This document shows, piece after piece, positions 1 to 64,000 of a DNA stretch of 64,000 bases (within the stretch, counting starts at the first letter, position 1; the number at the start of each line of letters is the position of its first letter). Location: positions 6,961-70,960 of the forward strand of contig CAZELK010000004.1 of the NCBI GenBank assembly GCA_964513145.1, written 5' to 3'. The notes under the pieces are model-generated. The model was not told the origin of the DNA and made no database searches. It saw only the letters and a list, made by a program, of their open reading frames with translations. The DNA comes from Candidatus Woesearchaeota archaeon. Lineage in GTDB: Archaea > Nanobdellota > Nanobdellia > SCGC-AAA011-G17 > JACPIM01. The translations under genes were made by a program, and so were the position numbers.

Positions 1-229
1 TAAAATCTGTAGTTTTATGTGATTGAATTAGTTTCCCAAAAAAATAAATGTTATTTTCAATCTCTTCTTTAATCATAATTTGTAAATGGTGTCTTGAATC
101 CGACTTATCAATATAGAAAGGAGGTTCATCAGACTCAGTTTCTTCTTTTATTTTGTCAAATAGTTTTATAATTTTCTCGTCTTCAACATCTTCTATTTGT
201 AGGTCGTGAAAATAAAAGCGAGTTTCCAT
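1..229 (-). CDS. Hypothetical protein, partial (runs off window start)
   Basis: ATG at 229 (minus); open frame METRFYFHDLQIEDVEDEKIIKLFDKIKEE... to position 1; not in ORF track. Confidence 0.5.
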   Translation of the reverse strand, partial: METRFYFHDLQIEDVEDEKIIKLFDKIKEETESDEPPFYIDKSDSRHHLQIMIKEEIENNIYFFGKLIQSHKTTDF

Positions 230-414
230 AATCTCTTTATGAATTTCTTGCCTTTTAAAAAATATGTTGTTTTTCATAACTTCTTTTAGATTAAGATAGT
301 GCCCGAAAACTATTAATTCTGCACGAAAAGTCTTACTTTTCAAAGACTTTACAGGCAAAGCCTAAATAAAGCAAAATTATATAAAGTAAAAATCAATTAA
401 ATAAATATATCAAA

Positions 415-1701
415 ATGAAAAAAGGTGAAATTTATATTTTATTATTTTTAATAATCTCTTTAATATTAATTTCCTTTATAGTTGTTGCAGCAACAAATAC
501 TCCTACTGAAAATGGAAACCAGCCTTCTTCAGGCAACTGCACTTATGGCACTTACCAATGCAATGGCGATTATGTGCAAAAATGTGACAGTTCACAATGG
601 TTTGATGCAGACTATTGCAAGACTGGATGTACTGATGGTCAATGTAATAAGGGGTCTTATGAAGAACTACCAGAAACACCACCAGAACCAAAACCATATC
701 AAGAAACACCACCAGAACCACAACCATCTGTTGATTTGCTTGAGTGCCAGTATCTATGTGATTTAATTGCAAAAAATTGTGGGAATATGAATATAGAAAT
801 AAATGAATGTAACAAAAAACACAATAAATGTTCTGAAAATTGCTCTATACAATTTCCTTTGGAAGAACCTTTATCAAACAATTTTGCAGACTATGGAGAT
901 GCTCCTGATCCAAATTTTCCAAGCCTAAAGGCAAACAATGGGGCAAGACATTTAAACACACAATATGAATGGCTTGGTCTTGATGTTACTAAAGAAGTTG
1001 ACTCGCGCCAGATTGATCTTGATGAAAAGGATGATGGTATTGCAACATCTAATTTATTATCTGGTTTTTATACATGTTTTCAAAAAGTAATACCAGTAAT
1101 TGTTTCTGTTAAGAACAGAAATTATCCAATCCATGCTTATTCGAATAATAATTTGCTTTATCTTAATATGCTATTTGACTGGAATCAAAATGGAGAATGG
1201 TCTGGTGGAACTTTCTGTGGTCCTACTGAGATTTTTCCTGAACATGCAGTCGTTAACTATCCTATTAATGTAAGTGCTTGGCCGCCAGGAGTAACAACAA
1301 AGATAATTAATATTCCTGTGAGAACTGGTGGATCAGTAATAAATAGCTGGATCAGAGCAACCTTGACATATAACCAGCAAGTTAATTTTCCTTGGGATGG
1401 TACAGGAACATTTGATTTTGGAGAAACTGAAGACTATGGTCCACAAGGTTTGCATAGTGAACCACCCTCAAATGAATCTATTCCACCTAGATATGAAGAG
1501 GAATCGCCAAATGAAAATCCACAATCCACGAAAGAATCTGATAACAGAGAATGTCAGGGCAATAATGAATGTGAAAGTAATGTTTGTGCAAACGGAATTT
1601 GCATAACAGTACCTGAAGAACAAAGAGAGCAACAGTCAGGAATAGTTATTAATACAGTAGTGCAGGCAATAAAAAATTTTTTTATAAATTTATTTCAATG
1701 A
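415..1701 (+). CDS. Secreted/surface protein with Cys-rich N-terminus and GEVED-type domain
   Basis: N-terminal hydrophobic segment; DYGDAPD...GARH...WLG...DDG, FDWNQNGEW and GETEDY motifs; Pro-rich linker. Confidence 0.75.
   Translation: MKKGEIYILLFLIISLILISFIVVAATNTPTENGNQPSSGNCTYGTYQCNGDYVQKCDSSQWFDADYCKTGCTDGQCNKGSYEELPETPPEPKPYQETPPEPQPSVDLLECQYLCDLIAKNCGNMNIEINECNKKHNKCSENCSIQFPLEEPLSNNFADYGDAPDPNFPSLKANNGARHLNTQYEWLGLDVTKEVDSRQIDLDEKDDGIATSNLLSGFYTCFQKVIPVIVSVKNRNYPIHAYSNNNLLYLNMLFDWNQNGEWSGGTFCGPTEIFPEHAVVNYPINVSAWPPGVTTKIINIPVRTGGSVINSWIRATLTYNQQVNFPWDGTGTFDFGETEDYGPQGLHSEPPSNESIPPRYEEESPNENPQSTKESDNRECQGNNECESNVCANGICITVPEEQREQQSGIVINTVVQAIKNFFINLFQ
672..720 (+). repeat. Intragenic 19-bp direct repeat x2, 30-nt period (ETPPEP)
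   Basis: agaaacaccaccagaacca at 672-690 and 702-720. Confidence 0.85.
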
Positions 1702-2010
1702 CCATAATTTGATAATGATTTAATATAATAAATATTTTGAACATATTAATGGAACTTATAAGACTAGTTCTCCAAACATACGCAACTAGCACATGGTAGG
1801 GTCGCGGAGTTATACAATTTTGACAAATTGAAGTATATATATGGAGAGAATCTAGTTATTGGCGATAAAATTATTACTAAAAATAATATTAAATATTTTA
1901 ATTTCATAGTAAATTTGTTCTATTTTTATATCTATGGATTTATTGCTCTACAAACTATATTATATAGTATAAGAAACATTTATATATTGTCTTAAAGCAA
2001 AATTATTTAC

Positions 2011-2745
2011 ATGGAAGAACAATCTAAAAAAGAAGAATTCACAATTAAAAAGTCAAGTTTATGGAAAATTTCTACATTTGTTTTTGGTATATTATTAATA
2101 ATTTCTATTTTTACAGGCGGTTTTGGTTATGGTAAAAGTGAAATAACAGGAAATGTTGTTGTTCCAACAACAAATGAACCGCAGGATCAATTTCCTACAA
2201 TTTCAGTTAATATGAAAGATTTGGTTGATGAGGATAAAATAAAAGGTGATGTTAATGCCCCAATTACTATAGTTGAGTTTTCAGATTATGAATGTCCTTT
2301 TTGCGGAAGATTTTTTGCACAAACATTGCCTTCAGTAGTTCAAGATTATATAAATTCTGGAAAAGCTAGGCTAGTTTACAGGGATTTCCCATTGCCTTTC
2401 CATCCTAATGCCCAAAAAGCAGCTGAGTCAGCTGAATGCGCAGGAAAACAAAATAAATATTATGAAATGCATGATAAAATATTTACAAATCAACAAACTT
2501 TAAGCCTGGAAAATTATAAAAAATGGGCAGGTGAAATTGGATTAAATACTGATGAATTTAATACATGCTTAGATTCTGGAGAAACTGCTTCAGAAATTCA
2601 AAAAGATCTTCAAGATGGAACAGCAGCTGGAATTCAAGGTACACCAGGTTTCATAATAGGAAAAACTAATGGAAACAGTGCAAGAATAATTTCAGGGGCA
2701 TATCCATTCTCAGCATTCCAAGAAGTTATTGAGTCGCAGTTATAA
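2011..2745 (+). CDS. DsbA-family thioredoxin-fold protein, membrane anchored
   Basis: EFSDYECPFC active site, GIQGTPGF cis-Pro loop, N-terminal TM. Confidence 0.92.
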   Translation: MEEQSKKEEFTIKKSSLWKISTFVFGILLIISIFTGGFGYGKSEITGNVVVPTTNEPQDQFPTISVNMKDLVDEDKIKGDVNAPITIVEFSDYECPFCGRFFAQTLPSVVQDYINSGKARLVYRDFPLPFHPNAQKAAESAECAGKQNKYYEMHDKIFTNQQTLSLENYKKWAGEIGLNTDEFNTCLDSGETASEIQKDLQDGTAAGIQGTPGFIIGKTNGNSARIISGAYPFSAFQEVIESQL

Positions 2746-2777
2746 ACATTCTTAAGATATATTAGAGAAGTAGCTTT

Positions 2778-3560
2778 ATGGGAAATGAAGAAATAGAAAT
2801 AAAAAAATCCACTTTAATTATTGGGGTTGTTGTAATTATTGCTTTTATAATTTTAGTTTCCTTTTTAATTGGGTTAATTACAAATCCCAAAGATGATGGT
2901 GATAATAAGCAAACCATTGAATTTAATCCAAAAAACCTGATAGATGATGATACAATTTTAGGTAATAAAAACTCAAAAGTAACAATAATAGAATTTTCAG
3001 ATTATCAATGTCCTTTTTGCAGAAAAGCTTACAAAGAAATAATGCCCTTAGTAAAAGAAAATTATGTTAAAACTAATAAAGCAAAATTGATTTTTAGGGA
3101 TTTTCCATTGACAAGATTACATCCATCAGCATTAATAGCAGCCTTGGCAGCTGAATGTGCAGATGATCAAAATAAATTCTGGGAAATGCATGATAAAATT
3201 TTTGATGAACAAAATAAAAAAGGATCTGGAACAGTATCATTTGGTCCCGAGGATTTAAAAAAATGGTCTAATGAAATTGGAATAAACAATGAAGATTTTA
3301 ATTCATGTCTTGATTCTGAAAAATATATAGACGAAGTTAAAAATGATTTAGTTCAGGGAACAGCTTTTGGCATTTCCGGAACACCAACTTATTTTATTTT
3401 TACAGATAGCATAGAAAAGAAAGATGAAATTAAAAATGCAGTTCCAAGTGAATTTAAAAATTTTGTTACTTTCATTAACAATGAACAACTAACTGGTGTA
3501 AGCTTTGCAGGAGCAATGCCTTTTGAATTATTTAAATCAGTAATAGAAGCAATGCAATAA
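2778..3560 (+). CDS. DsbA-family thioredoxin-fold protein (tandem paralog)
   Basis: EFSDYQCPFC, GISGTPT, N-terminal TM. Confidence 0.92.
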   Translation: MGNEEIEIKKSTLIIGVVVIIAFIILVSFLIGLITNPKDDGDNKQTIEFNPKNLIDDDTILGNKNSKVTIIEFSDYQCPFCRKAYKEIMPLVKENYVKTNKAKLIFRDFPLTRLHPSALIAALAAECADDQNKFWEMHDKIFDEQNKKGSGTVSFGPEDLKKWSNEIGINNEDFNSCLDSEKYIDEVKNDLVQGTAFGISGTPTYFIFTDSIEKKDEIKNAVPSEFKNFVTFINNEQLTGVSFAGAMPFELFKSVIEAMQ

Positions 3561-3562
3561 AA

Positions 3563-3907
3563 ATGGATGAAAATTTAGAAGATAAATTAAGCTTGGATCC
3601 TTTAGAACAAGCTAGAATCAAAAATATTTTAGAAACTGTAGAGAAACAAATTATTGAAATTCAAAGACAACGTAACACTTTTAGGGGAAGAGTTTCTAAA
3701 TATGTTTCTAATATTACAGATTTTATTACAAGAAAAGGAGATTGTATTCTCTATACTTCCTCTCTTTTAACAGTAAGCGGATTTAATATGTATAATGCAA
3801 TTGAAAATAGTAACAAAAATCATGAAGCTGCTTTAGGTTACGGATTGATTTCTATTGTTGCTGCTTGGTCTGCAGGAGTAATTTTTGAAAGTTATAGACA
3901 TAAATAA
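3563..3907 (+). CDS. Hypothetical membrane protein
   Basis: 114 aa ORF co-oriented with dsbA genes, two C-terminal hydrophobic segments. Confidence 0.6.
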   Translation: MDENLEDKLSLDPLEQARIKNILETVEKQIIEIQRQRNTFRGRVSKYVSNITDFITRKGDCILYTSSLLTVSGFNMYNAIENSNKNHEAALGYGLISIVAAWSAGVIFESYRHK

Positions 3908-4096
3908 TTATTTTCTTTGATCTAAGGGTATAATTATCCATGCTAAGATATAAACTAATATCCCAATACCCATTCCAAAAACAAAAAATAGCCAGATTAA
4001 TCTTACAATTATTGGGTCTATATTAAAATATTCCCCAATACCACCGCAAACTCCAGCTAAAATTCTATCATTTTTCGACCTATAGAGCCTTTTCAT
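3908..4096 (-). CDS. PspC domain protein
   Basis: MKRLYRSKNDRILAGVCGGIGEYFNIDP signature; likely start ATG 4096. Confidence 0.9.
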   Translation of the reverse strand: MKRLYRSKNDRILAGVCGGIGEYFNIDPIIVRLIWLFFVFGMGIGILVYILAWIIIPLDQRK

Positions 4097-4401
4097 AAAA
4101 TAAATTTCTCCACAGTCCCTAATTTGCTGCAATAAGGGCACATTCCCTGAAATTCCTTATTTCTAGTAAAACTATATTTACAAGAAGCACATTGGTATTT
4201 GAACTTTTTATTTTGACTTTCAACTTTAAAATTATTAAATTCTTTTTCAGGCTGTCTTAATTTTTGATGCATTGGGTGCTGCAAAGAATAGCAAGAAGTG
4301 CAAACCCATTTTCTCCCTTCCTTATCAGCCTTTAAGTCATTTAATGGTACTCTTGTACTGCATTTAGAGCAAGCAATTAAACTTTCTTTTGAAGCAAGCA
4401 T
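4093..4401 (-). CDS. Small zinc-binding protein with four CxxC pairs
   Basis: CSKC, CTSC, CASC, CPYC in 102 aa. Confidence 0.7.
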   Translation of the reverse strand: MLASKESLIACSKCSTRVPLNDLKADKEGRKWVCTSCYSLQHPMHQKLRQPEKEFNNFKVESQNKKFKYQCASCKYSFTRNKEFQGMCPYCSKLGTVEKFIL

Positions 4402-4508
4402 TTTACTAAAATAATTTACTTTTAAATTTATAAACTTTATTAAGACATTTCATTATAGATAATAAATCAATAATAATATAAAGAACTATGCATATTAGTT
4501 GATTTTAT

Positions 4509-5348
4509 ATGGAGAAAATTGACAAATTAAGATTTAGTACTTCTGGAATACCTTTGTCAACAAAAAAAACAGGTACAATTGAAGGCATAAAAAGAATAAA
4601 AGAATTAAATTTAGATGGTCTTGAACTTGAATTTGTAAGGTCTGTTTATATAAAAAAAGAAAATGCTTCAGAAATAAAAAAAATTGCATCTGAAAATAAC
4701 GTTGTTTTAAGTTCCCATGCTCCTTACTTTATAAATTTAAATTCAGATGACAAGAAAAAGTTTTACGCCAGTATTGGATACATAAAAAACTCAGCTATAA
4801 TAACTTCCTTATGTGGTGGTTATTCAACTTGTTTCCACGCAGGTTATTATCAGAAAATTGATCCAAAAAAAGTATATGAAAAAATAAAAGAAGGATTAAA
4901 AATAATTGTTAAAGAAGTAAATGAAATTGATAAAAAAATATGGATAAGGCCTGAAACAACTGGGAAAATATCTCAGTTCGGGACAATTCATGAAATTATA
5001 GATTTAAGCATGGAATTTGACAATGTTTTGCCATGTATAGACTGGTCACATCTTCATGCCTGGTCTAATGGAAAATATAATACATCAGAAGAATTTAGAG
5101 AAATTTTAATTTTAATGGAAAAAAAATTAGGCAGAAAAGCATTGGATAATGTGCATTTTCATTGTCAGGGTGTAGAATATAATGAGAAAGGCGAAAGATG
5201 GCATTTAAATTTAAAAGAATCAGATCTAAAATATGAAAAACTTTTAAATATATGGAAGGAATTTAAATTAAAAGGAGTAGTTATAGCAGAAAGCCCGAAT
5301 GTTGAAGGCGACGCAATGCTTCTTAAAGAAATATATTATAAAAATTAA
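4509..5348 (+). CDS. nfo: Endonuclease IV-like AP endonuclease (TIM barrel, archaeal type)
   Basis: HAPYFINL, FHAGYY, RPETTGK, PCIDWSH, HFH, ESP metal-ligand motifs. Confidence 0.88.
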   Translation: MEKIDKLRFSTSGIPLSTKKTGTIEGIKRIKELNLDGLELEFVRSVYIKKENASEIKKIASENNVVLSSHAPYFINLNSDDKKKFYASIGYIKNSAIITSLCGGYSTCFHAGYYQKIDPKKVYEKIKEGLKIIVKEVNEIDKKIWIRPETTGKISQFGTIHEIIDLSMEFDNVLPCIDWSHLHAWSNGKYNTSEEFREILILMEKKLGRKALDNVHFHCQGVEYNEKGERWHLNLKESDLKYEKLLNIWKEFKLKGVVIAESPNVEGDAMLLKEIYYKN

Positions 5349-5565
5349 CGTAATTGTTCACGATCTTGAAGTTGATTTTGTCCATAAATATCAAAGACTT
5401 TGAATATAAGTCAATTCAACAAAATTATTGCTATAAGAAAACAAAGACTAATATTCTTTAGTCATTAGCTTTATAGTATCATTATTTTGATAGCTGACTT
5501 CAGATGAGTGAACAATTACAAATTAACGCAAGCTTTAAAAAACAAATAATTTTACTTTAGTTAAA

Positions 5566-5847
5566 ATGGCAGCTAAAAAGGAAATCCAGCATGACAGGCC
5601 TAATTGCATAGGTTGCGCAGCTTGCGCAGCAATAGACCCAAAAACATGGGTTATGCATGAAGATGGAAAGTCTGACATAATTAAAAGTGAAAATTTTGGT
5701 GAAGGCTGGCAGAGAAAAGAAATAAAAGAAGAAGAATTTAAAGATGCTATGGATTGTGCTGACGCTTGTCCTGTAAATGTTATTCATATAATTGAAAAAG
5801 AAGTCGATAAATCTGGAAAAGTTGTTAATGAAAAGAAATTAAAATAA
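5566..5847 (+). CDS. Single-cluster ferredoxin
   Basis: CIGCAAC ... ADACPVNVI. Confidence 0.88.
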   Translation: MAAKKEIQHDRPNCIGCAACAAIDPKTWVMHEDGKSDIIKSENFGEGWQRKEIKEEEFKDAMDCADACPVNVIHIIEKEVDKSGKVVNEKKLK

Positions 5848-5849
5848 AA

Positions 5850-6737
5850 TTAAAATTCTAAAAATTTTCCATCCTCATATTCAATTTTTACATTCTTTCT
5901 TTTTAGTAAATAAAAACTTTCTTTTAATCTATTTAATTCTGTTTCATTTAATGGTTCTTCAGATATTTTACTTTTTAGAGTTATATAATCCTGTACTACA
6001 GTTGGAGGTAATTTTATATTAATTTCCCCATATCTTTCAGGAATTCTATTAATAGCAGCACAATAAAATGGAATAATCTGGTGGTTAGTCCCAAGCTGCC
6101 AAGTTCCTTTTAGATCTATTCTAGTTAAAAATTTTAATAGATTAATTTCCTTTGCATCAACATTTTTATTGCCAATTGTTTCTTCAGCCCTCTTATATAA
6201 CTCTTCAAAACCAGCCCAATCAAATACAGAACATCCCCAATCAGCAAATAATTCAATTAAACTTTTATTTTCAACAGATTTACTTTGCTTTTCATTTTTT
6301 TTAAATTTAATACGATATTTTTTTGCAAATTTTAGATAATCTCTTAATGTCTTTTCATCAAAGAATTTTATGACATATAGCATTTCATCATTTAATGCTC
6401 TTTCATGTGCATTTCCTAAAGAAGCCTCTTTATATTCAAGTTCACGGATTTCGTGAAACATCATAATTTCTTTAAATTCTTTGGGGACTTTTTCATCTTG
6501 GAATATTTCAGTTTCAGGAACTAAACATTGCTCAAAAACTTGTTTCATTTCCAAAGAATAATCAGAACTTCCATTTATTGAGAAGCTTGTCTTAGTACTT
6601 TTAAATACCTCATAAGTTTTATTTTGATATTCAACTTTATATTTATTTTCTGCTTCTTCTAAAATATTTACTCTATCTAAAGTTATATTTTCAGCTATTA
6701 ATTGAGTAAGTGTTTTTTTTGCCATTTTTTTACGCAA
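5850..6737 (-). CDS. Hypothetical protein
   Basis: 295 aa ORF; FHEIRE...AHERA possible metal-binding motif. Confidence 0.6.
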   Translation of the reverse strand: MRKKMAKKTLTQLIAENITLDRVNILEEAENKYKVEYQNKTYEVFKSTKTSFSINGSSDYSLEMKQVFEQCLVPETEIFQDEKVPKEFKEIMMFHEIRELEYKEASLGNAHERALNDEMLYVIKFFDEKTLRDYLKFAKKYRIKFKKNEKQSKSVENKSLIELFADWGCSVFDWAGFEELYKRAEETIGNKNVDAKEINLLKFLTRIDLKGTWQLGTNHQIIPFYCAAINRIPERYGEINIKLPPTVVQDYITLKSKISEEPLNETELNRLKESFYLLKRKNVKIEYEDGKFLEF

Positions 6738-6822
6738 AATATATTAGTATTTAAACTTTTCCATATGTTATTATTTATAAGTAGTCAAAAATAAAGCTTA
6801 TAACTTATAAATTAAGAAATTT

Positions 6823-7029
6823 TCATTTTTTTATGAACCTTAAATTTGAGTGGTTAATTCCTTTTTTCATCTTGGGAGTAATGCTTCTGCCTAAATTATT
6901 ATCCAATGTTCCTTCTGAAAATTTAAATGAAATTAGAGTTATATTAGTTACTTGTGTTTTGGTTGCAATTGTTATAGCTGTTTTAAGATACTTAAAAAAA
7001 CTGGAAAGATAGAAATCACCATAATCCAA
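6823..7029 (-). CDS. Small hypothetical protein
   Basis: 68 aa ORF from track; coding frame uncertain. Confidence 0.25.
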   Translation of the reverse strand: MDYGDFYLSSFFKYLKTAITIATKTQVTNITLISFKFSEGTLDNNLGRSITPKMKKGINHSNLRFIKK

Positions 7030-7088
7030 AAGCCCTTCCTAAAAAATATATTATCAAAATTATTAACAATACTCCAAATAAATCTATT

Positions 7089-7331
7089 TTATTTGTCTTG
7101 GCTCTTTTGTTTAAATTCATCTAATTCCCTCCAAATTTTTTTGATTTCCAATTGAAGATTTATTTGATTATTTAATTCACCAATATCATCTTCATGAGTC
7201 TGTAATTTTAAATAAATTGTAAATATAATCAGTAAAATCCCAGAAACAACTGTAAATAAATCTTGATTATAGCCACCATAAAAACTTATTACAAAACCCA
7301 CCAGCCCGAGAAATATATCCTTTGTGTCCAC
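7089..7331 (-). CDS. Small membrane protein, 2 TM plus coiled tail
   Basis: Hydrophobic N-half, charged C-terminus; likely GTG start. Confidence 0.6.
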   Translation of the reverse strand: MDTKDIFLGLVGFVISFYGGYNQDLFTVVSGILLIIFTIYLKLQTHEDDIGELNNQINLQLEIKKIWRELDEFKQKSQDK

Positions 7332-7422
7332 CCAGTTATCATAATTTCTTATAGTTATATAATTTGTGTAGTAATTTCAACAAAGTAAAACTATTTATAT
7401 TAAGAATTTTTTATATAGTTTA

Positions 7423-8130
7423 ATGAAAAGAGGTAATAAATTAGATTCTCATGGAATTGAAAATGCTGGTTTTTTAAGGGAATTTATTTTTGGCTTAAAT
7501 GATGGTTTAGTTTCTACTTTATCAATTTTAGCTGGATTAAGTGGCGCAGTTGTAAGCAATAATATAATTGTCTTGGCTGGCTTGGCTGAAATTGTAGCTG
7601 GTTCTATTTCAATGGGCTTGGGAGCATATATTTCTACAAAATCAGAAGATGAATATTTTAAAAGCAAAATTGAAAAAGAAAGTAAAAATATAGAAGACCT
7701 GCCTTACATAGAAATAAATGAAATAAAGGATATTTACAGAAAAAAAGGTTTTAATGAAAAAGAAGTTAATCTTATAGTAAGCAAAATAATCAAGCATAAG
7801 GCAACATGGTTGGACACAATAATAAGGGAGAAAATAGGCATTAAACAAGAATTTGATGACCCCAAGAAATTGGGCCTAACAAACGGCTTCTCATTTGTTT
7901 TGGGTGGCTTATTTCCAGTACTGCCTTTTTTGTTTTTTCAAAGCAGTTATCCATTAATAATTGGAACCATTTCCTCATTAATAATATTATTTACAATTGG
8001 GGTCATAAAAAGCAGGATTACAGGTAGAAACTGGTTTGTAAGTGGTTTCGAGTTGACATTTATTTGTTTATTAGCTGCTGCTTTATCTTACTTTGCAGGA
8101 AAATTAATTAATTATTTGGGGGGTATATGA
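7423..8130 (+). CDS. VIT1/CCC1 family iron/manganese transporter
   Basis: LREFIFGLNDGLVS, AGSISMGLGAYIS motifs. Confidence 0.93.
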   Translation: MKRGNKLDSHGIENAGFLREFIFGLNDGLVSTLSILAGLSGAVVSNNIIVLAGLAEIVAGSISMGLGAYISTKSEDEYFKSKIEKESKNIEDLPYIEINEIKDIYRKKGFNEKEVNLIVSKIIKHKATWLDTIIREKIGIKQEFDDPKKLGLTNGFSFVLGGLFPVLPFLFFQSSYPLIIGTISSLIILFTIGVIKSRITGRNWFVSGFELTFICLLAAALSYFAGKLINYLGGI

Positions 8131-9233
8131 TGGTAGATTTTGATGAGATTGGTCCGGAAAAAATATTGGAAATACATAATCCTAAAATTGGTGTGCATGG
8201 TTTTCTTGTAATAGATTCGCTTGCACTTGGTCCAGGAAAAGGAGGTATCAGAATGACGCCAACAGTTAATGTAGAGGAAGTTGCAAAATTAGCAAGAGCC
8301 ATGAGTTACAAAAATGCCATGGCTGAACTTCCTTTTGGTGGGGCAAAAGCTGGAATAGTTGCTGATGACAAGCAGATAACAAAACAGAAGAAAAAAGAAA
8401 TAATATTTGCTTTTGCAGAATCATTAAAAGAATATTGTCCAAAATTATACATAGCTGGTCCAGACATGAATACAGGTGAAGAAGAAATGGGCTGGTTTTC
8501 TAAAGCATTAAAAAATAAAAAAGTCTGCACAGGAAAGCCAAAATCCATGGGTGGTTTGCCTCATGAACTAGGAAGCACTGGCTTTGGTGTTTTTCATTCA
8601 ATGATGACAGCTATAGAAAATTTAAATTTAAACAAAGAAAAAATAACAGTCGCAGTTGAAGGTTTTGGGAATGTAGGCTGGTTTGTTTCTAAATTTCTGG
8701 CTGAAAATAATATAAAATTAGTTGCAGTCTCAGATTCCAAAGGTGTTATTTACAACAAAGAAGGTTTAAATTTTAATAAATTAGATAAAATAAAAAAATC
8801 AACAGGAAGTGTTGTAAATTATAAAAATGGAAATGTGTTTCCAGCTAGTTCTATAATAAATATCGACGCAGATATTTTAGTTACAGCAGCAATTCCTGAC
8901 TTGATTAAAATTAATGATGTTAATGAAGTTAAAGCAAAATTAATTGTAGAGGGAAGCAACATACCTATGAATTATGAAACAGAATCTTTGCTGCATAAAA
9001 AAGGCACTTTGGTAATACCTGATTTTGTTGCAAATGCCGGCGGAGTAATAAGCTCATATGTTGAATATATAAAAGGAAATAGGGAAAAAATGTTCAAAAT
9101 TGTGAAAGAAAAGATTATAAAGAACACTAAACTTATTTTAGAACATCCTGCAAAGAACATTATGCCAAGGGACATCGCCATTAAAATTGCCAGGCAAAGA
9201 ATAGAAAAAAAATGCAAAATATGTAATTTTTAG
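8127..9233 (+). CDS. gdhA: Glu/Leu/Phe/Val dehydrogenase (glutamate dehydrogenase-like)
   Basis: GPGKGGIRM, PFGGAKAG, GPDMNT, TGKP, EGFGNVG, PDFVANAGGV. Confidence 0.92.
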   Translation: MMVDFDEIGPEKILEIHNPKIGVHGFLVIDSLALGPGKGGIRMTPTVNVEEVAKLARAMSYKNAMAELPFGGAKAGIVADDKQITKQKKKEIIFAFAESLKEYCPKLYIAGPDMNTGEEEMGWFSKALKNKKVCTGKPKSMGGLPHELGSTGFGVFHSMMTAIENLNLNKEKITVAVEGFGNVGWFVSKFLAENNIKLVAVSDSKGVIYNKEGLNFNKLDKIKKSTGSVVNYKNGNVFPASSIINIDADILVTAAIPDLIKINDVNEVKAKLIVEGSNIPMNYETESLLHKKGTLVIPDFVANAGGVISSYVEYIKGNREKMFKIVKEKIIKNTKLILEHPAKNIMPRDIAIKIARQRIEKKCKICNF

Positions 9234-9244
9234 GAGGGTTTAGC

Positions 9245-9439
9245 ATGAAAGGAGACGATAATTGTTGTCAAGGTGGGAAAAATAAAGATTTTAAAGGTTC
9301 TAGTTGTGCATGTGAAAGTGAAATTGAAGAACAAAGTTGCGGATGCATGGAAGAAGTAGAAACACCAAAAAAAGTCATGAAAGGAAAAGCAATGAAAGTT
9401 AAAGAAGAACACCAATGTGGTTGCTGCGGAGGCCACTAA
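9245..9439 (+). CDS. Small Cys-rich, metallothionein-like protein
   Basis: 9 Cys in CC/CxC/CxCC clusters plus 2 His in 64 aa; RBS ggaggg upstream. Confidence 0.65.
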   Translation: MKGDDNCCQGGKNKDFKGSSCACESEIEEQSCGCMEEVETPKKVMKGKAMKVKEEHQCGCCGGH

Positions 9440-9463
9440 ATTTTTATTTTTAAAAGAGGCATT

Positions 9464-10072
9464 ATGTTTTTTAATAAAATTTTATTAATTTTGCTTATTT
9501 CTATTCCATTATGTTATTCTATAGAAACTATTGAAGCAACAGTACAGGGAACAACAATTGAAGTTGTAAAAAAACAAGCTTTTAATGTTAATATAGTTGA
9601 AAGCAGCAGCATAAGAATAGGAAATTCAAGGCAGGACAGTATAATTCCATATCAAATTAGCATTACAGAAATAAAACAAACTTTAGTAACATTAAAATTT
9701 AAAAAATTCAATAATCTTTCTATTAATCTTGGTGAAGAAAGAAAAGTTGATTTTGATAGTGATAATGTTTTTGATGTAGCAATAAAATTATCAGCATTAA
9801 GACCAGGCAGGGCAACTTTAATATTTACAAGCTTGGAAAGCAAAGTCGAATCTTTAATTGATAATTCTGCTTTAATAGCAAATGAAATTTTAAATAATAC
9901 TAAAGAAACAACTCCAGATTTAACAAAAAATGTAACAAATGAAGAAGTAGAATTAGATATAAATGTAAATGCTGAAAAATCATACTTTAAAATTAATTAC
10001 ATAATTTCAACTGCTTTAATTATAATATTACTGGCTGTTATATTGATTCATTTTTTAAGAAGAATGAGATAA
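9464..10072 (+). CDS. Secreted/membrane-anchored hypothetical protein
   Basis: Signal peptide, DSDNVFDVAIKL motif, C-terminal TM plus basic tail. Confidence 0.7.
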   Translation: MFFNKILLILLISIPLCYSIETIEATVQGTTIEVVKKQAFNVNIVESSSIRIGNSRQDSIIPYQISITEIKQTLVTLKFKKFNNLSINLGEERKVDFDSDNVFDVAIKLSALRPGRATLIFTSLESKVESLIDNSALIANEILNNTKETTPDLTKNVTNEEVELDINVNAEKSYFKINYIISTALIIILLAVILIHFLRRMR

Positions 10073-10103
10073 TATTTTAAAGTCGTGGAATATTAAGTAT
10101 TTT

Positions 10104-10478
10104 ATGGTAAACTCTGATCTTGAAAAAAGTTTAAAGGAAATTAATTTATACCAGAAAAACGAGTTAAATAAAGTAAGAGAACAATATTACACAGAAAGAA
10201 AACGAGATTTAAATGAAGACAATGAAAATATTTTTGAAGCTAACTCTTACCTATTTGGAAATAATTTGGGGAATGGAATAACATTTGGTGTCACATTTAT
10301 TTATGGCGGCAAGATATTTATTTTAGATACATTAAAAGGAGAAGACAGGGCTAAAGTTGTGGAACATGAAAAACATCATAGAAACAATCCTAGTGACAGT
10401 GAATTCATGACAAGAAAAAGAACTTGTACAGAAGAATTTTACCCAAATCCGGCTGTTAGCCCAGTTAATTACAATTAA
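10104..10478 (+). CDS. Hypothetical protein with HExxH motif
   Basis: VVEHEKHH. Confidence 0.55.
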   Translation: MVNSDLEKSLKEINLYQKNELNKVREQYYTERKRDLNEDNENIFEANSYLFGNNLGNGITFGVTFIYGGKIFILDTLKGEDRAKVVEHEKHHRNNPSDSEFMTRKRTCTEEFYPNPAVSPVNYN

Positions 10479-10479
10479 G

Positions 10480-11262
10480 ATGAGATTAAAAGAATTATAT
10501 CATCCCGAACAAGGAAAAATGAATGTTGCCGGTTTAATTTCTGGAAGCGGGTCTAATTTAGTAAAGATAATTGAACATAGCAAAAGAATTGAAATTGAAG
10601 AAGGAAGAGCTCCTTATAGGGTCGTAGTTATTTTTTCTGATAATCTTAAAAGTAATGCTGTAAAAATAGGAAGTAATTATGGAATTCCTGTTATTGTAAA
10701 TGACTTGAAAGAGTTTTATAAAAAAATTGGAAAACCAAGAAAAGATTTAGATGTTAGAAAAGAATTTGATAGAGAAACTGTGGAGAAATTAAAACAGTTC
10801 AATGTTGATGTAACTGCTTTTGCTGGATATATGGCTATTGCTACAAAACCATTAATTAATGCATTTCTTGGTATAAATGTTCATCCTGCTGATTTATCAA
10901 TAATAGATGGAAATAAAAGAAAATATACTGGAGACAACGCAGTCAGGGACGCTATAATGAATGGAGAAAAACAATTAAGATCAACAACGCATATAATTGA
11001 AGAGGAAGTTGATTATGGAAGAATTTTAATGGTATCCAAGTCACTACAAGTTAATTTACCAAATGATTTTGATTCAAAAAATAAAGAACAAGTCAAGAGA
11101 ATTTCTGATGAACATCAAAGTCATTTGAAAAAAGTAGGAGATTGGGTTATATTTCCAAAAACCTTGGAATATATTGCTGATGGGAGATATTCAGAAGATG
11201 AACAAGGTAATTTATATTTTGATGATAAATTAATACCAAATGGATTAAGATTATGGGTATAA
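10480..11262 (+). CDS. purN: Formyltransferase (phosphoribosylglycinamide formyltransferase-like)
   Basis: ISGSGSNL, AFAGYM, INVHP, TTHIIEEEVDYG. Confidence 0.8.
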   Translation: MRLKELYHPEQGKMNVAGLISGSGSNLVKIIEHSKRIEIEEGRAPYRVVVIFSDNLKSNAVKIGSNYGIPVIVNDLKEFYKKIGKPRKDLDVRKEFDRETVEKLKQFNVDVTAFAGYMAIATKPLINAFLGINVHPADLSIIDGNKRKYTGDNAVRDAIMNGEKQLRSTTHIIEEEVDYGRILMVSKSLQVNLPNDFDSKNKEQVKRISDEHQSHLKKVGDWVIFPKTLEYIADGRYSEDEQGNLYFDDKLIPNGLRLWV

Positions 11263-11579
11263 AAATGAACAAAAAAGCAGAATGGAAAGTGGAGCCAGGT
11301 ATTGTCTGGTTTATATTGTTTATTATTCTAATTATTGCAACTATGTGGATAGGGAGTTGGGAATGTAAAAATGACAATGATTGTGAAAGCGGAGAAATTT
11401 GTACAGTTAAGCACACTTGTTATTCCCCAGAAAATACACAAACAACAATAATCAAAACAGAAAACAAATATATTTTAGCTTCATTTATTATCGGGTTAAG
11501 CATAATAGCAGCTGCAATTATAATAAAAACTAAAGAATTCAAACTTAGTCATCATGCTCATAAATTAAGGAGAAAATAA
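11253..11579 (+). CDS. Membrane protein with short Cys-rich loop
   Basis: Two TM flanking WECKNDNDCESGEICTVKHTC. Confidence 0.65.
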   Translation: MGIKMNKKAEWKVEPGIVWFILFIILIIATMWIGSWECKNDNDCESGEICTVKHTCYSPENTQTTIIKTENKYILASFIIGLSIIAAAIIIKTKEFKLSHHAHKLRRK

Positions 11580-11588
11580 TACTAAAAA

Positions 11589-11975
11589 TTATTTTACATA
11601 TTCAACATTTTCTTTACTTTCAAATTTCTGGTCGCCAGTTAAGAACTTAATTTTTAGTAGTTTGGCTAAAGAATAACCTATGCAATCAACATAACTGAGT
11701 TTTTCCTTTCTATAATCTAGTTTAAACTGCATCCCAGATCTTATACTTTTAAATGAAATTGGAATAATAAATTTAGAATATAATCTTAAATATTTATCAG
11801 CAGTTTGTTTATCATAATCATGGAGAAAATGATAATACAATTCTGTAAGATTAAATTTAGTTGTTACTAAAACATGATCTAGATATTTCCTATAATCTTC
11901 ATTTCCACCTATTAACTCTATGAGTGCATATGTATCTGCTAAAAATACTTTTAATTCAGTCATAAGCTTCATCAA
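11589..11975 (-). CDS. vapC: PIN-domain toxin (VapC)
   Basis: LADTYALIE, LSYVDCIGY, LTGD. Confidence 0.85.
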   Translation of the reverse strand: MMKLMTELKVFLADTYALIELIGGNEDYRKYLDHVLVTTKFNLTELYYHFLHDYDKQTADKYLRLYSKFIIPISFKSIRSGMQFKLDYRKEKLSYVDCIGYSLAKLLKIKFLTGDQKFESKENVEYVK

Positions 11976-12174
11976 TTTCTTCCATTACATTTTGAGTAGG
12001 TTTTTTTAATTTTAAACTTCCAAATGCTTTCTTTAAATTATCATTTTCTATACTTATAATTAGAAATCTTATTTTCTTTTTCGTCGAAATATTTTCTTTT
12101 TCTATTATCTCTTTAGGTATAGTTACGCCTAATGAATTTCCCCAATGCTTTGGTTTTGCTTCAAAAAGTTCCAT
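11956..12174 (-). CDS. AbrB/MazE-type antitoxin
   Basis: KHWGNSLGVTIPKE; overlaps the PIN gene. Confidence 0.85.
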   Translation of the reverse strand: MELFEAKPKHWGNSLGVTIPKEIIEKENISTKKKIRFLIISIENDNLKKAFGSLKLKKPTQNVMEEIDEAYD

Positions 12175-12301
12175 TCTAAATATATAATTTAATTATATTT
12201 AAATCTTTCTATGATTTTTCTAAAAATTCTTCAAAAAAAGAAGATAAAATTTGTGATATTTTCAATAAAAAAGTAAAAAAATTACGCTGATTTAAAAATA
12301 G

Positions 12302-12553
12302 TTACAAAGAACTCCAGTCAGAATGACCCCATTGAATTAATAAATCTACATCTAAAACAGGTATATCGCAGGCACCCCAGCACGATCCCAGCCAGATAAT
12401 TATGGTAGCTTTAGTTTTTTCTTCCAAATATTTTGATATTTCAGTTGCCTTTTCCTTTAATCCATCTGGCAATTGAATGCAAACTAATTTAGCTTTTTCT
12501 TTTATAATATTTTCAGCTGCTTTTTCAAGTTCTAAATCATACTTTAATTCCAT
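12302..12553 (-). CDS. dph2: Stand-alone N-terminal domain of diphthamide synthesis protein Dph2
   Basis: VCIQLPDGLK, GSCWGACD, LLIQWGHS; ends after 83 aa. Confidence 0.75.
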   Translation of the reverse strand: MELKYDLELEKAAENIIKEKAKLVCIQLPDGLKEKATEISKYLEEKTKATIIIWLGSCWGACDIPVLDVDLLIQWGHSDWSSL

Positions 12554-12658
12554 AGAAAAATCTAATTTAAAGACCTTTTAAAATATACTGATTATATGTA
12601 ATTACTTAAGAATAGTTAAATAAGAAAGCTTTAAATACAGTTATTCTAAATAAAAATC

Positions 12659-13855
12659 ATGCAAAAGATTGATTTAAAAAATGGTCTTGCAGTTTATTTA
12701 GACCCTAAAAATTTCGGAATAAGTGCTGCATATTTATACATAAATTCAGGTAGCGGACATGATAAAATTCCTCAAACTGCCCATTTGTTAGAACATTTGC
12801 AAGCTAATAATGCTAAAGTCTATGGCGAAAGCGGCAAGTTAAATTATTCTCATTGTAATGCAAAAACAGAAAGAAAAAGAACCTCTTATTATTTTAGAAA
12901 CATATTGCCAGAAGATTTAGAATTAGCTGTCAAAAATTTATCATTAGCTTTTTCTCAACCTAATAAATTAATTTTAGAAAGAGAAAAAGAAGCAGTGAGA
13001 CATGAATTATCTCCGTATGATTCTGAATTAAATGAATTTGCAGAAAGAGCCTCTGATTTATTATTTCCTGTATTTAGAAAAAAAATACCAAGTACGAAAA
13101 AAAGTTTGAGCTTATTAAACGAAATTAAATATGAAACAGCTAATGAATTTTGGGATGAACATTACGATCCAGCAAATGCTTTTTTCTATATTTGTGGCGA
13201 TATAAATGATGCAGATAAATATTTGAATTTTTTAGGAAATCTTCCTACTAGAAATCATAAGTCAAAGCCTTTGGAAAAGGAAGATGAAGTTGAATTAAAA
13301 CAGAGGATAGAACTTAAGGAAAAAATAAGACCAGATAATATAGCAACAATGCAAATAACTTATCAATCTCCTTGTTTCCCGCATCAATTATCTTTTAAAG
13401 ATGATGTAGCTATCTGGATATTAACAAAATACCTTAGTTCTACTTTCGGCATTTTATATAAGAAATTAAGGGATGAACATAATTTGTGTTATAATTTGAG
13501 TGTAAGTTCTGATAGGGAAATTGGCAAATTAATGGCTCTTGGTTTTTCAACTTCAACACAGCCAGGTTTAATTGAAAAAGTAGAAAATGAATGGTTAAAA
13601 TCTCTTGAGCATATAACTAAAAATAGTATTTCCCAAGAACATTTGGATACATTCAGAAACATTGAAAAAATAAAAACAATTAAACAGAAAGTGGGTTATG
13701 ATAATGTTGATGATTTAGAGCTTAAATTAGATATGGGAATTTCTATTGAAGAAGTATTGCAAACTTTAAATCAGTTGACAACTGATGACATAAGGAAAGC
13801 ATCTAAAATATTTGTAGAAAGACCTTACTTAATAAGCATAGCTCTTCCAAAATAA
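12659..13855 (+). CDS. M16 family (insulinase-like) zinc peptidase
   Basis: AHLLEHL (HxxEH), FWDEHYDPAN, LRDEHNLCY. Confidence 0.85.
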   Translation: MQKIDLKNGLAVYLDPKNFGISAAYLYINSGSGHDKIPQTAHLLEHLQANNAKVYGESGKLNYSHCNAKTERKRTSYYFRNILPEDLELAVKNLSLAFSQPNKLILEREKEAVRHELSPYDSELNEFAERASDLLFPVFRKKIPSTKKSLSLLNEIKYETANEFWDEHYDPANAFFYICGDINDADKYLNFLGNLPTRNHKSKPLEKEDEVELKQRIELKEKIRPDNIATMQITYQSPCFPHQLSFKDDVAIWILTKYLSSTFGILYKKLRDEHNLCYNLSVSSDREIGKLMALGFSTSTQPGLIEKVENEWLKSLEHITKNSISQEHLDTFRNIEKIKTIKQKVGYDNVDDLELKLDMGISIEEVLQTLNQLTTDDIRKASKIFVERPYLISIALPK

Positions 13856-13902
13856 TTGTTTAAAATAAAAGTATTTATTAATAATATTAGTTAAATAAAC
13901 TT

Positions 13903-14196
13903 ATGAACTTCAACGAAAAAGTTTACAAATTATGTAAAGAAATACCAAAATGCAAAGTAAGCACATATAAAGAAATAGCAAGAAAATTAAATTCTAAAGC
14001 TTATAGATCTGTTGGCAATGCTTTAAATAAAAATAAAGATACAAAAAATATCCCTTGCTTTAAAATAGTAAATTCAAATGGTAAGCTCGGTGGTTACTCA
14101 AATGGGATAAAAAATAAAATAAAAAAACTAAAAAAAGAAGGCATTGAAATTAAAAATAATAAAATAGATTTAAAAAAATATCTGCATAAATTTTGA
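13903..14196 (+). CDS. O6-alkylguanine DNA alkyltransferase-like (MGMT C-terminal domain only)
   Basis: KVSTYKEIA, YRSVGNAL, IPCFKIV, GKLGGY. Confidence 0.85.
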   Translation: MNFNEKVYKLCKEIPKCKVSTYKEIARKLNSKAYRSVGNALNKNKDTKNIPCFKIVNSNGKLGGYSNGIKNKIKKLKKEGIEIKNNKIDLKKYLHKF

Positions 14197-14236
14197 ATTA
14201 GTAATATTTATAAACAAGATTTTTAACAATTTTAGT

Positions 14237-14620
14237 ATGTTATACGGCGTGGATGAAAATGGGTCAATCTTTGAAGTTAATGTAAACTATGAAGCTGTAT
14301 GGGACTCATTAAGATTGAAAGATTGGCAAAGAAGATCTGCTAAAAACATTGTAGAATCTTTTGATTCGAATGCAGACCCAACTTCAAGAAATGAATTATA
14401 CAAAACTAGAAAAGAATTAGAAAAAGCAGGCGAAGTTACTATAATAAATGGCGAGCTTAAGGAATATGCTGGCAGATTAAATTTAGCAGAAAAGATTGAT
14501 AATGTTAAAACTAATTTGGTAAACAAGTTAATTGAAGTCGGCATATTACAAAGGCACCCAATATTGCCAAAATACGCATTAAATCCAAAAAGATTAAGCA
14601 GATTGGAAAGAAAATTTTAA
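14237..14620 (+). CDS. Hypothetical protein
   Basis: 127 aa ORF. Confidence 0.55.
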   Translation: MLYGVDENGSIFEVNVNYEAVWDSLRLKDWQRRSAKNIVESFDSNADPTSRNELYKTRKELEKAGEVTIINGELKEYAGRLNLAEKIDNVKTNLVNKLIEVGILQRHPILPKYALNPKRLSRLERKF

Positions 14621-14622
14621 AA

Positions 14623-15564
14623 TTATTTTTTGTTTAGTTTCTCTTTTAATATTTTATATTCTTTAATAAACAAATCAATAGTTGGTTTTAAATTTTTATT
14701 TATTTCATAGTCCTTTAATGAATTATAATACTCTATGCGATTTATAAAATATATATTTATGGGTGGGAGCTTATGTTTTATTAAAATATTATTTAAAAGA
14801 ATTCTTCCAACCCTCCCATTTCCATCTCTAAAAGGATGAATGTTCTCAAATTGATTATGTATCACTGCTCCAAGAACCAATGCTGGGCATGTGTTTTTAT
14901 TTAAATTATACCAAGTTATCATTTCTTTTAATAAATGAATTATTCTCTGTTGTTGTGCCCCTTCATGAACAACATTTCCATGATTATCCATAACAACCAC
15001 TTCTTCTCCCTTTTTCCTGAATTTTCCGGCAAAGGGCTTTGAATTTTTAAAAACAATCTTATGAATTTCTTTAATAAGTTCTATTGAGACATAATCCTTA
15101 GTATTTCTAATAAATGCTATGGCTTCATTAACACCATAAGCTTCGGCAATATCGTCTTTAGACCTATCTGGCCATTGATCTCGTTCTAATAAATTTTTTA
15201 CTTCCTTTTGATTAAGCTTGCTTCCTTCTATTGCATTGGTGTTATAAGTAAATATTTCAGAAAATAATTTCCAGTCATTTTCAGATAAGTGATTTATTTT
15301 TATTGGTATATCAAGTTCTATTCGTTTTATTAAGTCAATTTCTTCTTGTGAAAGCTTAAAATTTAAAGGGTCTTTTATGATGTTGTATTTGTGTATTTCT
15401 TCAAGAATAAGTTTTTCAGCTATTAATTTTCTTTCCTTAAGTTTTTCATTGGTTAAATCCTGCCCGAGATATTTCCTGAATTTATGTATTTTTAGCCCTT
15501 CTCTGTAAGAATGTGCAAGATAATATTTTCTTTTGTTTTTTGATTCTCTTTTCTCTATGTACAT
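14623..15564 (-). CDS. Fic family AMP-transferase
   Basis: Canonical HPFRDGNGRVGR; TNAIEGSKL. Confidence 0.93.
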   Translation of the reverse strand: MYIEKRESKNKRKYYLAHSYREGLKIHKFRKYLGQDLTNEKLKERKLIAEKLILEEIHKYNIIKDPLNFKLSQEEIDLIKRIELDIPIKINHLSENDWKLFSEIFTYNTNAIEGSKLNQKEVKNLLERDQWPDRSKDDIAEAYGVNEAIAFIRNTKDYVSIELIKEIHKIVFKNSKPFAGKFRKKGEEVVVMDNHGNVVHEGAQQQRIIHLLKEMITWYNLNKNTCPALVLGAVIHNQFENIHPFRDGNGRVGRILLNNILIKHKLPPINIYFINRIEYYNSLKDYEINKNLKPTIDLFIKEYKILKEKLNKK

Positions 15565-15574
15565 AAATTAATAT

Positions 15575-15638
15575 AGGTGACTACATATTTAAGCTTTTTC
15601 TTTAAGGTGACTACATTTTACTTAATTTGTGGTCACCT
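15575..15638. promoter_or_regulatory. Three AGGTGACYACA boxes upstream of fic (putative operator)
   Basis: aggtgactacat at 15575-15586 and 15605-15616; inverted near-copy at 15628-15638. Confidence 0.55.
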
Positions 15639-17288
15639 AGCTATTCTGGTTATATCCAGCTCTAAAGCACTGACAGGAACTTCTAATTCAAAATTTGTTA
15701 AAACTAAAGGGCTTATTTCTCCAAAAAAACCAGCTTCCCTGTCATTAATAAATATAGAGGCACATCTCCCTTCAATAAATGAATTATGTTTTAATTCTTT
15801 TAATCTAATATCTAAATTTAAAATTCTGCCTAAATAATCAACAACTTGTTTCACTTCTGTAAAATTTGTTTTTTCATGTGCAATCACGCATGATAATTTA
15901 GTAACATTTCTGGATTTAACTTCTTCCTTCTCATCATAAATAACAGCATCATTAATCTCAAATATTTTTTGTGGATAATCTTTATTTCTGTTATTGACTA
16001 GTAATTTAATCAGTTCAGGCAATAGCCATGATCTAACCATGTTTATTGTCATTTCTTTTACAGAGCCTAAATTTACACATTTCATTTCAGGCAAATTCAT
16101 TTTTTTAAACTGGTCATTTTTGTTTGTTAAAGCAAATGTCAAAGACTCAATAAATCCCAACCCAATAAATAATTCCTTTAATCTGTCCACAAACTTGTTT
16201 TCAGGAAATTCTTCGGCAATTGAGTGAACATAAGTTAATCTTGGTTCCAAATTATTAAATCCATAAGCCCTGGCTATATCATCAATAACATCAACATCAT
16301 GCCATATATCTGTCCTGTATTTTGGAATTAAAACTGTAATTTTTTCTTTTGAAACTGAGACTCCGTAATTCATTTTTTTTAATAATTCAGAAATTTTCTT
16401 GGAATTTAATTCAATGCCGAGAATTTTATTTACATCTTTTAATTTAATTTCTTTTTTTTCTGGTGTTAAATCTGGTTTTATTATTTTCTTATTTCCATAA
16501 TGATGCTCTACAGAGTAAATTTCCCCACCCATGTCAGATAAAGTAGTCGCAATTATGTTCAAGACCTGCTCGCAAGCATTAAAATCATGGCCAGAACATT
16601 CTATAAATACATCTTTAGTTTTCTCTGTAACTTTGCCTAGTTCATGTGCATTTATAATTGGGGGCATTGATAGCACTTTGTTCATAGAATCAACAAAAAC
16701 AGGATACCTATCATAACTTTTTAATAAATCTGCATATTTTATTCCTGCAGGATGTTTCTCTAAGATTTCTCTTGCACTTAATTCATGGGTAAATTCTAAA
16801 GGCCTGAATTTGATTTCTTCTGGCTTTAATGCCAGATATTTTATTGGTGATTTAATATTTTCCAGCGGGTAAATGCCTATGGATGTCTTTTTCCTTTTTC
16901 TTGCAAAAGTATTATGTATCTTTTCCTGAACATTTATTATTTCTTTTATTTTTTCATAATCTAATTTTAAATTCTTTACAACAGCAGCGACAGTAAAAGG
17001 TCTTATGTTGTTTACAGAATTATCTATTATTAATTTAATATCTGATTTCTTGATTTTATATTCACATAAACCAGTTTTTTTTCCGATATATGCTTTTAAT
17101 AACCTGCCTAAACCCTGGGTTGATAATAAATCTGGTCTGTTTGGGGTAATTTCAATTTTTATGTCATTTTTTTCTACAGATTCTAATTCAAAGCCAAGAT
17201 TAAATAAAATTTCATATAATTGTTTTTCAGTCAAATTCTTTCCAATTGATTTATTTAATTCTTTAAAAGTTGTTTCTAAGATTACCAT
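15633..17288 (-). CDS. pheT: Phenylalanyl-tRNA synthetase beta subunit
   Basis: TPNRPDLLS, SMPPIIN, YRTDIWHDVDVIDDIARAYG. Confidence 0.96.
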   Translation of the reverse strand: MVILETTFKELNKSIGKNLTEKQLYEILFNLGFELESVEKNDIKIEITPNRPDLLSTQGLGRLLKAYIGKKTGLCEYKIKKSDIKLIIDNSVNNIRPFTVAAVVKNLKLDYEKIKEIINVQEKIHNTFARKRKKTSIGIYPLENIKSPIKYLALKPEEIKFRPLEFTHELSAREILEKHPAGIKYADLLKSYDRYPVFVDSMNKVLSMPPIINAHELGKVTEKTKDVFIECSGHDFNACEQVLNIIATTLSDMGGEIYSVEHHYGNKKIIKPDLTPEKKEIKLKDVNKILGIELNSKKISELLKKMNYGVSVSKEKITVLIPKYRTDIWHDVDVIDDIARAYGFNNLEPRLTYVHSIAEEFPENKFVDRLKELFIGLGFIESLTFALTNKNDQFKKMNLPEMKCVNLGSVKEMTINMVRSWLLPELIKLLVNNRNKDYPQKIFEINDAVIYDEKEEVKSRNVTKLSCVIAHEKTNFTEVKQVVDYLGRILNLDIRLKELKHNSFIEGRCASIFINDREAGFFGEISPLVLTNFELEVPVSALELDITRIAR

Positions 17289-18790
17289 TTTATGTTAAAA
17301 CTCCTCAGCCAGTTTAAATCCGAATTATGACCAAATAAATTTCTAATATCTTTTTTCTTGTAAATCATCATTGCCAGTCTCTCTAAACCAAAACCCCACG
17401 CAATAACAGGCACTTTAATTCCATAAGGTTCTAAAGATTCTGGCCTAAAAATTCCAGAATTAATTAATTCAACCCACTTTCCTAATTCTTCATTATATCC
17501 AGATGCTTCAACAGATGGCTGCGTATACGGATTATAAGTAGGTTTAAATTTTATTTTGTGAATTCCTAATTTTGAATAAAATTCTTTTATATATCCCATT
17601 AAATCCCTTAAATTTAATCCTTCATCCATTACAAAACCTTCTACTTGGTAAAATTCCGGTAAATGCGTCTGGTCTATTGCTTCATTTCTAAATACCCTTC
17701 CAATAGAAAAATATTTTGCAGGATATTTTATATTTTTGGAATGAAAATATCTGTATGTTGTAGCTGTAGTATGCGTCCTTAAAATTAATTGCTTTGCAAT
17801 CTCGGGGTTCCATTTGTATTTATATCCTTTAGACCCGGTATTTCCCCCATGCTCATGAACTTCTGCAACTTTTTTAGATAATTTTTCTGGAATAGATCCT
17901 TTATATGGCAAATAAAAAGTATCCTGCACTTCTCTTGAAGGATGGTCTTGTGGTATCCACATAGAATCCATGCACCAGAAGGCAGTGTCTACCCACTGGG
18001 ACTTCATTTCTTTAAACCCCAAATTCATAAAAATTTTTCTAACATCATTAATAACTAGTGTTAAAGGATGTAATCTCCCGCCATAAATCTTTGGTGTTGT
18101 TGAATAAATATTATAGTGCCTAAATTCTTTATTTATCCAAGAACCAGCTTTTAACATATCAGTTGTCAAAGTTTCAATATAATTATCATTAAGATCATGC
18201 TTTAAGATTTCCTCGCCGAAACTGGTAATTATAATTGTTTTTAATTTTGTTTGCTCAACTTTTATAATATTTCTTCGTTTTTTTATTTCAGACAAAACAA
18301 ATGCCTCTTCTTTTGTTAATTTGTTTAATTCTAAAGGCAATCTCTTAAGAAATCTTTCTTCTGCAAATTCTGTTTTTAACAAAATCTTTCCTTTTTCTTT
18401 TAAATAAACTTTATCTTTAATTTCTATTGCATCCCTTCTTTTTAATAATCCTAAAGAAATCCTAATTTCATCATCATTTAAACAGGCTTTTTCTTTGATT
18501 TCATTTAAAGACAAAGGCTCAATTTGAACAGAATTAAGAAATCTTCTCTCAGGCAATCCTTCTCTTAAATATTCTTTTCCATTAATGTCTAAACCAGCTA
18601 TTTCTTTTAAGTCTTCTAAAATTCTTAATATTTTTTTATCCTGCAGCCATAATAAAGCCCTGTTAACTTGCGTCTCATTTAATCCTGATAATTTTACAAT
18701 AGAATTAATGTCTTTATTTGATTTTAATAATGGAATAATCTTTCTTTCAGATGGAGTTAATAGTTTAATTACACTTTCCACAGATTCCAT
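17282..18790 (-). CDS. pheS: Phenylalanyl-tRNA synthetase alpha subunit (archaeal long form)
   Basis: GRLHPL, QDHPSRE, LRTHTT, VFRNEAID, GFGLERL. Confidence 0.96.
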   Translation of the reverse strand: MESVESVIKLLTPSERKIIPLLKSNKDINSIVKLSGLNETQVNRALLWLQDKKILRILEDLKEIAGLDINGKEYLREGLPERRFLNSVQIEPLSLNEIKEKACLNDDEIRISLGLLKRRDAIEIKDKVYLKEKGKILLKTEFAEERFLKRLPLELNKLTKEEAFVLSEIKKRRNIIKVEQTKLKTIIITSFGEEILKHDLNDNYIETLTTDMLKAGSWINKEFRHYNIYSTTPKIYGGRLHPLTLVINDVRKIFMNLGFKEMKSQWVDTAFWCMDSMWIPQDHPSREVQDTFYLPYKGSIPEKLSKKVAEVHEHGGNTGSKGYKYKWNPEIAKQLILRTHTTATTYRYFHSKNIKYPAKYFSIGRVFRNEAIDQTHLPEFYQVEGFVMDEGLNLRDLMGYIKEFYSKLGIHKIKFKPTYNPYTQPSVEASGYNEELGKWVELINSGIFRPESLEPYGIKVPVIAWGFGLERLAMMIYKKKDIRNLFGHNSDLNWLRSFNIKW

Positions 18791-18831
18791 TACTAAATTT
18801 AATTGTTAGGAAGTTTAAAAAAGTTACTGAA

Positions 18832-19218
18832 TTATGAAAAGAACACGCGCTTTCTCAATTGTTTAGCTTCCTTAATTTCATAGCCTATTTTGTGTTTTGT
18901 TGCATACTCTTCCAATGTCTTTTCTAATTTCTCAGCAGCCCTACAATCAAAATAAAAACCTTTAATTACCATTGGAAAAGTGATTGGACAAGAAACAGCA
19001 GCTACATAAGAAAGTTCTACAGTTGGAAAAAGCCACAAAAAATTAGGTCCCTTGCTAATTTCTACTATATATAATAAAGGAAGAGCCTGAAAATTAATTT
19101 CTCCATGCCTTTTAACTTGAAGCTTGCCTGAGAACTCAGGAGATAATTCAAAGGTTAGATCATTAAGAGCTCTCTTTATTGAAGATTCTATAGATTCTTC
19201 TAAATTAAATTTATTCAT
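18832..19218 (-). CDS. Hypothetical protein
   Basis: 128 aa ORF in putative operon with pheST. Confidence 0.55.
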   Translation of the reverse strand: MNKFNLEESIESSIKRALNDLTFELSPEFSGKLQVKRHGEINFQALPLLYIVEISKGPNFLWLFPTVELSYVAAVSCPITFPMVIKGFYFDCRAAEKLEKTLEEYATKHKIGYEIKEAKQLRKRVFFS

Positions 19219-19349
19219 TAAGCAACAATTTCTTTCTTTTCAGTCATGTCAAATTCTTCGCTACCACAAAAACAATTCATGTCTTCTGGAACAAATTCAT
19301 CTATAACGAAGATTGCGCCACAACCCTTACATTTAGCTTCTACTTTCAT
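19218..19349 (-). CDS. Small zinc-ribbon protein
   Basis: MKVEAKCKGCG...NCFCGS; likely start ATG 19349 after ggggg RBS-like run. Confidence 0.55.
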   Translation of the reverse strand: MKVEAKCKGCGAIFVIDEFVPEDMNCFCGSEEFDMTEKKEIVA

Positions 19350-19521
19350 ATTTCCCCCATAATCATAACTACTCAAGCGTAGTTTAAATATATAAATATT
19401 TGTATTTGAAATATCTATTCTAGAATATAGTTCTTTATAAAATTTACGCAAAAATATGTCCACAATACTAATTTGAGACTAATAACACAATTTAAATAAT
19501 AAAAAGAAAAATTAACTTATA

Positions 19522-20196
19522 ATGAAAAAAAGAGATCATAGTCTGTTTATAATGGCTGGTGTTTTTATCTTGGTTATATCTGCAATTATCTCGGTTTATA
19601 AGAATGAATCAAAAGAAGAATTTCAAATAAATGCAGAAACATTTTGCTTAAATAATGTAAATTTTAAGATTAAAAGTGCTTGTATTGCCAATAGTAACTT
19701 GAAAGTAAAAATAGAAAATAATAATTTAAAAATAGAGGGTCTTAATATTATTATTCTAAATAAGACCATAAATTCTGATTCAGAAATAGACAAAGAAACA
19801 AAAGAAATAATAATTCCAATAGAAAATCTTAATTTTAAAGATATTTTAGTTTCAGCCAAAATTAATTTTAATAATAGAATAATTCAATGTAATAACTTTC
19901 AAGCATACAAAGATATAGATTCTTGTGATAAATCATGTTATGATAACACACCTTATAATAAATGTTCTGAAAATAAGCCTTTATTTTGTAATAATGGAAA
20001 ATTAATTGAGAAGTGTAAAATATGTGGCTGTAATAATAGTGAATTTTGCAATAACCAAAGTTGCTCTAATTGCAAAGAGAGCTGGTTCTGCGGCGAATTG
20101 TCAGAATGTATAAACAAAAAACAAACCAGAAACTGTTTTGATGCAAATAACTGTGGTACTACATTTAACAAGCCCTTAATTGAACAAAGTTGTTAA
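19522..20196 (+). CDS. Membrane-anchored Cys-rich surface protein
   Basis: N-terminal TM; C-terminal CxExWxC...QTRxCxDxNxCGT repeat-like module. Confidence 0.75.
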   Translation: MKKRDHSLFIMAGVFILVISAIISVYKNESKEEFQINAETFCLNNVNFKIKSACIANSNLKVKIENNNLKIEGLNIIILNKTINSDSEIDKETKEIIIPIENLNFKDILVSAKINFNNRIIQCNNFQAYKDIDSCDKSCYDNTPYNKCSENKPLFCNNGKLIEKCKICGCNNSEFCNNQSCSNCKESWFCGELSECINKKQTRNCFDANNCGTTFNKPLIEQSC

Positions 20197-20223
20197 TCAT
20201 TGAAAATTCCAGTTGTTTAAAAA

Positions 20224-20390
20224 TGACGTCCTCCACGCCATGAATGGCGTGGTTTCCAACAGAAGCATTAATCACTTCTGTATATAGTTCCTGAATCAAC
20301 GACAATAGCCAAAACTGCTGGTCTTACATTATCTCAAACAGGCGTTACTTTTCGCTTGTCCAGCGATAGACTGCTGATGCAGTGAATGAT
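20224..20390 (-). ncRNA. Putative TnpB omega/reRNA-like scaffold
   Basis: Several stem-loops, GCCTGTTTGAGATAATGTAAGACC segment, ends at right-end hairpin; TATA-like atttaaatat about 20405-20414 upstream on minus; 5' end approximate. Confidence 0.5.
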
Positions 20391-20584
20391 ATTAAAGAAC
20401 CAAGATATTTAAATGTTATTGTGATTCGGTGCTATTCAAGAAGTATTTTCGGAAGGTTTTCGGTTTCTTCGGAAAACTTGCGGGATTTATGAAAAGTTTC
20501 CGACATGAGATTAACTGCAGAAATTTTTAAGAATAAAAAATATACTCCAATTCATCCATGTTCTAAAGAACATGGTTTTCTTGG
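20224..20584 (-). mobile_element. Non-autonomous IS200/IS605-derived mini-element (no tnpA/tnpB)
   Basis: Subterminal hairpins ccacgcca-tgaa-tggcgtgg (20233-20252) and ccatgttc-taaa-gaacatgg (20556-20575) in IS605-like end contexts (…GGAGGACGTCA; CAAGAAAACC…GGATGAATTG). Confidence 0.7.
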
Positions 20585-21011
20585 ATACGACTGTCATAAA
20601 ATCAAAAACAATTCTTTCCGGGTTATTATTTTTGAGATCTCTTCAATGATTTTTATTTAAAATAATTCTTTAAAAATATAATATGAAAAGTCGCAGTAAA
20701 CTATTTGTAAACCAGATTGTTACTCCGAAAACGCGAGTTCGAATCTACAGGCAGAGCAGAAGAAAGGTGTTCGGTTCTCTTTATTTCTTGTTTCCAAATC
20801 TATAAAATTCCTCCCCTAATTAATCCCAGACTATATGTTGACCAATCTCTTTTATTTTTATACTTCTTACCAAGTTTTTATTTTTCATGAAAGGTTATCC
20901 TCCCCCAAAAATAGCAAGAAAAACTAAGATTTAAGAGTTACACAACACAGCAATTAAACAATAAAGCTTAAATAGTATATTTCTTCAAATTATATTAAAG
21001 GTTGATTTTAG

Positions 21012-23006
21012 ATGAAAATTTTTATTGGCTATCCACCGACTGTAACAAGATTTAAAGGTACTCCTTTATTGAGTCAAAACAGGCAATATCAAGTTTTTCA
21101 TGTTCATACTACTTTATTTCCTGTTGTTTTAGCTACTGGGGCAACAATGTTGCGTGATAAAGGCCATGAAGTTACATGGATCGACTGTATTGCTGAAAAA
21201 TTAAGTACTGAAGAATTTGATAAGTTAGTCGAAGAGAAAAAACCAGGAATTTTGTTTTTTGAAACAAAAGCACCAGTTGTAAAGATTCACTGGGATACTA
21301 TAAACAGACTAAAAGAAAAATTTCCAAACCTGAAAATTTGTGTAATGGGGGATCATGTTTCTGCAGTAGATTTATCATTGGGTTTACAAAAAGAATTTAT
21401 GGAAAACTGCAAAGTAGACTATATAATAAACGGAGGTTATTTTGATTTTGCAATTTGTGAATTAGTAGAAGCCCTATCTAAAAATAAAAAGATACCGCAA
21501 GGAATTTGGTATAAAGAAAAGGGGAAAGTTGTTGAAAATGGAAGATATAATTTTACTGGGAACTTAGATGATGCTCCAATTATTGACAGAGTTTTTACTA
21601 AAAATCATTTGTATCAGCATGAATTTAATTTAATTGGTCGTCCATTAGCCTATATAATGGCTGGAAGAGATTGCTGGTACGGAAAATGTACATTCTGTTT
21701 CCATCCAGATACAAAAATAACAACTAAAGAAGGAATTAAAAAAATTAAAGATATAAGATTAGGTGAAGAAATTCTAACCCATAATGGTAATTATTTCAAG
21801 AATAATTTTATTTTCCAAAGATATTACTCTGGAAAATTAATAAAAATAAAATCCCATAATTTACCAGACGAAGTAAAATGTACTCCAAATCATAAATTAT
21901 TTGCTATTAAAAGGGGAAAAAAAGAACCTAAGTTTATTGAAGCCGAAAATTTAGAAGTTGGAGATTTATTAACATCACCAATAAAAGAAGAACAAATAAG
22001 TAATTTACAAATTAATTCTAATAATTTAATGTTTGAAACTCAATTAAATAAAAAAAATGAATATTCAACATTTCCAATAAAAGAAATTAAAAAAGAAGAA
22101 TATTATGGTGATGTTTACAATATTTCAGTAGAAAATGAACATTCTTACACAGCTAATTTAATTGGAGTATCTAATTGCGTTTGGGACACTAATCTATATC
22201 CTAAAGGATCATTCAGAGGAAGATCACCAGAGAATGTAATGAAAGAAGTAAAGTATTTAGTTGATGAATGTGGTGTAAAAGAAATTTTTGATGATGCTGG
22301 AACAATTATTGTAGGTCCATGGTTAAAAAAGTTTTGTAATTTAATGATAGAATCAGGCTATAATAAAAAAGTAATTTATTCAGGAAATATGAGGTTTGGT
22401 GCGGTAACTGCTGATGACTATAAACTAATGAAACAAGCTGGTTTCAGATTATTAAAATATGGTTTAGAATCTGGTTGTCAAACTACAATTGATAAATTAG
22501 ATAAGGGTACAAAAATAACTGAAGTTGAAAAAAGTTTAAAAGAAGCTAAAGAAGCTCAATTAACAAATCACTTAACTATGATGTGTGGGTACAGTTTTGA
22601 AACTCGAGAAGATGCTTTAAAAACGTATAAATTAGCAAAAAGATTAATGTTAAAAGGTTATGCTGATGTTTTACAAAGTACTGTAATTATTCCTTATCCG
22701 GGAACTCCTTTATATAAAGAAGGAATGGAAAAAAATTGGTTCAGATTTGATCCTAGAGATTATGAAAGATTTGATATGCGTGAACCAGTATTTAAAACTC
22801 CAGATATGACTTCAGAACAAGTTACAAAATTAAATAATAAAATTTATTATATATTTATGGACCCGCGATATGTTCTTCGACATTTAAGAAAAATAAAATC
22901 TTTTGAAGATATTATGTATACATTAAGAGGAATAAAGGCAGTAGTAGGACATATACTAGATTTTAGCACAACCGCTCCAAAAGCAGAAGACAGCCCTATA
23001 AGATGA
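21012..23006 (+). CDS. B12-binding radical SAM protein containing a mini-intein
   Basis: N-terminal cobalamin-binding-like domain; CWYGKCTF|C motif completed after intein removal; YGLESG; PYPGTPLY. Confidence 0.9.
   Translation: MKIFIGYPPTVTRFKGTPLLSQNRQYQVFHVHTTLFPVVLATGATMLRDKGHEVTWIDCIAEKLSTEEFDKLVEEKKPGILFFETKAPVVKIHWDTINRLKEKFPNLKICVMGDHVSAVDLSLGLQKEFMENCKVDYIINGGYFDFAICELVEALSKNKKIPQGIWYKEKGKVVENGRYNFTGNLDDAPIIDRVFTKNHLYQHEFNLIGRPLAYIMAGRDCWYGKCTFCFHPDTKITTKEGIKKIKDIRLGEEILTHNGNYFKNNFIFQRYYSGKLIKIKSHNLPDEVKCTPNHKLFAIKRGKKEPKFIEAENLEVGDLLTSPIKEEQISNLQINSNNLMFETQLNKKNEYSTFPIKEIKKEEYYGDVYNISVENEHSYTANLIGVSNCVWDTNLYPKGSFRGRSPENVMKEVKYLVDECGVKEIFDDAGTIIVGPWLKKFCNLMIESGYNKKVIYSGNMRFGAVTADDYKLMKQAGFRLLKYGLESGCQTTIDKLDKGTKITEVEKSLKEAKEAQLTNHLTMMCGYSFETREDALKTYKLAKRLMLKGYADVLQSTVIIPYPGTPLYKEGMEKNWFRFDPRDYERFDMREPVFKTPDMTSEQVTKLNNKIYYIFMDPRYVLRHLRKIKSFEDIMYTLRGIKAVVGHILDFSTTAPKAEDSPIR
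21696..22175 (+). mobile_element. Mini-intein (160 aa, Hint only)
   Basis: Starts CFHPDTKI, block B CTPNHKL, ends VYNISVENEHSYTANLIGVSN followed by Cys+1. Confidence 0.9.
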
Positions 23007-23024
23007 TAAAAAGTTTTAAAATAC

Positions 23025-23216
23025 TTAATGATTTTCCAAATTTGACTTAGTATTGGAGTAAGCATATCTCTTTCTAAAACTATTAAAAAATAATATTAAA
23101 CCAAGAAAGATAAGTGGTAAAGAATAGTATGTTGCTAAAGGTTCTTTAGAATTTATAATTACAATTGTCCCCATAATTATCCCAAATAAACCGCCTGAAA
23201 AATGTTTAGCATTCAT
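23025..23216 (-). CDS. Small membrane protein
   Basis: 63 aa, two hydrophobic segments. Confidence 0.5.
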   Translation of the reverse strand: MNAKHFSGGLFGIIMGTIVIINSKEPLATYYSLPLIFLGLILFFNSFRKRYAYSNTKSNLENH

Positions 23217-23354
23217 AATACCTAACCAGAATATGAGCTTTATAAATTTAATTATAAGAATTTTGAAATAATTTCAATATTTCATGTTTAAAATCGAAAA
23301 CTCTCCGAATATTTTTACAAAAAAGTTATAAAAGAAATTATCCTTAATTAATTT

Positions 23355-23456
23355 ATGAAAGAAGCTGAAAAACAAGACCTTGTAGAAAATATTGTCAGGT
23401 TAGTTGTCTATATAATTATTTGTTATTTTATATTGAAGATATTCAGGGTGATTTAA
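23355..23456 (+). CDS. Possible 33 aa single-TM protein
   Basis: MKEAEKQDLVENIVRLVVYIIICYFILKIFRVI, read directly from sequence. Confidence 0.35.
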   Translation: MKEAEKQDLVENIVRLVVYIIICYFILKIFRVI

Positions 23457-23676
23457 ATTCGTTATTTAAAAGTAATCTTTCAGGGTTTTTATTTTCTTTT
23501 AATATTTATTACTATATTTGATTTATCTACTAGCTTTATGTATAAAATTAATTTGATTAACGAAATTCTAAATTTTAAAGATATCTTAATATTTGGTTTT
23601 AGTTCGTTGTATATTGCTTTATTAAATATAACCTCTGCTAAATTATTTGGTTTTGAGATATTGAAACAAGAATGAT

Positions 23677-23985
23677 TTATTTTTGTCCTAATTCTCTTTC
23701 TAATTTATTTGCGGCTGCTTGTTTTCTTAAAGACCCATATACTATTTTTGCTCCAGCCGCTAATCCTAAAAGAATAAAATCAGCACTAATCCCATAATGT
23801 GAACGAACATGATCTTTAATATCCTCCAAAAAAAGACCTAAATTTGGTTTTTCTCTTAATATTATTCTAAGATCTTTAATATCATTAATATCCAAATAAA
23901 AATCCGAGTCTAAATTGCTCATCGCTTTTATAGTTTCTTCACTAACTACAGGCAATCCGTCTTTAGTATAATTGAATTCTGGCAT
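23677..23985 (-). CDS. Hypothetical protein
   Basis: 102 aa ORF. Confidence 0.55.
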   Translation of the reverse strand: MPEFNYTKDGLPVVSEETIKAMSNLDSDFYLDINDIKDLRIILREKPNLGLFLEDIKDHVRSHYGISADFILLGLAAGAKIVYGSLRKQAAANKLERELGQK

Positions 23986-24014
23986 TTGTTTTCGTCAATA
24001 ATAAATCTTTATAA

Positions 24015-25316
24015 ATGTTACTAATTAGACTTAAATTTATGAACAAATATACTCAATTAGGATTAAAAGTTGACAAAGAAATAGACAATCAATTAAAAAT
24101 AGTTTCTGAAGAAATATGTAAAAATATTAATGATGTAAAAAGCATCATAATTTATGGCGGTTTTGGTCGTGGTGAAGGATCAGTAAAAAAAGTAAATGGT
24201 AAATATTACCCAGCAAATGATTTTGATATTTATGTTATTACTGAGAAAAAAGCTGATGGCGAACTATTAGACAACATAGCTAAAACTGTTGCTGCAAGAT
24301 TAGGAAGCAAGGGAATAGAATTTAATAAATTTGACAAAAACTGGAGTTTTGAGGACAATTTCTATTTGGATTTAAAGTGCTTAACTTTAAATGAATTAAA
24401 AAAATTAGTGCCTATGATAAGGTACTATGAATTAAGAAATTCAACCAACATAATTTATGGAGAAGATGTCAGGAATTTAATACCTGACTACAAAATAGAA
24501 GATATTCCTTTAGGTGAAGGATTTAGAGTTTTATTAAATAGAATGACACATTTAGTGGAGTATTTCTCAACTGAAGGAAAACATAATGATTTAGTTTTGA
24601 GTTTTTTCTGCACAAAAGCATATATAGACAGCTGTACTGCATTGTCTCTGCTTTCAAAAAGATATTCTCCTTCTTATAAAAAAAGAATGGAAGAATTTTA
24701 TAATAATTATAAAGAAGACTTTCCAGAATTATATGATAAACTACCTGATTTACATGAAAAAATCAAGAAATATACTTTATGGAAATTAAATTTTAATGGA
24801 TTGCCTGAGAAAAATGCTGTTAAATTTTGGCTGCAAACAAGAAAAGATCTTTTGGAAGTTGTTAAATATTTTATTTCAAAATTAACTAATAAAAAAATAG
24901 AGACTATCGAAGAATTAAGTTTAGCAATTATTAATTTAGGGAATGAATATTATGAACCTTATAGCAAATATTTTTTACAAAATAAATTTAATGTCAGATC
25001 AAAAATGTTAATTAAGATTATATCTAAGTGTATACCTTGGGGTTTTAAGTATTTATATTTTAAGAAAATATTAAAAGAAAAAAAGTTTTATCCAGAAATT
25101 TTATTGAATAAGAGAAGCCCTGACGTAATAATATTTGGGTCTGTACCTTTTATATTATTTGCAATTGATGAAGATTTAAATATTGTACAAGAAAATTTTA
25201 ATAAGGGTTTTAAGACTTTAAGCAATGTATTTCCTACTAAAGCTAAAAATTGGGAAGAACTAAGCCAGGATTATGCTGATGCTTATATTTTATTTTATTT
25301 AATGAAGATTGTTTAA
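24015..25316 (+). CDS. Pol-beta-superfamily nucleotidyltransferase with helical C-terminal domain
   Basis: YGGFGRGEG...NDFDIYV. Confidence 0.8.
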   Translation: MLLIRLKFMNKYTQLGLKVDKEIDNQLKIVSEEICKNINDVKSIIIYGGFGRGEGSVKKVNGKYYPANDFDIYVITEKKADGELLDNIAKTVAARLGSKGIEFNKFDKNWSFEDNFYLDLKCLTLNELKKLVPMIRYYELRNSTNIIYGEDVRNLIPDYKIEDIPLGEGFRVLLNRMTHLVEYFSTEGKHNDLVLSFFCTKAYIDSCTALSLLSKRYSPSYKKRMEEFYNNYKEDFPELYDKLPDLHEKIKKYTLWKLNFNGLPEKNAVKFWLQTRKDLLEVVKYFISKLTNKKIETIEELSLAIINLGNEYYEPYSKYFLQNKFNVRSKMLIKIISKCIPWGFKYLYFKKILKEKKFYPEILLNKRSPDVIIFGSVPFILFAIDEDLNIVQENFNKGFKTLSNVFPTKAKNWEELSQDYADAYILFYLMKIV

Positions 25317-25829
25317 ATTTTTGACTATATCTTTAAAATCTTCAAATCTTCTACGGCAATTTTCAGTAGCTGAATTTTTATTTACGTAATTACTGGATAT
25401 TTCAATTAATATTTCTAAAGGATTTTTATTTTCTTTAATTCCTTCTTTAAATAAATCAAAGTTTTCTTTATGACCAAATATTGTAGGGTCAAATTTTAAT
25501 GGATCTGGAAAGAATACTGCAACATATGCTGAATTAATATCATCTAGACCATGATGTTTTAGTAAATCATATAAAAACAACTCGCCAGTTACCCAAAATC
25601 CTAAACTTTCTGACTCTATTATTTCTTTTGCTTTTTGGCTCATTTGAGAAACTACATGTAAAAAATAATCTGATAAATTAGTATGGCTGCCTCTTGGAAC
25701 ATATTTACTATTAAATCCTTTATAATCATTTATTGTTTTCTCAATTTTCATTTTTCTTTTTTTAACTGTTTTTAAGATGCTTCTCAAAAAAATTATATGC
25801 TCTTTCACGTGCTTCTCTCGGCAATTCAT
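25299..25829 (-). CDS. Hypothetical protein
   Basis: ORF; true start may be ATG 25751. Confidence 0.5.
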   Translation of the reverse strand: MNCREKHVKEHIIFLRSILKTVKKRKMKIEKTINDYKGFNSKYVPRGSHTNLSDYFLHVVSQMSQKAKEIIESESLGFWVTGELFLYDLLKHHGLDDINSAYVAVFFPDPLKFDPTIFGHKENFDLFKEGIKENKNPLEILIEISSNYVNKNSATENCRRRFEDFKDIVKNLNNLH

Positions 25830-26901
25830 GACCTACTTTGGGCAAATAAATTGATGAAAAATATGTCTCTTTTCCCAACTTTTTGTATAATTCAGCAGTT
25901 TTATTAATTTTATTTTCTGCCTCTATTTTTGGAAATATTGGGTCTTCTTCTGAATATATTATCATTAATGATCTTGGTGCTATTAAAGTTAATAAGCCCT
26001 CAGTGTCAACATATTTTGCAACGCCAGGCAATACAGTAAGCCATGTTTTGAGGATAGCACTTTCTGCATGTTGCCTGATATTTGCTACTGAACTTGATAA
26101 AACTGTTGATTTAATTCTATTATCTAAAGCAGCCAAATACATGCATCTTGTTCCACCCATTGAATGCCCGATACAGCCTATTCTATTATTATCTACATAG
26201 CTTAAGGAACTTAAAATATTTAAAGCCATTATTTCTTCTTGTATCATTATTCCGATTGGTGGATGACCAATTTCTATTAGCTGTTGCGCCTGAATTTCTT
26301 CCATAATCTCGGGAGAAGTATTTGTTTCCTTAACTGATAAATAACTATCACCAAATAAAGGAGCATCTATTGCTAAAACAACATATCCTCTTTCAGCAAG
26401 TTCTTTTCCATAAAATAAATCCTTGTTTCCAGCATTGCCGACAACTTCATCTTTGCCATATTCATAAAAACCACCATGTTGGTGCATAGCCATTACAGCA
26501 GGCATTTTTCTATTAATTATTTTAGGCACTAAAAGATAAGCATAGCGTCCAGTCATATTTGATGTATATAAAAAAATCTTTTTCTCAGTATAATCTCCCT
26601 TATCAATTGAGGTAATTTCATCTATTTTTGGTTTCTTAAATTGTATTAATGGCATATTCATTAATTCAAATAATTTATATCTTAATTTTTTATCAAAAGT
26701 AATTTTATCTCGATCATCCTTTATATCAGAGATATCAAATTTTGGTTCTTGATTTCTCTCAATATATTTCACTCCAAAAAATGCAAACCATATATCCTTT
26801 GATATTTCAGAATTATTATCTAATCCTTGATTTTCTTTGCAACTATTAATAGAACTAATTACTAAAAGAATAATAAAGACTTTTATAAATTTGAATTTCA
26901 T
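25762..26901 (-). CDS. Secreted alpha/beta hydrolase (dienelactone hydrolase/esterase-like)
   Basis: GHSMGG nucleophile elbow, HQHGG, EDPIF, VGHE; lipoprotein-like N-terminus. Confidence 0.85.
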   Translation of the reverse strand: MKFKFIKVFIILLVISSINSCKENQGLDNNSEISKDIWFAFFGVKYIERNQEPKFDISDIKDDRDKITFDKKLRYKLFELMNMPLIQFKKPKIDEITSIDKGDYTEKKIFLYTSNMTGRYAYLLVPKIINRKMPAVMAMHQHGGFYEYGKDEVVGNAGNKDLFYGKELAERGYVVLAIDAPLFGDSYLSVKETNTSPEIMEEIQAQQLIEIGHPPIGIMIQEEIMALNILSSLSYVDNNRIGCIGHSMGGTRCMYLAALDNRIKSTVLSSSVANIRQHAESAILKTWLTVLPGVAKYVDTEGLLTLIAPRSLMIIYSEEDPIFPKIEAENKINKTAELYKKLGKETYFSSIYLPKVGHELPREARERAYNFFEKHLKNS

Positions 26902-27019
26902 ATGTAATCTATCTTTTCTTTCTATTCATCAATTTTTAAATTTTTAGGCACTCTGTACTTGTCATAAAATTTCTAATTTATAAACTTTTAGACCAATATT
27001 TATAAAACCTTGATTTTAT

Positions 27020-28132
27020 ATGTTTTTGATGAAAACTCTAATTTTGTATATAGATGCTTTGGGATTTAATTTTATTAATAAAGAGAACACACCATTTTTA
27101 TATAATTATGGCGCTGAAAATTCATTAGTTAAATTAAAGACTTTATTAGGATATACTGCCATAGAGAATACATTCATAACTGGAAAAAAACCAAATGAAA
27201 CTGGCATATGGACAGAATTTATACATAAAAGAAATTATTTAGGCAGTTTTTTAAAAATTATATTATTGCCAAACTTTGCTTTGTCTTATATTTATGCTTT
27301 GTTGAATTATTTTAATGGCGCCACTTTTCTTTCAAAACTCCATAATATACCAAGAAGATATTTTGGAAAATTCAACAGCAGTGTTAGGGATGGATTATGG
27401 AAAAGAGAATATTTTCAGAACAAATCTTTTGTTTATTATGGGTGGCCTTTTTTTGTTGTAAATAACAAAATAAAACTGGATTTCATTAAAAGAAATGATG
27501 AATATAAAGTAAAGAAATTCATAAAAAGCTTTAATGAAAAAATTGACTTATATTTTATTCACTTGGTTGATTTGGATAAAAAAATGCATGAATTTGGAAC
27601 TAGACATGAGAATTCAATTGACGAGATAAAAAAACAAGATTATTATGCGAGCTTAATTGTAAATGAATTTAAGAGCAAATTCAGAAATTCCAAAATAATT
27701 ATATGGAGTGATCATGGTTTTATTGACATAAAAGGTTATATAGATATAAATGAGATTTTAAGAAACTTAAAAGGAATAGAATATTTTTTAGATTCAACAA
27801 TAGCAAGATTTTGGTTTAAGAATAATGAGTCAAGAGATATTTTATTAAAAATATTAAAAGACAGAAAAGATGGTGTTGTTGTCGGTTTAAATGAAAGAAA
27901 TAAATATAATATTCCTTTTGGCATTGAATATGGCGAAGTAATATTTGCTGTAAACCCTGGTTATTTAATTTTGCCTAATTTTTATCAAGGTTCAAAGGCT
28001 GTAAAGGGAATGCACGGCTATATGCCTGACAAAGCTGATTTGGATGCCTTTTTTATAATAAATAAGAAAATAAATAAAAAGACTTTAAATATGGACGAGG
28101 TTTTGTTTTTTTTAGAAGATGGAAACTTATAA
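27020..28132 (+). CDS. Alkaline phosphatase superfamily / nucleotide pyrophosphatase-phosphodiesterase
   Basis: YIDALG, DLDKKMHEFG, WSDHG, KGMHGY. Confidence 0.85.
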   Translation: MFLMKTLILYIDALGFNFINKENTPFLYNYGAENSLVKLKTLLGYTAIENTFITGKKPNETGIWTEFIHKRNYLGSFLKIILLPNFALSYIYALLNYFNGATFLSKLHNIPRRYFGKFNSSVRDGLWKREYFQNKSFVYYGWPFFVVNNKIKLDFIKRNDEYKVKKFIKSFNEKIDLYFIHLVDLDKKMHEFGTRHENSIDEIKKQDYYASLIVNEFKSKFRNSKIIIWSDHGFIDIKGYIDINEILRNLKGIEYFLDSTIARFWFKNNESRDILLKILKDRKDGVVVGLNERNKYNIPFGIEYGEVIFAVNPGYLILPNFYQGSKAVKGMHGYMPDKADLDAFFIINKKINKKTLNMDEVLFFLEDGNL

Positions 28133-29309
28133 CTTTACAGATAAAGTTTATTTAGAAAACTGCAAAAATGCTAAAGAAGTTTTTAATTTTATAGACAAAA
28201 CTCTGGATAATTATAAATTGCCTAAAGACAAGAATGCTAGAATAGTTTTAAAACCTAATTTTAACAATGACATGAATGCATTAATCGGGAATTCTACTGA
28301 TTTAAGGGTTATTGTTGGTATAATAAAGGCACTTCAAAAGAGAAAGTACAAAAATATAACTATAGCTGAGGGCCCTAATTGTGGTATTGACCACATGAAT
28401 ATTGATGTTTTTAAAAGATTAAGAATAGACAAAATTGCTGAATTATTTAATGTTAGTTTAGTAAATTTAAACAAATCAGATTATGAGGTCGTTGACCTTG
28501 TTACTGGAAAAGCTAAAATTGGAAAAATAATTTTAGACAATGATTTTTTGATTAATTTGCCAAAAGTTAAGACTCATATTGAAGTTGGAATGACTATTTG
28601 CCTGAAGAATTTTGTTGGATGCTATCAGGCTTTAGACAAAAGAAATATTCATGACAGCTTGGTTGAGAACATAGTAAAAATGAATTTAATTAAGAAACCA
28701 GACTTAAACATAGTTGACGGTTTAATTGCTATGGAAGGAAACGGTCCTGCTGCAGGAATACCTAAAAAATTAAATTTAATTTTAATTGGAAAGAATTCAT
28801 TTACAACTGATTTATTATGTACAAAATTATTTGATTTTGATATTGGTGATGTTCCTTATTTAAAATTAGCTATAGAAAAAGGACATATAAATAAAGACGA
28901 TTTGGAATATTCTAAAACTATTAAACAAGTTGCTTCTTTGAAAAAAGCTAAGGAAAATTTGTTTGCAAGAGTATTCTTAAATAATTTCTTTGTTAGATTA
29001 AGGTATAACAGATTTATTGATCCTTTATTCAGGAACGGACCCATACCAAGTTTTTTTAATATAATTGGAGTAAGACAGGATGTTTATGATTTTAGTGATG
29101 ATAATATAACTAAATTACATTTAAATGGTTATTCTGAAAAATGTGAGGAAGTTTGTCCAATAAGCTTGAGAACTCCAAAAGACAAAAAATGTTTTCAATG
29201 TCTATATTGTTTAATGGTTGATAAAGAAATTAAACATGAAGGGAAATTAGGATTTTTAAAAAATCAATTAAATAGATATGATAAGCATTTAAAAAATTTA
29301 TATCCCTAA
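28119..29309 (+). CDS. DUF362 family Fe-S protein
   Basis: VLKPN, INLPKVKTH, LKNFVG, IVDGLIAMEGNGP; C-terminal Cys cluster. Confidence 0.85.
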   Translation: METYNFTDKVYLENCKNAKEVFNFIDKTLDNYKLPKDKNARIVLKPNFNNDMNALIGNSTDLRVIVGIIKALQKRKYKNITIAEGPNCGIDHMNIDVFKRLRIDKIAELFNVSLVNLNKSDYEVVDLVTGKAKIGKIILDNDFLINLPKVKTHIEVGMTICLKNFVGCYQALDKRNIHDSLVENIVKMNLIKKPDLNIVDGLIAMEGNGPAAGIPKKLNLILIGKNSFTTDLLCTKLFDFDIGDVPYLKLAIEKGHINKDDLEYSKTIKQVASLKKAKENLFARVFLNNFFVRLRYNRFIDPLFRNGPIPSFFNIIGVRQDVYDFSDDNITKLHLNGYSEKCEEVCPISLRTPKDKKCFQCLYCLMVDKEIKHEGKLGFLKNQLNRYDKHLKNLYP

Positions 29310-29624
29310 TTTTATAAAGCTGACAAAACCAACTAAATCCAGATATAAACTGACTTTATTTTTTTGAGCATAATCTTCAAAGATTTTATAAATAAAGTTC
29401 AGGTCAAAACCTGGAAAGTCACACTTGAAAATTACATTTAATTCTTCAGGCTTAATATTTTTATTTTCTATCAAAGAAACTGCCAAAGAAGCCAAGTCTT
29501 TTAATCCTTTATTTGATTTACTTGATTTAATGCCTAGAATTGGTGGATTATAAATTATTTTATAGCTTAAGTTATCTTCTATTTTAGAATTATAGTCTCC
29601 GGATTTCTCAAATATTATTTCCAT
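29298..29624 (-). CDS. Hypothetical protein
   Basis: 108 aa ORF. Confidence 0.5.
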   Translation of the reverse strand: MEIIFEKSGDYNSKIEDNLSYKIIYNPPILGIKSSKSNKGLKDLASLAVSLIENKNIKPEELNVIFKCDFPGFDLNFIYKIFEDYAQKNKVSLYLDLVGFVSFIKLGI

Positions 29625-29651
29625 TATTAGTTTGTTAAAAAAAAAGTATTT

Positions 29652-31151
29652 TTAAAAGTTTTGTTTTTCTATGAATTCATATATGATTAATGATGGATTT
29701 TGCTGCTGCTGGTCTTGGAAATAAACTCTTGATACCTTCAAGCTGTCTTTATTCTCATCTGGATATTTGTAAAATGCGTCAGCAGAACGCTCATACATTG
29801 AAACAACATAAAACTTTGGTTTTAAATTTAATACTTCTTCTTTTGTTTCAACATAATACGTAGACCTGTCTGAATAATATTGCATTTGTGGTATTGAATT
29901 TGAAATTATTACTTCTCCGGGCTTTGAGTTTTCCTTCATCCATATTGCTGCTTCTTTAACCTGTATATAAGAACCTTTTTTTGAGTTTATCAATTCATTA
30001 GAACTTTTAATTTGTGAGAAAGAACCAACCAGCAGCAGGATTACAATTACTATTAAAGCAGTATATTTATTGTAATTTTTTGCATATTCATAAATTCTAA
30101 ACAAACCATATGCAGCTATAATTGCAATTATCGGCAATATGCCGATTAAGTATCTTTCTTCAATATATAAGCTCTTCATGCCATGATAAATAAACGGCGG
30201 CAGCATAAACATAAACAAAAACAAGTTTTTTTGAAGGCTTGTTTCTTTAAACAGCAAATCAGGAGCAATAACAAAATCCAGTAAAAAAAATAATCCAATA
30301 ATGAATGTTATGAACAAAAACCAGCCAATATTTCCTGGTACTGCAATTAAATATTGATACAAACCAGATATGCCTAGATATGGCTGCTTGTCTTTTGCAG
30401 GAACACCAACTTCACCATAATGCCTTAAGAAATCTTGAACACCGCCAGGATAATTTTTTTGATATAAAATAAAAAACGGAGACAATATTAATAATATCAA
30501 TAAAAAGGCACCAATCATGTGCTTATTTTTCCAGAATTTTCCTTTCTCTTTAATTAAATAAACAAAAACAAATGATATAATTGCCAGGAATATAGCAAAC
30601 CTGACTGACATTGCCAAACCAGCAAATAAGCCGAATAAGTAAATATATTTAGTATTATTTTCTTTTATATAACCTTTGTAAAAATAATAAACAGCAAATA
30701 ACATTAATGCTGCGGCCGGAACTGAATTTAACAGTCTGGTTGTTTCAAACAAAATAATTTTTGAAAATGCCATTGCAAAGGCAGCTACAAGTGCTATTTT
30801 TTTATTAAATAATTCTTTTGCTGCCAAATAAGTTGCAAATACCAATAAAACCGAAAATAAAACTTCTGTAAATCTTAATGCTGCTTCATCTAAACCTATG
30901 CTAAATAACAATGACCAAAAAACAGGCAAGAAAATAGTTCTCCTGTAATACCATATATCATTTGTTTCCAAATCAAGGCCTAATCTTCTGGCTTCTTCAG
31001 CATATTGTGCTTCATCCCACCATACTGGCTGATCAATAGTCGAAAATAGGAAATATAAGCGGATTATAAATGATAATAAAAGAATAAATATTAGTATGAT
31101 GTTATAATAATCCTTAAAAAATTCAATTGTCTTTTTTTTTATTTCAATCAT
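29652..31151 (-). CDS. GT-C fold membrane glycosyltransferase (family 39/PMT-like)
   Basis: WWDEAQY, multiple TM, EERYLIGILP. Confidence 0.85.
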   Translation of the reverse strand: MIEIKKKTIEFFKDYYNIILIFILLLSFIIRLYFLFSTIDQPVWWDEAQYAEEARRLGLDLETNDIWYYRRTIFLPVFWSLLFSIGLDEAALRFTEVLFSVLLVFATYLAAKELFNKKIALVAAFAMAFSKIILFETTRLLNSVPAAALMLFAVYYFYKGYIKENNTKYIYLFGLFAGLAMSVRFAIFLAIISFVFVYLIKEKGKFWKNKHMIGAFLLILLILSPFFILYQKNYPGGVQDFLRHYGEVGVPAKDKQPYLGISGLYQYLIAVPGNIGWFLFITFIIGLFFLLDFVIAPDLLFKETSLQKNLFLFMFMLPPFIYHGMKSLYIEERYLIGILPIIAIIAAYGLFRIYEYAKNYNKYTALIVIVILLLVGSFSQIKSSNELINSKKGSYIQVKEAAIWMKENSKPGEVIISNSIPQMQYYSDRSTYYVETKEEVLNLKPKFYVVSMYERSADAFYKYPDENKDSLKVSRVYFQDQQQQNPSLIIYEFIEKQNF

Positions 31152-31594
31152 TTTATATTTCTAACTTCTCTTATTCTTTTTCTAATATCATACCTTATTT
31201 TATTGTAAATTAAATTTGATATCTTAAGAATATTATCTGATTTAAATTCTTCAAATTGGCTTATACCACCTTCAAGATTGTATTTTCTTTTGCCATTTTT
31301 ATCTTTGATAATTACTTCTTCCAATTTGTCATTAATTTCTGGGCTAATATTATCTTTCCAATCAATACTTTTTTCATCTTTTTTATCAATGAACGTATAA
31401 ATTGTATTCCCCTTGTAAAGAATTAATTGATTTTCTGTGAATCCATTAAATGGATTATAATTAAGAACAGATTCCCTATAGACATACTTGGCTTCATTTT
31501 TAAAAGTGCCTGAGAATATTGTCTCATTATGCAAACGCAAACCCATGTATATAGCAGATAAAACCCCAAATAATGCATATTTTATTTTTTTCAT
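31148..31594 (-). CDS. Hypothetical protein
   Basis: 148 aa ORF overlapping neighbours by 4 nt. Confidence 0.55.
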   Translation of the reverse strand: MKKIKYALFGVLSAIYMGLRLHNETIFSGTFKNEAKYVYRESVLNYNPFNGFTENQLILYKGNTIYTFIDKKDEKSIDWKDNISPEINDKLEEVIIKDKNGKRKYNLEGGISQFEEFKSDNILKISNLIYNKIRYDIRKRIREVRNIK

Positions 31595-32487
31595 TTTGTA
31601 CTACCAATAATCTTCCATGCATCCTTATGCTGTTGTTTTTTTATTTTTGATTCATAATAAGTATAAAGCCACATATATAAACGGGCTGGAAACAACAGAA
31701 ATGTGTAATAAAATTCTTTTAAATTTCTAGGATATGTTAAAGCTATAAATGTTCCTTCTATTATTTCATTTAAAAATGATTTCATTTTAGGTATTTTTTT
31801 CCCTTTATACTCTATTTTATCCATGTTTAAATAAGCTTTTGAAACCCTTTTTTTCTGGGCTATCCAATCTTTAAAATTATCAGGGTATTTTACAAAAACT
31901 CTTGCTTTAGGCAGATATTTTAATTTATAGCCTTCAGTCATAAAAATAAATGGTATTATGGCATCTTCAGGTATATCTCTATTGAATTCTTTTATTACCT
32001 TGTTTCTGAAAGCAAACAAATAGCCGCTTGATGTAAAATATTTCCCTAAATTATCTCTTCTTAATCTAGCTATATGGGCTCCATATAATAATAAATGCGA
32101 CCAATACCCAAGCAAATTATTTTTTTCATTCAATGAAACTGGATTGCCAGTTACACAGCCAACTTTCGGATCTTCAAATGCTTTTGATATTTCACTTAAT
32201 GAATTTTCAGAAACAAAAACATCACCATCAGTCAATATTAATATATCTGATTTTTTTATTTCTTGAAACAACAAATTTAGGGCGTGCATCTTGCCTTTAC
32301 CTGGATCCTGAAAATGCATAACTTGTTTATATTCTTTAACATAAGTCATTGCAACATCTGTAGTCTCTTTATCTGGAGAACTAACTATAATTTCGTATTT
32401 TTCTTTTACATCTTGTTTTAGAAAAGACTCTATTGCTCTTCCTATAGTTAACGGCTCTTTAAATGATGTTATAATTATGCTTATCAT
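31591..32487 (-). CDS. Glycosyltransferase family 2
   Basis: ISIIITSFKE, GKGKMHALN, LTDGD, PED, QKKR. Confidence 0.9.
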   Translation of the reverse strand: MISIIITSFKEPLTIGRAIESFLKQDVKEKYEIIVSSPDKETTDVAMTYVKEYKQVMHFQDPGKGKMHALNLLFQEIKKSDILILTDGDVFVSENSLSEISKAFEDPKVGCVTGNPVSLNEKNNLLGYWSHLLLYGAHIARLRRDNLGKYFTSSGYLFAFRNKVIKEFNRDIPEDAIIPFIFMTEGYKLKYLPKARVFVKYPDNFKDWIAQKKRVSKAYLNMDKIEYKGKKIPKMKSFLNEIIEGTFIALTYPRNLKEFYYTFLLFPARLYMWLYTYYESKIKKQQHKDAWKIIGSTK

Positions 32488-32523
32488 AAATTAAGAACTT
32501 CAATACCCCATTAATAATATTTT

Positions 32524-33279
32524 CTATTGATCTCTTGTATCAAAATTAAATTGACAAGTCTCAGAACCGCAAAAATCAGATTTTAAAACTTTACCATCTT
32601 TTATTAATTTTAAACTTTTAACTTCCCAACTCCCAGTGGTATCACTTCTAATCGCATACTTTGTGAACTCATCAAGACTTAAAGTTAGGCTGCATTTCAT
32701 ATTATTAAGACCATTATTTGGACATCTTTTTATATCTTTTACCCAACCATTTGCTGAAATAGCATAAACATACAGTGGGGACAAAGTATTTACTACTGTG
32801 GGAACTTTTTCTGATTCAGCTTCTATAGTGTAGGTTTTTTCACCGAAAAAATCTTCTGCTAAAACTTTTGACACTTGTGTCTCTATCATGTATTCCTGAC
32901 TCCCTCTTAATGTACTTAATTTAAATTCACATTTATTTTTCGATTTACAAAAAACTTCTTTAAAAACAGGGCCTTCGAAATAAGAAATTTTTAACCAGTT
33001 AACTAACCAATTATCTGGCGAGATGCTTCTTATATAATATGCTTTTCTTTCATCTAAATGTAAGCTAAATCTGCATATGCCAGAATTGTCATCTTTACTT
33101 AAAACACATACATTGTTTCCTATAATTTTTATATCTGGATTTACTTCATATACATCTAAGTAAACCTTGTTTGTTTGATCAAGTACATTTTTTCCAGTAA
33201 TTGAATTAACATTAAAAGAAACAAGAGAGATTAATAAAATCAAAACAGCCCCTATTAATATCTGATTATCTCTTTCCAT
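32524..33279 (-). CDS. Membrane-anchored protein with internally duplicated Cys-containing domain
   Basis: Signal-like N-terminus; SPDNWLVNWLKI...FCKSKNKCEF vs TTGSWEVKSLKL...FCGSETCQF. Confidence 0.65.
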   Translation of the reverse strand: MERDNQILIGAVLILLISLVSFNVNSITGKNVLDQTNKVYLDVYEVNPDIKIIGNNVCVLSKDDNSGICRFSLHLDERKAYYIRSISPDNWLVNWLKISYFEGPVFKEVFCKSKNKCEFKLSTLRGSQEYMIETQVSKVLAEDFFGEKTYTIEAESEKVPTVVNTLSPLYVYAISANGWVKDIKRCPNNGLNNMKCSLTLSLDEFTKYAIRSDTTGSWEVKSLKLIKDGKVLKSDFCGSETCQFNFDTRDQ

Positions 33280-33402
33280 TTACAACCTCTTTTAATAAGA
33301 TTAGGTTATTACTTATTTATATATCTTTTTATGGAATTTGGGCTCAGGCATCTATTATTTTTTATATAAACATTTTTAAAATATCAAGTTTAGTTTCAAT
33401 AA

Positions 33403-34962
33403 ATGCTTGAAGACAATGTTTTAAATGATAAAGATGCTAAACTTTATGATGTTTGCATAGTGATTGATAATGAAAAAGGCAGTCTTAAACAAATAGCTGA
33501 AAGATTAAATGTAGATGTTAGAACTGTTGAAAGAAAAGTAAAAATATTAAATAGATTAGGCATTAAAGTTAGAATAAATAGAAAAGATAAAGATAATAAT
33601 ACAGATTATAATTATTCTTTAGAGGATTATATAGAAGATGCATTAGTAAAATTAGACAAATATTTTGGGGTTCGCCCTTTTTCAAAACCAAGTTCTCTTC
33701 CAAAAGAAGAACAAAAAAAAGTTATAGATACTTATAAAAAATTGTTAGATAGCGAAATAGTTCATTGGCCTTATTATTTCTTTGATGATGTAGAAACAAG
33801 AGATGAAAAAATAAAAGTAATAATCCCATTTTCTATAGAAAATGTAATCAAAAGAGAATTGAAAGACGTTTGTCAAAAACATTTGGCTAAAGCAAAATTA
33901 AATGCTGTTTGTAGTAAATATTATGGAGCCTCACCCTTTCTTTTTTTAAAAACTTCCTATACTTGGTTAAAAGAATGGGAGCTTGGTAGAGTAAAAGGAA
34001 TTTGGAGTGGAAAGAAAGGTAAACAACTTATGAAAGAAGCTATCAAATGGTTAATTGAAGATGTTTTACATTACTCTTTGGATGAAGTTCCACAAAGAAT
34101 TAGAGTTAAAGATTTTAGAGACAATAATTTAGGTGGTTTAATTCAACAACCACTTTTTCATTTATCTCCATATAAGGCACTTGATTTTGCTTATCCAGAT
34201 AGATTTAGAAAAGAACAATTTGCATATGCGAAAAAATGGGAGGGTAAAAGAGGATTAAATCGTGCTGCTAAAGTTACAAGATATATAATTGAAAGAAAAC
34301 TTGGTATAAATCCCGAAGAAATTCCTAAAGAATTAACTCGTAATAAATTTCACCAAGCTTTAAGAGAAGATGGGATTAGTGGATTACAACATGCTTTCAA
34401 TATGAAGTTATATGATATTGTTAATAATGCTTATCCAGGTAAATTTCAAAGAAGAAATTTTACAAGAGCCTTTTCTTGGAAAAATGATACAAATAAAGAA
34501 ACTGCTGCAAGAGAATTAAGATATTTTGTTGAAGAAAAAAAGGGATGGAAAGTTAAAGACTTACCTAAAAAAATTAATCAAGAAGTTTTAGTTGAAAATG
34601 GATTTTGGGGGATGTTAACTTCTAAACCTCTAGGTTTCAAAGGTTCAATATTTGCTGCAATAGATAATGCCTATCCTGGAAAATTTAAAGAATGGCAATT
34701 TAAAGGAACAAGAAAGTGGAAAGGAGAAAAAGGAAAGAAATTAGCAAGAGACGCTGTAAGATGGTTGGTAGAAGAAAGATACGGCTGGTCAGAAGAAGAG
34801 CTGCCTAAAAAAATAAGAGTCTATCATTTTAGACAAAATGGTTTATCAGGTTTATTAGCGAGTGATGATTTGGGATTAAGAAACTCGCCTTATTTAGCTG
34901 TTAATTTTGCTTATCCTGCAAAATATTTTAAAACTGATTTTCCAACTTGTAAAGGAATTTGA
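33403..34962 (+). CDS. HTH protein with about 4 tandem DUF4046-like repeats
   Basis: SLKQIAERLNVDVRTVERKV HTH; ~80 aa units with AYPGKF...W...A.R.....W...ELPK.I. Confidence 0.75.
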   Translation: MLEDNVLNDKDAKLYDVCIVIDNEKGSLKQIAERLNVDVRTVERKVKILNRLGIKVRINRKDKDNNTDYNYSLEDYIEDALVKLDKYFGVRPFSKPSSLPKEEQKKVIDTYKKLLDSEIVHWPYYFFDDVETRDEKIKVIIPFSIENVIKRELKDVCQKHLAKAKLNAVCSKYYGASPFLFLKTSYTWLKEWELGRVKGIWSGKKGKQLMKEAIKWLIEDVLHYSLDEVPQRIRVKDFRDNNLGGLIQQPLFHLSPYKALDFAYPDRFRKEQFAYAKKWEGKRGLNRAAKVTRYIIERKLGINPEEIPKELTRNKFHQALREDGISGLQHAFNMKLYDIVNNAYPGKFQRRNFTRAFSWKNDTNKETAARELRYFVEEKKGWKVKDLPKKINQEVLVENGFWGMLTSKPLGFKGSIFAAIDNAYPGKFKEWQFKGTRKWKGEKGKKLARDAVRWLVEERYGWSEEELPKKIRVYHFRQNGLSGLLASDDLGLRNSPYLAVNFAYPAKYFKTDFPTCKGI

Positions 34963-34965
34963 TTT

Positions 34966-35664
34966 TTAAGCACAAAAATTAATTTCTTTTTTTATAATTT
35001 TGCCATCTATATCTATAATCCTCTCAATCTTTCCTTTTCTTTTAGCATTTATTCTTGCTAAAGCCGAATCATTTTTATCTTTTTCATCAACAACCAACTC
35101 ATTAATAAAAAAAATGTGCTTAATTAAGGCTTTTTTAAAATTAGAATCAAAATCAAAAGCAAATTCTTTCACAAAGTTAACATCATCTGCAGCAAATGTA
35201 CAAAAATCTGCTTTAATTTCATTATTTCTTCCTGGTTTTGCTGTTTTTGGGGTTTTAACTTTGATTTTTAAAGTTCCATAATCAGTACTAAAACTTAACA
35301 AGAAAATAGCATCTGGGAATTTATTGAACAAATTAAACAAACTATCTTTTGTAATTTCGTGATCAATTAAAAATGTTTTAATACCAGCAAATTGCTTCAC
35401 ATTTACATCGAAATCCAATTCTTTCCTTATGTCTTTTGCAGTTATAATTCCACCAGTTATTTTTGTTTTATCTTTAATTGTATTTCCTAAAAATCTTGCA
35501 AAATCTTCAGCAAATTCAAAACTTGTTTTAATTTTTACAGATTTTTTCCCATTATTTATTTCAACTACAGCCCTATTTTCATAAATTCCTTTACTAAATC
35601 TTTTAAAATTTTTATGAACTGATTCATCAATTTTATTTTCGAAGATTTTTTTTATAAAGTTCAT
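34966..35664 (-). CDS. Conserved hypothetical protein
   Basis: 232 aa ORF, operon with two small upstream genes. Confidence 0.7.
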   Translation of the reverse strand: MNFIKKIFENKIDESVHKNFKRFSKGIYENRAVVEINNGKKSVKIKTSFEFAEDFARFLGNTIKDKTKITGGIITAKDIRKELDFDVNVKQFAGIKTFLIDHEITKDSLFNLFNKFPDAIFLLSFSTDYGTLKIKVKTPKTAKPGRNNEIKADFCTFAADDVNFVKEFAFDFDSNFKKALIKHIFFINELVVDEKDKNDSALARINAKRKGKIERIIDIDGKIIKKEINFCA

Positions 35665-35999
35665 TTGATTTCTTTTCCTAAATCTTTTAGATCTGCCTTG
35701 CCTTTGTCTCTTTTTATAAATTCAGGATCATGAAACATGCTATAAACAAGCCTTTCTATTCTCTTTAATCTTTCATTTATTAGATCTACCAGCTTTTTAG
35801 TTTCTATTTCTTCTTTAATTTTTTTCTTTTCTGCTTCATTAAACATATACACGACTTCTTTTTTCATATTTATAAATAAATCTAAAAATAAAGTTCTTAA
35901 TATTGCTTTTATTAAGGCAAACAAGAATTTAATTGGTACTATTATTGCTTGAATTATTTTTTGGTAACCAGTTTTTCTTTGCGACATATCCTGAAACAT
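35661..35999 (-). CDS. Hypothetical protein
   Basis: 112 aa ORF; start uncertain. Confidence 0.5.
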   Translation of the reverse strand: MFQDMSQRKTGYQKIIQAIIVPIKFLFALIKAILRTLFLDLFINMKKEVVYMFNEAEKKKIKEEIETKKLVDLINERLKRIERLVYSMFHDPEFIKRDKGKADLKDLGKEIK

Positions 36000-36156
36000 C
36001 CTTTATATTATAACCTAAATTGTAAACCCAACCAAAATATATTTTTGCAAAAGATTGCAAATCATCTGGTTTTTTCAGATCCAAGTCATTGTACGATTTT
36101 ATAAAATATGCTCCAATGACTAATAAGATTATAATTATAACAATTAATTTTTTCAT
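35929..36156 (-). CDS. Small membrane protein
   Basis: N-terminal TM, 75 aa. Confidence 0.6.
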   Translation of the reverse strand: MKKLIVIIIILLVIGAYFIKSYNDLDLKKPDDLQSFAKIYFGWVYNLGYNIKDVSGYVAKKNWLPKNNSSNNSTN

Positions 36157-36205
36157 TCAAGGAAAAGATTTATTAAAGAATATAAAGGTTTTTATTAATA
36201 TATAC

Positions 36206-36311
36206 GCTCCCATAGTCTAGCCCGGTCAAAACTTTTGAAAAAGTGCCAAAAGATGACTAAGGACGTGAGCCTCTCGCGCTCGAGACCCGAGTTCAAATCT
36301 CGGTGGGAGCA
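36206..36311 (+). tRNA. tRNA-Glu(CTC) with ~31 nt D-loop intron
   Basis: Acceptor gctccca/tgggagc, T-arm ccgag-ttcaaat-ctcgg, anticodon arm tgagc-ctCTCgc-gctcg; intron about 36230-36260; CCA not encoded. Confidence 0.93.
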
Positions 36312-36407
36312 ATAATATATTTGTGATTTTACAGAGATTATTTTAAAATTAGAAAACTCCGGAATTAAGCCAAAAAGCATATAAATATCAAAAAAAGTAT
36401 AAGAAAG

Positions 36408-36632
36408 ATGGAAAGAAAATTTCATGTATTAATTGAACAAGACGAAGACGGTGGTTATGTTGGTAAAGTTCCTGAATTAAATGGCTGTCTTAGTCAAGGC
36501 GATACTCTAGATGAACTTATGAAGAATATAAAAGAAGCTATTGAACTTTGTTTAGAGGTAGAATCTGAAGAAAATGTAAAAGTTACAGAAGAACAGATAA
36601 AGTTTGTTGGTGTTCAAGAGATTACATTATAA
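36408..36632 (+). CDS. hicB: HicB family antitoxin
   Basis: IEQDEDGGYVGKVPELNGCLSQGDTLDE. Confidence 0.92.
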   Translation: MERKFHVLIEQDEDGGYVGKVPELNGCLSQGDTLDELMKNIKEAIELCLEVESEENVKVTEEQIKFVGVQEITL

Positions 36633-36856
36633 TGAAACTTCCCTTGCTATCTTCTAAGGAATTATGCCACTTTTTGGAAAAAGAAGGTTTTAAATCAATA
36701 AGACAAAAAGGAAGCCATATATTTTACAGACATTCTGATGGAAGAACAACAGTTGTTCCAATGCACAATAAGAAAGACATTAAGAGAAGCTTACTTAGAG
36801 AAATTTTGAACGAAATAAGAATGACAAGAGAAGATTTCTTCAAAAAATATAAATAA
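36632..36856 (+). CDS. hicA: HicA family mRNA interferase toxin
   Basis: GFKSIRQKGSHIFYRHSDGRTTVVPMH. Confidence 0.93.
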   Translation: MKLPLLSSKELCHFLEKEGFKSIRQKGSHIFYRHSDGRTTVVPMHNKKDIKRSLLREILNEIRMTREDFFKKYK

Positions 36857-36885
36857 AAGTGGGCAGTTAACAAATTGTTATATGG

Positions 36886-36929
36886 TCGGTGGGAGCAGAT
36901 TATCATTTGTTACAGCTTCGGCGGGAGCA
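36886..36929 (+). repeat. Two copies of the tRNA-Glu 3' end (att-like)
   Basis: tcggtgggagca 36886-36897 equals 36300-36311; tcggcgggagca 36918-36929 has 1 mismatch. Confidence 0.75.
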
Positions 36930-37104
36930 TACGTACTTTTTTATTTTGGTTGTTTTCATTTGTACTACTCTTCTTTATATTTTAAATTGGTTTTATAACT
37001 TTAGATTTTAGGAGGGAAAAATGAAATAAAAATACCTGATCTTAGGAAGACCTGATGAAGATGAAGAAGAATATGATTTTGATGATGATAAATAAATCTT
37101 CTGA

Positions 37105-38295
37105 TTAATTATAATTTAATTTTTTTAATTTTTTTAAATCTTCACAAAAATCCAGTATTTTACGATAATTGAAACCTTTTATACATTCAACCGAGCCCAT
37201 TGTCGGACCGTAAACAGGCTTGTCAATTCCCCAGAGATCCAAATATGTTGTGCCTTGCCAATTAGTTTCATAATCACCGAGATCACTCATGCCAATTTTT
37301 TTTAATAATTTATTTCTCATGCTTTTTTTCGTATAAACTTCGTTTTTCAAAAAATCTTCAATTTGAATTTGATATAATAACAATTCTTTATGTATTTCTT
37401 TTTCATTATCACTAAAATCTGCTTTTCCTTTTTTTTCCAATTCTCTTGATCTTGCTTTTACCAGATTAAGAACATCATTTAAACTTTTTTGAACGAAATT
37501 ATTAATGTTGCTAAAATCACAGCAATAACTAAGTTCTGCTGACTTAAAACCAAGGTTTTTAGTGTAATTCGGGTCTTTGCTTAAAAAATCCAAAACTCCG
37601 CTGACTAAATCAGGATTATTTTTGAACTTTTCCATAAAAACCATAAATGACATTCCCAAAACAGGACTTTCATTTTCATCTTCTGCAGCAACTAAAGGAA
37701 CGTAACCTATTGAATCATTTAATGTTTTTGAGAAGACATTTATTGATCTTACTGAACAGTCCAGTAAATAATCCAAATGAACATCAGGGTGGCTTCTTCC
37801 ATCAGTATTTGATTTCCTAATTACTGTGCAAAAATCTTTAGTTGTATGTGGGTTTCCAAGCAATAAATGTTCACGAGCATCCATAGCATCATGAATTGGA
37901 CCTATTATTATTTCATGTGCTACACCAGAATTGTCTTTAACATGAATTCTTTTATGTAATTTTGAATTTACCCAGGCCTCAACATTTATTCCAAGTTCAT
38001 CCATCCTTTCAAAAATTCTTCTATTATAGTCTGAAAACTTGTCACAAGTATCTTTTTTTAAATTATAAGATTTCATTATTTTTGTTATTAGATTTTTTTC
38101 GAAAATTCCTTTTAGAATGTAAACTATTTTTTCTTCATCTAACATAGGTAAAGCTTCACAAAATTCTTCTAAATACTTATGAGGCCATTTTGGAACTTCT
38201 GAATCCATATCAACTTTAGAAATATCTACATTAGCAAACTCTACAAGCTGAATTAAATTTTTACGTACTTGTTTTGAGTGATCATTCATGTCCAT
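37105..38295 (-). CDS. Hypothetical protein
   Basis: 396 aa ORF, no motif recognised. Confidence 0.65.
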   Translation of the reverse strand: MDMNDHSKQVRKNLIQLVEFANVDISKVDMDSEVPKWPHKYLEEFCEALPMLDEEKIVYILKGIFEKNLITKIMKSYNLKKDTCDKFSDYNRRIFERMDELGINVEAWVNSKLHKRIHVKDNSGVAHEIIIGPIHDAMDAREHLLLGNPHTTKDFCTVIRKSNTDGRSHPDVHLDYLLDCSVRSINVFSKTLNDSIGYVPLVAAEDENESPVLGMSFMVFMEKFKNNPDLVSGVLDFLSKDPNYTKNLGFKSAELSYCCDFSNINNFVQKSLNDVLNLVKARSRELEKKGKADFSDNEKEIHKELLLYQIQIEDFLKNEVYTKKSMRNKLLKKIGMSDLGDYETNWQGTTYLDLWGIDKPVYGPTMGSVECIKGFNYRKILDFCEDLKKLKKLNYN

Positions 38296-38391
38296 TAAAT
38301 TTAATAAGTTCTATTTAAATTTTACTATTTATTAATTACTATATAATAATAACATAACTCTTATAAATAAAACTCTTGCTTTTTAGAATAA

Positions 38392-38493
38392 ATGAAGAGA
38401 AGCTCTAGAAGATGGAAGAAAAAAGGTCAGATGAGATGGAAATGGCAGAGAAAACGCATGAGACGAGAAAAGGCCAAGAGAAAAGCCAAATGA
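38392..38493 (+). CDS. rpl41e: 50S ribosomal protein eL41 (archaeal type)
   Basis: MKRSSRRWKKKGQMRWKWQRKRMRREKAKRKAK (33 aa), below ORF-track cutoff. Confidence 0.85.
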   Translation: MKRSSRRWKKKGQMRWKWQRKRMRREKAKRKAK

Positions 38494-38617
38494 GCTTTTA
38501 AAAAAAGCTTAAGCAAAAACTAAAGAAGAGCTTAAGCAAAAAATTAATATAAAATTCTAAATAAAACAAAATTATATAAATCTCTTTTTAGATATTTAAT
38601 TTAAAAGAGCGTGAATA

Positions 38618-39772
38618 ATGAAACATATTTCTGAAAGAGAAAGAGAATTACCTGATGCAGTTATAGGTGATTTATTAAAAATAGCAAGTGAAAACAAAAA
38701 TATAATTTCCATGGGTGCTGGACAGCCGGATTTTAAAGCACCAAAACCAATTTTAGATTATGCTAAAAAAGTCATTTACAAATCAAGTCCATATTCCAAT
38801 CCTGCCGGTGTTTTAGAATTAAGAAAATTAATTGCAAATAAATTAAGAAAAGAAAATAAAATTAAAAATGCAAATGAAGACAATATTATTGTAACTGCTG
38901 GAAGCCAGGAAGCTTTATTTGTTTCCCTATTATGCAGCATTGATCCTGGAGAACAGGTTATTATTCCAAACCCAGGATATTTGGCTTATGTTCCTGCTGT
39001 TGAGTTATTGAATGGAAGCATTTCTTATACAAGATTATTAGAAGAAGATGGATTTGAAATTGATCCAGAAAAGATAAGGGAAGTTATTGACAAAAAAAAA
39101 TCCAAGGTTTTAATTTTAAATTCGCCATCCAACCCGACTGGAAATGTTTTAAGCAGAAAAACTTTGGAAAAAATTGCTGACATAGTCAGGGAATATGATC
39201 TGTATGTTTTTAGTGATGAAACTTATGAAAAGTTAGTTTATGATAAAAAACATGTTTCTATAGCAAGCTTAAATGGAATGGAAGACTATGCTTTGACTAT
39301 ACAGACTTTTTCAAAAAGTTATGCTATGTGCGGCTTTAGACTGGGGTATGCACAAGGACCAAAAGAATTAATTGATGCCATGATTAAAAGCAGCCATTAT
39401 ATTACTTTATGTGCTCCACATATTTCCCAGTTATTAGGTGTTAAGGCTTTACAAATCTCAAACAAGTATATAGAAAAAATGAGGCTGGAGTATGACAAAA
39501 GAAGAAAATATATTGTAAATAGATTAAATGAGTTAGGTTTGAAAACCAGTACACCTTATGGTGCTTTTTATGCATTTTCAAATATCAAGCATTTAAGCAA
39601 CAATAGTTATAATTTTTCAAAAGAATTGTTAAATAAAGCCAAGGTTGCTGTAGTTCCTGGAACTGAATTTGGAATTTATGGAGAGGGATATATAAGATTC
39701 AGCTATGCTACAGACTTAAAACTTATTAAAGAAGGATTGGACAGAATAGAGAATTTCTTGAATAAAATATGA
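38618..39772 (+). CDS. PLP-dependent aminotransferase class I/II
   Basis: GAGQPDF, NSPSNPTG, SDETY, TFSKSYAMCGFRLG. Confidence 0.93.
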   Translation: MKHISERERELPDAVIGDLLKIASENKNIISMGAGQPDFKAPKPILDYAKKVIYKSSPYSNPAGVLELRKLIANKLRKENKIKNANEDNIIVTAGSQEALFVSLLCSIDPGEQVIIPNPGYLAYVPAVELLNGSISYTRLLEEDGFEIDPEKIREVIDKKKSKVLILNSPSNPTGNVLSRKTLEKIADIVREYDLYVFSDETYEKLVYDKKHVSIASLNGMEDYALTIQTFSKSYAMCGFRLGYAQGPKELIDAMIKSSHYITLCAPHISQLLGVKALQISNKYIEKMRLEYDKRRKYIVNRLNELGLKTSTPYGAFYAFSNIKHLSNNSYNFSKELLNKAKVAVVPGTEFGIYGEGYIRFSYATDLKLIKEGLDRIENFLNKI

Positions 39773-40701
39773 AAATTGTAATTGCTTTGGGTGGAAATGC
39801 CATTATAAAAAAAGGTGAAAAGGAAACTTATGAAAATTTATTGAAAAATATTAAAGATAGCTGTAAAAGTGTTGTAAAAATAATTAAAAAAAATCAGATT
39901 GTAATAACGCATGGAAACGGTCCTGAGGTAGGGAACTTATTATTGCAAAATGAAATTGCTTCAAAACATGTTCCCCAAATGCCTTTAGATATTTTAAATG
40001 CTGAAACAGAGGGTTTTATTGGGTATTTAATACAAGAACAATTAAGAAATGAATTAATTAAAAATAAAATTAAAAGAAATATTGCTACTTTAGTTACGCA
40101 GACTTTAGTTTCTAAAAAAGATCCTGCTTTTAAAAACCCTACAAAATTTGTCGGTCAATTTTATAATTTAAAACAAGCTAATTTGTTGAAAAATAAATTC
40201 ATTATTAAAAAAGATTCTAACAGGGGATTTAGAAGGGTTGTACCAAGCCCAAAGCCAATAAAAATAATTGAATCTAATATTATAAATAAACTTGTTGAAA
40301 AACATTATATTGTTGTTGCTAGTGGTGGGGGCGGCATCCCTGTTGTTTTGGAGAAAAATAAATTAACTGGTGTTGAAGCAGTTGTTGATAAAGATTTAAG
40401 CTCTGCTTGTTTAGGCAAAAAAATTAAGGCTGATTTATTGCTGATATTAACTGATGTTGACAAAGTTTACTTGAATTATGGAACCAAAAAACAAAAAGGT
40501 TTAACAAAATTAAATATTAAAGAAGCTAAAAAATATTTAGATAATGGTCAATTTCCCCCAGGATCTATGGGACCAAAAATTGAAGCATCTATAAAATTTT
40601 TAGAGAATAGTTTAATTAAAAAACGACGAGTAATAATTTGTAATATTGAAAATGCAGAAAAAGCTTTAATTGGAAAAGTGGGAACAACAATCATAAATTA
40701 A
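39769..40701 (+). CDS. arcC: Carbamate kinase
   Basis: IALGGNA, THGNGPEVG, PTKFVG, RRVVPSP, GVEAVVDKD, GSMGPK. Confidence 0.95.
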   Translation: MKIVIALGGNAIIKKGEKETYENLLKNIKDSCKSVVKIIKKNQIVITHGNGPEVGNLLLQNEIASKHVPQMPLDILNAETEGFIGYLIQEQLRNELIKNKIKRNIATLVTQTLVSKKDPAFKNPTKFVGQFYNLKQANLLKNKFIIKKDSNRGFRRVVPSPKPIKIIESNIINKLVEKHYIVVASGGGGIPVVLEKNKLTGVEAVVDKDLSSACLGKKIKADLLLILTDVDKVYLNYGTKKQKGLTKLNIKEAKKYLDNGQFPPGSMGPKIEASIKFLENSLIKKRRVIICNIENAEKALIGKVGTTIIN

Positions 40702-41400
40702 TCATTTTCCAAATCTTCGATCTATTCTCTCAAATTCTTTAAGTACATATTCTAAGTCGGATTTTTCAAATTCTGGCCAATATTTACCCAAGAAAAATAT
40801 TTCTGCATAACTAGCTTGCCATAACAAGAAATTAGATACTCTTCTTTCTTTACCTGTTCTAATTACTATATCAACATCGCTATTTAAATATAAATTATTT
40901 TTAATTTCTTCTTCTGTTATTTTATCCAATGACAATTTTCCAGTAAGAACTTTTTGCGCCATTGCTTTGAATGCGTCTGTTATTTCTTCTATCCCACCAT
41001 AAGCTAGGGCGATGTTTATTGTTAATTTAGAATGAGACTTTGTTAATGACATTAATTCATGCATTCTGTCTTGCAAAGATACAGGCAGCTTGTTTAAACG
41101 CCCAATGTAGTTTATTTTTGTATTTTTTTCTCTTAGCTCTTCGTAATTATTTATCAATTTAATGGCTTCAGTTTCAATTAAAGCAAATAAATAAGATTTT
41201 TCTTCTTCTGATCTTTTTGAAAAATTTTGTTCTGAGAAGCCATATAAAGTCAATTCGGGGATTTCAAAATCTCTAAACCAGGTTATTAATTGAGATACTT
41301 TTTCAGCACCTTTTGCATGCCCTTCTTCTTTTTTAAAACCGTTTTCTTTAGCAAATCTTCTATTGCCGTCAGGTATTATTGCAATATGCCTTGGTTTCAT
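40702..41400 (-). CDS. uppS: cis-prenyltransferase (undecaprenyl diphosphate synthase family)
   Basis: HIAIIPDGNRR, FSEQN, RTGKERRVSNFLLWQ. Confidence 0.95.
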   Translation of the reverse strand: MKPRHIAIIPDGNRRFAKENGFKKEEGHAKGAEKVSQLITWFRDFEIPELTLYGFSEQNFSKRSEEEKSYLFALIETEAIKLINNYEELREKNTKINYIGRLNKLPVSLQDRMHELMSLTKSHSKLTINIALAYGGIEEITDAFKAMAQKVLTGKLSLDKITEEEIKNNLYLNSDVDIVIRTGKERRVSNFLLWQASYAEIFFLGKYWPEFEKSDLEYVLKEFERIDRRFGK

Positions 41401-41488
41401 GCAATTTTTTGCTATAAACCTGTATTTAAGACTAACTATTGCAAAATTTTAAATACAACTTAAGCAACTTTATTTTAAGAGGTGCAAT

Positions 41489-42796
41489 TTGTTGAAAAAA
41501 AGAGTTATTATAATTGGTGCAATGGGTAGGGATCTGCATAACTATATTATGTATTTCAAAGATAATCCAATCTATGAAGTTGTTGCTTTTACTAATACTC
41601 AAATCCCAACTCTAAAACATAATAAAATTCCAAAAATAATTACAGAAGATAAAGAAATACCCATACATCCTGAAGAAGAATTATCTTGGTTAATTAAACA
41701 TTATAATATAAATGAATGTGTTCTTTCGTATTCTGATTTAAGTGCTAAAGAATTATCTGATAAAGCTTCAATAGTATTAGCTGCTGGAGCTGATTTTAAA
41801 CTTCTTGGACCTAATAGTACAATGATAAAATCTCAGAAACCCTTAATATGCATTAATGCTACTAGAACTGGGGCTGGTAAAGGAACCATCGCTCGTTATT
41901 TTTTAAATATATTAAAAAAACTAAATAAAAACCCAACTGTAATTCGTCATCCTATGACCTACAATAGGAAATTAGAAAAACAGATTGTTCAGAGATTTAG
42001 CAATTATAATGATTTAGATAAGTTTGAGACAACTTTGGAAGAAAGAGAAGAATATCAACCATATATAGATAATGGGTATATTGTTTATGCTGGAGTTAAT
42101 TATAAATTTATTTTAAAAAAAGCGGAAAAAGAATCTGATTTTATAGTCTATGAGGGGGGAAATAATGACATATCTTTTTTTAAACCTGACTTATATGTAA
42201 CTGTAGTTGACCCTTTAAGAATTGATGGTTTATTTTCTTATCCTGGAGAAACAAATGTGAGATTAGCAGATATTTTAATTATTAACAAAGTTAATTTAGT
42301 AAAAAATAAGGATATCTATTTATTAATTAGTGAAATTAAAAAAATAAATAATAAAGCCCAAATTATAAAGGGAAATTCTATAATTTCTGTGGATAAACCT
42401 AATTTAATCAGGAATAAAAATGTCTTAGTTATTGAAGATTCACCAACAGTTACACATGGCTATTTAGGATATGCAGCAGGCTATATTGCAGCTAAAAAAT
42501 TTAAAGCCAGGAAAATAATCGATCCAAGACCCTATGCTGTTGGTTCATTTAAGGAAATTTTTAAGAAATATAAACATATAAAAAATGTATTACCGAGTAC
42601 TGGATATGATAAAAATGAATTAGATGATTTAGAAAAAACAATTAATAATTCTAAATGTGATTCTGTTATTTTTGGGACTCCTTGTGATTTAACTAAAGTC
42701 ATTAAAATAAATAAACCAATTGTAAAAGTTAATTATTTTTTTGAAGAAATTGGAAAACCTAAATTATTAAAAATTATAAAAAATAAATTTAAATAA
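41489..42796 (+). CDS. arcE: Arginine synthetase ArcE-like P-loop protein (usually annotated GTPase/cDPG synthetase-like)
   Basis: GAMGRDLHN...NPxYEVVAFTxTQIP, RTGAGKG, RHPM, TLEEREEY, GGNND, PGETN, THG; TTG start after gaggtg. Confidence 0.8.
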   Translation: MLKKRVIIIGAMGRDLHNYIMYFKDNPIYEVVAFTNTQIPTLKHNKIPKIITEDKEIPIHPEEELSWLIKHYNINECVLSYSDLSAKELSDKASIVLAAGADFKLLGPNSTMIKSQKPLICINATRTGAGKGTIARYFLNILKKLNKNPTVIRHPMTYNRKLEKQIVQRFSNYNDLDKFETTLEEREEYQPYIDNGYIVYAGVNYKFILKKAEKESDFIVYEGGNNDISFFKPDLYVTVVDPLRIDGLFSYPGETNVRLADILIINKVNLVKNKDIYLLISEIKKINNKAQIIKGNSIISVDKPNLIRNKNVLVIEDSPTVTHGYLGYAAGYIAAKKFKARKIIDPRPYAVGSFKEIFKKYKHIKNVLPSTGYDKNELDDLEKTINNSKCDSVIFGTPCDLTKVIKINKPIVKVNYFFEEIGKPKLLKIIKNKFK

Positions 42797-42798
42797 TT

Positions 42799-43989
42799 CT
42801 ATTTCTTAGGGAGTTTGTACAAAGAATAAGGAGCGATACCTATACCGAGTTTATCAAACATATAATCACTTATTTCTCCACCAGTCATACCTTTTCTTCT
42901 AAGAATAATAAGTTTATTTCTAATTTTAGGATTTAAATCTCTAATTAAAACTCTTTTTTTGATCATTTTAGCTAATCTTTTTAGTTTTCTTTTTCTACCT
43001 TCTGCTTTTAAGAAAATATTTATTTTTAAGGCGTTTAAAATACTTTCCTCATTTGAGACTGAAACCGCATCACCATCAGGATAAGAATGAATTTTTAGTT
43101 TTTTAAGAATTTTTATAAAAAGTTCTTTATTTGGATCACAAGCAATTTCTACTCTCCAAAAATTATGGGCTGAACCATCACCATCACATACTCCTTGCAG
43201 GAATGATATTAAAAATTTAGTTGGACAATCTAATAACCAATTCATTCTAACATTATTGTATGTTGTCCCTTCATTTTCTTTTAATCCTAGACAAGTTTTT
43301 ATTAAGAATTTTATGAATGGGGATTTTTCTGATATCCACCTATATAAGCCAAATGGTCTCCTCTTTTCTATTTTATTATAATCTTTTATTCTCTTAGCTT
43401 TTATACCTAAATAATTAAAATTTTTGGATGTAAAATTTCCTATTTTTAAACTCCAATCATATTTTTTAGTAAGTGCTAGAAGAAATTGATTAGAAAATCT
43501 ATATCCTTTGGGTTTACTACTATCGCTAACCATCATTCCCAATATGTATGCAAGGGCTTTTTCTTTTAATTTATGATTCGAATTATTTTTGCCAAGTTGG
43601 TTAATTACATAAGTGATCTCTTTATAAGAATTAATTTTTAGTGAAACTTCAATATAAGAATTATAAGTATGCCCACCTTGTTTGGAATGCAATGGTAATA
43701 ATTTATTTCTTTTTTTAATTTTAATATTGGGAACAGATTCGGCTAATAAGATCAAATATGGTTTACATATTAAATTATTCCTAACTTTATTGTAATCTAA
43801 TCTTAATTTTTTAGCTATTTGAGCACAAGATAAACCTTTATTTTTTAAATTTGTAACTTTGAAGTAATTTTTGCATCTTGTTCTATGGGTTGTGTAAAAT
43901 TCTCCGCTTATTAAATCTTCATAAAAATATAGTTTCTTTAATCTATTTAATAATTCTTTAATACTATTTATTTCGTTTGCACTAACCAC
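42799..43989 (-). CDS. Free-standing LAGLIDADG homing endonuclease-like protein
   Basis: LAYILGMMVSDS and FLQGVCDGDG motifs; HTH-like termini. Confidence 0.8.
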   Translation of the reverse strand: MVSANEINSIKELLNRLKKLYFYEDLISGEFYTTHRTRCKNYFKVTNLKNKGLSCAQIAKKLRLDYNKVRNNLICKPYLILLAESVPNIKIKKRNKLLPLHSKQGGHTYNSYIEVSLKINSYKEITYVINQLGKNNSNHKLKEKALAYILGMMVSDSSKPKGYRFSNQFLLALTKKYDWSLKIGNFTSKNFNYLGIKAKRIKDYNKIEKRRPFGLYRWISEKSPFIKFLIKTCLGLKENEGTTYNNVRMNWLLDCPTKFLISFLQGVCDGDGSAHNFWRVEIACDPNKELFIKILKKLKIHSYPDGDAVSVSNEESILNALKINIFLKAEGRKRKLKRLAKMIKKRVLIRDLNPKIRNKLIILRRKGMTGGEISDYMFDKLGIGIAPYSLYKLPKK

Positions 43990-43992
43990 CCT

Positions 43993-44484
43993 TTATATTT
44001 TTAATTTCTTCTTGTTTTTTGGATAATTTCTCTTTTCATATTCCAGTAATTTCTTTTTTAAAAAAACCACTTCAACAGAATTATAATTTGGAGTAAAGTC
44101 GCCTTTTCTATTAAATTGTTCTAGGCAGTGTTTTATTTCTTCAATATCAGCTAAATCTAGTTCTTCATCATTCCATAAACAAACTAATCTGTCTTCTGGA
44201 TAAAAATATTTGAAATAATCATCATTAAAATGACCGCATTCAGCACAATACAAATTCAAACCAACTTCTCTTATCCAGAATTGCGGTTCTCTTTCTTTCC
44301 CCATAACTTTGAATTCTCTTTTTTCTTCTTCAATTATTCCCCAGACAATTTCAAGATAAAATAATGGCGATTTACAATAAGAACATAGTACTGGATTATC
44401 TTGTTGTGCTAAACTCCATCTTCTAGTAGATTTTATACTATCTGCAATTAGTACTGATTTGTTTATTCTTTCAACTTCGTTCAT
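43993..44484 (-). CDS. Hypothetical zinc-binding protein
   Basis: CSYC and CAEC; ATG at 44484 preferred over the track start at 44514. Confidence 0.6.
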   Translation of the reverse strand: MNEVERINKSVLIADSIKSTRRWSLAQQDNPVLCSYCKSPLFYLEIVWGIIEEEKREFKVMGKEREPQFWIREVGLNLYCAECGHFNDDYFKYFYPEDRLVCLWNDEELDLADIEEIKHCLEQFNRKGDFTPNYNSVEVVFLKKKLLEYEKRNYPKNKKKLKI

Positions 44485-44492
44485 TTTATTGT

Positions 44493-44699
44493 AATTGCCG
44501 ATAGTGAAACGCACTTGTAATTTGAGCTTTGAATTTTGAGCCTTGACTATGGTTATGATAAGCTTTGAACTTTGGTCTTTTAGCCCACCAGCCCTGTCAT
44601 GGGAACAAAATGATTTACTTTATTCGGATGTAGACTCAAAACAAAATAAATCAAAGCACTATCTCGAACTATCGGCAACTTATCTATTTGATAGATAAG
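44493..44699 (-). ncRNA. Putative structured non-coding RNA downstream of DIP1984-family gene
   Basis: Perfect 9-bp hairpin 44679-44699; ttgccgatagt/actatcggcaa closing stem (44495-44505/44668-44678); 10-bp inner stem (44534-44543/44632-44641); 7-nt periodic repeats. Confidence 0.6.
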
Positions 44700-44713
44700 C
44701 AAAAATTTGGCAG

Positions 44714-45172
44714 CTAAATTAATAATTCCGCAGTCCAATTAGTTATTTGTATTTTATTATCTAAATTTGTTTTTTCTACTTGTAATTTCTCGATTTCTTC
44801 TTCTATTTTTTTCTCTTCAATTAATGGGTGTTTGTCTACATCATTTTTTTCTCTAAATAAGTAATCTCTTTTTCTCTCAAATAAATTGCCCATATCTGAA
44901 ATCCTTGCTCTTAGATCGCTTATTTTTAATATTGCTTCTGCTACTGTAATATCACCATCAATAAGTCTTATGCCTAAATTAGTTTTTTGAATCTTTAATT
45001 TTAATTGCTTAATTTCTTCTGTTTTTTCATTAATTTGTTTAGTTAAATCCCTTATATCGAATGGTGGTTTTTTCTTAGTTTCAATGTAGAAGTTTTCTTT
45101 TCTTAAATTTACTAACCTAGATAATCTTGCTTTTTCTTTTTTCAACAATGACAATGCTTCACCTAATTTCAT
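44714..45172 (-). CDS. DIP1984-family coiled-coil protein
   Basis: MKLGEAL... N-terminus, TVAEAI, LDNKIQITNWTAEL C-terminus. Confidence 0.8.
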   Translation of the reverse strand: MKLGEALSLLKKEKARLSRLVNLRKENFYIETKKKPPFDIRDLTKQINEKTEEIKQLKLKIQKTNLGIRLIDGDITVAEAILKISDLRARISDMGNLFERKRDYLFREKNDVDKHPLIEEKKIEEEIEKLQVEKTNLDNKIQITNWTAELLI

Positions 45173-45231
45173 TTTAATTTTTAAAAACTAACTTATTTAA
45201 ATATTTATGACGTATGTTTTTGTGGGTGCAA

Positions 45232-45441
45232 CTACACTGATTTTTCTTTACCGTCCAAATAAGTTATAAAACATGTTCTATTATTCTCATCTTTAGCTAA
45301 ATAACTGAATAATAGCTTACCTTTTTGCAGACATGACCCTATTGCGACTAATTTGTTTATAGAAATACTAAATGTTGCTCTTTTTTGTGAAACTTTACAT
45401 TTCCAGCCGATATTATCAAAAATTATTTCCATCAAATACAT
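45232..45441 (-). CDS. Small hypothetical protein (AbrB-like swapped-hairpin possible)
   Basis: KVSQKRATFSISINK...LQKGKLLFSYL. Confidence 0.55.
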   Translation of the reverse strand: MYLMEIIFDNIGWKCKVSQKRATFSISINKLVAIGSCLQKGKLLFSYLAKDENNRTCFITYLDGKEKSV

Positions 45442-45548
45442 AAATATAATTTAATATATAAGTGTTAGGCAGATATCTGAAATGTCCAGTAGTTTTTTGT
45501 CTAGTGAAATTAAATGAATTATATTGTTGATATAAGTCGTAATAAAAT

Positions 45549-45657
45549 CCGGAAGATTTTCGGTGTCCAGTTGGTATTTCCTGAAAAGTTTTCGGTTTAA
45601 TATTTAAATAAGCCAAAAGATTTACGAAACTAAGTGTAAAAACCGGAAGATTTTCGG
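45549..45657. promoter_or_regulatory. Four phased imperfect palindromic boxes (CCGGAAGATTTTCGG type)
   Basis: Exact copies 45549-45563 and 45643-45657; degenerate copies at 45580 and 45612; 31-32 bp spacing. Confidence 0.55.
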
Positions 45658-45697
45658 AAGTAAAGATTATAAACTATTAAGAAATTGAAAAAGTGAC

Positions 45698-46126
45698 ATG
45701 ACATGTCCTTTTTGTGATAAAAAAGTCATAGAAAATCAAAAAATATTTGAGACTCTAACAGAATTTGTTATTTACAATATTAGGCCGGCAAATAAGGGAC
45801 AATGTTTAGTAATACCAAAAAGACATGTAACAAATATAAGAGAGCTTTCTGAAAATGAATTATCCAGTTTATTTAATACTGTTAAATTTGTTTCTGAAAA
45901 ATTAAATTCTGCATTAAAGGCTAAAGGATTTAATTATGGATTTAACGAGGAAAAAATTGCTGGACAAAGTATTGAACATTTTCATTTTCACATATTGCCA
46001 AGATATACAAATGATAAAATTCCCGAATTTCATTTGTTTCATCGTGATCCAAAAACAAAGAAAAATCTTGAAGAAAAAGAACTGAAAAAATTTGTTGAAG
46101 AATTTAAAAGTTTTTTTGCTGAATAA
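45698..46126 (+). CDS. HIT family hydrolase
   Basis: QSIEHFHFHILPR; CPFC N-terminus. Confidence 0.92.
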   Translation: MTCPFCDKKVIENQKIFETLTEFVIYNIRPANKGQCLVIPKRHVTNIRELSENELSSLFNTVKFVSEKLNSALKAKGFNYGFNEEKIAGQSIEHFHFHILPRYTNDKIPEFHLFHRDPKTKKNLEEKELKKFVEEFKSFFAE

Positions 46127-46138
46127 ATTTTATGGAGA

Positions 46139-46438
46139 TTATAGTTCTATAAAAATTTCTTCGTTTTTTACTTCGACTTTATAAGAATTTAATTTACCCA
46201 TTCCAGGCATTATGTTTTGGCCTGTTTTTACATCATATTGCCAGCCATGCAATGGACAAGTAATATTATTTCCTTCCAAATCCCCTTCTGCCAATGGACC
46301 ACCAACATGCAAACAATCATTATCTATTGCAAAAAATTGATCATTGATTTTAAACAAAACTATTTCTTTGTCATTAACCTTAACTAATTTACGATTGTTT
46401 GTTAATTCTGAAACTTTTGCGACTTTGGTTTTTACCAT
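46139..46438 (-). CDS. Rieske [2Fe-2S] ferredoxin
   Basis: CLH...CPLHGW; likely start ATG 46438. Confidence 0.92.
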   Translation of the reverse strand: MVKTKVAKVSELTNNRKLVKVNDKEIVLFKINDQFFAIDNDCLHVGGPLAEGDLEGNNITCPLHGWQYDVKTGQNIMPGMGKLNSYKVEVKNEEIFIEL

Positions 46439-46478
46439 AGGAAAAGTATTAAATAATTGGTTAAAATACTTTTTGTTT

Positions 46479-47051
46479 ATGTATAAAGCCATAATTTTAT
46501 TTGGGGCTCCTGGAACTGGCAAGGGGACGCAAGCAGAACTTCTTATGAAAAAGGGGGGGTATTTTCATTTTTCTACAGGAAATATGTTTAGGAATTTAGA
46601 TAAAAAAACTAAAACTGGAAAAGTTATTATTGATTTAATTGATCATGGAAATTTTGTGCCTGATGATTTAGCATTGAAATTATTTGAAGAAACATTAGAT
46701 AAGTATGTCAATGATAAAAGATTTAACCCTGAAAAGGAAATATTAATTTTAGATGGGATTCCAAGAACAAAAGAACAGGTACATCATTTAAGAAAGGTTG
46801 TTGACATTAAAAAAATTATTTATTTTGTCATTAAAGATGAAGTTGCTATAGAAAGAACAACAAAAAAAAGATCTGGAGAAGAAAACAGGGAAGATGATAA
46901 AAATGCTGATATTGTTAAAAAAAGATTAGAGACTTTTAAAAGAATTACTCTTCCTATTTTAAAAGAATATAAAAAAGATCTCATTGTGGAAATAAATGGA
47001 GAAAGAAGTGTAGATGAGATACATAGAGATATTTTAAGAATTTTAAAATAA
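46479..47051 (+). CDS. adk: Adenylate kinase family nucleoside monophosphate kinase
   Basis: GAPGTGKGTQA, HFSTG, VPDD, DGIPRT, REDD; likely start ATG 46479. Confidence 0.9.
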   Translation: MYKAIILFGAPGTGKGTQAELLMKKGGYFHFSTGNMFRNLDKKTKTGKVIIDLIDHGNFVPDDLALKLFEETLDKYVNDKRFNPEKEILILDGIPRTKEQVHHLRKVVDIKKIIYFVIKDEVAIERTTKKRSGEENREDDKNADIVKKRLETFKRITLPILKEYKKDLIVEINGERSVDEIHRDILRILK

Positions 47052-47097
47052 TTAAATTTATATTTGATATCGTTATAGTATTCCCAGGGGTGAAATT

Positions 47098-48039
47098 ATA
47101 AAACATTTATTAAGTATTAAGGATTTAAGCAAAAAAGAAATATTAGAATTTATTAAATTAGGCATAAAAATCAAAGATAACCCTAAAAAATATTCTAAAA
47201 GTTTATTTGAAAAAACATTGTTATTATTTTTTGAACAGCCTTCTTTAAGGACAGAGATTTCCTTTGAGACAGCCATATTTCAAATGGGTGGTGAAGCAAT
47301 AGACTATCATACTGAAAACTCACCATGGAAAATCGGGAAAGAAAGCCTGGAAGATGTTGCCAAGGTTATAAGCCAATATTGTGATGTTGCAGCCTTAAGA
47401 ATAAATGACCATGATGATTTAGTAAAATTTTCTAAAAATTCCAGCATACCAATTATTAATGCAATGACGTCATTTGAACATCCCTGCCAAATTTTGGGAG
47501 ATTTAATGACTATTTTTGAAATTAAAAAGAGTTTTAAAAATCTAAAATTAACTTATTTGGGAGACAGCAACAATAATGTTACACATTCGCTAATTTATGG
47601 ATGCACAAAATTAGGCATTGATATTTCTATTGGGTGCCCTTCTGAAAAAGAGTTTATGCCTCTACAATCTGTAATAAAAGACGGAAAAAGATTAAGCAAA
47701 ATAAACAAATGCGAATTCAAGATTTTTCATGATGCAAATGAATGTGTGAAAGATTCTAAAATAATTTACACTGATTCATGGATGTCATATAAAATTCCTA
47801 AAGAAGAAAAACCAAGAAGAGTAAAATTTCTGAAAGATTTTCAGGTAAATAAAAATATTATGAAACATGCTGATAAAAATGCAGTATTTATGCATTGCTT
47901 GCCTGCATTGAGAGGAGATGAAGTAACTAAAGACGTAATTGATGGAAAACAAAGCATTGTGTTTAAGCAGGCAAAAAACAGATTATTTTCAGAAAAGGCG
48001 ATATTGCTTAAATTATTAAAAGGTAGCGTAACCAATTAA
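47098..48039 (+). CDS. arcB: Ornithine carbamoyltransferase
   Basis: PSLRT, HPCQ, DSWMSY, HCLPALRG; frame extends upstream to KHLLSIKDLS with an ATA after GGTGA RBS. Confidence 0.9.
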   Translation: MKHLLSIKDLSKKEILEFIKLGIKIKDNPKKYSKSLFEKTLLLFFEQPSLRTEISFETAIFQMGGEAIDYHTENSPWKIGKESLEDVAKVISQYCDVAALRINDHDDLVKFSKNSSIPIINAMTSFEHPCQILGDLMTIFEIKKSFKNLKLTYLGDSNNNVTHSLIYGCTKLGIDISIGCPSEKEFMPLQSVIKDGKRLSKINKCEFKIFHDANECVKDSKIIYTDSWMSYKIPKEEKPRRVKFLKDFQVNKNIMKHADKNAVFMHCLPALRGDEVTKDVIDGKQSIVFKQAKNRLFSEKAILLKLLKGSVTN

Positions 48040-48446
48040 CATTTTACAACCTTCCTTAATTTAAAGAATAAATTTATTTTATTTTGCAATATTTCTTCTT
48101 TTACTGGCGGACCATAAGCAATATCGTCTCTTTTATTTACAATTTCTTTAACTAAACTTATTATCTCTTCAATATTTCCTATAGAATCAAGCGGAGATAC
48201 AATTTGTCTTTGAATATAATCTTTTAATTTGTCATCTTTTTTCTTAAACCATCTATGATTAATTTTTGATCATTCCTTGATTATATTTAAATTATGAAAA
48301 TGTTGTTCTAAAATATTTACAGCACCCAAAGATAAATAAAATGCTAGTCTTCTCTGATGGGGCAATAAACCTCTTTTATCATTTAAAGCCGAATTGATTT
48401 CTTCTAAAACTTCATTTATTATCTCCTGATGTTTTTCGATTTTCAT
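48036..48446 (-). pseudogene. HEPN-like protein interrupted by in-frame TGA
   Basis: 137-codon frame MKIEKHQEIINEV...IIKE*SKINHRWF...RDDIAYG...; TGA at 48270-48272. Confidence 0.6.
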
Positions 48447-48813
48447 TTTAAGTCATTTGTCTTAACACAATTAAGACAGGTGTCTACATAATAAAAATTA
48501 TTAAACTCTAATTTTAGAAATGTGAATGAGAATAAAATCTGGAAATCAAATTTAATTTAGAGATTTGTTAATAGGTTGCATAGCTCAAGAAAATTGTTAT
48601 AGTTTAAAAACAAATAATAAAAAACATTTTGAAAGAATTCCAGGGTTAATTTTATTATAAACTGATTATATCTTTTTAATAAATTCAATCATTCAAAATT
48701 TTATTTGAATATCTTGAAAATGTTTCAATAATGCAATTAAAAGTTCGTAATTCTTCTGAAAATTAAATCACAAACTATTTAAAATAAAAATTACTTAATT
48801 ACTTTAATAAGAG

Positions 48814-50298
48814 GTGATTAATTTTTTGGAAGTTTATAAAAACTTTATAGGCGGCAAGTTCATTAATTCAGAATCAGGAAAAACATTTGCAAGCATAAAT
48901 CCGAGCAATGGAAAAATTTTGGGTTATTTTCAAGAAAGCAATAAAAAAGATTTGGACAATGCTATTAAATCTGCTTTAAATGGTTTTAAATTTTGGAGGA
49001 ATTTTCCAGCACCAAAAAGGGGGGAAATTCTATTTAATGTTGCCAAATTGCTAAAAGAAAATAAAAAAAGACTAAGCAGATTAGTTACAATGGAAATGGG
49101 AAAAGTAATTTCAGAAGCTGAAGGTGATGTGCAAGAGGCAATTGATATTTTTGAATATATGGGTGGAGAGGGAAGAAGATTATTTGGGGTAACGACGCCG
49201 TCAGAATTAAGAGATAAATTTTGCATGACATTAAGAAGACCTTTAGGAATTACTGCCTTGATAACGCCATGGAATTTTCCAATTGCGATTCCTGCATGGA
49301 AAATTTCTGCAAGTTTAATTTGCGGAAACAGCGTTATATTCAAACCAAGTTCTGACACGCCATTATGCGCTTTTGAATTAGTAAAAATATTAGATGATGC
49401 TGGCTTGCCTGAGGGAGTTTTAAACTTAATTACTGGAAAAGGCGAGGAAATTGGAAATGAAATTATAAAGAATAAGAATATTAACTGTATTTCATTTACT
49501 GGATCCAGAGAAGTCGGCGAGTTTATTTTAAAAAATTCTGGTGTTAATAGAATTGGTTTAGAGATGGGTGGCAAAAATCCGATTATAATTATGGATGATG
49601 CTAATTTAGATCTTGCTTTAGAAGGCGTGATATGGGGTGGGTTTGGAACTACAGGGCAAAGATGTACAGCTGCGTCAAGAATAATTCTTCATAATGATAT
49701 TAAAAAAGAATTTGAAGAGAAATTATTAAAGAAAACTAAAAAACTGAAAATAGGCGATGGATTAAAAGAAAATACTGATGTCGGTCCTTTAATTGCTGAA
49801 AGAGCAATCCACAAAGTAGATTTTTATGTTAGCTCTGGGAAAAAAGAGGGAGCTCAACTTATTTGTGGTGGGAAAAGAATATCAAGTAGTGGGTTCTTTT
49901 ATGAGCCCACTATATTCACAAATGTGAAAAAAGAAATGCGGATAGCAAAAGAAGAAATCTTCGGTCCTGTTATATGCTTGATAAGTGTGAAAGATATTGA
50001 TGAAGCAATAGAAATATGCAACAGTGTTGACTATGGTTTAAGCTCCAGTATTTATACTGAGAATATACAAAATGCATTTAAGGCAATTGAGAAAATAGAT
50101 GCTGGCTTAACTTATGTAAATAGTTCAACTATAGGGAGCGAAGTTCATTTGCCTTTTGGCGGTGTAAAAAGTACAGGCAATGGAACAAGAGAAGGCGGGT
50201 ATACTGCTATTGAAGAATTCTCAGAAATTAAAACAGCTTATATTGATTATTCAAATAAATTACAAAAAGCACAAATAGATAGCGTGAGAGTGAAATGA
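48814..50298 (+). CDS. NAD-dependent aldehyde dehydrogenase
   Basis: ITPWNFP, FTGS, LEMGGKNP, GQRCTA, EEIFGPV, PFGG; start may be TTG 48826. Confidence 0.95.
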   Translation: MINFLEVYKNFIGGKFINSESGKTFASINPSNGKILGYFQESNKKDLDNAIKSALNGFKFWRNFPAPKRGEILFNVAKLLKENKKRLSRLVTMEMGKVISEAEGDVQEAIDIFEYMGGEGRRLFGVTTPSELRDKFCMTLRRPLGITALITPWNFPIAIPAWKISASLICGNSVIFKPSSDTPLCAFELVKILDDAGLPEGVLNLITGKGEEIGNEIIKNKNINCISFTGSREVGEFILKNSGVNRIGLEMGGKNPIIIMDDANLDLALEGVIWGGFGTTGQRCTAASRIILHNDIKKEFEEKLLKKTKKLKIGDGLKENTDVGPLIAERAIHKVDFYVSSGKKEGAQLICGGKRISSSGFFYEPTIFTNVKKEMRIAKEEIFGPVICLISVKDIDEAIEICNSVDYGLSSSIYTENIQNAFKAIEKIDAGLTYVNSSTIGSEVHLPFGGVKSTGNGTREGGYTAIEEFSEIKTAYIDYSNKLQKAQIDSVRVK

Positions 50299-50603
50299 GT
50301 TTACAAAAAATATTTGGATATGCTGAGTTAATTATTGGTGTAATTTTAATATTTGGGGTTATAATTGGTTCTTATTTTGTATTTTCTGTAACTTCAAATA
50401 TTATATCAAAAGGGGATAATATTATTAGTTCAGCTGCAAGCAATGCTGGTTTTGAAAAAGAGGAAGTTAGTCAGTATAAACAATCTTTACAAGAAATAAT
50501 TCCTTTATTAATTTATAGTGTTGGTGGTGTTTATTTACTGATATTTTTGTTAATTGGAATTTTATTTAGTTTACAAGGAATCTTGAATATTAGGGAGGAA
50601 TAA
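50295..50603 (+). CDS. Small membrane protein
   Basis: Two TM segments. Confidence 0.6.
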   Translation: MSLQKIFGYAELIIGVILIFGVIIGSYFVFSVTSNIISKGDNIISSAASNAGFEKEEVSQYKQSLQEIIPLLIYSVGGVYLLIFLLIGILFSLQGILNIREE

Positions 50604-50605
50604 AA

Positions 50606-50728
50606 ATGTCAGATTATGGAGATTTTAGCCAGAGAAAAAGCAAGAATGATAAAAAAGCAAAAAGAAGGGTAAGGGTTTATAAGAAAGGCGGAAAATACAG
50701 GGGAATTGACCTTACGAAAAAAGAATAA
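50606..50728 (+). CDS. Small basic 40 aa protein
   Basis: MSDYGDFSQRKSKNDKKAKRRVRVYKKGGKYRGIDLTKKE; gggagg RBS upstream. Confidence 0.5.
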   Translation: MSDYGDFSQRKSKNDKKAKRRVRVYKKGGKYRGIDLTKKE

Positions 50729-50752
50729 TCTAGCAAAATTATATAAATACCA

Positions 50753-50773
50753 GGTGTATACTAATTGTATACC
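50753..50773. promoter_or_regulatory. Putative RHH operator (two GTATAC palindromes)
   Basis: gtatac-taatt-gtatac immediately upstream of antitoxin ATG. Confidence 0.4.
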
Positions 50774-50995
50774 ATGACAGATGCAATAGGGGTAAAATTA
50801 CCATCAAGATTGAAAGAAGAAATAGATGAATTAATCAGATTAGGGGTATTTGTTTCCAGATCAGATGCTTTAAAATTTGGAGCCAGATTAGTTGTTATGC
50901 TTGAAAAAATGGAACTTCCTTTATCTAAAAGAGCAGAAGAATATGCTTTTGAAGAAATAACACAAAAATTTAAGAGGATTAAGAATGTACATTGA
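50765..50995 (+). CDS. Ribbon-helix-helix (CopG-type) antitoxin
   Basis: IGVKLPSRLKEEIDELIRLGVFVSRSDALK. Confidence 0.8.
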   Translation: MYTMTDAIGVKLPSRLKEEIDELIRLGVFVSRSDALKFGARLVVMLEKMELPLSKRAEEYAFEEITQKFKRIKNVH

Positions 50996-51377
50996 TGCAG
51001 ATGTTATTTATGCCCATATAAAACCAACTGACTGGCTTAAACTTTATGCTGACAAGATTATTTCTTTAAAAAATTTACAAACTTCTATAATAAGCATAAC
51101 TGAATTAGAAATTGCAGCTAAAAGAGATTTTCAGGATGATTTTTATAATAGAGTTTTAGATAAAGTAAAAGAAATAAAAAATCTCAAAATAATAAACTTA
51201 GACATTAAAATATTGAAAAAAGCAATAGAATTAAGAAAACAATACAGTCTTGGTATTTTTGATTCAATTCATATTGCAACAGCAATAATCTTCAAGGAAA
51301 ATGTTATAATCAGTTCAGATTCTGCTTTTGATAATATTGTTGAAATAAAAAGAAAAGACCCAAGAGCGTACAAATAA
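50985..51377 (+). CDS. vapC: PIN-domain toxin (VapC)
   Basis: YIDADVIY, TELE, FDSIHIATA, ISSD. Confidence 0.88.
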   Translation: MYIDADVIYAHIKPTDWLKLYADKIISLKNLQTSIISITELEIAAKRDFQDDFYNRVLDKVKEIKNLKIINLDIKILKKAIELRKQYSLGIFDSIHIATAIIFKENVIISSDSAFDNIVEIKRKDPRAYK

Positions 51378-51386
51378 AATACAAAA

Positions 51387-53720
51387 TTGATTATTATGAT
51401 TAAAAAAATAGGCGTTAAAACAAAAAAATTAATTGAAAGGGACACTAAAGTAATAAGCCCATCTTTGACAAGAGAATATGAATTTGCTTTTCAAAAAGGA
51501 AAGGGTGTTTTTGTTTATGATGTTGACAATAAAAAATATCTTGATTTTGCTGCAGGGGTTGCTGTAAACAGCCTGGGTTATGGAAATAAAGAAGTAATTA
51601 ATGCAATTAAAAAACAATTAAATTATGGAGTTCATATTGGGTTTAGTGATTTTTATTGCGAGAAACCAGTTGAATTTGTCGAGCTTCTTTTAAAATTTTT
51701 ACCAAATAATTTACAAAAAGCTTTTTTATCAAATTCAGGAACTGAAAGCATTGAATGCGCAATGAAGCTAGCTAAATGGCATACAAGAAGAAAGTGGTGC
51801 ATTAGTTTTAATAATTCTTTTCATGGAAGATGTTACGATGAACAGACAGAAGTTTTAACAGAAAGTGGCTGGAAATTTTTTAAAAATTTAATTAAAGAAG
51901 ATAAAGTGCTAACTTTAAATTTAAACAACAATAGTATTGAATATCAAAATCTTGTTGGCATATATTCTTATGACTATGATGATGAATTGATTCATTTCAA
52001 AAGCTCATCTATTGATTTATTGGTTACTCCAAATCATAATATGTTAGTGGAATTCAAAGGAAATATTTCTCTAATTGAAGCAAATAAAGTTCGCACTCAT
52101 ATGAAGATACCAAGATCAGGAAATTGGATGGGAATTGAAAAACAAAAATTTATACTTCCAGCTATTCAAATAGAGAGATCTTCTCGAAATGGAAATGTTA
52201 CTTTTCAGGAAATTAGGGAAAGAGAAATACTGTTAAATTTATGGGTGAAATTTTTTGGGATTTGGCTTGCTGAGGGGTGGACTTCTTCTATAACAAAAGA
52301 ATGCTATAATACTGGGATAGCTCAAAAAGATTCAATAATTTGCAATAAAATTGAAAATTTATTAAACGAAATGGATTTTAAATATAGTAAAAGAGAGAAA
52401 AAAAGAAATTGTTATGAATATATAATACAAGAAGGCAAACAATTATGGTCTTATTTAAATCAATTTGGCGGTTCTCATACAAAGTTTATTCCTGAAGAAA
52501 TAAAAAATCTACCCCCCGATTACTTAAAATTATTATTAGAATGGATGTGTTATGGAGATGGTACAATAGATAAATCAAATAGAAACATATATTTTACTTG
52601 TTCAAAAAAATTGGCTGACGATGTGCAAGAAATATTTTTAAAAATTGGTTCAAATGCTAGAATTTATAGTAGAAAAAGAAAAACTACTTTTTCAAAATCG
52701 GAATGTATATTTTATGAAGTAAGAGAAAGAAAAAGAAGTCATCATCTATTGTGGACTAAAAAAGGAGCAATAAAAAAAGAAAATTATTGTGGAAAAGTTT
52801 ATTGCTGCGAAGTTCCGAACCATGTTATTTACGTAAGAAGAAATGGCTACCCAGCTTGGTGTGGTAATTCTTACGGGAGTTTATCTTTAACAGATTCTAA
52901 AAAAGTTCATAAAGAAAGATTTGAACCTTTTTTGCCTGTAAAACATGTTCCTTATGCAGACACTTATAGATTTAATGGAAATAAAGATGAATGTGCAAAT
53001 CATTGCCTGAATGAACTTGAAAAAACAATTAATGGATTACAAAATGATGTTGCAGCTATTTTTCTGGAACCTATCCAGGGGGAGGGCGGATATATTGTGC
53101 CGCCAGTTGAATTTGTAAAAGGTGTAAGAGAAATTTGTGATAAATATAACATTTTATTGGTTGCTGATGAAGTTCAATCAGGCTGCTACAGAACTGGAAA
53201 ATTTCTAGCTATTGAGAACTTTAAAATTAAACCAGACATAGTTTGTTTAAGCAAGGCTGTTGGTGGTGGACTGCCTTTGGGTGTTACTTTAGCTTCCAAT
53301 GAAATTATGGATTGGGTTCAAGGGAGTCACGCAAACACACTTGGCGGAAATTTATTAAGCTGCAGTGCAGGAATTGCAACTTTAAATTATTATAAAAGAC
53401 ATAAGATATGGAATAATGTCTTGAATGTTGGGGAATTTATTTTAAAAAAATTAGAGAAATTAAAAAAAGAACATGAAGTTATTGGTGATGTTCGTGGCAT
53501 TGGTTTAATGATAGGGGCTGAATTTGTTGACAATAAAAAAAATAAATGGTATAATGTCGACTTCAGGGATAAACTATTGTACAAATGCAAAGACAATGGA
53601 CTAATATTAATTGGTTCTGGAAAAAGTGTAATTAGACTTTGTCCGCCTTTAATTTTGAATAAGAAAGAAGCTAACTTGGGTTTAAATATATTTGAAAATT
53701 CTATTAAAAAAATTAATTAA
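51387..53720 (+). CDS. Class III PLP aminotransferase (ornithine/acetylornithine type) with intein
   Basis: YLDFAAG, NSGTE, FHGR|SYG, EPIQGEGG, DEVQSG, SKAVGGG, GLMIG. Confidence 0.92.
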   Translation: MIIMIKKIGVKTKKLIERDTKVISPSLTREYEFAFQKGKGVFVYDVDNKKYLDFAAGVAVNSLGYGNKEVINAIKKQLNYGVHIGFSDFYCEKPVEFVELLLKFLPNNLQKAFLSNSGTESIECAMKLAKWHTRRKWCISFNNSFHGRCYDEQTEVLTESGWKFFKNLIKEDKVLTLNLNNNSIEYQNLVGIYSYDYDDELIHFKSSSIDLLVTPNHNMLVEFKGNISLIEANKVRTHMKIPRSGNWMGIEKQKFILPAIQIERSSRNGNVTFQEIREREILLNLWVKFFGIWLAEGWTSSITKECYNTGIAQKDSIICNKIENLLNEMDFKYSKREKKRNCYEYIIQEGKQLWSYLNQFGGSHTKFIPEEIKNLPPDYLKLLLEWMCYGDGTIDKSNRNIYFTCSKKLADDVQEIFLKIGSNARIYSRKRKTTFSKSECIFYEVRERKRSHHLLWTKKGAIKKENYCGKVYCCEVPNHVIYVRRNGYPAWCGNSYGSLSLTDSKKVHKERFEPFLPVKHVPYADTYRFNGNKDECANHCLNELEKTINGLQNDVAAIFLEPIQGEGGYIVPPVEFVKGVREICDKYNILLVADEVQSGCYRTGKFLAIENFKIKPDIVCLSKAVGGGLPLGVTLASNEIMDWVQGSHANTLGGNLLSCSAGIATLNYYKRHKIWNNVLNVGEFILKKLEKLKKEHEVIGDVRGIGLMIGAEFVDNKKNKWYNVDFRDKLLYKCKDNGLILIGSGKSVIRLCPPLILNKKEANLGLNIFENSIKKIN
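51831..52868 (+). mobile_element. Intein with LAGLIDADG-type endonuclease domain (346 aa)
   Basis: Starts CYDEQTEVLT, VTPNHNM, FFGIWLAEGW and WMCYGDG, ends VRRNGYPAWCGN then Ser+1. Confidence 0.92.
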
Positions 53721-54546
53721 TATTTTGATAACTAAAACCTTTTTTGAAATCTTTTAACCAAGATCCTTCCAGAAATCTGAATTGTTTTTTGTTCTTTTCA
53801 ACAGTTAAAATTCCCATGCATTTGTCATTTAATTTGTGGCTTTTTCTAAATCCTACCTGGTCTAATGAATAAGATTCAGTATCATTTACTAGGTCTAGTT
53901 TACTGCCAACATGCATATGACCACAAAAATGATATTCTGGCTTTAATATTTTTAGAACTTCTCTTATTTCTTCTGAGTCTGGTTCATGTGTTAAAAAAAT
54001 ATCTATATTTCCCAAATTATTTATTCTTCTTAAGTCTGAATGTGAAAAATTATAATCTTTTACACCCCCGGATATCCTGCCAAGACCTGAAACTCTTAAT
54101 TTTAAATCTCCTTTTTTTATTTCATAAACTTCTCCGGGCGGAAGATATAATATTTTTCCAAAAAAATCTACTGGTATTGGCACTTTTCTTGCAGAACTTT
54201 CTAATATTCTTAAACTTTCCTGATCTTCGTGATTTCCTGCAATAAAAACAAGATCAGCATCAATTTTTGTTTCTTTATTATCAAAATGTCTTTTACTTAT
54301 ATCAGTTTCATTTAAAAAATCCTGAAATCCCAATTCAACAGGGTCTTTTTTAGCAAATTTAGCTGTTGCTTCATCTAATTTTGAAAGATCAGGGAAATAA
54401 CCCAAGTCTCCAACCTGAAGTATTGAATCTAGTTTTGCATTAGTTACTTTTTCGTATTTTTTTAATACAGACAAGGCTAAGTCTAAATGACCATGTAAAT
54501 CGCCCAAAACTGCTATATTTAATTTGTCTTCAATCATACAAAACAT
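53713..54546 (-). CDS. Calcineurin-like metallophosphoesterase
   Basis: GDLHG, GDLG, GNHE, THEP, GHMH. Confidence 0.88.
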   Translation of the reverse strand: MFCMIEDKLNIAVLGDLHGHLDLALSVLKKYEKVTNAKLDSILQVGDLGYFPDLSKLDEATAKFAKKDPVELGFQDFLNETDISKRHFDNKETKIDADLVFIAGNHEDQESLRILESSARKVPIPVDFFGKILYLPPGEVYEIKKGDLKLRVSGLGRISGGVKDYNFSHSDLRRINNLGNIDIFLTHEPDSEEIREVLKILKPEYHFCGHMHVGSKLDLVNDTESYSLDQVGFRKSHKLNDKCMGILTVEKNKKQFRFLEGSWLKDFKKGFSYQNIN

Positions 54547-54592
54547 ACAAGAAAATTCATTTATAAATATTATGGTTTAGTAGTAACAAATT

Positions 54593-55330
54593 TTAAAATG
54601 TGGTTATATCGATTATTTTAACCAGGTGCTCTTTATGAATTTCTATTAAATCCAAAAGACTATGTTCAAAAAATGTGAAATTTACTTTTCTTTGGAGACT
54701 GGCAATCATCAACTTGCCAAGATCTTCTATTAATGGCTTAAAAGGACCAGAGTATATTATTGCTGTTTTTTCTTCTTCACCAATTGGCAAGGTTCTTCTA
54801 AATCCCAGATGTTTTTCTACTAATCTTTTATCAATGAATATTGAATTAAATAAATTAGAACTTATGAATATATCCAAATCAACATCACTGACTCTGTTAT
54901 AATCACTAGGCTGACCAAAATATGGGCTGTTTTTATTTTGAGAAAAACCAGAAACTAAGCTTCCGCCCAAATAAAAAGAAATTTTTTCTCCTTGAGGGAA
55001 TTCTTTAGCAAACGGAGATTTAAAAAAAGAACTTATTTTTCTTTGAATATTATACATATCTTTTTCTGTTGCTCTTGGACCTGGTTCTTTAAATTCCTGT
55101 TCTTTTTCACTTTTATTTTTTATTTCTTTTAATAAGTCTTTGTAAATTCTCTTGCTAATTCGCCCTTTTTGCTGTTCAACTTTGCCTAATATAATGACTG
55201 CTTCTTCTTTAGAAAACTTTTTTGCTGAATTGACTGTTACAATTAAGTCATTAATATCTTCCCTAGAAAGTATATCACTTTCTATTTCCCTATATAACTC
55301 TTCAATGCCACCTTTTTTTGATTTTGACAT
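54593..55330 (-). CDS. Putative pol-beta-type nucleotidyltransferase
   Basis: YLGGSLVSG...SDVDLDIFI. Confidence 0.55.
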   Translation of the reverse strand: MSKSKKGGIEELYREIESDILSREDINDLIVTVNSAKKFSKEEAVIILGKVEQQKGRISKRIYKDLLKEIKNKSEKEQEFKEPGPRATEKDMYNIQRKISSFFKSPFAKEFPQGEKISFYLGGSLVSGFSQNKNSPYFGQPSDYNRVSDVDLDIFISSNLFNSIFIDKRLVEKHLGFRRTLPIGEEEKTAIIYSGPFKPLIEDLGKLMIASLQRKVNFTFFEHSLLDLIEIHKEHLVKIIDITTF

Positions 55331-55351
55331 ATTAAACTTAATATTTTCTTA

Positions 55352-55558
55352 TTAATTAACTTTTTCTTCGATAATTTCTGAAATCGATTTTCCTGTTTTT
55401 TCTTTTAATTCTTTTAATTTATTTATAGTTCTAACTGACAAAGTTATATCTATCCTTTTTCTTTGAAATGGCAGTTCTCTTGTTTTATCATAATTTTCAA
55501 GGGCTTCAAATACATCCTTATACTTTTTTAATATTTTTTTTATTTCACTGGATTGCAT
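55352..55558 (-). CDS. Small RHH-like DNA-binding protein
   Basis: KRIDITLSVRTINKLKELKEKTGKSISEIIE. Confidence 0.7.
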   Translation of the reverse strand: MQSSEIKKILKKYKDVFEALENYDKTRELPFQRKRIDITLSVRTINKLKELKEKTGKSISEIIEEKVN

Positions 55559-55639
55559 TTTTCATTCTCCTTTCTATATTACGAATATTGGTTATATTTT
55601 GTTTTGAAATTGATGTTATATGATGCGTTAGAAGATCAT

Positions 55640-55720
55640 TATTTACTTGTTTTTTGTTTTGTTCATATGACATTTTTTCTAATTCTATTATATAACCATA
55701 ACCTTTGGTGTCATCAAATA
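55640..55720 (-). pseudogene. Possible CYTH-family gene remnant
   Basis: Short frame FDDTKGYGYIIELEKMS resembles C-terminal part of CYTH proteins; no start or upstream body. Confidence 0.3.
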
Positions 55721-55775
55721 CTATTTTATATGTAATTATAAAAGGTTTTATATTGATAAATATAATCCTTTAATC

Positions 55776-56090
55776 ATGAAAGTCTTGTTTATCTGCAATC
55801 AAAATCAAAATAGAAGCAAAACTGCTGAGATTTTATTTAAAGACAAGTTTGAAACTAAATCTGCTGGATTATATAACAATATTGTCACTGAAAAAGAAAT
55901 TGAATGGGCCGATATTGTTTTTGTTATGGATGATGAACAAAGAAAAGAAATATCCAAGAGATTTCCAAAACAATATTTAAGAAAGAGAGTTTTATCTTTG
56001 GATATATCTGATATTTATTATTTTAATCAACCTGAACTAATTGAACTATTAAACAAGAAAATTAATGGACTTATTTTAGCCATTTCCTAA
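55776..56090 (+). CDS. Low-molecular-weight phosphotyrosine phosphatase-like protein
   Basis: CNQNQNRS (CX5R), SAG, WADIVFVM. Confidence 0.88.
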   Translation: MKVLFICNQNQNRSKTAEILFKDKFETKSAGLYNNIVTEKEIEWADIVFVMDDEQRKEISKRFPKQYLRKRVLSLDISDIYYFNQPELIELLNKKINGLILAIS

Positions 56091-56250
56091 ATTGCTTTTT
56101 AGCTTTTTTCTTGTTAAAGAATATTTTTGTTTCTGCTATTCCCAATTCAGGCAGCCTTCTTGTAACTTTATATTTTGTTTTTGAATTTTTAATTTCTATA
56201 GATGATATTATCCATTGTTTTGCCGGATGTCTTTTAATAATTTTAATCAT
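56071..56250 (-). CDS. Small basic hypothetical protein (59 aa)
   Basis: MIKIIKRHPAKQWIISSIEIK...KKQFRKWLK, read directly. Confidence 0.5.
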   Translation of the reverse strand: MIKIIKRHPAKQWIISSIEIKNSKTKYKVTRRLPELGIAETKIFFNKKKAKKQFRKWLK

Positions 56251-56387
56251 GAAGAAAATAATTTAAAATTCTTAATAATAACCAGGTTAAATTTTCTGAA
56301 GATATTTCAATTAAGCATGTAAAAATTACGATAAATACATTTTTATATCAAAAGGCTTTTGTATTTTATTGAAAAAAATGGTGAAAA

Positions 56388-57410
56388 ATGAGCAAAGAAT
56401 TACTCTATGAGCTTATTGGCACATTGGGGCCCAGTGGCAATGAGGGCAATGTAAGAAAAATTATTTCTAGAGAAATCAAAGATTATGTTGATGAAATGAA
56501 GGTTGACAAGATGGGCAACTTGGTTGCTAGAAAAAAAGGTTCTGGCAAAAAAGTAATGCTGACTGCACACATGGATGAAATTGGCTTGATGGTAAGCAAG
56601 ATTGAAAATAACGGGCATTTAAAAATTTCAGTTCTGGGCGGAATTGAGACTATTACATTGGTAGGGCATACTGTGAGCATCTTAAGAAAAGACAACAAAG
56701 TTGCTTGCAATGGAGTCATAACTTTTTTTGAATTGCATGAATCTTTAGAAATAGACAAAATACCAAAATTAGAAGATGTTTATATTGATACTGGGCTGAA
56801 CAAAAAAGAATTAGTTAAAAAAGGCGTTGAAGTTGGAAGTTATATTGTTACAAAACATAGGGCTTCTTTTTTAGGCAATGATGACATAATTTCCGGAAAA
56901 GCATTAGACAACAGGGTTGGATGCTATGTTTTAATACAGTTAATAAAGAGAATAAAAAAAATAAATGTTGATTGTTACTTTGTTTTTACTGTACAGGAGG
57001 AAGTTGGATTATACGGGGCAAAGACTTCAGTCTATAATATAAACCCTGATTTTGGAATTGCAATTGATGCAACAAATTCAGAGGATGCTGAAGCTACATC
57101 TGAACTTATAATGGGCAATGGGCCAACTATCACTGTAAAAGATTCTGAAATAATTGCAAGCAGGGAATTAAATGAACATTTAAGAAAACTGGCAAAAAAA
57201 TATAAAATCCCCTTACAATTAGAAGTTGTAGATGTGGGAACTACTGATGCAACAAGCATTATGTTTTCAAAAGGCGGTGTGCCAAGCACTGTTCTCAGCA
57301 TACCTGTAAGAAATTTACATTCCACAATTGGCATAACTAATTTCAATGATCTTATGAATGCAATTGCGCTTTTAGAGAAATTATTAAAGGAACCGCCAAA
57401 ATTAGTTTGA
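56388..57410 (+). CDS. M42 family (TET-like) aminopeptidase
   Basis: AHMDEIG, KALDNR, QEEVGLYGA, GTTDA, HS. Confidence 0.95.
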   Translation: MSKELLYELIGTLGPSGNEGNVRKIISREIKDYVDEMKVDKMGNLVARKKGSGKKVMLTAHMDEIGLMVSKIENNGHLKISVLGGIETITLVGHTVSILRKDNKVACNGVITFFELHESLEIDKIPKLEDVYIDTGLNKKELVKKGVEVGSYIVTKHRASFLGNDDIISGKALDNRVGCYVLIQLIKRIKKINVDCYFVFTVQEEVGLYGAKTSVYNINPDFGIAIDATNSEDAEATSELIMGNGPTITVKDSEIIASRELNEHLRKLAKKYKIPLQLEVVDVGTTDATSIMFSKGGVPSTVLSIPVRNLHSTIGITNFNDLMNAIALLEKLLKEPPKLV

Positions 57411-57680
57411 AAATCTTTTAATATGCTTTTTTGCTATTTTATTTGTCCATTTTCCTGATGTAAATCTTTTTCTTTCAAAGTTTATTTCGTCTTTTGTTTC
57501 CCCCAAGTAAACTAAATCACCCTGATAATGAACAAAATTATAGAAGTTATCATTTTTTCTTACCTGACTTATTACTATGGAATTGCTTAAATAATAGTTA
57601 TTTGGTTTTCCAGAAACATATTCTTTAGAATGTCTTGCAGAAATAACTTCATGAATTACTTTATCTAAGGTTAAACTCAT
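57402..57680 (-). CDS. Hypothetical protein
   Basis: 92 aa ORF. Confidence 0.5.
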   Translation of the reverse strand: MSLTLDKVIHEVISARHSKEYVSGKPNNYYLSNSIVISQVRKNDNFYNFVHYQGDLVYLGETKDEINFERKRFTSGKWTNKIAKKHIKRFSN

Positions 57681-57730
57681 TATATTTTTTAAGGGAAACT
57701 TATTTAAATATCTTTTCTATTTTTTTAAAA

Positions 57731-58264
57731 ATGAGAGTCAATGTAGGATCTAAAAATGATGTTAAAGTAAATGCTGTAAAAGAAATCTTATTAAATTATA
57801 ATTTATTTTTAAATTCTGAAGTTATTGGTGTTGAGGTTTCTTCAAATATATCTGAACAACCAAAATCACTAAAAGAAACTATACAAGGGGCAATGAACAG
57901 GGCAAAAAATTCTTTTCAAAATTGCGAGTATAGTTTTGGAATTGAGGTTGGGTTAATGGAAGTGCCGAATACAAAAACAGGATATATGGGTGTCTGCTGC
58001 TGCGTTATATTTGACGGGAAAAATTATCATACTGGCTTGTCTTCTGCTTTTGAATATCCGAAAGAGGTTGTAAAACTTATTTTTAATAATGGGTTAGATG
58101 CAGCACAGGCTTTTCACAAAACCGGGTTGACAAAAAATACCAGGCTCGGGGCTTATGAAGGTGCAATAGGATTATTGACAAATGGAAGATTAATAAGAAA
58201 AGAATTTACAAAACAAGCTATTACAAATGCTTTAATACATTTAGAAAATCCAGAATTATTTTAG
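57731..58264 (+). CDS. yjjX: Non-canonical purine NTP phosphatase (YjjX/DUF84)
   Basis: VGSKNDVKV, SEQP, GAMNRAKN, GIEVG, GAIGLLT. Confidence 0.9.
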   Translation: MRVNVGSKNDVKVNAVKEILLNYNLFLNSEVIGVEVSSNISEQPKSLKETIQGAMNRAKNSFQNCEYSFGIEVGLMEVPNTKTGYMGVCCCVIFDGKNYHTGLSSAFEYPKEVVKLIFNNGLDAAQAFHKTGLTKNTRLGAYEGAIGLLTNGRLIRKEFTKQAITNALIHLENPELF

Positions 58265-58295
58265 GAAAGTGAAAAATAGAACACTTTTTATTTTT

Positions 58296-58779
58296 TTATT
58301 CTCCCAATAATCTGATAGTCTCTCTTTGAACATTTAATATTAATTCTTTTATTTTCTTTAACTGCTGTAAGTCTATACTTGTTTCAACACCATAAGTAGA
58401 AATTTCTCTGCATTCTCTTATAGTTGGATTTGTAATATCTTTTTCAACATCAAGTGTATCAAACTGGATAACCAAGTCTTTATCCAAGTCCAATTTCTTT
58501 TCATTTATCAGAATTAGAAGAACAGTTATAGTAAAGGCCTGATTTCGTGATTCATAACCATATTTGACAAATAACTGCCAGAAAGCAATGATAAATAGCA
58601 TAAAAGCCCACATTAAACGCCCAGCCATAAATTTTTAATTTTTCAAGAGCCTGCACTACCACATAATTATATTCAGATTTCTTAATGTGCTTTTGTGCCA
58701 AATCCAAATCAGGCTTTGTTTTTATCAGTCTTTTTGGATCTTTCAGACACCATTTCAAATGCTCATCTATTTGCGACAT
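58296..58779 (-). pseudogene. HEPN-domain toxin split by a frameshift
   Basis: ORF1 ...FYAIYHCFLAV; ORF2 in another frame KYGYESRNQ...; junction near 58570. Confidence 0.65.
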
Positions 58780-59396
58780 TTTTTAACAACCCCAACATAT
58801 TTTTCAGGATTATGGAATACAAGGCTTTCAGACAGCATATTATAAAAAATTTTGTCTCCTTTATTTAACAAAATATCCTTTTCAGCTAAATCCACATATC
58901 TTATAGGTTTTTCAACTAACTCGGATTTTCTTATTTCATCCTTTATTTTTTTTATATTTTTGACTTTTTCAAAATTATACATAAGCAAAACATCTATGTC
59001 ATTGAAGTCCTTTGATTTTATAGATGAGCCAAAAACCAACCCCATTTCAATGCAGTCTTTAAATTTTTTCATAACGTGAAACAAAACACTTAACCATTTA
59101 GGAAACTCTTTATATTCTAAACTCAGCAAGTATTCAATGAACTTGATGGCTAATTTGTTGTTGTATTTATAGGAAAAAATAACAGAATTGCCAATTTCCT
59201 CTTTAGTCAATAGTTGTTTGTCTACCAAAACCTTGCATAACTTATTAGCATGAGCATGATTAATATTTAATATTCTGGCCAATTGCCTGGCGTTATACCT
59301 ATCATTGTAATGCTTAAACAGATATTTAGCTATTTGAATTTCAATCTTTGTAAATTGTATGTTATTAATAACCATATGTATTCTATAAACATACAT
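58767..59396 (-). CDS. HTH plus minimal nucleotidyltransferase (MNT antitoxin)
   Basis: YNARQLARIL HTH; VFGS...DIDVL; start may be ATG 59375. Confidence 0.8.
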   Translation of the reverse strand: MYVYRIHMVINNIQFTKIEIQIAKYLFKHYNDRYNARQLARILNINHAHANKLCKVLVDKQLLTKEEIGNSVIFSYKYNNKLAIKFIEYLLSLEYKEFPKWLSVLFHVMKKFKDCIEMGLVFGSSIKSKDFNDIDVLLMYNFEKVKNIKKIKDEIRKSELVEKPIRYVDLAEKDILLNKGDKIFYNMLSESLVFHNPEKYVGVVKKCRK

Positions 59397-59526
59397 AATA
59401 TTTAAACCTTACGGTTTTAAGGACGCTATGCAATACTCATAGGTATGTTACATTTTTTACAAATACACTAAGCAATGTAAACTTGCGCAAAGAAATACTT
59501 AAATAATCTAAAAACAATATGAAATT

Positions 59527-59943
59527 ATGATTCCTGCAACTGATGTAAACTATTTAGCTGTTTTAATAGCTACAATAGCTTCTATGGTTGTTGGAATGTT
59601 ATGGTATTCTCCTTTGTTATTTGGCAATATATGGATGAATTTAATGAAAATTAACCCAAAAGACATGGGAAAAGATAAAGGAATAGGCAAGAATTATTTT
59701 GCTGCTTTTATAAGTACTTTAATTATGAGTTTTATACTTGCTAATTTTATTGATTATGCCGGAGCTATAACAGTTTTGGATGCCTTAGTCATTGGATTTA
59801 TGATATGGATAGGGTTTATTGCAACTGTATTATTGGGCGGAATTTTATGGGAAGGAAAGCCTGTAAAATTATTTTTAATTAATATGGCGCATTATTTAGC
59901 AGCTATATTGGTTATGAGCATTATACTAACTCTCTGGATTTAA
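59527..59943 (+). CDS. DUF1761 family membrane protein
   Basis: GMLWYSPLLFGNIWM; four TM. Confidence 0.85.
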   Translation: MIPATDVNYLAVLIATIASMVVGMLWYSPLLFGNIWMNLMKINPKDMGKDKGIGKNYFAAFISTLIMSFILANFIDYAGAITVLDALVIGFMIWIGFIATVLLGGILWEGKPVKLFLINMAHYLAAILVMSIILTLWI

Positions 59944-59979
59944 TTTTAGAAACTTTTAAAAATTAATTTTTATATTAAA

Positions 59980-61158
59980 ATGGAATTCATAGAACCAATA
60001 TCTGGACAGTTGATAAGATTAAACATGCATAGCGAACCAATTAAAAATTTATTTGAAAATGGAACCATTTCTTTAGCTTTGCTTCCTGAAAAAAACGATT
60101 TTTTATTTACACGTGAAGGGAAGTCAGCCAGAGATGCACTTGTTAAAAAAAATAATCCTGCAGAAATAAAAGAATATCATGAAAGAAGCAAAGAAAACCT
60201 TAAATTTTTAGATTTGAATAAATTAAATTTAGTTGAAAGGGTTGTGTTAACTCCTATTGATCATGATTACCCTGGCAAAACGCCTTTGATGCACAATAGT
60301 GTATTTGAACATTACAAAGTAAAAGATTCTGTTAGCTTATTTGTAGTTGCAAACCCAATAGATATAAAAACAGTATATGAATCATTTAAATCTGACCCAA
60401 AATATATTGGCGGTGGGGCTGGAAGCGGATTTAAAGAAATAGTTGTTTCTTATTTGGATGAACTAACAGAAACTGCGAGACATTTAGAATCTGTAAATCT
60501 GGTTGTGAAAAAAAACGGGAAATTAATCGGACATAACACAGACGGGGCAGGATTTAGAATCGGACTTGAGAAAGACCTAATAAAAATGAATGACAGCATT
60601 AAAGGAAAAAAAGTTGTAATTCTGGGATCCGGGGCTGTATTAGTACCAATTGCTTATGAATTAAAACATTTAGAACCAAAAGAAATTGTTATTTTAAACA
60701 GGACTGTTGAAAGGGCAGAAGAAGCATCATCAAAATTAAATAAAATTGTTGGATTAAATTATGCAAGATATGGTGGAGAAGAAAAAATTGGAGAGGAATT
60801 AAAAACAGCTTATCTTGTAATTAATGTTTCCCAAAAAGGAACTGGCTTGTTAAGAGATTATTCTGCATTTGGACCAGTTTCAACAGACAAAGACAAAAAG
60901 CCAATCAAAGAAAAATATTTAGAAGAGATGAAAATTGCCTTAGAAAATTTATCAAATTTACCAAAAGATGCTATTGTTGCAGATGTTTTATTAGAAGAAC
61001 TTCCGAAAACATTGGAAATGGCAATTGCATCTGGACATAAAATACATCCTGGGAAAAACATGGTTCTTTATCAAGGCATTCCGTGGTATGAAAAATTGGG
61101 ATTTAAATTTCCTGAAAAAGAACTGGAAGAAATATTAAAAGGGGTTTTATTTAAATGA
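59980..61158 (+). CDS. Shikimate dehydrogenase-like oxidoreductase, divergent
   Basis: GHNTDGAGF, ILGSGAV, NRTVERA, GKNMVLYQG; N-terminal extension. Confidence 0.7.
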   Translation: MEFIEPISGQLIRLNMHSEPIKNLFENGTISLALLPEKNDFLFTREGKSARDALVKKNNPAEIKEYHERSKENLKFLDLNKLNLVERVVLTPIDHDYPGKTPLMHNSVFEHYKVKDSVSLFVVANPIDIKTVYESFKSDPKYIGGGAGSGFKEIVVSYLDELTETARHLESVNLVVKKNGKLIGHNTDGAGFRIGLEKDLIKMNDSIKGKKVVILGSGAVLVPIAYELKHLEPKEIVILNRTVERAEEASSKLNKIVGLNYARYGGEEKIGEELKTAYLVINVSQKGTGLLRDYSAFGPVSTDKDKKPIKEKYLEEMKIALENLSNLPKDAIVADVLLEELPKTLEMAIASGHKIHPGKNMVLYQGIPWYEKLGFKFPEKELEEILKGVLFK

Positions 61159-61583
61159 ATCTTGCTGAAATTTGCAAAAATTTTAATTACCAAAGAGACA
61201 AGCCATATGAATTATGGTTTAGAGAGCAATATTTAGAGCAGATTAAAGAAAAAAAATTAAAAACTGCTGTCAGACCTGGAAACAGAACATATCCAAATCC
61301 AAAATGGGTCAATAAAGAAGAAATAGTCAAAATCAGAATTCTGAAAAAAAACGGGAATGATTTACTCAATATTGCCCCGGAATTTAATGGCTATGAAACA
61401 AGAGCAGTTATTACAAATTTAGAAGTAAAAACAATCCAAGAAGTTAACAATACTGACTTAGTCAATTGTTCCAGTGATTGCCTTACACTGAAAGACATGA
61501 AAGAACATCTGAAAAATATTTATGGCAGAGAATTTAATGATAATGAACAAGTTACTATTCTAAAATTTGATTATCTTGATTAA
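61155..61583 (+). CDS. ASCH/PUA-like domain protein
   Basis: KLKTAVRPG...LKNIYG...VTILKF pattern. Confidence 0.55.
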   Translation: MNLAEICKNFNYQRDKPYELWFREQYLEQIKEKKLKTAVRPGNRTYPNPKWVNKEEIVKIRILKKNGNDLLNIAPEFNGYETRAVITNLEVKTIQEVNNTDLVNCSSDCLTLKDMKEHLKNIYGREFNDNEQVTILKFDYLD

Positions 61584-61914
61584 AATTTTATTAAATAAAG
61601 TATCTGACTTAATGTATTTATTTAATCATTCATTTTATTATATTGTTTATTTCATGTCTATGTTCTTAAATTCTTATTATAAAATCAGATACACGAAATA
61701 TACTTTTTACCTAAAAAATCTTTAAATAATAGACTATGTAATTGTCTGATACTAAAAAATGAGAACAACACGAGGTGGTAAATATAAGAAATAATCTGAA
61801 TGACTTATATTACTGTTATGAGTTCTGTTTGTCTAACTTAGTTAATTCAAGAAATTCACGCTCTAAACTTCAGTCTAAAGCTGATAAGAGAAAAACAAAT
61901 TTTGGAGGTAAAAT

Positions 61915-63033
61915 ATGAGAGGAAAAATTATTGCAACTTTGATGACATTATTACTAGTAATCGGCATTACTCCAGTAATGGCAGTTGATGTAGGGACTGG
62001 GATAGGTATTGACTTTACTACAGAGGCATTTACACCTAGAATCTACATGGCAACAGAGTCAAGAATAGTAACTGATGACGATGTACCAACAGGAAGAAAT
62101 GCCCCAGGAACAAATTTGGGAAATAGTAGTGGAAATGGTAGTATTACTCCTTCCGTCCCATTTAATACGACAAGAACAAACAACTATGCTTTTGAAGGTG
62201 AAAAAGTTAGCTGGAATGTCTTGGTATTTGACAGAAATGGAATTGAAACTGTTATGGATCCTGTTGTAACTTTGGGAACAACTCAAGGAACTGGAAATAC
62301 AGTTGAAGCTTTGTGTCTAAGGGATTTTATACAAAAGGTAGTTGGAGCAGACATCACTAATTATAATGTGAGAGACGTAAATACAAACTTAACTTTTGAT
62401 ACTGCAACTATGAGAACATATACTTGTACTCTAAGTGTTGAAAGCCCTGGATCAATGTCTGGAGAATTCTGGGTAGCTGCAGAAATATCAGATACAAGCG
62501 GATTAAGCAGCTCATTTGAAGAAAATGAATTCTGGTTCTTTAACCCAGTTATTGCATTAGACATAAACGGAGCATTAGACTTTGGTGAAATAAGACCTGG
62601 CACAGACTCTTATTCAAGTACACTTGCAATTGGAAATGATGCAACTGCAGGTTCTGGTGTATTACTAGAAATGTTTATTTCTGGTACAGATTTCCATGAC
62701 CCTGTAAGCAGTGCAGCTAAATGTCCAGTAACAAATGAATTAGACTTAGAGAATTTCAGATATGTAGCAACAAGCGGTGGTAGAAGCTCAAGATTTGTAA
62801 ACACTGGATTAGATTTAGAAGGTTATGATGCAATACCACAAGGAGCAAGAATAACTGAATCTCAAGAACTAATTGGCGGAGACGCTTACTTGGGAGATGC
62901 TGACTTAAGAGAAGCAGGCAATGTATTAGCACCTGGTGCTGAAGTATCTGTTACATTAAAGTTGAGTTTACCAAACCCATGTGTTGGCGACTTTACAGAC
63001 GGTAACATATTCTTCTGGGGACTAGCAGTATAA
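61915..63033 (+). CDS. Secreted beta-rich surface (S-layer-like) protein
   Basis: Signal peptide, strong ggaggt RBS, several N-x-S/T sequons, poly-T terminator. Confidence 0.7.
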   Translation: MRGKIIATLMTLLLVIGITPVMAVDVGTGIGIDFTTEAFTPRIYMATESRIVTDDDVPTGRNAPGTNLGNSSGNGSITPSVPFNTTRTNNYAFEGEKVSWNVLVFDRNGIETVMDPVVTLGTTQGTGNTVEALCLRDFIQKVVGADITNYNVRDVNTNLTFDTATMRTYTCTLSVESPGSMSGEFWVAAEISDTSGLSSSFEENEFWFFNPVIALDINGALDFGEIRPGTDSYSSTLAIGNDATAGSGVLLEMFISGTDFHDPVSSAAKCPVTNELDLENFRYVATSGGRSSRFVNTGLDLEGYDAIPQGARITESQELIGGDAYLGDADLREAGNVLAPGAEVSVTLKLSLPNPCVGDFTDGNIFFWGLAV

Positions 63034-63036
63034 AAC

Positions 63037-63058
63037 TTTTTTTATTTTTTTTATTTTT
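63037..63058 (+). terminator. Archaeal oligo-T terminator
   Basis: Three T-runs immediately after TAA at 63033. Confidence 0.6.
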
Positions 63059-63104
63059 GAACCCTTTTGAAAAAAGCGTTCACGGAAAAAACGCGGAGAA
63101 TAAA

Positions 63105-64000
63105 ATGAGAAAAAAAATCATATTCATTATATCATTAATATTTTTATTGTCACTAGTATATACTTCTACAACTAATGCTTATTATAGAAATCAATATTGG
63201 GAATGCACCAGGTCTGGTGAAACTAGTCTTGGGGATTTTTTTGGAAGATTTTCTCCTAGCCAGGGTACAAATGGTGTTTGTACAAAAACATGCTGTATTT
63301 TATGTGTAGCTAGGAATCCGATAAGCAGTTGCTTTGGAGGAAATGCACAGCCTATGTGCAGCTGCAGCCAGGGAGCTTCAGCTGATGCAACACCACCAGT
63401 ATTAACAGCAAATTCTCCGGCAAACAATAATATTTACAGCAAAAGAACAGTTTATTTTAATGCCAGTGTCAGCGAAAGATCTAAAATTGAATACAAAGAC
63501 AATAAACAACCACAAAGAGGATACAAATTTTTATGCAATGGTTGCACTGGATTTTACAGGCAATTAAATTTTAATGAGGGGCAGAATGATATTACAATAA
63601 AAGCAACTGATGCTGGCGGAAATACTGATGAAGAAAGGGTTTTATTTATGGTTGATTCAAAAGCACCACAAATATCAAAAACAGAACCAAGGAACGGAAA
63701 ATACGGAAATGGAAATTTTGTAATTTATTATAATGAAGAAAATCTCAAGACAATTACATTAAAATACAGGGAAGGAACAAATTCACAAGTTACAAGCATA
63801 GCTAAGAATGACTGTGAAAGCGGCTTAAGGAAAAGCTGCACTTTCAATGTAAATAATTTACAAAATGGTGACTTGTATTATAACTTTGAAGTTGAAGATA
63901 TTGCAGGGAAAAAAGTAAAATCAAGAGAATTTAAAATTATAATTGATACTACAAGCCCAGTTTTAACTTTAGATTCAAGCTTGACTGAAAATATGCCAAA
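63105..64000 (+). CDS. Secreted Cys-rich protein with Ig-like repeats, partial
   Basis: MRKKIIFIISLIFLL signal; DATPPVL, ATDAGGN, VDSKAPQI, IDTTSPVL repeat boundaries; open to window end. Confidence 0.75.
   Translation, partial: MRKKIIFIISLIFLLSLVYTSTTNAYYRNQYWECTRSGETSLGDFFGRFSPSQGTNGVCTKTCCILCVARNPISSCFGGNAQPMCSCSQGASADATPPVLTANSPANNNIYSKRTVYFNASVSERSKIEYKDNKQPQRGYKFLCNGCTGFYRQLNFNEGQNDITIKATDAGGNTDEERVLFMVDSKAPQISKTEPRNGKYGNGNFVIYYNEENLKTITLKYREGTNSQVTSIAKNDCESGLRKSCTFNVNNLQNGDLYYNFEVEDIAGKKVKSREFKIIIDTTSPVLTLDSSLTENMP

Follow-up and report, generated by a model that had tools for sequence, protein, structure and literature searches.

We identified a mobile element that lacks a protein gene in the window, a 64,000-nt stretch of DNA that is part of contig C4 of an archaeal genome (0.98 Mb in 18 contigs; archaeal SSU rRNA at 1354 bits). 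The element occupies positions 20223-20595 on the minus strand and is very probably a non-autonomous, PATE-like deletion derivative of an IS1341-type tnpB element of the IS200/IS605 family, working by the general mechanism proposed for such elements. The original prediction of an IS200/IS605 mini-element with both ends and no protein gene was supported by sister copies, homology, covarying structure and a tnpB-containing, parent-like copy. The predicted span of 20224-20584 did fall on the element, but its right end was shifted by 1 nt to 20223 and its left end by 11 nt to 20595. Two small ORFs (20505-20660, plus strand, and 20165-20305, minus strand; 46-51 aa) gave no match in Pfam and were not taken as genes, so that no protein-coding gene lies inside the element, as in a PATE. 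The GC content was 43% in the RNA segment matched by our covariance model vs approximately 28% on average in the window. The features of the element, from its left end (LE) to its right end (RE), are as follows.

20223-20595, minus strand: protein-less mini-element, LE to RE, 373 bp, with sharp homology borders among the copies in this genome
20596-20600, minus strand: conserved pentanucleotide TTTAT, directly 5′ of the LE
20556-20575, minus strand: subterminal hairpin of the LE, CCATGTTC-TTTA-GAACATGG, between AAGAAAAC and ATGAATTGG; 8-bp stem, 4-nt loop
20443-20504, minus strand: interior of the LE with repeated CCGAA/TTCCG boxes, upstream of the putative promoter; kept in the copies of this genome and in the mini-elements of genome G132
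20405-20414, minus strand: TATA-like box ATTTAAATAT, approximately 40 nt upstream of the first omega-RNA hairpin
20223-20370, minus strand: omega-RNA scaffold, 148 nt; matched by covariance model R1 at 141.9 bits (E 5e-30), all model positions covered
20353-20365, minus strand: hairpin 1, CGCU-GGACA-AGCG (GGAC loop); compensatory changes at all 5 pairs in 32 distinct sequences, 98% of cells paired
20339-20344, minus strand: ACGCCU, 5′ strand of a long-range helix closing the scaffold; partner AGGACGU at 20226-20232 (RNAalifold consensus)
20259-20281, minus strand: variable hairpin ACAGAAG...CUUCUGU (helix 3); two variants among the copies of this genome, closing pairs covarying
20233-20252, minus strand: subterminal hairpin of the RE, CCACGCCA-TTCA-TGGCGTGG; 8-bp stem, 4-nt loop
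20223-20232, minus strand: AGGACGTCAT, the 10 nt from the RE hairpin to the end of the element, closing in TCAT; identical or with one change in all RE copies of this genome
20203-20222, minus strand: predicted guide TTTTAAACAACTGGAATTTT in the flanking DNA, assigned by its position beside the RE boundary; in the interval from the RE to the upstream gene's stop codon (20194-20196)

Four complete copies of the element (373, 388, 389, and 419 bp) were found in the genome, and they were 79-97% identical to one another (divergence 3-21%). The copies showed 81-88% identity to the window copy (E 1e-120 to 1e-145); their borders were sharp, and the DNA on either side was unrelated. The matches outside the window are listed below.

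C5:41512-41915: copy, 88% identical to the window copy
C1:109993-110387: copy, 88% identical
C2:3272-3695: copy, 81% identical, with a 30-nt insert
End of C2: incomplete copy, cut by the contig end
Ends of C7 and C9: RE pieces
Start of C17: LE piece

In the sense alignment, the homology of every copy began right after TTTAT and stopped after GTCAT, and further upstream of TTTAT the sequences were unrelated between copies. The tract occupies part of an intergenic region, with its RE hairpin 37 nt past the upstream gene's stop codon, as would be the case if it were no mobile element and consisted of chance hairpins or of the terminator and promoter region of the two flanking genes. The recurrence of the whole 373 bp at unrelated loci with sharp borders, together with homology to the ends of tnpB and tnpA elements from many genomes, including those matched by R1, refuted this reading, which we regard as vanishingly improbable. 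It is the repetition of the tract that excluded chance, and not the folds, which were z = -2.8 for the DNA hairpin of the LE and z = -2.1 for the RNA from 20400 to 20204, modestly better than shuffles. Since the copies differ by 3-21%, no very recent burst has taken place. Four contigs end inside copies (the ends of C2, C7, and C9 and the start of C17). The repeat is one cause of the fragmentation of this assembly, and the true copy number exceeds the four complete copies.

Directly before the LE, the pentanucleotide TTTAT was found in 5/5 mini-elements of this genome and in its full-length copy on contig C12; the intact metagenomic elements L163 and L164 and two G133 fragments with an LE showed it as well. 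It is presumably both the target site of TnpA and the TAM of TnpB. Comparison of the two flanks of the element revealed no target-site duplication, which is characteristic of the IS200/IS605 family. Two 8-bp hairpins with 4-nt loops had been predicted in IS605-like contexts, and both were present on the minus strand at 20233-20252 and 20556-20575. Their frames are similar (GAAAAC-hairpin-ATGA in the LE and GGAAAC-hairpin-AGGA in the RE), and the element thus has subterminal hairpins rather than terminal inverted repeats; in relatives, both hairpins are conserved and covary. The LE frame AAG(A/G)AAAC-hairpin(TTTA loop)-ATGAATTG was kept in elements of other genera and, in an approximate form, in an IS200-type element carrying tnpA. 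The RE hairpin presumably acts twice, as the recognition hairpin of TnpA in DNA and as the last omega-RNA stem in RNA. The minus-strand tract terminates in ...GGAGGACGTCAT at 20223, and GTCAC or GTCAT closes the right ends of related tnpB, tnpA, and mini-elements. As the final base of GTCAT is T in all RE-bearing copies of this genome and C in related elements, we concluded that this base belongs to the element. The element extends 10 nt beyond the RE hairpin, and 20 nt separate the TAM from the LE hairpin; IS608 has a similar end geometry.

A full-length relative was present on contig C12, with a 408-codon tnpB between an LE 92% and an RE-proximal stretch 96% identical to the mini-element. 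Its layout is TTTAT, the LE hairpin, a GCTTAAATATC box, approximately 30 nt, ATG, tnpB, and an RE ending in GGAGGATGTCAT, and its protein has relatives with the TnpB-typical domains PF12323, PF01385, and PF07282. Comparison of the two layouts indicated that the mini-element is a deletion derivative, in which the LE with the promoter box runs directly into the final ~25 tnpB codons and all that follows them. Further copies and a tnpB-containing parent had been proposed as the check on the original prediction, and the four complete copies, the C12 relative, and the matches in the genomes of relatives bore it out.

The predicted TATA-like box ATTTAAATAT was indeed found at 20414-20405 on the minus strand. 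It aligns with the C12 box, which is located ~30 nt upstream of the tnpB start codon, and is therefore a putative tnpB promoter box retained from a full-length copy, although boxes of this kind are frequent by chance in DNA of 28% GC. The repeated CCGAA/TTCCG boxes upstream of it were absent from L163 and L164; possibly they form an operator, where a regulator of the tnpB/omega promoter would bind.

The closest intact public relatives of the C12 TnpB were 74-77% identical to it (best 77%) and contained PF12323, PF01385, and PF07282. We read L163 and L164, whose intact TnpBs are 75-77% identical to that of C12, on their contigs: both begin at TTTAT|LE with the same hairpin frame, and L164, whose contig reaches the right end, ends in ...GGAGGACGTCAT. 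The C12 tnpB itself has an in-frame TAA at codon 38, where the relatives have Ser. The RE hairpin of C12 contains a GC-rich insert of 36 nt, and damage was considered as its cause. This was rejected, since the intact metagenomic elements carry the same extension, and the insert is thus a lineage variant. The middle of the omega-RNA region was variable as well: a unit of ~35 nt, GAACATTTTTGGAAAAAATCTTCACCAAAAA, occurs 0, 1, or 2 times per copy (C12:5560-5660, C2:128990-129105, and C2:3272-3695), and in the full-length element it encodes the repeated EHFWKK-SPK tail of TnpB.

Next to the copies themselves, homology of the RNA connected the mini-element with tnpB. The 3′ half of the mini-element could be aligned, block by block, to the 3′ termini of intact tnpB genes from other genera, which were found by a TnpB protein search in the order (52-58% identity). 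The common blocks were, in this order, the GGAC-loop hairpin, ACGCCUGUGGA, GUAAGACC, GAAUCAGGAACUAUA, the variable hairpin, UGGAAAC, the RE hairpin, and AGGAYGUCAY. A covariance model of 162 positions, R1, was built from four mini-elements and four tnpB ends. R1 detected six copies in this genome, the four complete ones of which matched all 162 positions at 142-153 bits; 35 of the 240 genomes in the order gave R1 matches, and many of these matches lay in mini-elements without a protein gene. At the 3′ ends of intact tnpB genes, R1 matches were found at G226:C32, G057:C66, G013:C64, G029:C42, G170:C7, G098:C87, and G061:C80. In at least seven genomes, and in C12 of this genome, the R1 match abuts or overlaps tnpB at its 3′ terminus, as would an omega RNA that runs up to the RE boundary. 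These results provided the similarity to a tnpB-associated right end by which the original prediction was to be judged. A covariance-model search had likewise been suggested; R1, built here, found the same RNA at tnpB ends, whereas Rfam yielded a sub-threshold signal only. No match was obtained in the whole window with Rfam at gathering thresholds or with a tRNA scan, and the sole signal of a permissive Rfam scan was HgcC (RF00062) at 29.3 bits (E 3.6e-4; 20335 to 20211), below its gathering score of 50.

The structure of the scaffold was examined in 32 distinct sequences. In total, 92.8% of cells were paired vs 39-44% in shifted controls, double changes were observed in 18 of the 22 pairs, and none of 500 shuffles scored as high; these values are to be read with the alignment being fitted to the model and the RE hairpin, all 8 pairs of which covary, being also a DNA signal for TnpA. 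Helices 1 and 3 are fully covarying and have no DNA role for TnpA. The long-range helix, which closes the scaffold next to the guide, was paired in 93% of cells and was mostly invariant, with alternation of G-C and G-U. In full-length elements, hairpin 1 falls within the last tnpB codons. Counted from a predicted start approximately 25 nt past the TATA-like box, the omega RNA would be ~160-170 nt long, which agrees with the previously proposed stem-loop tract of ~165 nt; the conserved scaffold itself is shorter, at 148 nt.

We inspected 13 further R1 matches, and the DNA upstream of each was compared with the TnpB of C12 by tblastn. No tnpB similarity was detected upstream of one of the two matches on G132:C39 and those on G057:C87 and C146, G166:C39, C47, and C74, G068:C39, G088:C24, and G043:C12. 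G132:C75 and the second match on G132:C39 showed only a short similarity to the C-terminal tail of TnpB, and G132:C80, a locus read separately from these 13, was also a protein-less mini-element. A recognizable LE hairpin frame was present in most of the inspected mini-elements. Their deletion junctions differ: in G132 the start codon of tnpB is fused to hairpin 1, and in the genome studied here the junction lies ~15 nt after the TATA-like box. Despite the different junctions, the mini-elements of both genomes kept the LE, the promoter, and the full scaffold. At least 12 RNA copies were found in G057 vs two PF07282 (TnpB) matches, one of which is at an R1-type element; G166 had five RNA copies and tnpB only as a fragment at a contig start; and G068, which is 96% complete, had one mini-element and no TnpB at all. 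Mini-elements outnumbered tnpB copies in G057 as well as in the genome of the window. Independent deletions that keep the promoter and the whole scaffold, and mini-elements in excess of effectors, would fit selection that acts on the RNA and not just on the ends, which is only suggestive, as a search model of the full scaffold under-samples mini-elements without a scaffold. As a separate observation, the mini-elements L145 (G043:C12) and L139 (G166:C47), from families f13 and f20, were nearly identical including their flanks over ~500 bp, which points to a shared mobile contig, a recent transfer, or mis-binning.

The ends are also common to elements that encode a Y1 (HUH) TnpA. A compact IS200-type element with tnpA only was found at G127:C30 (L168, 4500-5600; same family). 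Its RE ends in ...CTGGAAAC-hairpin-AGGATGTCAT, the same right-end type as in tnpB elements and mini-elements, and its LE frame is approximate (CAAGGAAAC-hairpin(TTTA)-GGGGAATTG). In addition, tnpA adjoins R1-type elements at G223:C14, G224:C60, and G124:C108. From this likeness of right ends and the adjacency, we concluded that the family belongs to IS200/IS605 and not to IS607. The tnpA of G127:C30 is a candidate for the cognate transposase of the family, judged from its ends. Y1 TnpA (PF01797) was present in 75 of the 240 genomes of the order, and none was found in the genome of the window or in its three congeners.

By analogy with IS608, ISDra2, and ISGst (PMC10055086, PMC8612924), we infer the following mechanism. 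TnpA acting in trans would move the element as single-stranded DNA into TTTAT sites. The retained promoter would drive transcription through the scaffold into the flank, giving an RNA of ~160-170 nt plus a guide, for which the ~16-20 nt after GTCAT would be used. A compatible TnpB made elsewhere could then load this RNA and cut the empty site left by excision (TTTAT plus guide), and recombination with a sister copy would restore the element.

A guide taken from the flank at the RE had been predicted before. Its position beside the RE boundary stood, and the start moved by one base, to 20222 (TTTTAAACAACTGGAATTTT). In the window copy, a T-run follows directly after the RE (CATTTTT). Archaeal transcription could end at such a T-run, and the guide of this copy would then perhaps be cut short. 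The guides of the copies in this genome had no second perfect or TAM-flanked match elsewhere in it. A regulatory (TldR-like) targeting role was considered and was unsupported, with no second TAM-flanked guide target in the genome. Searches of relatives with the joined flanks of the window and C1 copies gave no clean empty site. For the window copy, only the start of the downstream radical-SAM gene was matched; neither the upstream gene nor the spacer is conserved, and synteny around this copy is lost within the genus. In the case of the C1 copy, the G135 ortholog extends over the predicted junction by only a single conserved Ile codon, in a region of broken synteny. The C1 copy is inserted within the 3′ end of a gene (at G000:C1:110366-110386), where MTSSTP* from the right end of the element takes the place of the five final codons predicted for that gene, IKKCI*.

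The genome contains four tnpB-like ORFs and one broken one. Other resident TnpBs were examined as partners of the RNA and rejected, since, with matches up to E 1 admitted, R1 recognized nothing at the 3′ ends of the genes at C7:19164-20297, C7:14655, and C1:68786; the first of these proteins is 42% identical to that of C12, and the other two gave no match to it at E 1e-20. The sole cognate tnpB in the assembly, that of C12, is nonsense-mutated, and four contig ends break in copies. Given the premature stop in this gene and the lack of an encoded TnpA, the system in this genome looks inactive or decaying, and its action in trans here is doubtful. At present, a TnpB of this organism is rather unlikely to be making functional use of the window copy.

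The chance that the window copy is a genuine IS200/IS605 mini-element that has become inert, no longer mobilized and its RNA unused by any TnpB, and is drifting to loss, is slightly short of even. The missing TnpA in genome and genus, the nonsense mutation, the divergence of the copies by 3-21%, the single mini-element of G068 beside no TnpB, and the T-run at the RE border, which may shorten the guide, all argue for this loss of function. On the other hand, the scaffold is complete in 4/4 complete copies of this genome, over all model positions. Independent deletion derivatives in several genera keep the scaffold and the promoter, suggesting selection in a sample that is biased by the search model. 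Furthermore, the contig breaks inside copies (C2, C7, C9, and C17) mean that an intact partner could be unassembled.

Selection might also act on the RNA in ways that need no resident partner. We consider it improbable that omega-RNA-only mini-elements of small-genome archaea are kept under selection in this manner, either by TnpB and TnpA from another replicon (virus, plasmid, or host cell) or through a TnpB-independent role of the RNA. This idea arises from the several-fold excess of mini-elements over tnpB genes, the repeated deletions that preserve promoter and scaffold, and the genomes without an intact cognate TnpB (the one studied here) or without any TnpB (G068).

A domesticated small RNA with a TnpB-independent cellular role, for example antisense or read-through regulation of a neighboring gene, is very improbable. 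Transcripts of the window and C1 copies would run antisense into a convergent gene at its 3′ end, the mini-elements outnumber tnpB copies in this genome and in G057, and overexpression of a PATE-derived RNA and of an IS1341 3′-end RNA improved growth in Halobacterium (PMC4615843). However, the orientation and the type of neighbor are inconsistent among the copies of this genome. The elements are also non-syntenic between species of the genus, with none found by R1 in the congeners G133-G135, and their conserved parts are exactly those of the tnpB-linked scaffold.

Mobilized stand-alone omega RNAs that work in trans are known from the OMEGA discovery of Altae-Tran et al. 2021, according to its summary in PMC10691335. 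Similar to those, the element described here is a mobilized omega RNA with neither an effector nor a transposase gene, in a genome that also holds effector loci, so that action in trans would be expected. Unlike those, its host is a small AT-rich archaeon in whose assembly the sole compatible effector gene is nonsense-mutated, and the element is known from its sequence. PATEs, which often encode omega RNAs that need TnpB in trans (Meers et al., PMC10055086), have been described in Haloquadratum (PMC3119063), Halobacterium (VNG_R0052; PMC4615843), and Geobacillus stearothermophilus (PMC10055086). They share with the present element the LE and RE of an IS1341/IS605-type element and the absence of an ORF; in contrast to a bare LE-RE fusion, the family of the window keeps ~190 bp of LE interior with the tnpB promoter box and the CCGAA boxes, and it is a different sequence family.

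The permissive match to HgcC of Methanocaldococcus jannaschii covers the RE hairpin and GAGGAnGUCA, and in both RNAs a terminal hairpin with a UUYA-type loop is followed by GAGGAnGUCA at the 3′ end. The 5′ two-thirds align poorly, and at 29.3 bits vs a gathering score of 50 this is a related motif and not a member by the Rfam criterion. The HgcC tetraloop motif has been tied to IS1341 3′-end RNAs and right ends and to the PATE-derived RNA VNG_R0052 of Halobacterium (Gomes-Filho et al., PMC4615843). The element resembles IS608 and ISDra2 in its subterminal hairpins at both ends, in its insertion 3′ of a short motif, and in the omega RNA overlapping the 3′ end of tnpB in its family. It differs from them in lacking tnpA and tnpB, in its TAM (TTTAT) and right end (GTCAT), and in its archaeal setting with a putative TATA-type promoter.

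No description of such a stand-alone omega-RNA mini-element was found in the literature for this lineage. The concept of PATEs and of stand-alone omega RNAs acting in trans is already published, and the present case is a confirmation of these ideas and leaves them unaltered. What it contributes is a well-delimited family of archaeal omega-RNA mini-elements that stand alone, with the ends TTTAT ... GTCAT, in a host of ~1 Mb and ~28% GC, and a covariance model that also recognizes the RNA of intact tnpB genes across an order. For annotation, it accounts for GC-rich islands that would otherwise be unexplained ncRNA-like tracts in AT-rich MAGs and that break assemblies, and it may be of use in picking compact archaeal TnpB/omega-RNA pairs for study. 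The convergence of independent deletions on promoter plus intact scaffold, with mini-elements in excess of effectors, is mildly new.

Two further observations were made downstream of the element. The gene at 21012-23006 (plus strand) encodes a B12-binding radical SAM enzyme that is split by an intein, with Intein_splicing/Hint matches at residues ~225-385, between the B12-binding and radical-SAM parts. The non-coding stretch between the element and this gene, 20718-20793 (ttactccgaaaacgcgagttcgaatctacaggcagagc...), has 77-85% matches on unrelated contigs of two genomes of the same genus. It contains TTCGAATC, which is similar to a tRNA T-arm, with no tRNA or Rfam match there, and might represent a tRNA fragment or a further small dispersed element.

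Follow-up and report, generated by a model that had tools for sequence, protein, structure and literature searches.

A predicted ArcE pathway of arginine catabolism with candidate ornithine-oxidising enzymes in a DPANN archaeon of Woesearchaeota/Nanoarchaeota type

Can a DPANN archaeon conserve energy from arginine by the route known from T. kodakarensis, in which the arginine synthetase ArcE (TK2200) acts together with ArcB (OTC, TK0871) and ArcC (carbamate kinase, CK) (Michimori et al. 2024, PMC11032458; 2026, PMC13260591)? The question is raised by a stretch of 64,000 nucleotides (the window), for which a preliminary description had listed CK (39769), an ArcE-like protein, OTC (47098), an ALDH (48814) and a class III aminotransferase (51387) within 14 kb. 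All of these genes are present, their identities following from profile matches and homology (Table 1), and we put at about three chances in four (0.74) the reading that the window encodes the ArcE pathway together with ornithine-oxidising enzymes in an archaeon of the Woesearchaeota/Nanoarchaeota type. Those parts of the arginine-catabolism reading that are accessible to computation are all supported. The preliminary description had passed over the intein of the aminotransferase, the irregular start of OTC and the supply of carbamoyl phosphate as another possible role of the pathway (PMC13260591). The kind of system is not itself new; a known pathway is met in a new host lineage. By its PheRS, the α chain of which has its best named matches in Nanoarchaeota and Woesearchaeota (70% identity), the source is placed within the DPANN archaea, in line with the earlier assignment, and in contrast to the hyperthermophilic euryarchaeon T. 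kodakarensis it is a low-GC organism (28%).

Table 1. Coordinates of the proposed pathway genes and associated features in the window.
Feature	Coordinates	Strand	Basis or remark
Compact GDH-like ELFV dehydrogenase, 368 aa	8127..9233	+	structure relatives, motifs
Class I aminotransferase, apparently sharing a transcript with CK	38618..39772	+	profiles; synteny in L001, L021, L063
Carbamate kinase (arcC), 310 aa	39769..40701	+	TIGR00746, 387.5 bits (cut-off 358.25)
arcE-type arginine synthetase homologue, 435 aa, DPANN subclade	41489..42796	+	homology, motifs, fold
ORF396, 396 aa, two LAGLIDADG-like motifs	42799..43989	-	neighbour of arcE kept in DPANN relatives
OTC (arcB/argF)	47095..48039	+	TIGR00658, homology, motifs
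NAD(P)-dependent ALDH, recurrent ArcE neighbour	48814..50298	+	Pfam Aldedh, E 1e-169
Class III aminotransferase, 777 aa, intein-interrupted; proposed ornithine delta/omega type (PH1423/TK2101)	51387..53720	+	profiles
LAGLIDADG intein, 346 aa (aminotransferase residues 149-494)	51831..52868	+	
M42 (TET-type) aminopeptidase	56388..57410	+	synteny with the cluster kept in L001, L005

Family membership of the ArcE-like protein

The ArcE-like protein, whose gene starts with TTG preceded by AAGAGGTG, is full-length and 50-53% identical to its Thermococcus and Pyrococcus orthologues, the references being other members of the Thermococcales orthologue set that served as proxies for TK2200 and not the TK2200 sequence itself. 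Against two Thermococcus members of this set (P0105 and P0107) it scores 483 bits, with 53% identity over 99% of the length (E 2e-139); the set further includes the P. furiosus protein (P0139) as well as P0129, which stands for 201 proteins clustered at 90% identity and drawn from numerous species of Thermococcus and Palaeococcus. In an alignment of 100 homologues, 124 of the 134 columns conserved to at least 90% are retained, including the P-loop (Walker A, A124-T-R-T-G-A-G-K131-G-T) and the motifs RHPM (153-156), EEREE (184-188), GGNND (223-227), DPxR (DPLR, 241-244) and ED.PT.THG (EDSPTVTHG, 316-324). By orthology to TK2200, as characterised in PMC11032458, the protein would be expected to act as an arginine synthetase. 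Within the family it belongs to a distinct DPANN subclade (19 of 101 tips, neighbour-joining bootstrap 30/30), which has GKGT and not GKS in Walker A (Ser to Gly), Glu for Asp in Walker B, and EDS for EDG. Furthermore, D204N is unique to the window protein, all 100 other homologues carrying Asp. Both the altered subclade motifs and D204N weigh against the reading of an ArcE pathway.

That the protein should instead be a cyclic 2,3-diphosphoglycerate synthetase (cDPGS), or some generic GTPase with no connection to arginine, is scarcely credible. Homologues do bear the names 'cyclic 2,3-diphosphoglycerate synthase' or 'GTPase' in NCBI, which are to be regarded as inherited annotation because the Thermococcales ArcE orthologues carry them too; arcE homologues occur throughout the Thermococcales and are annotated 'GTPase' (PMC11032458). 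Pfam gives a weak cobW match and the NCBIfam profiles none, and the best Foldseek match of the AF2 model (pLDDT 93.3) is the cDPGS of M. fervidus (E 7.6e-18), followed by LpxK, the same remote relatives as reported for TK2200. The P-loop fold is common to both proteins, but the identity amounts to 18% at a TM score of ~0.45, the sequence match to the solved cDPGS 9sxb is marginal, with 32.7 bits across 84 residues, and the M. fervidus structures 8ork and 8oru went undetected in a sequence search with the window ArcE. cDPGS, the outgroup family to ArcE (PMC11032458), is without a genomic link to OTC and CK, and the linkage found here has no rationale in cDPG synthesis. The protein thus falls with ArcE and not among the cDPG synthetases, as the preliminary description had supposed.

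Partner genes and their neighbourhood in related loci

Both CK and OTC exceed their NCBIfam equivalog cut-offs. The start of CK overlaps the stop of the upstream class I aminotransferase, the closest solved relatives of which are the aspartate/aromatic aminotransferases 1gd9 and 1dju, by 4 nt. For OTC even the truncated ORF 47218-48039 reaches 289.8 bits on TIGR00658 (cut-off 280.85), and homology extends upstream to ~47095-47098, up to the position originally claimed; the 5' stretch thus added holds no ATG, GTG or TTG, and the candidate starts are limited to ATT (47095) and ATA (47098), right after the Shine-Dalgarno-like AGGGGTGA. The missing canonical start codon counts against the reading of an ArcE pathway. 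The SLRT and DSWMSY motifs agree with PDB 3grf, the most similar solved structure, which we take to be the Giardia OTC. As described before, an arginine deiminase domain is absent, here from 50 of the larger ORFs of the window, including all of at least 200 aa. Neither an ArcD antiporter nor any other arginine transporter was seen in the window, the latter being a further point against.

In the window the pathway genes are scattered through the 14 kb, with unrelated genes of either strand between them; ORF396 lies tail-to-tail with arcE, 2 nt from its stop. This spread, together with the displaced position of OTC relative to the related DPANN contig L001, counts against the proposed pathway. 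In L001, where ArcE is 78% identical, the order is AT1-CK-OTC-ArcE-ORF396 ... ALDH ... AT3 ... M42, and in the Woesearchaeota MAG locus L005 (ArcE 52% identical) it is CK-Fic-ArcE-RibD_C-OTC-cyclophilin-ALDH-AT3-M42, such that both keep CK, ArcE and OTC together with the same ALDH, an M42 peptidase and an aminotransferase of class III. Since the same genes occur together in independent related contigs, their clustering exceeds what is expected by chance. Of 80 ArcE loci from metagenomes, 12 have CK within 3 kb of ArcE, 7 have OTC, and 7 have an ALDH that shares 52-62% identity with that of the window. The bacterial locus L044 carries ALDH-ArcE-CK-aminotransferase consecutively on a single strand. 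Four DPANN loci (L003, L019, L023 and L025) have ArcE with neither CK nor OTC nearby, which again speaks against the reading. In comparison with T. kodakarensis, the same three enzyme families are found, and in the window they are clustered and joined by the ALDH, the class I aminotransferase and the M42 peptidase; in its main text the 2024 paper (PMC11032458) names no ALDH partner. A putative PH1423/TK2101-type ornithine omega-aminotransferase is likewise present in the window.

Candidate route from ornithine to glutamate

The class III aminotransferase is interrupted by an intein running from Cys1 to Gly-Asn with Ser at +1, inserted at the SFHGR|(T/S)xGSLS motif. The penultimate residue is Gly and not the usual His, and the dependence of the enzyme on the splicing of such an intein counts against the main reading; the orthologue in L001 is free of it. 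The closest solved relative of the extein is 7vno (359 bits, the next match scoring 293), the P. horikoshii ornithine delta-aminotransferase PH1423 (PMC9986279). The ALDH reaches no equivalog cut-off among the NCBIfam models, a further adverse point: its best match is 2-oxoglutarate-semialdehyde dehydrogenase (549 bits, cut-off 770), and on P5C/GSA dehydrogenase models it scores 365-414 bits against cut-offs of 648-660. It is proposed to act as a glutamate-5-semialdehyde (or 2-oxoglutarate semialdehyde) dehydrogenase. The proposed chemistry, delta-transamination followed by NAD(P)-dependent oxidation to glutamate, is that of the Bacillus arginase route (RocD with a RocA/PutA-type P5C dehydrogenase). 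The aminotransferase of L044 is a true RocD type (547 bits against human ornithine aminotransferase), whereas that of the window is the archaeal PH1423 type, and the window ALDH is no orthologue of RocA/P5CDH.

It is conceivable, if rather unlikely, that the arginine pathway consists of ArcE, OTC and CK, and that the ALDH and the class III aminotransferase belong to a different route, such as one from GABA via succinate semialdehyde, from putrescine via aminobutyraldehyde, or from lysine, ornithine being excreted or converted to proline or polyamines. The ALDH scores comparably on SSADH, BADH and aminobutyraldehyde dehydrogenase models, PH1423-type enzymes also take lysine, 5-aminovalerate and GABA (PMC9986279), and T. 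kodakarensis converts ornithine to proline. On the other hand, ornithine aminotransferases of two non-orthologous types, PH1423-like in the window and L001 and RocD-like in L044, are found beside ArcE and CK together with one and the same ALDH orthogroup, in archaeal and bacterial loci alike, and the cluster holds no decarboxylase for the formation of GABA or putrescine. The earlier proposal that ornithine passes to glutamate via the aminotransferase, the ALDH and GDH is supported for the first two enzymes, by conserved synteny and by 7vno as closest solved relative. For GDH the link is weak, because the gene lies 30 kb from the cluster and had no syntenic match in the related ArcE loci searched, although the enzyme itself is as first described: among solved structures it is closest to GDHs (206 bits versus 96 for LeuDH), and it carries the GPGKGG and GGAKAG motifs.

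Proposed direction and energy yield

In the proposed scheme the M42 aminopeptidase would probably release free amino acids from peptides, and ArcE would convert arginine, ADP and Pi to citrulline, NH3 and ATP. OTC would then split citrulline with Pi into ornithine and carbamoyl phosphate, from which, with ADP, CK would form ATP and carbamate, the latter decaying to CO2 and NH3. The spliced class III aminotransferase would transfer the delta-amino group of ornithine to 2-oxoglutarate, giving glutamate and glutamate-5-semialdehyde, which the ALDH would oxidise to glutamate with NAD(P)+; 2-oxoglutarate might be regenerated by the class I aminotransferase, by the remote GDH-like enzyme, a possible recycler outside the conserved cluster, or by both. 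The NAD(P)-ALDH step is irreversible in practice, which would favour the catabolic direction.

The opposite, anabolic direction, in which CK would make carbamoyl phosphate, OTC citrulline, and ArcE, from citrulline, NH3 and ATP, arginine, as a minimal biosynthesis in place of ArgG/ArgH, seems improbable. ArcE is reversible, with a delta-G0' of only -6.8 kJ/mol, and forms arginine in vivo given a supply of citrulline (PMC11032458); a biosynthetic role has been suggested for some bacteria lacking ArgG/ArgH (PMC11032458), and argG and argH are absent from the window. The genes that recur beside ArcE, however, encode an oxidative ALDH and ornithine aminotransferases, among them the catabolic RocD type of L044, the ornithine-biosynthesis genes argJ/B/C are missing from the window and the syntenic loci, the CK of T. 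kodakarensis is unable to replace carbamoyl-phosphate synthesis, and the surrounding peptidases and aminotransferases are typical of amino-acid fermenters.

A possible, though still doubtful, alternative is that CK, OTC and ArcE serve chiefly as a source of carbamoyl phosphate, be it for pyrimidines or for carbamoylations of other kinds, and of ornithine/proline precursors, and not of ATP. Such a role has been demonstrated for ArcE and ArcB in T. kodakarensis, an organism without carbamoyl-phosphate synthetase, where deletion of arcE or arcB causes pyrimidine auxotrophy and deletion of arcC has little effect (PMC13260591), and where proline synthesis via ornithine requires ArcE (PMC11032458); nor does the window show a CPS. 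Against this, CK, which consumes carbamoyl phosphate for ATP, is tightly linked to ArcE in the window, in L001 and L005 and in the 12 metagenomic loci, pyrB/pyrI and proC are absent from the window and the syntenic loci, and the conserved ALDH and ornithine aminotransferase indicate disposal of ornithine rather than its saving. Supply of carbamoyl phosphate and generation of ATP are compatible roles.

The catabolic reading invites comparison with the arginine deiminase (ADI, ArcABC) pathway, which Halobacterium, Pseudomonas, Giardia and epibiotic Saccharibacteria, among others, possess (PMC8764695). Both routes have the OTC and CK steps, and in both the rationale is that arginine provides ATP at substrate level to small cells living by fermentation or in symbiosis, a weight that it may also have in this archaeon. 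The window is devoid of ArcA and ArcD, and in place of the hydrolytic ArcA its first step would use the ATP-conserving ArcE, such that two ATP per arginine are predicted if the pathway runs, as opposed to one with ADI.

ArcE assignment and the DPANN subclade

The 435-residue P-loop protein encoded between carbamate kinase (CK) and ornithine carbamoyltransferase (OTC) gave a marginal cobW match in Pfam and none in NCBIfam. Full-length homologues found in a large protein collection numbered in the thousands. Arginine synthetase ArcE was described as TK2200 of T. kodakarensis, with homologues throughout the Thermococcales that are annotated as putative GTPases (PMC11032458). The window protein aligns with the Thermococcus proteins P0105/P0107 at 53% identity and 99% coverage (483 bits, E 2e-139), and with the orthologues of P. 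furiosus and P. horikoshii at 50-51% identity (alignment A1). A search seeded from Thermococcus yielded a Thermococcales set that includes P. furiosus, P. horikoshii and T. litoralis and contains a 90%-identity cluster of 201 members from many Thermococcus and Palaeococcus species; the link to TK2200 was made through such order-level orthologues as proxies. In an alignment of 101 sequences, 134 columns show at least 90% conservation outside the window protein, which agrees with 124 of them; 43 columns are invariant across all 101, by construction including the window protein. Retained motifs comprise the P-loop A-x-R-T-G-x-G-K, RHPM, EEREE, GGNND, DPxR and ED.PT.THG. Among the exceptions at conserved columns are D204N, G53E and P157T, together with the subclade-wide changes S132G, D222E and G318S.

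The nearest functional alternative, a cyclic 2,3-diphosphoglycerate synthetase (cDPGS), was weighed by contrasts in score and identity. According to PMC11032458, ArcE homologues show low similarity to the cDPG synthetases, which were used as outgroup. In sequence, the window protein matched cDPGS 9sxb in a partial region of 84 residues with 32.7 bits, and its AlphaFold model (pLDDT 93.3) resembled the M. fervidus enzyme (8oru/8ork) at 18% identity and a TM score of ~0.45, followed by LpxK; cDPGS and LpxK are the same distant relatives as reported for TK2200. The cDPGS identity was rejected on these values, and the clustering with cDPGS that the preliminary description named as refuting its ArcE proposal was not found in the sequence scores or the fold identity. 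As judged from its sequence, the protein is a member of the ArcE (TK2200) family, and by orthology it would catalyze the reaction arginine + ADP + Pi <-> citrulline + NH3 + ATP. The database names borne by the Thermococcus homologues, 'GTPase' or 'cyclic 2,3-diphosphoglycerate synthase', are misleading for the metabolic reconstruction of metagenome-assembled genomes (MAGs).

In a neighbor-joining tree of the 101 sequences, the window protein falls into a well-supported clade of 19 tips (bootstrap 30/30), whose named members are proteins from Aenigmarchaeota and Nanoarchaeota MAGs. This clade carries correlated changes at the nucleotide site: the Ser after the Walker A Lys is replaced by Gly (GKGT, residue 132), the Walker B Asp by Glu (residue 222), and EDG by EDS (residue 318). 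The ArcE of L005, a groundwater Woesearchaeota MAG locus, shares GKGT and the Walker B Glu, but reads EDA instead of EDS. Differences in cofactor use or kinetics are possible for this type of ArcE. Its arginine context is retained, since CK and OTC still lie beside arcE in L005 and in the 113-kb contig L001, both of the GKGT/Glu type. Position 204 is Asn only in the window protein and is Asp in 100 of 100 other homologues; an assembly error is improbable, as the same sequence occurs on other contigs (P0001).

With regard to the host, the phenylalanyl-tRNA synthetase (PheRS) encoded in the window is of the archaeal type, and the best named matches of its alpha subunit are Nanoarchaeota, Woesearchaeota and Nanoarchaeia MAG proteins (54-70% identity). 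Together with an extended gene order common to the window and L005, this confirms, at the level of marker proteins and synteny, that the host is a DPANN (Woesearchaeota/Nanoarchaeota) archaeon, as the early label 'DPANN-like' had it. The window's sequences also recur in the sequencing runs SRR12113420, SRR12113424 and SRR12113383.

Arrangement of the arc genes in the window and in relatives

The genes of interest are compiled in the table. CK scored 387.5 bits against TIGR00746 (equivalog cut-off 358.25; full length, 1-309) and lies 0.8 kb upstream of arcE, with OTC 4.3 kb downstream. Profile scans recovered the complete gene list of the preliminary description (CK, ArcE-like protein, OTC, aldehyde dehydrogenase (ALDH), class III aminotransferase and glutamate dehydrogenase (GDH)). 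Its statement that the window has no arginine deiminase agrees with a Pfam scan of 50 of the larger window ORFs, including every ORF of at least 200 residues, and the start of OTC homology that it placed near 47098 agrees with the alignment; details it lacked are the missing canonical start of OTC and an intein in the class III aminotransferase. No tRNA or Rfam family was found in the window (GC ~28%), and a sigma-70 promoter and terminator scan, uninformative for an archaeal host, gave fewer matches than shuffled sequence.

Features of the arginine region and coordinates of the ORF facing arcE
Locus	Feature	Coordinates	Strand	Remark
Window	ELFV dehydrogenase, GDH type	8127-9233		368 aa
Window	Class I aminotransferase	38618-39772	+	
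Window	Carbamate kinase	39769-40701	+	start overlaps the class I aminotransferase stop
Window	Undecaprenyl-diphosphate synthase	40702-41400	-	between CK and arcE
Window	P-loop protein (ArcE)	41489-42796	+	435 aa
Window	~400-aa ORF	42799-43989	-	396 aa; tail-to-tail with arcE
Window	Adenylate kinase	~46482-47051		beside OTC, after a few small genes
Window	ALDH	48814-50298	+	
Window	PIN toxin gene	50985-51377		small ORF presumably upstream
Window	Class III aminotransferase	51387-53720	+	777 aa
Window	Intein in class III aminotransferase	51831-52868		346 aa, residues 149-494
Window	M42 aminopeptidase			downstream of class III aminotransferase, within the 38.6-57.4 kb span
L001	~400-aa ORF	11310-12500		
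L019	~400-aa ORF	4716-6146		
L023	~400-aa ORF	9309-10511		

OTC reaches 289.8 bits against TIGR00658 (cut-off 280.85) even without its N-terminal 40 residues. The motifs S-x-R-T, HPxQ and HCLP are present, and the DxxxSMG position reads DSWMSY, the same as in the solved OTC 3grf. The frame is open from 47068, and ATG, GTG or TTG do not occur until 47218, where the canonical ORF begins. Directly behind a AGGGGTGA motif lie the candidate starts ATT 47095 and ATA 47098, at the position equivalent to which the L001 orthologue (MPKHFL...) begins with ATG; initiation at one of these two codons is likely.

The genome contig search returned no close relative of the window, its best match being a Woesearchaeota MAG at 52% identity. 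In L001, whose ArcE is 78% identical to that of the window, the order is class I aminotransferase, CK, OTC, ArcE, the 396-aa ORF, ALDH, MazE/PIN, class III aminotransferase and M42 peptidase. The OTC gene of L001 (8986-9918, minus strand) occupies the slot that undecaprenyl-diphosphate synthase fills in the window, which points to a local rearrangement in the latter. In L005 (ArcE 52% identical) the order is CK, Fic, ArcE, RibD_C, OTC, cyclophilin, ALDH, class III aminotransferase, M42 peptidase and a subunit of an ADP-forming acyl-CoA synthetase, and the Nanoarchaeota contig L021 holds class I aminotransferase, acyl-CoA synthetase, ALDH and ArcE together. CK and OTC adjoin arcE in L001, L005, L049, L052 and L090. 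Across 80 further metagenomic loci, CK was found within 3 kb of ArcE in 12 and OTC in 7, and an ALDH 52-62% identical to that of the window directly adjoins ArcE in 7. The arrangement ALDH-ArcE-CK is common to L029, L030, L036, L065 and L070. On the bacterial contig L044, which also bears a TonB-dependent receptor, ALDH, ArcE, CK and a class III aminotransferase follow one another on one strand (1161-6683) as an apparent operon without OTC. In the Aenigmarchaeota-like loci L003 (2579-5031), L023 (5603-9335) and L025 (5491-9320), arcE is not beside OTC or CK; genes for PmbA/TldD proteases and an M24 Xaa-Pro peptidase lie close by, a peptide-degradation context.

Proposed ornithine disposal, direction and energetic role

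The extein of the window class III aminotransferase scored 359.5 bits against the structure 7vno (next match 292.9), which, going by the P. horikoshii-style molecule name of the entry, we take to be PH1423. PH1423 is an ornithine delta-aminotransferase (PMC9986279), and the corresponding T. kodakarensis enzyme, TK2101, produces glutamate semialdehyde from ornithine (PMC11032458). By sequence comparison, the window enzyme is closest to this PH1423/TK2101 type of ornithine aminotransferase. The aminotransferase of L044 is of the RocD/OAT type (547 bits to human ornithine aminotransferase). The strongest support for a route from ornithine to glutamate is that ornithine aminotransferases of two unrelated kinds, together with a single ALDH orthogroup, recur at ArcE/CK in different domains of life.

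The ALDH stays below the equivalog cut-offs for 1-pyrroline-5-carboxylate (P5C) dehydrogenase (TIGR01237, 365 vs 659.65; PRK03137, 414 vs 648), and its best model is the 2-oxoglutarate-semialdehyde dehydrogenase GucD (549 vs a cut-off of 770). The semialdehydes of glutamate and 2-oxoglutarate differ only at C2, so either is chemically plausible as substrate. A role as glutamate-5-semialdehyde/P5C dehydrogenase is proposed because the gene is a conserved neighbor of those for ArcE, CK and ornithine aminotransferases.

The Lys of GPxKGG is specific for glutamate and that of GGxKxG is catalytic in the GDH/leucine dehydrogenase family. The ELFV gene product carries the Pfam ELFV domains and reads GPGKGGIR and GGAKAG; among solved relatives it scored 206 bits with GDHs and 96 with leucine dehydrogenase, and the latter reading was rejected. 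With 368 residues the enzyme is unusually short, lacking ~30 N-terminal residues that solved GDHs have; at its start the gene overlaps with the stop of a VIT1 iron-transporter gene upstream. It lies 30 kb from the cluster, and the related loci hold no counterpart. The routing of ornithine to glutamate suggested earlier is supported by the linkage of aminotransferase and ALDH in L001, L005 and L044, but the ALDH matches no P5C dehydrogenase equivalog and GDH, being not syntenic, is the weakest part of the proposal.

It can be envisaged that ArcE, by orthology, would form ATP from arginine, ADP and Pi, and that a second would come from OTC and CK. Ornithine would be removed by the aminotransferase and ALDH, yielding glutamate and NAD(P)H; 2-oxoglutarate would be regenerated by the aminotransferases and GDH, and peptides would serve as a source of amino acids through the M42 aminopeptidase. 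The best solved relative of the M42 enzyme is of the PhTET2 type, such that a TET3-like specificity for basic residues was rejected and an arginine-specific role is not claimed. The catabolic direction appears probable from the tight linkage with CK, the oxidative ALDH and the absence of ornithine-biosynthesis genes nearby. An anabolic role of the module would be compatible with an ArcE reaction near equilibrium (PMC11032458); in view of those three features it is considered improbable. For T. kodakarensis, a 2026 study found the essential role of the pathway to be the supply of carbamoyl phosphate (PMC13260591), and such a supply may accompany the ATP-yielding role in the window organism.

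We tentatively propose, at a probability of about 0.4, a conserved, extended arginine synthetase module in which ArcE, CK and OTC are joined by an ornithine aminotransferase and a dedicated ALDH orthogroup, and which would convert arginine to glutamate in bacteria and DPANN with a yield of 2 ATP and NAD(P)H. In Woesearchaeota-type DPANN it would be built on the lineage-specific ArcE subclade, whose Mg/nucleotide site would be rewired (GKGT Walker A, Walker B Glu), and would serve as a principal substrate-level ATP source, an archaeal counterpart of the arginine deiminase (ADI) pathway that epibiotic Saccharibacteria have acquired; this ADI system is the closest ecological parallel. For the most part, ATP generation in reduced-genome DPANN archaea has been inferred, and it is often unclear. 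An arginine pathway yielding two ATP would be a concrete, assayable energy source for them, and arginine or peptides could be tried as nutrients in DPANN enrichment or co-culture.

The arginine synthetase pathway itself is already known, and the ArcE family is large and widespread. Modest novelty lies in an ArcE subclade specific to DPANN and in the recurring partners, ALDH and ornithine aminotransferase, which may complete the arginine pathway to glutamate. DPANN are missing from the many ArcE lineages listed in the main text of PMC11032458, and the 2024 discovery of arginine synthetase is thereby extended to a superphylum unnamed in that main text. A literature search did not find 'arginine synthetase' combined with DPANN; among the papers searched, 'arginine synthetase' and 'arcE' were used together only in two from the Atomi laboratory.

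Inteins and other neighboring elements

The intein of the class III aminotransferase has LAGLIDADG blocks, Cys1, a terminal Gly-Asn and Ser at +1, with Gly and not His as penultimate residue. The insertion point is the conserved SFHGR|T motif; L001 has an intein-free orthologue of 428 aa. A second intein (Intein_splicing/Hint_2 domains) resides in a radical SAM protein (window 21012-23006).

In four divergent DPANN loci (33-64% identity), the ~400-aa ORF faces arcE tail-to-tail or overlaps its 3' end. The ORF gave no significant Pfam match; its N-terminus is HTH-like, and two LAGLIDADG-like motifs (YILGMMVSD, FLQGVCDGDGS) are present. It could encode a free-standing homing endonuclease for which arcE is the landing site, or else a regulator that has been domesticated.

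A MazE/PIN toxin-antitoxin pair separates ALDH and the class III aminotransferase in L001 (16519-17111), and the window PIN gene takes the same position. In L005 (17604-18971) and L021 (4276-5649) the ArcE/ALDH cluster has as its neighbor an alpha-type gene for an ADP-forming acyl-CoA synthetase, which suggests a larger island for amino-acid fermentation with additional substrate-level phosphorylation. Finally, genes for a Fic/DOC-domain protein are found repeatedly in the vicinity of the arc genes of the window and its DPANN relatives (window 14623-15564, minus strand; L005 8950-9909; L001 3125-4084); in L005 this gene is placed between CK and ArcE.

What the first reader, a model, noticed from the sequence alone, without database searches (positions are those of the whole stretch)
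44493..45172. DIP1984-family coiled-coil gene followed by a ~200 nt folded non-coding element: candidate RNP system
Seen: right after the TAG of the 152 aa DIP1984-like gene, the minus strand has a perfect 9-bp hairpin (44679-44699). It then has an 11-bp perfect, GC-containing closing stem (44495-44505/44668-44678, extendable to 13 bp with one G-U) enclosing a 10-bp inner stem (44534-44543/44632-44641) and small hairpins. The region is richer in GC than surrounding intergenic DNA, too long and nested for a terminator, and has no convincing ORF. Knowledge: to my knowledge DIP1984 proteins have no established function. Inference: a co-transcribed RNA partner of the protein, possibly within a module with the upstream small AbrB-like gene and the downstream Zn-binding gene.
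Basis: partly seen in the sequence, partly recalled or inferred. Interest (0 to 1): 0.85.

Follow-up and report, generated by a model that had tools for sequence, protein, structure and literature searches.

The report
Conserved RNA downstream of DIP1984 genes
The stretch is a real, previously uncatalogued structured RNA of about 210 bases that sits right after a protein gene of unknown function (DIP1984/DUF6847) in every related archaeal genome examined, and bacterial relatives of that gene carry their own, different structured RNA in the same place, pointing to an unrecognised protein-RNA partnership.

Summary
Window 44491-44703 (minus strand) is a single-copy structured RNA directly after the stop codon of a 152-aa DUF6847/DIP1984 gene in a DPANN archaeon.

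- **Conservation.** The same element follows the DIP1984 gene in all 41 DPANN loci with an intact gene that were collected (38 distinct sequences), whatever gene lies downstream.
- **Covariation.** The 5' hairpin (P0) and the closing stem (P1) are 97-99% paired. Every pair shows compensatory changes (0/500 shuffles reach this).
- **G-U pairs** place the RNA on the gene's strand.
- **New feature.** The core is an array of eight or nine tandem heptamers, U-Y-A-A-R-G-A, held at 53-54 nt in 34 of 38 sequences.
- **Not catalogued.** Rfam 15 has no match, and no paper in the library mentions the protein family.
- **Bacteria.** Bacterial DIP1984 genes (Bacillota, Streptomyces, Paracoccus, Acinetobacter plasmids) carry a different conserved, covarying element at the same position. 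In two of three loci scanned it is followed by a terminator.

My best reading is a co-transcribed RNA that works with the DIP1984 protein, with the heptamer array as a multivalent binding platform. That binding is inferred, not shown. A purely cis-acting 3'-UTR element remains a serious rival.

The parts
45232..45441 (-). 69-aa gene (c1), conserved upstream neighbour of the DIP1984 gene in DPANN archaea; small all-beta protein of unknown function
   Evidence: Homolog on the same strand upstream of DIP1984 in 24 of 32 loci and in 4 of 6 metagenome loci. It has 91 homologs, all from DPANN, with no Pfam domain. The AF2 model has five strands (pLDDT 77) and no significant fold match.
44714..45172 (-). 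DUF6847 / DIP1984-family gene, 152 aa, four-helix protein
   Evidence: Pfam PF20935 51.9 bits (cut-off 27); NCBIfam NF038048 65.5 bits (cut-off 70). Profile hit to PDB 3KDQ at E 5.7e-10. AF2 pLDDT 87; Foldseek finds only 3KDQ, TM 0.85.
44491..44703 (-). The whole structured RNA element (candidate 'DIP1984 3' RNA', archaeal type)
   Evidence: Covariance-model hit of 103.7 bits, E 1.7e-15, covering the full model. nhmmer hit 44493-44701, E 5e-21. Fold z = -6.07. Single copy in the 64-kb window.
44678..44700 (-). P0: hairpin right after the stop codon (GCUUAUCUAU-CAA-AUAGAUAAGU), conserved in both sequence and pairing
   Evidence: 98.6% of cells paired across 38 distinct sequences; all 6 pairs show compensatory changes.
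44668..44678 (-). P1, 5' strand of the closing stem
   Evidence: 11 perfect pairs with 44495-44505. 96.8% paired; 10/10 pairs show compensatory changes; 0/500 shuffles reach this; slid controls give 27-50%.
44495..44505 (-). P1, 3' strand of the closing stem
   Evidence: As for the 5' strand.
44654..44665 (-). 5' strands of the stem extensions P1b (GAGAU) and P2 (GUGCUU)
   Evidence: They pair with 44506-44516 in both the free and the constrained folds. An equivalent P2 is visible in most relatives with covarying sequence, for example AGUAUAGG/CCUAUAUU against AGUGCAGG/CCUGCGCU. In fixed alignment columns only 60% pair, so family-wide support is inconclusive.
44506..44516 (-). 3' strands of P1b (GUUUC) and P2 (AAGUGC)
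44612..44652 (-). P3: local variable hairpin (GAUUUAUUUUG ... UAAAGUAAAUC)
   Evidence: Kept through G-U changes in the closest relatives L037 and L038, where it is part of the MFE fold. A variable long hairpin sits at this position in most family members. In the window's own MFE fold the 5' arm pairs with the heptamer array instead.
44518..44583 (-). Array of nine tandem heptamers: CUAAAAGA CCAAAGU UCAAAGC UUAUCAUAA CCAUAGU UCAAGGC UCAAAAU UCAAAGC UCAAAUU
   Evidence: The family logo is U-Y-A-A-R-G-A, with U1 and A3 in every unit scored and G6 in 77% of 221 units. Twenty of 32 sequences have 8 units and eight have 9. The units align in register across the whole alignment. The array is 53-54 nt in 34 of 38 sequences and 62 nt here. 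The extra unit is missing in relative L038.
43993..44481 (-). Downstream Zn-ribbon gene (162 aa from the ATG at 44481); clade-specific neighbour, not part of the conserved module
   Evidence: A homolog follows the RNA only in the window, L003, L010, L014, L028 and L030; L037 has a 163-aa gene at the same position (homology not tested). No Pfam or NCBIfam family.

Best explanation
Window 44491-44703 (minus strand) encodes a member of a previously uncatalogued family of structured RNAs. The family is transcribed as the 3' extension of DUF6847/DIP1984 genes in DPANN archaea.

**Fold.**
- A sequence-conserved hairpin (P0) sits right after the stop codon.
- A long closing stem (P1, extended by P1b and P2) follows.
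- That stem presents one or two variable hairpins and a length-constrained array, about 54 nt in most members, of eight or nine tandem heptamers U-Y-A-A-R-G-A.

**Proposed function.** I propose that the RNA works together with the DIP1984 protein made from the same transcript. The heptamer array would be a multivalent, periodic platform on which copies of the small four-helix protein (or of a partner such as the conserved 69-aa neighbour) bind. The result would be either a stable ribonucleoprotein or a feedback loop on the protein's own messenger.

**Shown:** the RNA's existence as a conserved, covarying structure; its strand; its strict linkage to the gene; and an analogous element in bacterial homologs.

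**Inferred:** co-transcription, protein binding and the role of the heptamers.

The confidence of 0.5 is for the protein-partner reading. That the RNA family itself is real I put at about 0.95.
For: 1. **Fold.** Far better than chance on the gene's strand only: z -6.07 against -1.36.
2. **Family.** One copy directly after the DIP1984 stop codon, on the same strand, in all 41 DPANN loci with an intact gene. This holds with both a sequence profile and a covariance model. There is none elsewhere in 325 kb searched, and none in L033, which holds only a 58-aa DIP1984 fragment.
3. **Covariation.**
   - On a sequence-only MAFFT alignment, P0 and P1 are 97% paired. All 16 pairs show compensatory changes, 0/500 shuffles reach this, and slid controls give 27-50%.
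   - The model-based alignment of 38 distinct sequences gives the same picture: 98.6% and 96.8%.
4. **The downstream gene varies.** The Zn-ribbon gene is there in 6 of 32 loci; others have unrelated genes on either strand. The element therefore belongs to DIP1984, not to the next gene.
5. **Reverse test.** An RNA-only pattern in metagenome contigs gave 6 hits. All are family members and all have DIP1984 directly upstream.
6. **Heptamer array.** It is in register across the family with a strong logo and near-constant length. Its predicted pairing probability is lower than the rest of the RNA in 38/38 sequences.
7. **Bacterial DIP1984 genes.** Those from four phyla have 290-620 nt of non-coding DNA downstream holding a different conserved element.
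   - Its two basal helices are 92% paired, with 11/11 pairs compensatory and slid controls at 22-40%.
   - A terminator-like hairpin follows the element, with none before it, in L053 and L034.
   - So the link between this protein family and a 3' RNA spans two domains of life while the RNA sequence itself has diverged. That pattern is expected of an RNA co-evolving with its protein.
8. **Termination.** In most archaeal loci a T-run follows the 3' strand of P1, consistent with archaeal termination after the element.
9. **Protein charge.** The archaeal proteins are basic, pI about 9.
Against: - There is no transcript, binding or phenotype data of any kind.
- The protein has no recognisable RNA-binding domain. 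Its only structural relative is the uncharacterised 3KDQ.
- The bacterial homologs are acidic, pI about 5.2, which is unusual for RNA-binding proteins.
- A 3'-UTR position gives one RNA per many protein molecules. That suits regulation better than a stoichiometric particle.
- Strict synteny is equally expected for a purely cis-acting element.
- The single-stranded state of the heptamer array is not established. Its mean predicted pairing probability is 0.54, and in the window's own MFE fold it pairs with the 5' arm.
- No conserved promoter or processing site could be identified, so co-transcription in archaea is only an inference.
- P2 is poorly supported in fixed alignment columns (60%).
- The MAFFT input sequences were trimmed using the P1 stem, which may favour P1 slightly. 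The covariance-model search on untrimmed loci gave the same result, but that alignment is fitted to the structure.
Confidence: 0.5

Rival explanations
1. It is a purely cis-acting 3'-UTR element of the DIP1984 messenger. The folded 3' end would control transcript stability, termination or translation, possibly by sensing a ligand or a general factor, and the DIP1984 protein would never touch it.
For: It always sits immediately after the stop codon on the same strand. In bacteria it lies between the stop codon and a terminator. No promoter of its own was found. The bacterial proteins are acidic.
Against: About 200 nt with several helices, a length-constrained repeat array and conserved single-stranded motifs is far more than 3'-end protection needs. 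The element has been replaced by a completely different fold between bacteria and archaea while the protein was kept. That pattern fits co-evolution with a specific partner better than a generic stability function. P0 is conserved in sequence as well as in pairing, which suggests recognition by a specific factor.
Confidence: 0.25
2. It is an independent trans-acting non-coding RNA gene, with its own promoter or released by processing. Its function would be unrelated to DIP1984, and its position would simply have been inherited along with the neighbouring gene.
For: It is a strongly structured, GC-enriched island in an AT-rich genome, as is typical of archaeal stable RNAs. In many loci the RNA is followed by its own T-run.
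Against: The synteny is perfect over protein divergence down to about 50% identity. It persists although mobile and toxin-antitoxin-like genes are inserted between the other neighbours and never between DIP1984 and the RNA. Bacteria show the same gene-plus-RNA arrangement with an unrelated RNA sequence. The gap between stop codon and P0 is 0-13 nt in most loci, which leaves no room for a separate promoter outside the coding sequence.
Confidence: 0.12
3. It is a toxin-antitoxin-like pair in which a repeat-containing RNA neutralises the protein, a functional analogue of type III systems. The heptamer array would sequester several protein molecules.
For: The RNA has tandem repeats next to a small protein gene. 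The bacterial gene is carried on hundreds of small Acinetobacter plasmids. In several loci the neighbours include MazE-like, RelB/ParE and UPF0175 genes.
Against: The repeats are 7 nt, not about 36 nt, and lie downstream of the gene rather than upstream. The protein has no match in PADLOC-DB, apart from one weak hit of the window protein (PDC-S66, E 0.007), or in PHROGs, and none to an endoribonuclease family. In DPANN the gene is vertically inherited with conserved synteny, and in Bacillota it sits among housekeeping genes. The bacterial element has no repeat array.
Confidence: 0.07
4. It is a DNA-level element. The heptamers would be iterated binding sites (operator or iteron-like) for a DNA-binding protein such as the neighbouring small proteins, and the inverted repeats would be incidental.
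For: Tandem short repeats with a fixed period resemble iterons. Regulator-like genes (winged helix, MazE/AbrB-like) are conserved nearby.
Against: The stems keep pairing through G-U intermediates, which exist on one strand only (UG/GU in 14 of 38 at one P0 pair and up to 10 of 38 at P1 pairs). The fold z-score is strongly strand-asymmetric. Compensatory changes at 16/16 pairs have no explanation at the DNA level.
Confidence: 0.03
5. It is a 5' leader or riboswitch of the downstream Zn-ribbon gene, whose start codon lies 13 nt after the closing stem.
For: In the window the ATG at 44481 follows the stem closely. A homologous gene follows the RNA in five other loci.
Against: In the other loci the RNA is followed by unrelated genes, often on the opposite strand. 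Its distance to DIP1984 is fixed while its distance to the next gene is not.
Confidence: 0.02

Closest known systems
Periodic protein-binding RNA arrays: TRAP sites (11 G/UAG triplets) and HutP sites (NAG triplets with 4-nt spacers, i.e. a 7-nt period) in Bacillus leaders
   Same: A run of short sequence units at a fixed period in a largely unpaired stretch. The 7-nt period with a conserved A-R-G inside each unit recalls the HutP site. The near-constant number of units suggests an oligomer of defined size. The properties of TRAP and HutP are recalled from my own knowledge and were not tested here.
   Different: Those arrays lie in 5' leaders and act by anti-termination or attenuation. This one is 3' of the gene and is framed by a long closing stem. 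The DIP1984 protein gave no match to any other characterised family, and Foldseek found only 3KDQ. No binding has been shown.
Protein-sequestering small RNAs (CsrB/RsmZ class)
   Same: Many copies of one short motif on a single structured RNA, which could titrate a protein.
   Different: The Csr/Rsm motif is GGA presented in hairpin loops, and those RNAs are stand-alone genes. Here the motif is U-Y-A-A-R-G-A in tandem, and the RNA is fused to the messenger of its presumed partner. No Rfam family matched.
Type III toxin-antitoxin systems (ToxIN, CptIN, TenpIN)
   Same: A protein gene is paired with a tandem-repeat RNA encoded next to it, and the RNA acts by binding the protein.
   Different: Their repeats are about 34-45 nt, lie upstream of the gene behind a terminator, and are cut by the toxin, which is an endoribonuclease. 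Here the units are 7 nt, lie downstream, and the protein is a four-helix bundle without a match to defence families.
Guide-RNA genes fused to the 3' end of their protein gene (TnpB omega/reRNA)
   Same: The gene order is the same: protein gene, then a structured RNA of about 150-250 nt from the same transcript that partners with the protein. The RNA diverges between lineages while the association is kept.
   Different: There is no nuclease domain, no transposon ends and no guide-like variable segment. The element is single-copy.
PDB 3KDQ, the DIP1984 protein of Corynebacterium diphtheriae
   Same: Same protein family and same fold: profile E 5.7e-10, TM-score 0.85.
   Different: About 22% identity. 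The deposited entry is described only as a functionally unknown conserved protein, and no RNA is associated with it in the record.

Membership tests
Pfam DUF6847 / NCBIfam DIP1984 family (the protein) | Score above the curated cut-off of the family model | tested here: met
   PF20935 gives 51.9 bits against a cut-off of 27, covering 137 of 141 profile positions. NCBIfam NF038048 gives 65.5 bits, just under its cut-off of 70. NCBI names close homologs 'DIP1984 family protein'.
Pfam DUF6847 / NCBIfam DIP1984 family (the protein) | Fold of the solved family member 3KDQ | tested here: met
   AF2 model with pLDDT 87. Foldseek to 3KDQ gives TM 0.85-0.86 at E 5e-5, and no other chain has E below 1.
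Any described RNA family (Rfam 15, 4227 models, including SRP RNA, RNase P RNA, C/D and H/ACA sRNAs, riboswitches, large bacterial ncRNAs) | Covariance-model score at or near the family's gathering threshold | tested here: not met
   No hit in the 64-kb window at gathering thresholds. Within 44300-44900 only chance-level hits at E above 3. In 20 homologous loci only tRNAs elsewhere. Nothing over the bacterial elements at E of 1 or less.
New family proposed here: archaeal DIP1984 3' RNA | P0 hairpin and P1 closing stem with covariation; heptamer array; position directly 3' of a DUF6847 gene | tested here: met
   The window scores 103.7 bits (E 1.7e-15) over the full 205-position model. Helices and array are at the coordinates. 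The gene is upstream.
Type III toxin-antitoxin | Tandem repeats of roughly 34-45 nt upstream of the toxin gene, separated from it by a terminator | tested here: not met
   The units are 7 nt and lie downstream of the gene.
Type III toxin-antitoxin | Toxin of the ToxN/AbiQ endoribonuclease fold | tested here: not met
   There are no such Pfam or PADLOC hits. The fold is a four-helix bundle matching only 3KDQ.
Box C/D sRNA or K-turn RNP | C box (RUGAUGA) and D box (CUGA) able to form a K-turn or K-loop | tested here: inconclusive
   Many family members have CUGA ... GUGAUGC just 5' of the heptamers (sequences). The window clade has AUGA ... GUGGGCU instead. There is no Rfam C/D hit. In the bacterial element the internal loop GGCG/GA looked K-turn-like, but the covarying helix register does not fit a K-turn.
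Intrinsic terminator | Short GC-rich hairpin followed directly by a T-run | tested here: not met
   No terminator-like site in 43900-45800. P0 is followed by UUGCCG.
Repetitive or mobile element (MITE, IS end) | Several copies per genome; variable location | tested here: not met
   One copy in 64 kb and one per locus, always at the same position.
Leader or riboswitch of the downstream gene | Constant association with the gene that follows it | tested here: not met
   The downstream gene differs between loci and is often on the other strand.

The most novel reading that the evidence does not exclude
DUF6847/DIP1984 proteins and the structured RNAs encoded at the 3' end of their genes form a ribonucleoprotein found in both bacteria and archaea that nobody has described. 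The RNA component has been remodelled between lineages: a heptamer-array type in DPANN archaea, and a GCG...ACC...GAGGGYGGG type in Bacillota, Actinomycetota and Pseudomonadota. The DPANN heptamer array would be the track on which a defined oligomer of the protein assembles.
Probability: 0.4. Interest if true: 0.9.

Novelty: categorically new. Interest (0 to 1): 0.78.

Why it matters
DUF6847/DIP1984 is a widespread protein family. One search returned more than 4,700 bacterial cluster representatives. It is present in most DPANN genomes sampled and on hundreds of Acinetobacter plasmids, where it is mislabelled 'septicolysin'. A crystal structure has existed since 2009, yet no function is known.

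Its gene is followed by a conserved, covarying structured RNA in two domains of life. That gives the first concrete handle on what the family does: it turns 'function unknown' into a testable protein-RNA hypothesis.

The finding also adds at least one new RNA family, and probably two, to the very short list of structured RNAs known from DPANN archaea. The heptamer array, with its fixed period and near-fixed length, is an unusual RNA architecture in its own right.

Retention of the pair in genomes as reduced as those of DPANN suggests the function is not marginal.

Tried and rejected
- **Known RNA families.** Rfam at gathering and at permissive thresholds on the window, 20 archaeal loci and 10 bacterial loci: nothing. 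ARAGORN: no tRNA or tmRNA in the window.
- **Repeat or mobile element.** Rejected: single copy.
- **Literature.** No paper in the library contains 'DIP1984' or 'DUF6847'. 'Septicolysin' papers only repeat an annotation. Nothing on DPANN structured RNAs of this kind.
- **Defence and phage libraries.** PADLOC and PHROGs give no meaningful hit for the protein, the 69-aa gene or the Zn-ribbon gene.
- **Structural relatives.** DIP1984 matches only 3KDQ. The 69-aa protein matches nothing, so 'AbrB-like' stays unconfirmed.
- **K-turn at the base of the bacterial element.** The GGC-GA/GA loop looked right, but the covarying 6-bp helix uses the A of 'GA' in a Watson-Crick pair. The K-turn register does not fit, and I dropped the idea.
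- **K-loop in the archaeal RNA.** Present as a sequence motif in many members but absent from the window clade, so it is not a defining feature.
- **Alternative pairing.** I considered pairing of the P2 5' strand with the GAUGCYUU motif, and pairing of the heptamers with the P0 5' arm or the 16S 3' end. Inspected by eye, these were not consistent across sequences.
- **Homology between the two RNAs.** The archaeal model finds nothing in bacterial loci. The only resemblance is a U-N-A-N-N-A-C-C motif just before the 3' strand of the inner helix, which is too little to claim common descent.
- **A heptamer-like array in bacteria.** Not found. The AUYGU motifs of Bacillota sit at conserved positions, not in a periodic array.
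- **A conserved archaeal promoter upstream of P0.** None recognisable. The sigma-70/terminator scan is not informative for an archaeon.
- **P2 as a fixed-column helix.** Only 60% paired. Per-sequence stems are on average 8.1 bp against 6.6 in shuffles, so I treat P2 as likely but not established.
Full report
**1. What is in the window**

The window is AT-rich (28.4% GC). Its closest protein relatives come from Woesearchaeota, Pacearchaeota and Nanoarchaeota, so it is a DPANN archaeon.

On the minus strand lie, in order:
- a 69-aa gene (45441-45232);
- a 152-aa gene (45172-44714);
- about 230 nt without a credible reading frame;
- a Zn-ribbon gene starting at 44481;
- a 396-aa gene.

The 152-aa protein is a DUF6847 member (Pfam 51.9 bits, cut-off 27). 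It scores 65.5 bits against NCBIfam's DIP1984 model, just under the cut-off of 70. Its profile matches PDB 3KDQ, the uncharacterised DIP1984 protein of Corynebacterium diphtheriae. An AlphaFold model (pLDDT 87, four helices) matches that structure at TM 0.85 and nothing else in the PDB.

**2. The observation**

- the 9-bp hairpin, 44679-44699;
- the perfect 11-bp closing stem, 44668-44678 with 44495-44505;
- a 10-bp inner stem with one G-U, 44632-44641 with 44534-44543.

The minus-strand RNA folds to -66.5 kcal/mol, z = -6.07, unmatched by 200 shuffles. The plus strand gives z = -1.36. The region is 36-40% GC. It is single-copy in the window. Rfam 15 has no match, either at curated thresholds over the whole window or at E of 10 or less over the region. 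There is no tRNA or tmRNA in the window.

**3. Relatives**

A scan of one genome per species with conserved DIP1984 peptides gave 33 DPANN loci and three bacterial loci.

In every DPANN locus with an intact gene, the DNA after the stop codon shows the same layout, whatever comes next:
- a hairpin GCUUAUCURU-loop-AYAGRUAAG;
- a closing stem whose two strands change together, for example GCCGAUAG/CUAUCGGC, GGUCAAUGG/UUAUUGGCC, GUCGAAGACU/AGUCUUCGAC;
- variable internal hairpins;
- a run of heptamers.

The two closest relatives of the window (protein 80% and 77% identical, from short-read assemblies) have an RNA about 87% identical. A sequence profile and a covariance model each find exactly one copy per locus. 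It is always directly 3' of the gene on the same strand. There is none elsewhere in 325 kb, none in the bacterial loci, and none in L033, which holds only a 58-aa DIP1984 fragment. The window scores 103.7 bits (E 1.7e-15) at 44491-44703.

An RNA-only pattern taken from the heptamer region was scanned against 241 million metagenome records. It gave six hits. All are family members by profile search, and all have a DIP1984 gene immediately upstream. Three of the six are identical to loci already held (one search counts 38 distinct rows out of 41), so three are independent.

**4. Structure**

On a MAFFT alignment made from sequence alone (A2, 32 sequences), P0 and P1 are 97% paired. All 16 pairs have compensatory changes, no shuffle out of 500 reaches the observed values, and sliding the partner by 1-3 columns drops pairing to 27-50%. 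On the model-based alignment of 38 distinct sequences the figures are 98.6% for P0 and 96.8% for P1. Frequent G-U pairs, together with the strand-asymmetric fold energy, put the RNA on the gene's strand.

I then folded each sequence with the heptamers kept unpaired. A common architecture appears:
- P0;
- P1, a small internal loop, P1b and P2;
- a multiloop holding a long variable hairpin (P3), often a small one (P4), and the heptamer run, which leads straight into the 3' strand of P2.

P2 covaries visibly between subgroups, for example AGUAUAGG/CCUAUAUU, AGUGCAGG/CCUGCGCU, AAGCAUGGG/CCUGUGCUU and AUUAGA/UCUAAU. Its register differs between subgroups, however. In fixed columns only 60% of cells pair, so I treat P2 as likely rather than proven.

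In the two closest relatives the MFE fold uses the local P3 hairpin, which is preserved through G-U changes. That inner stem is therefore either window-specific or an alternative conformer.

**5. The heptamer array**

From just after a conserved GAYGYY motif to the 3' strand of P2, the RNA consists of tandem 7-nt units.
- **Logo.** U (100%), Y (91%), A (100%), A (63%), R (75%), G (77%), A (58%), from 221 units.
- **Register.** The units align in register across the whole family; the invariant columns of A2 are the U and A of successive units.
- **Unit number.** Twenty of 32 sequences have eight units and eight have nine.
- **Length.** The array measures 53-54 nt in 34 of 38 sequences. It is 62 nt in the window and L037, which share one extra unit, and 56 nt in L038.
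- **Pairing.** Its predicted pairing probability is lower than that of the rest of the RNA in all 38 sequences, though not low in absolute terms (0.54 against 0.70).

A period that is not a multiple of three, and indels of 1, 4, 5 and 8 nt among close relatives, exclude a coding role.

**6. Neighbours**

The 69-aa gene is a conserved upstream neighbour (24 of 32 loci; several others lack upstream sequence). Mobile-looking genes, including Bro-N family genes, are often inserted between it and DIP1984. No gene is ever inserted between DIP1984 and the RNA. Divergently upstream lies a winged-helix or a MazE/AbrB-like gene.

The 69-aa protein has 91 homologs, all from DPANN, with no Pfam domain. 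It is predicted to be a five-stranded beta protein without a significant fold match. The label 'AbrB-like' therefore cannot be confirmed.

The Zn-ribbon gene follows the RNA in only six of the 32 loci.

**7. Bacteria**

This was unexpected. The three bacterial DIP1984 loci from the genome scan (L034, L035, L036) also have a conserved non-coding stretch after the gene. I collected more loci: three Bacillota genes from assemblies, plus Acinetobacter, Paracoccus, Streptomyces and Enterococcus replicons from the plasmid collection. All have 290-620 nt without an annotated or called gene downstream (the Paracoccus record is essentially unannotated).

All contain an element with these parts:
- an outer helix;
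- a conserved internal loop (GGCG on the 5' side, GA on the 3' side);
- a 6-bp inner helix;
- an invariant U-N-A-N-N-A-C-C before the 3' strand of that helix;
- in most of them (not Enterococcus or Acinetobacter), a G-rich tail GAGGGYGGG-N3-4-GGGG.

The two helices are 92% paired across nine lineages. All 11 pairs show compensatory changes, and slid controls give 22-40%. The segments were anchored on sequence motifs that I chose.

Some copies carry a hairpin that looks like a tRNA T-arm (GAGGUUCGAUUCCUC). In Enterococcus and an Oscillospiraceae genome, a terminator-like hairpin with a T-run follows the element and none precedes it. That places the element inside the DIP1984 transcript.

Rfam has no match at E of 1 or less. 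The archaeal profile and model do not detect the bacterial element, and it has no heptamer array. I cannot show that the two RNAs are homologous. Only their position and general layout (basal helices enclosing variable hairpins) correspond.

**8. Interpretation**

The data establish a new RNA family strictly coupled to one protein family. A second, different RNA occupies the same position in the bacterial branch of that protein family.

An association that survives complete turnover of the RNA sequence is what one expects when RNA and protein work together. Precedents include the guide RNAs fused to TnpB genes and the RNAs of type III toxin-antitoxin pairs. The periodic, length-constrained heptamer array looks like a binding track for a defined number of protein subunits, as in TRAP or HutP sites or in CsrB-type sponges. 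These comparisons are from my own knowledge, and none of those families passes a membership test here.

I therefore favour a co-transcribed RNA that binds the DIP1984 protein, either as a particle or as feedback on its own messenger (confidence 0.5 for this reading; about 0.95 that the RNA family is real).

The main rival is a cis-acting 3'-UTR element that does not involve the protein (0.25). It is favoured by the acidic pI of the bacterial proteins and by the 3'-UTR stoichiometry.

Less likely readings are an independent RNA gene, a toxin-antitoxin-like pair, a DNA-level repeat element, and a leader of the downstream gene. The reasons are given under the rivals.

**9. Novelty and limits**

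Neither the RNA nor the protein belongs to a characterised system. Rfam 15 and the paper library hold nothing on either. The only published statements about the protein repeat the 'septicolysin' annotation.

Everything here is computational. No transcript, binding or phenotype data exist. Co-transcription in archaea is inferred from position and from the bacterial terminators. The fine structure inside the closing stem needs a larger, structure-aware alignment.

Noticed in passing
L034-L036, L045-L053 (bacterial loci), directly 3' of the DIP1984 gene, e.g. L049:2960-3160, L036:1737-1935, L050:1985-2190: Bacterial DIP1984 genes carry their own conserved structured element of about 190 nt. It has an outer helix, a GGCG/GA loop and a covarying 6-bp helix, then U-N-A-N-N-A-C-C and, in most copies, a G-rich tail GAGGGYGGG-N3-4-GGGG. 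A terminator-like site follows it in two of three loci scanned. The carriers are Bacillota, Streptomyces, Paracoccus and Acinetobacter plasmids. There is no Rfam match. It looks like a second undescribed RNA family.
   Followed up: partly
L045, L049, L052 within the bacterial element: Some bacterial copies contain a hairpin with the tRNA T-arm sequence (GAGGUUCGAUUCCUC / CGGGUUCGACUCCCG). Others lack it. Its meaning is unknown.
   Followed up: no
window 45549-45563 and 45643-45657 (minus strand), with a partial third copy near 45580-45596: Two exact copies of CCGAAAAUCUUCCGG, an imperfect palindrome, each followed by (U/A)UUUUA. They lie in the divergent intergenic region between the HIT-family gene (45698-46126, +) and the 69-aa gene. 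They may be operator sites for a regulator of the 69-aa/DIP1984 operon.
   Followed up: no
window 42799-43989 (minus strand): A 396-aa ORF with no Pfam family. It has an N-terminal helix-turn-helix-like stretch (weak hits only) and a motif LQGVCDGDGS that resembles a LAGLIDADG homing-endonuclease block.
   Followed up: no
L003, L010, L014, L023, L024, L029 (clusters c5/c10) and L011, L012, L019, L024, L026 (cluster c6), mostly between the 69-aa gene and DIP1984: The space between the 69-aa gene and DIP1984 is a hotspot for inserted genes. One is a protein of about 200 aa with a GSAV...GDIDIL nucleotidyltransferase-like motif plus a 180-aa partner (no Pfam hit). Another is a Bro-N domain protein. 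No gene is ever inserted between DIP1984 and the RNA.
   Followed up: partly
L033:3001-3177: A truncated DIP1984 fragment (58 aa, matching residues 1-54) in a Woesearchaeota MAG has no RNA element after it. It is the only DPANN locus without one, consistent with loss of gene and RNA together.
   Followed up: no
L007:621-690: The 5' half of the P0 hairpin and its preceding bases (TTATGCTTATCTATTTTAGTA) are duplicated in tandem upstream of the RNA in this Pacearchaeota locus.
   Followed up: no
whole window: No tRNA, rRNA or any Rfam family was detected in 64 kb of this genome at curated thresholds, which is a long RNA-gene-free stretch for a small archaeal genome.
   Followed up: no
plasmid collection, e.g. 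NC_011585.2 (pAB0057) 6332-6793: The DIP1984 gene is on 342 Acinetobacter plasmid records, many of them 8.7-kb plasmids. Some records and papers call it 'septicolysin', a cytolysin name for which I found no support in the sequence or the fold.
   Followed up: partly
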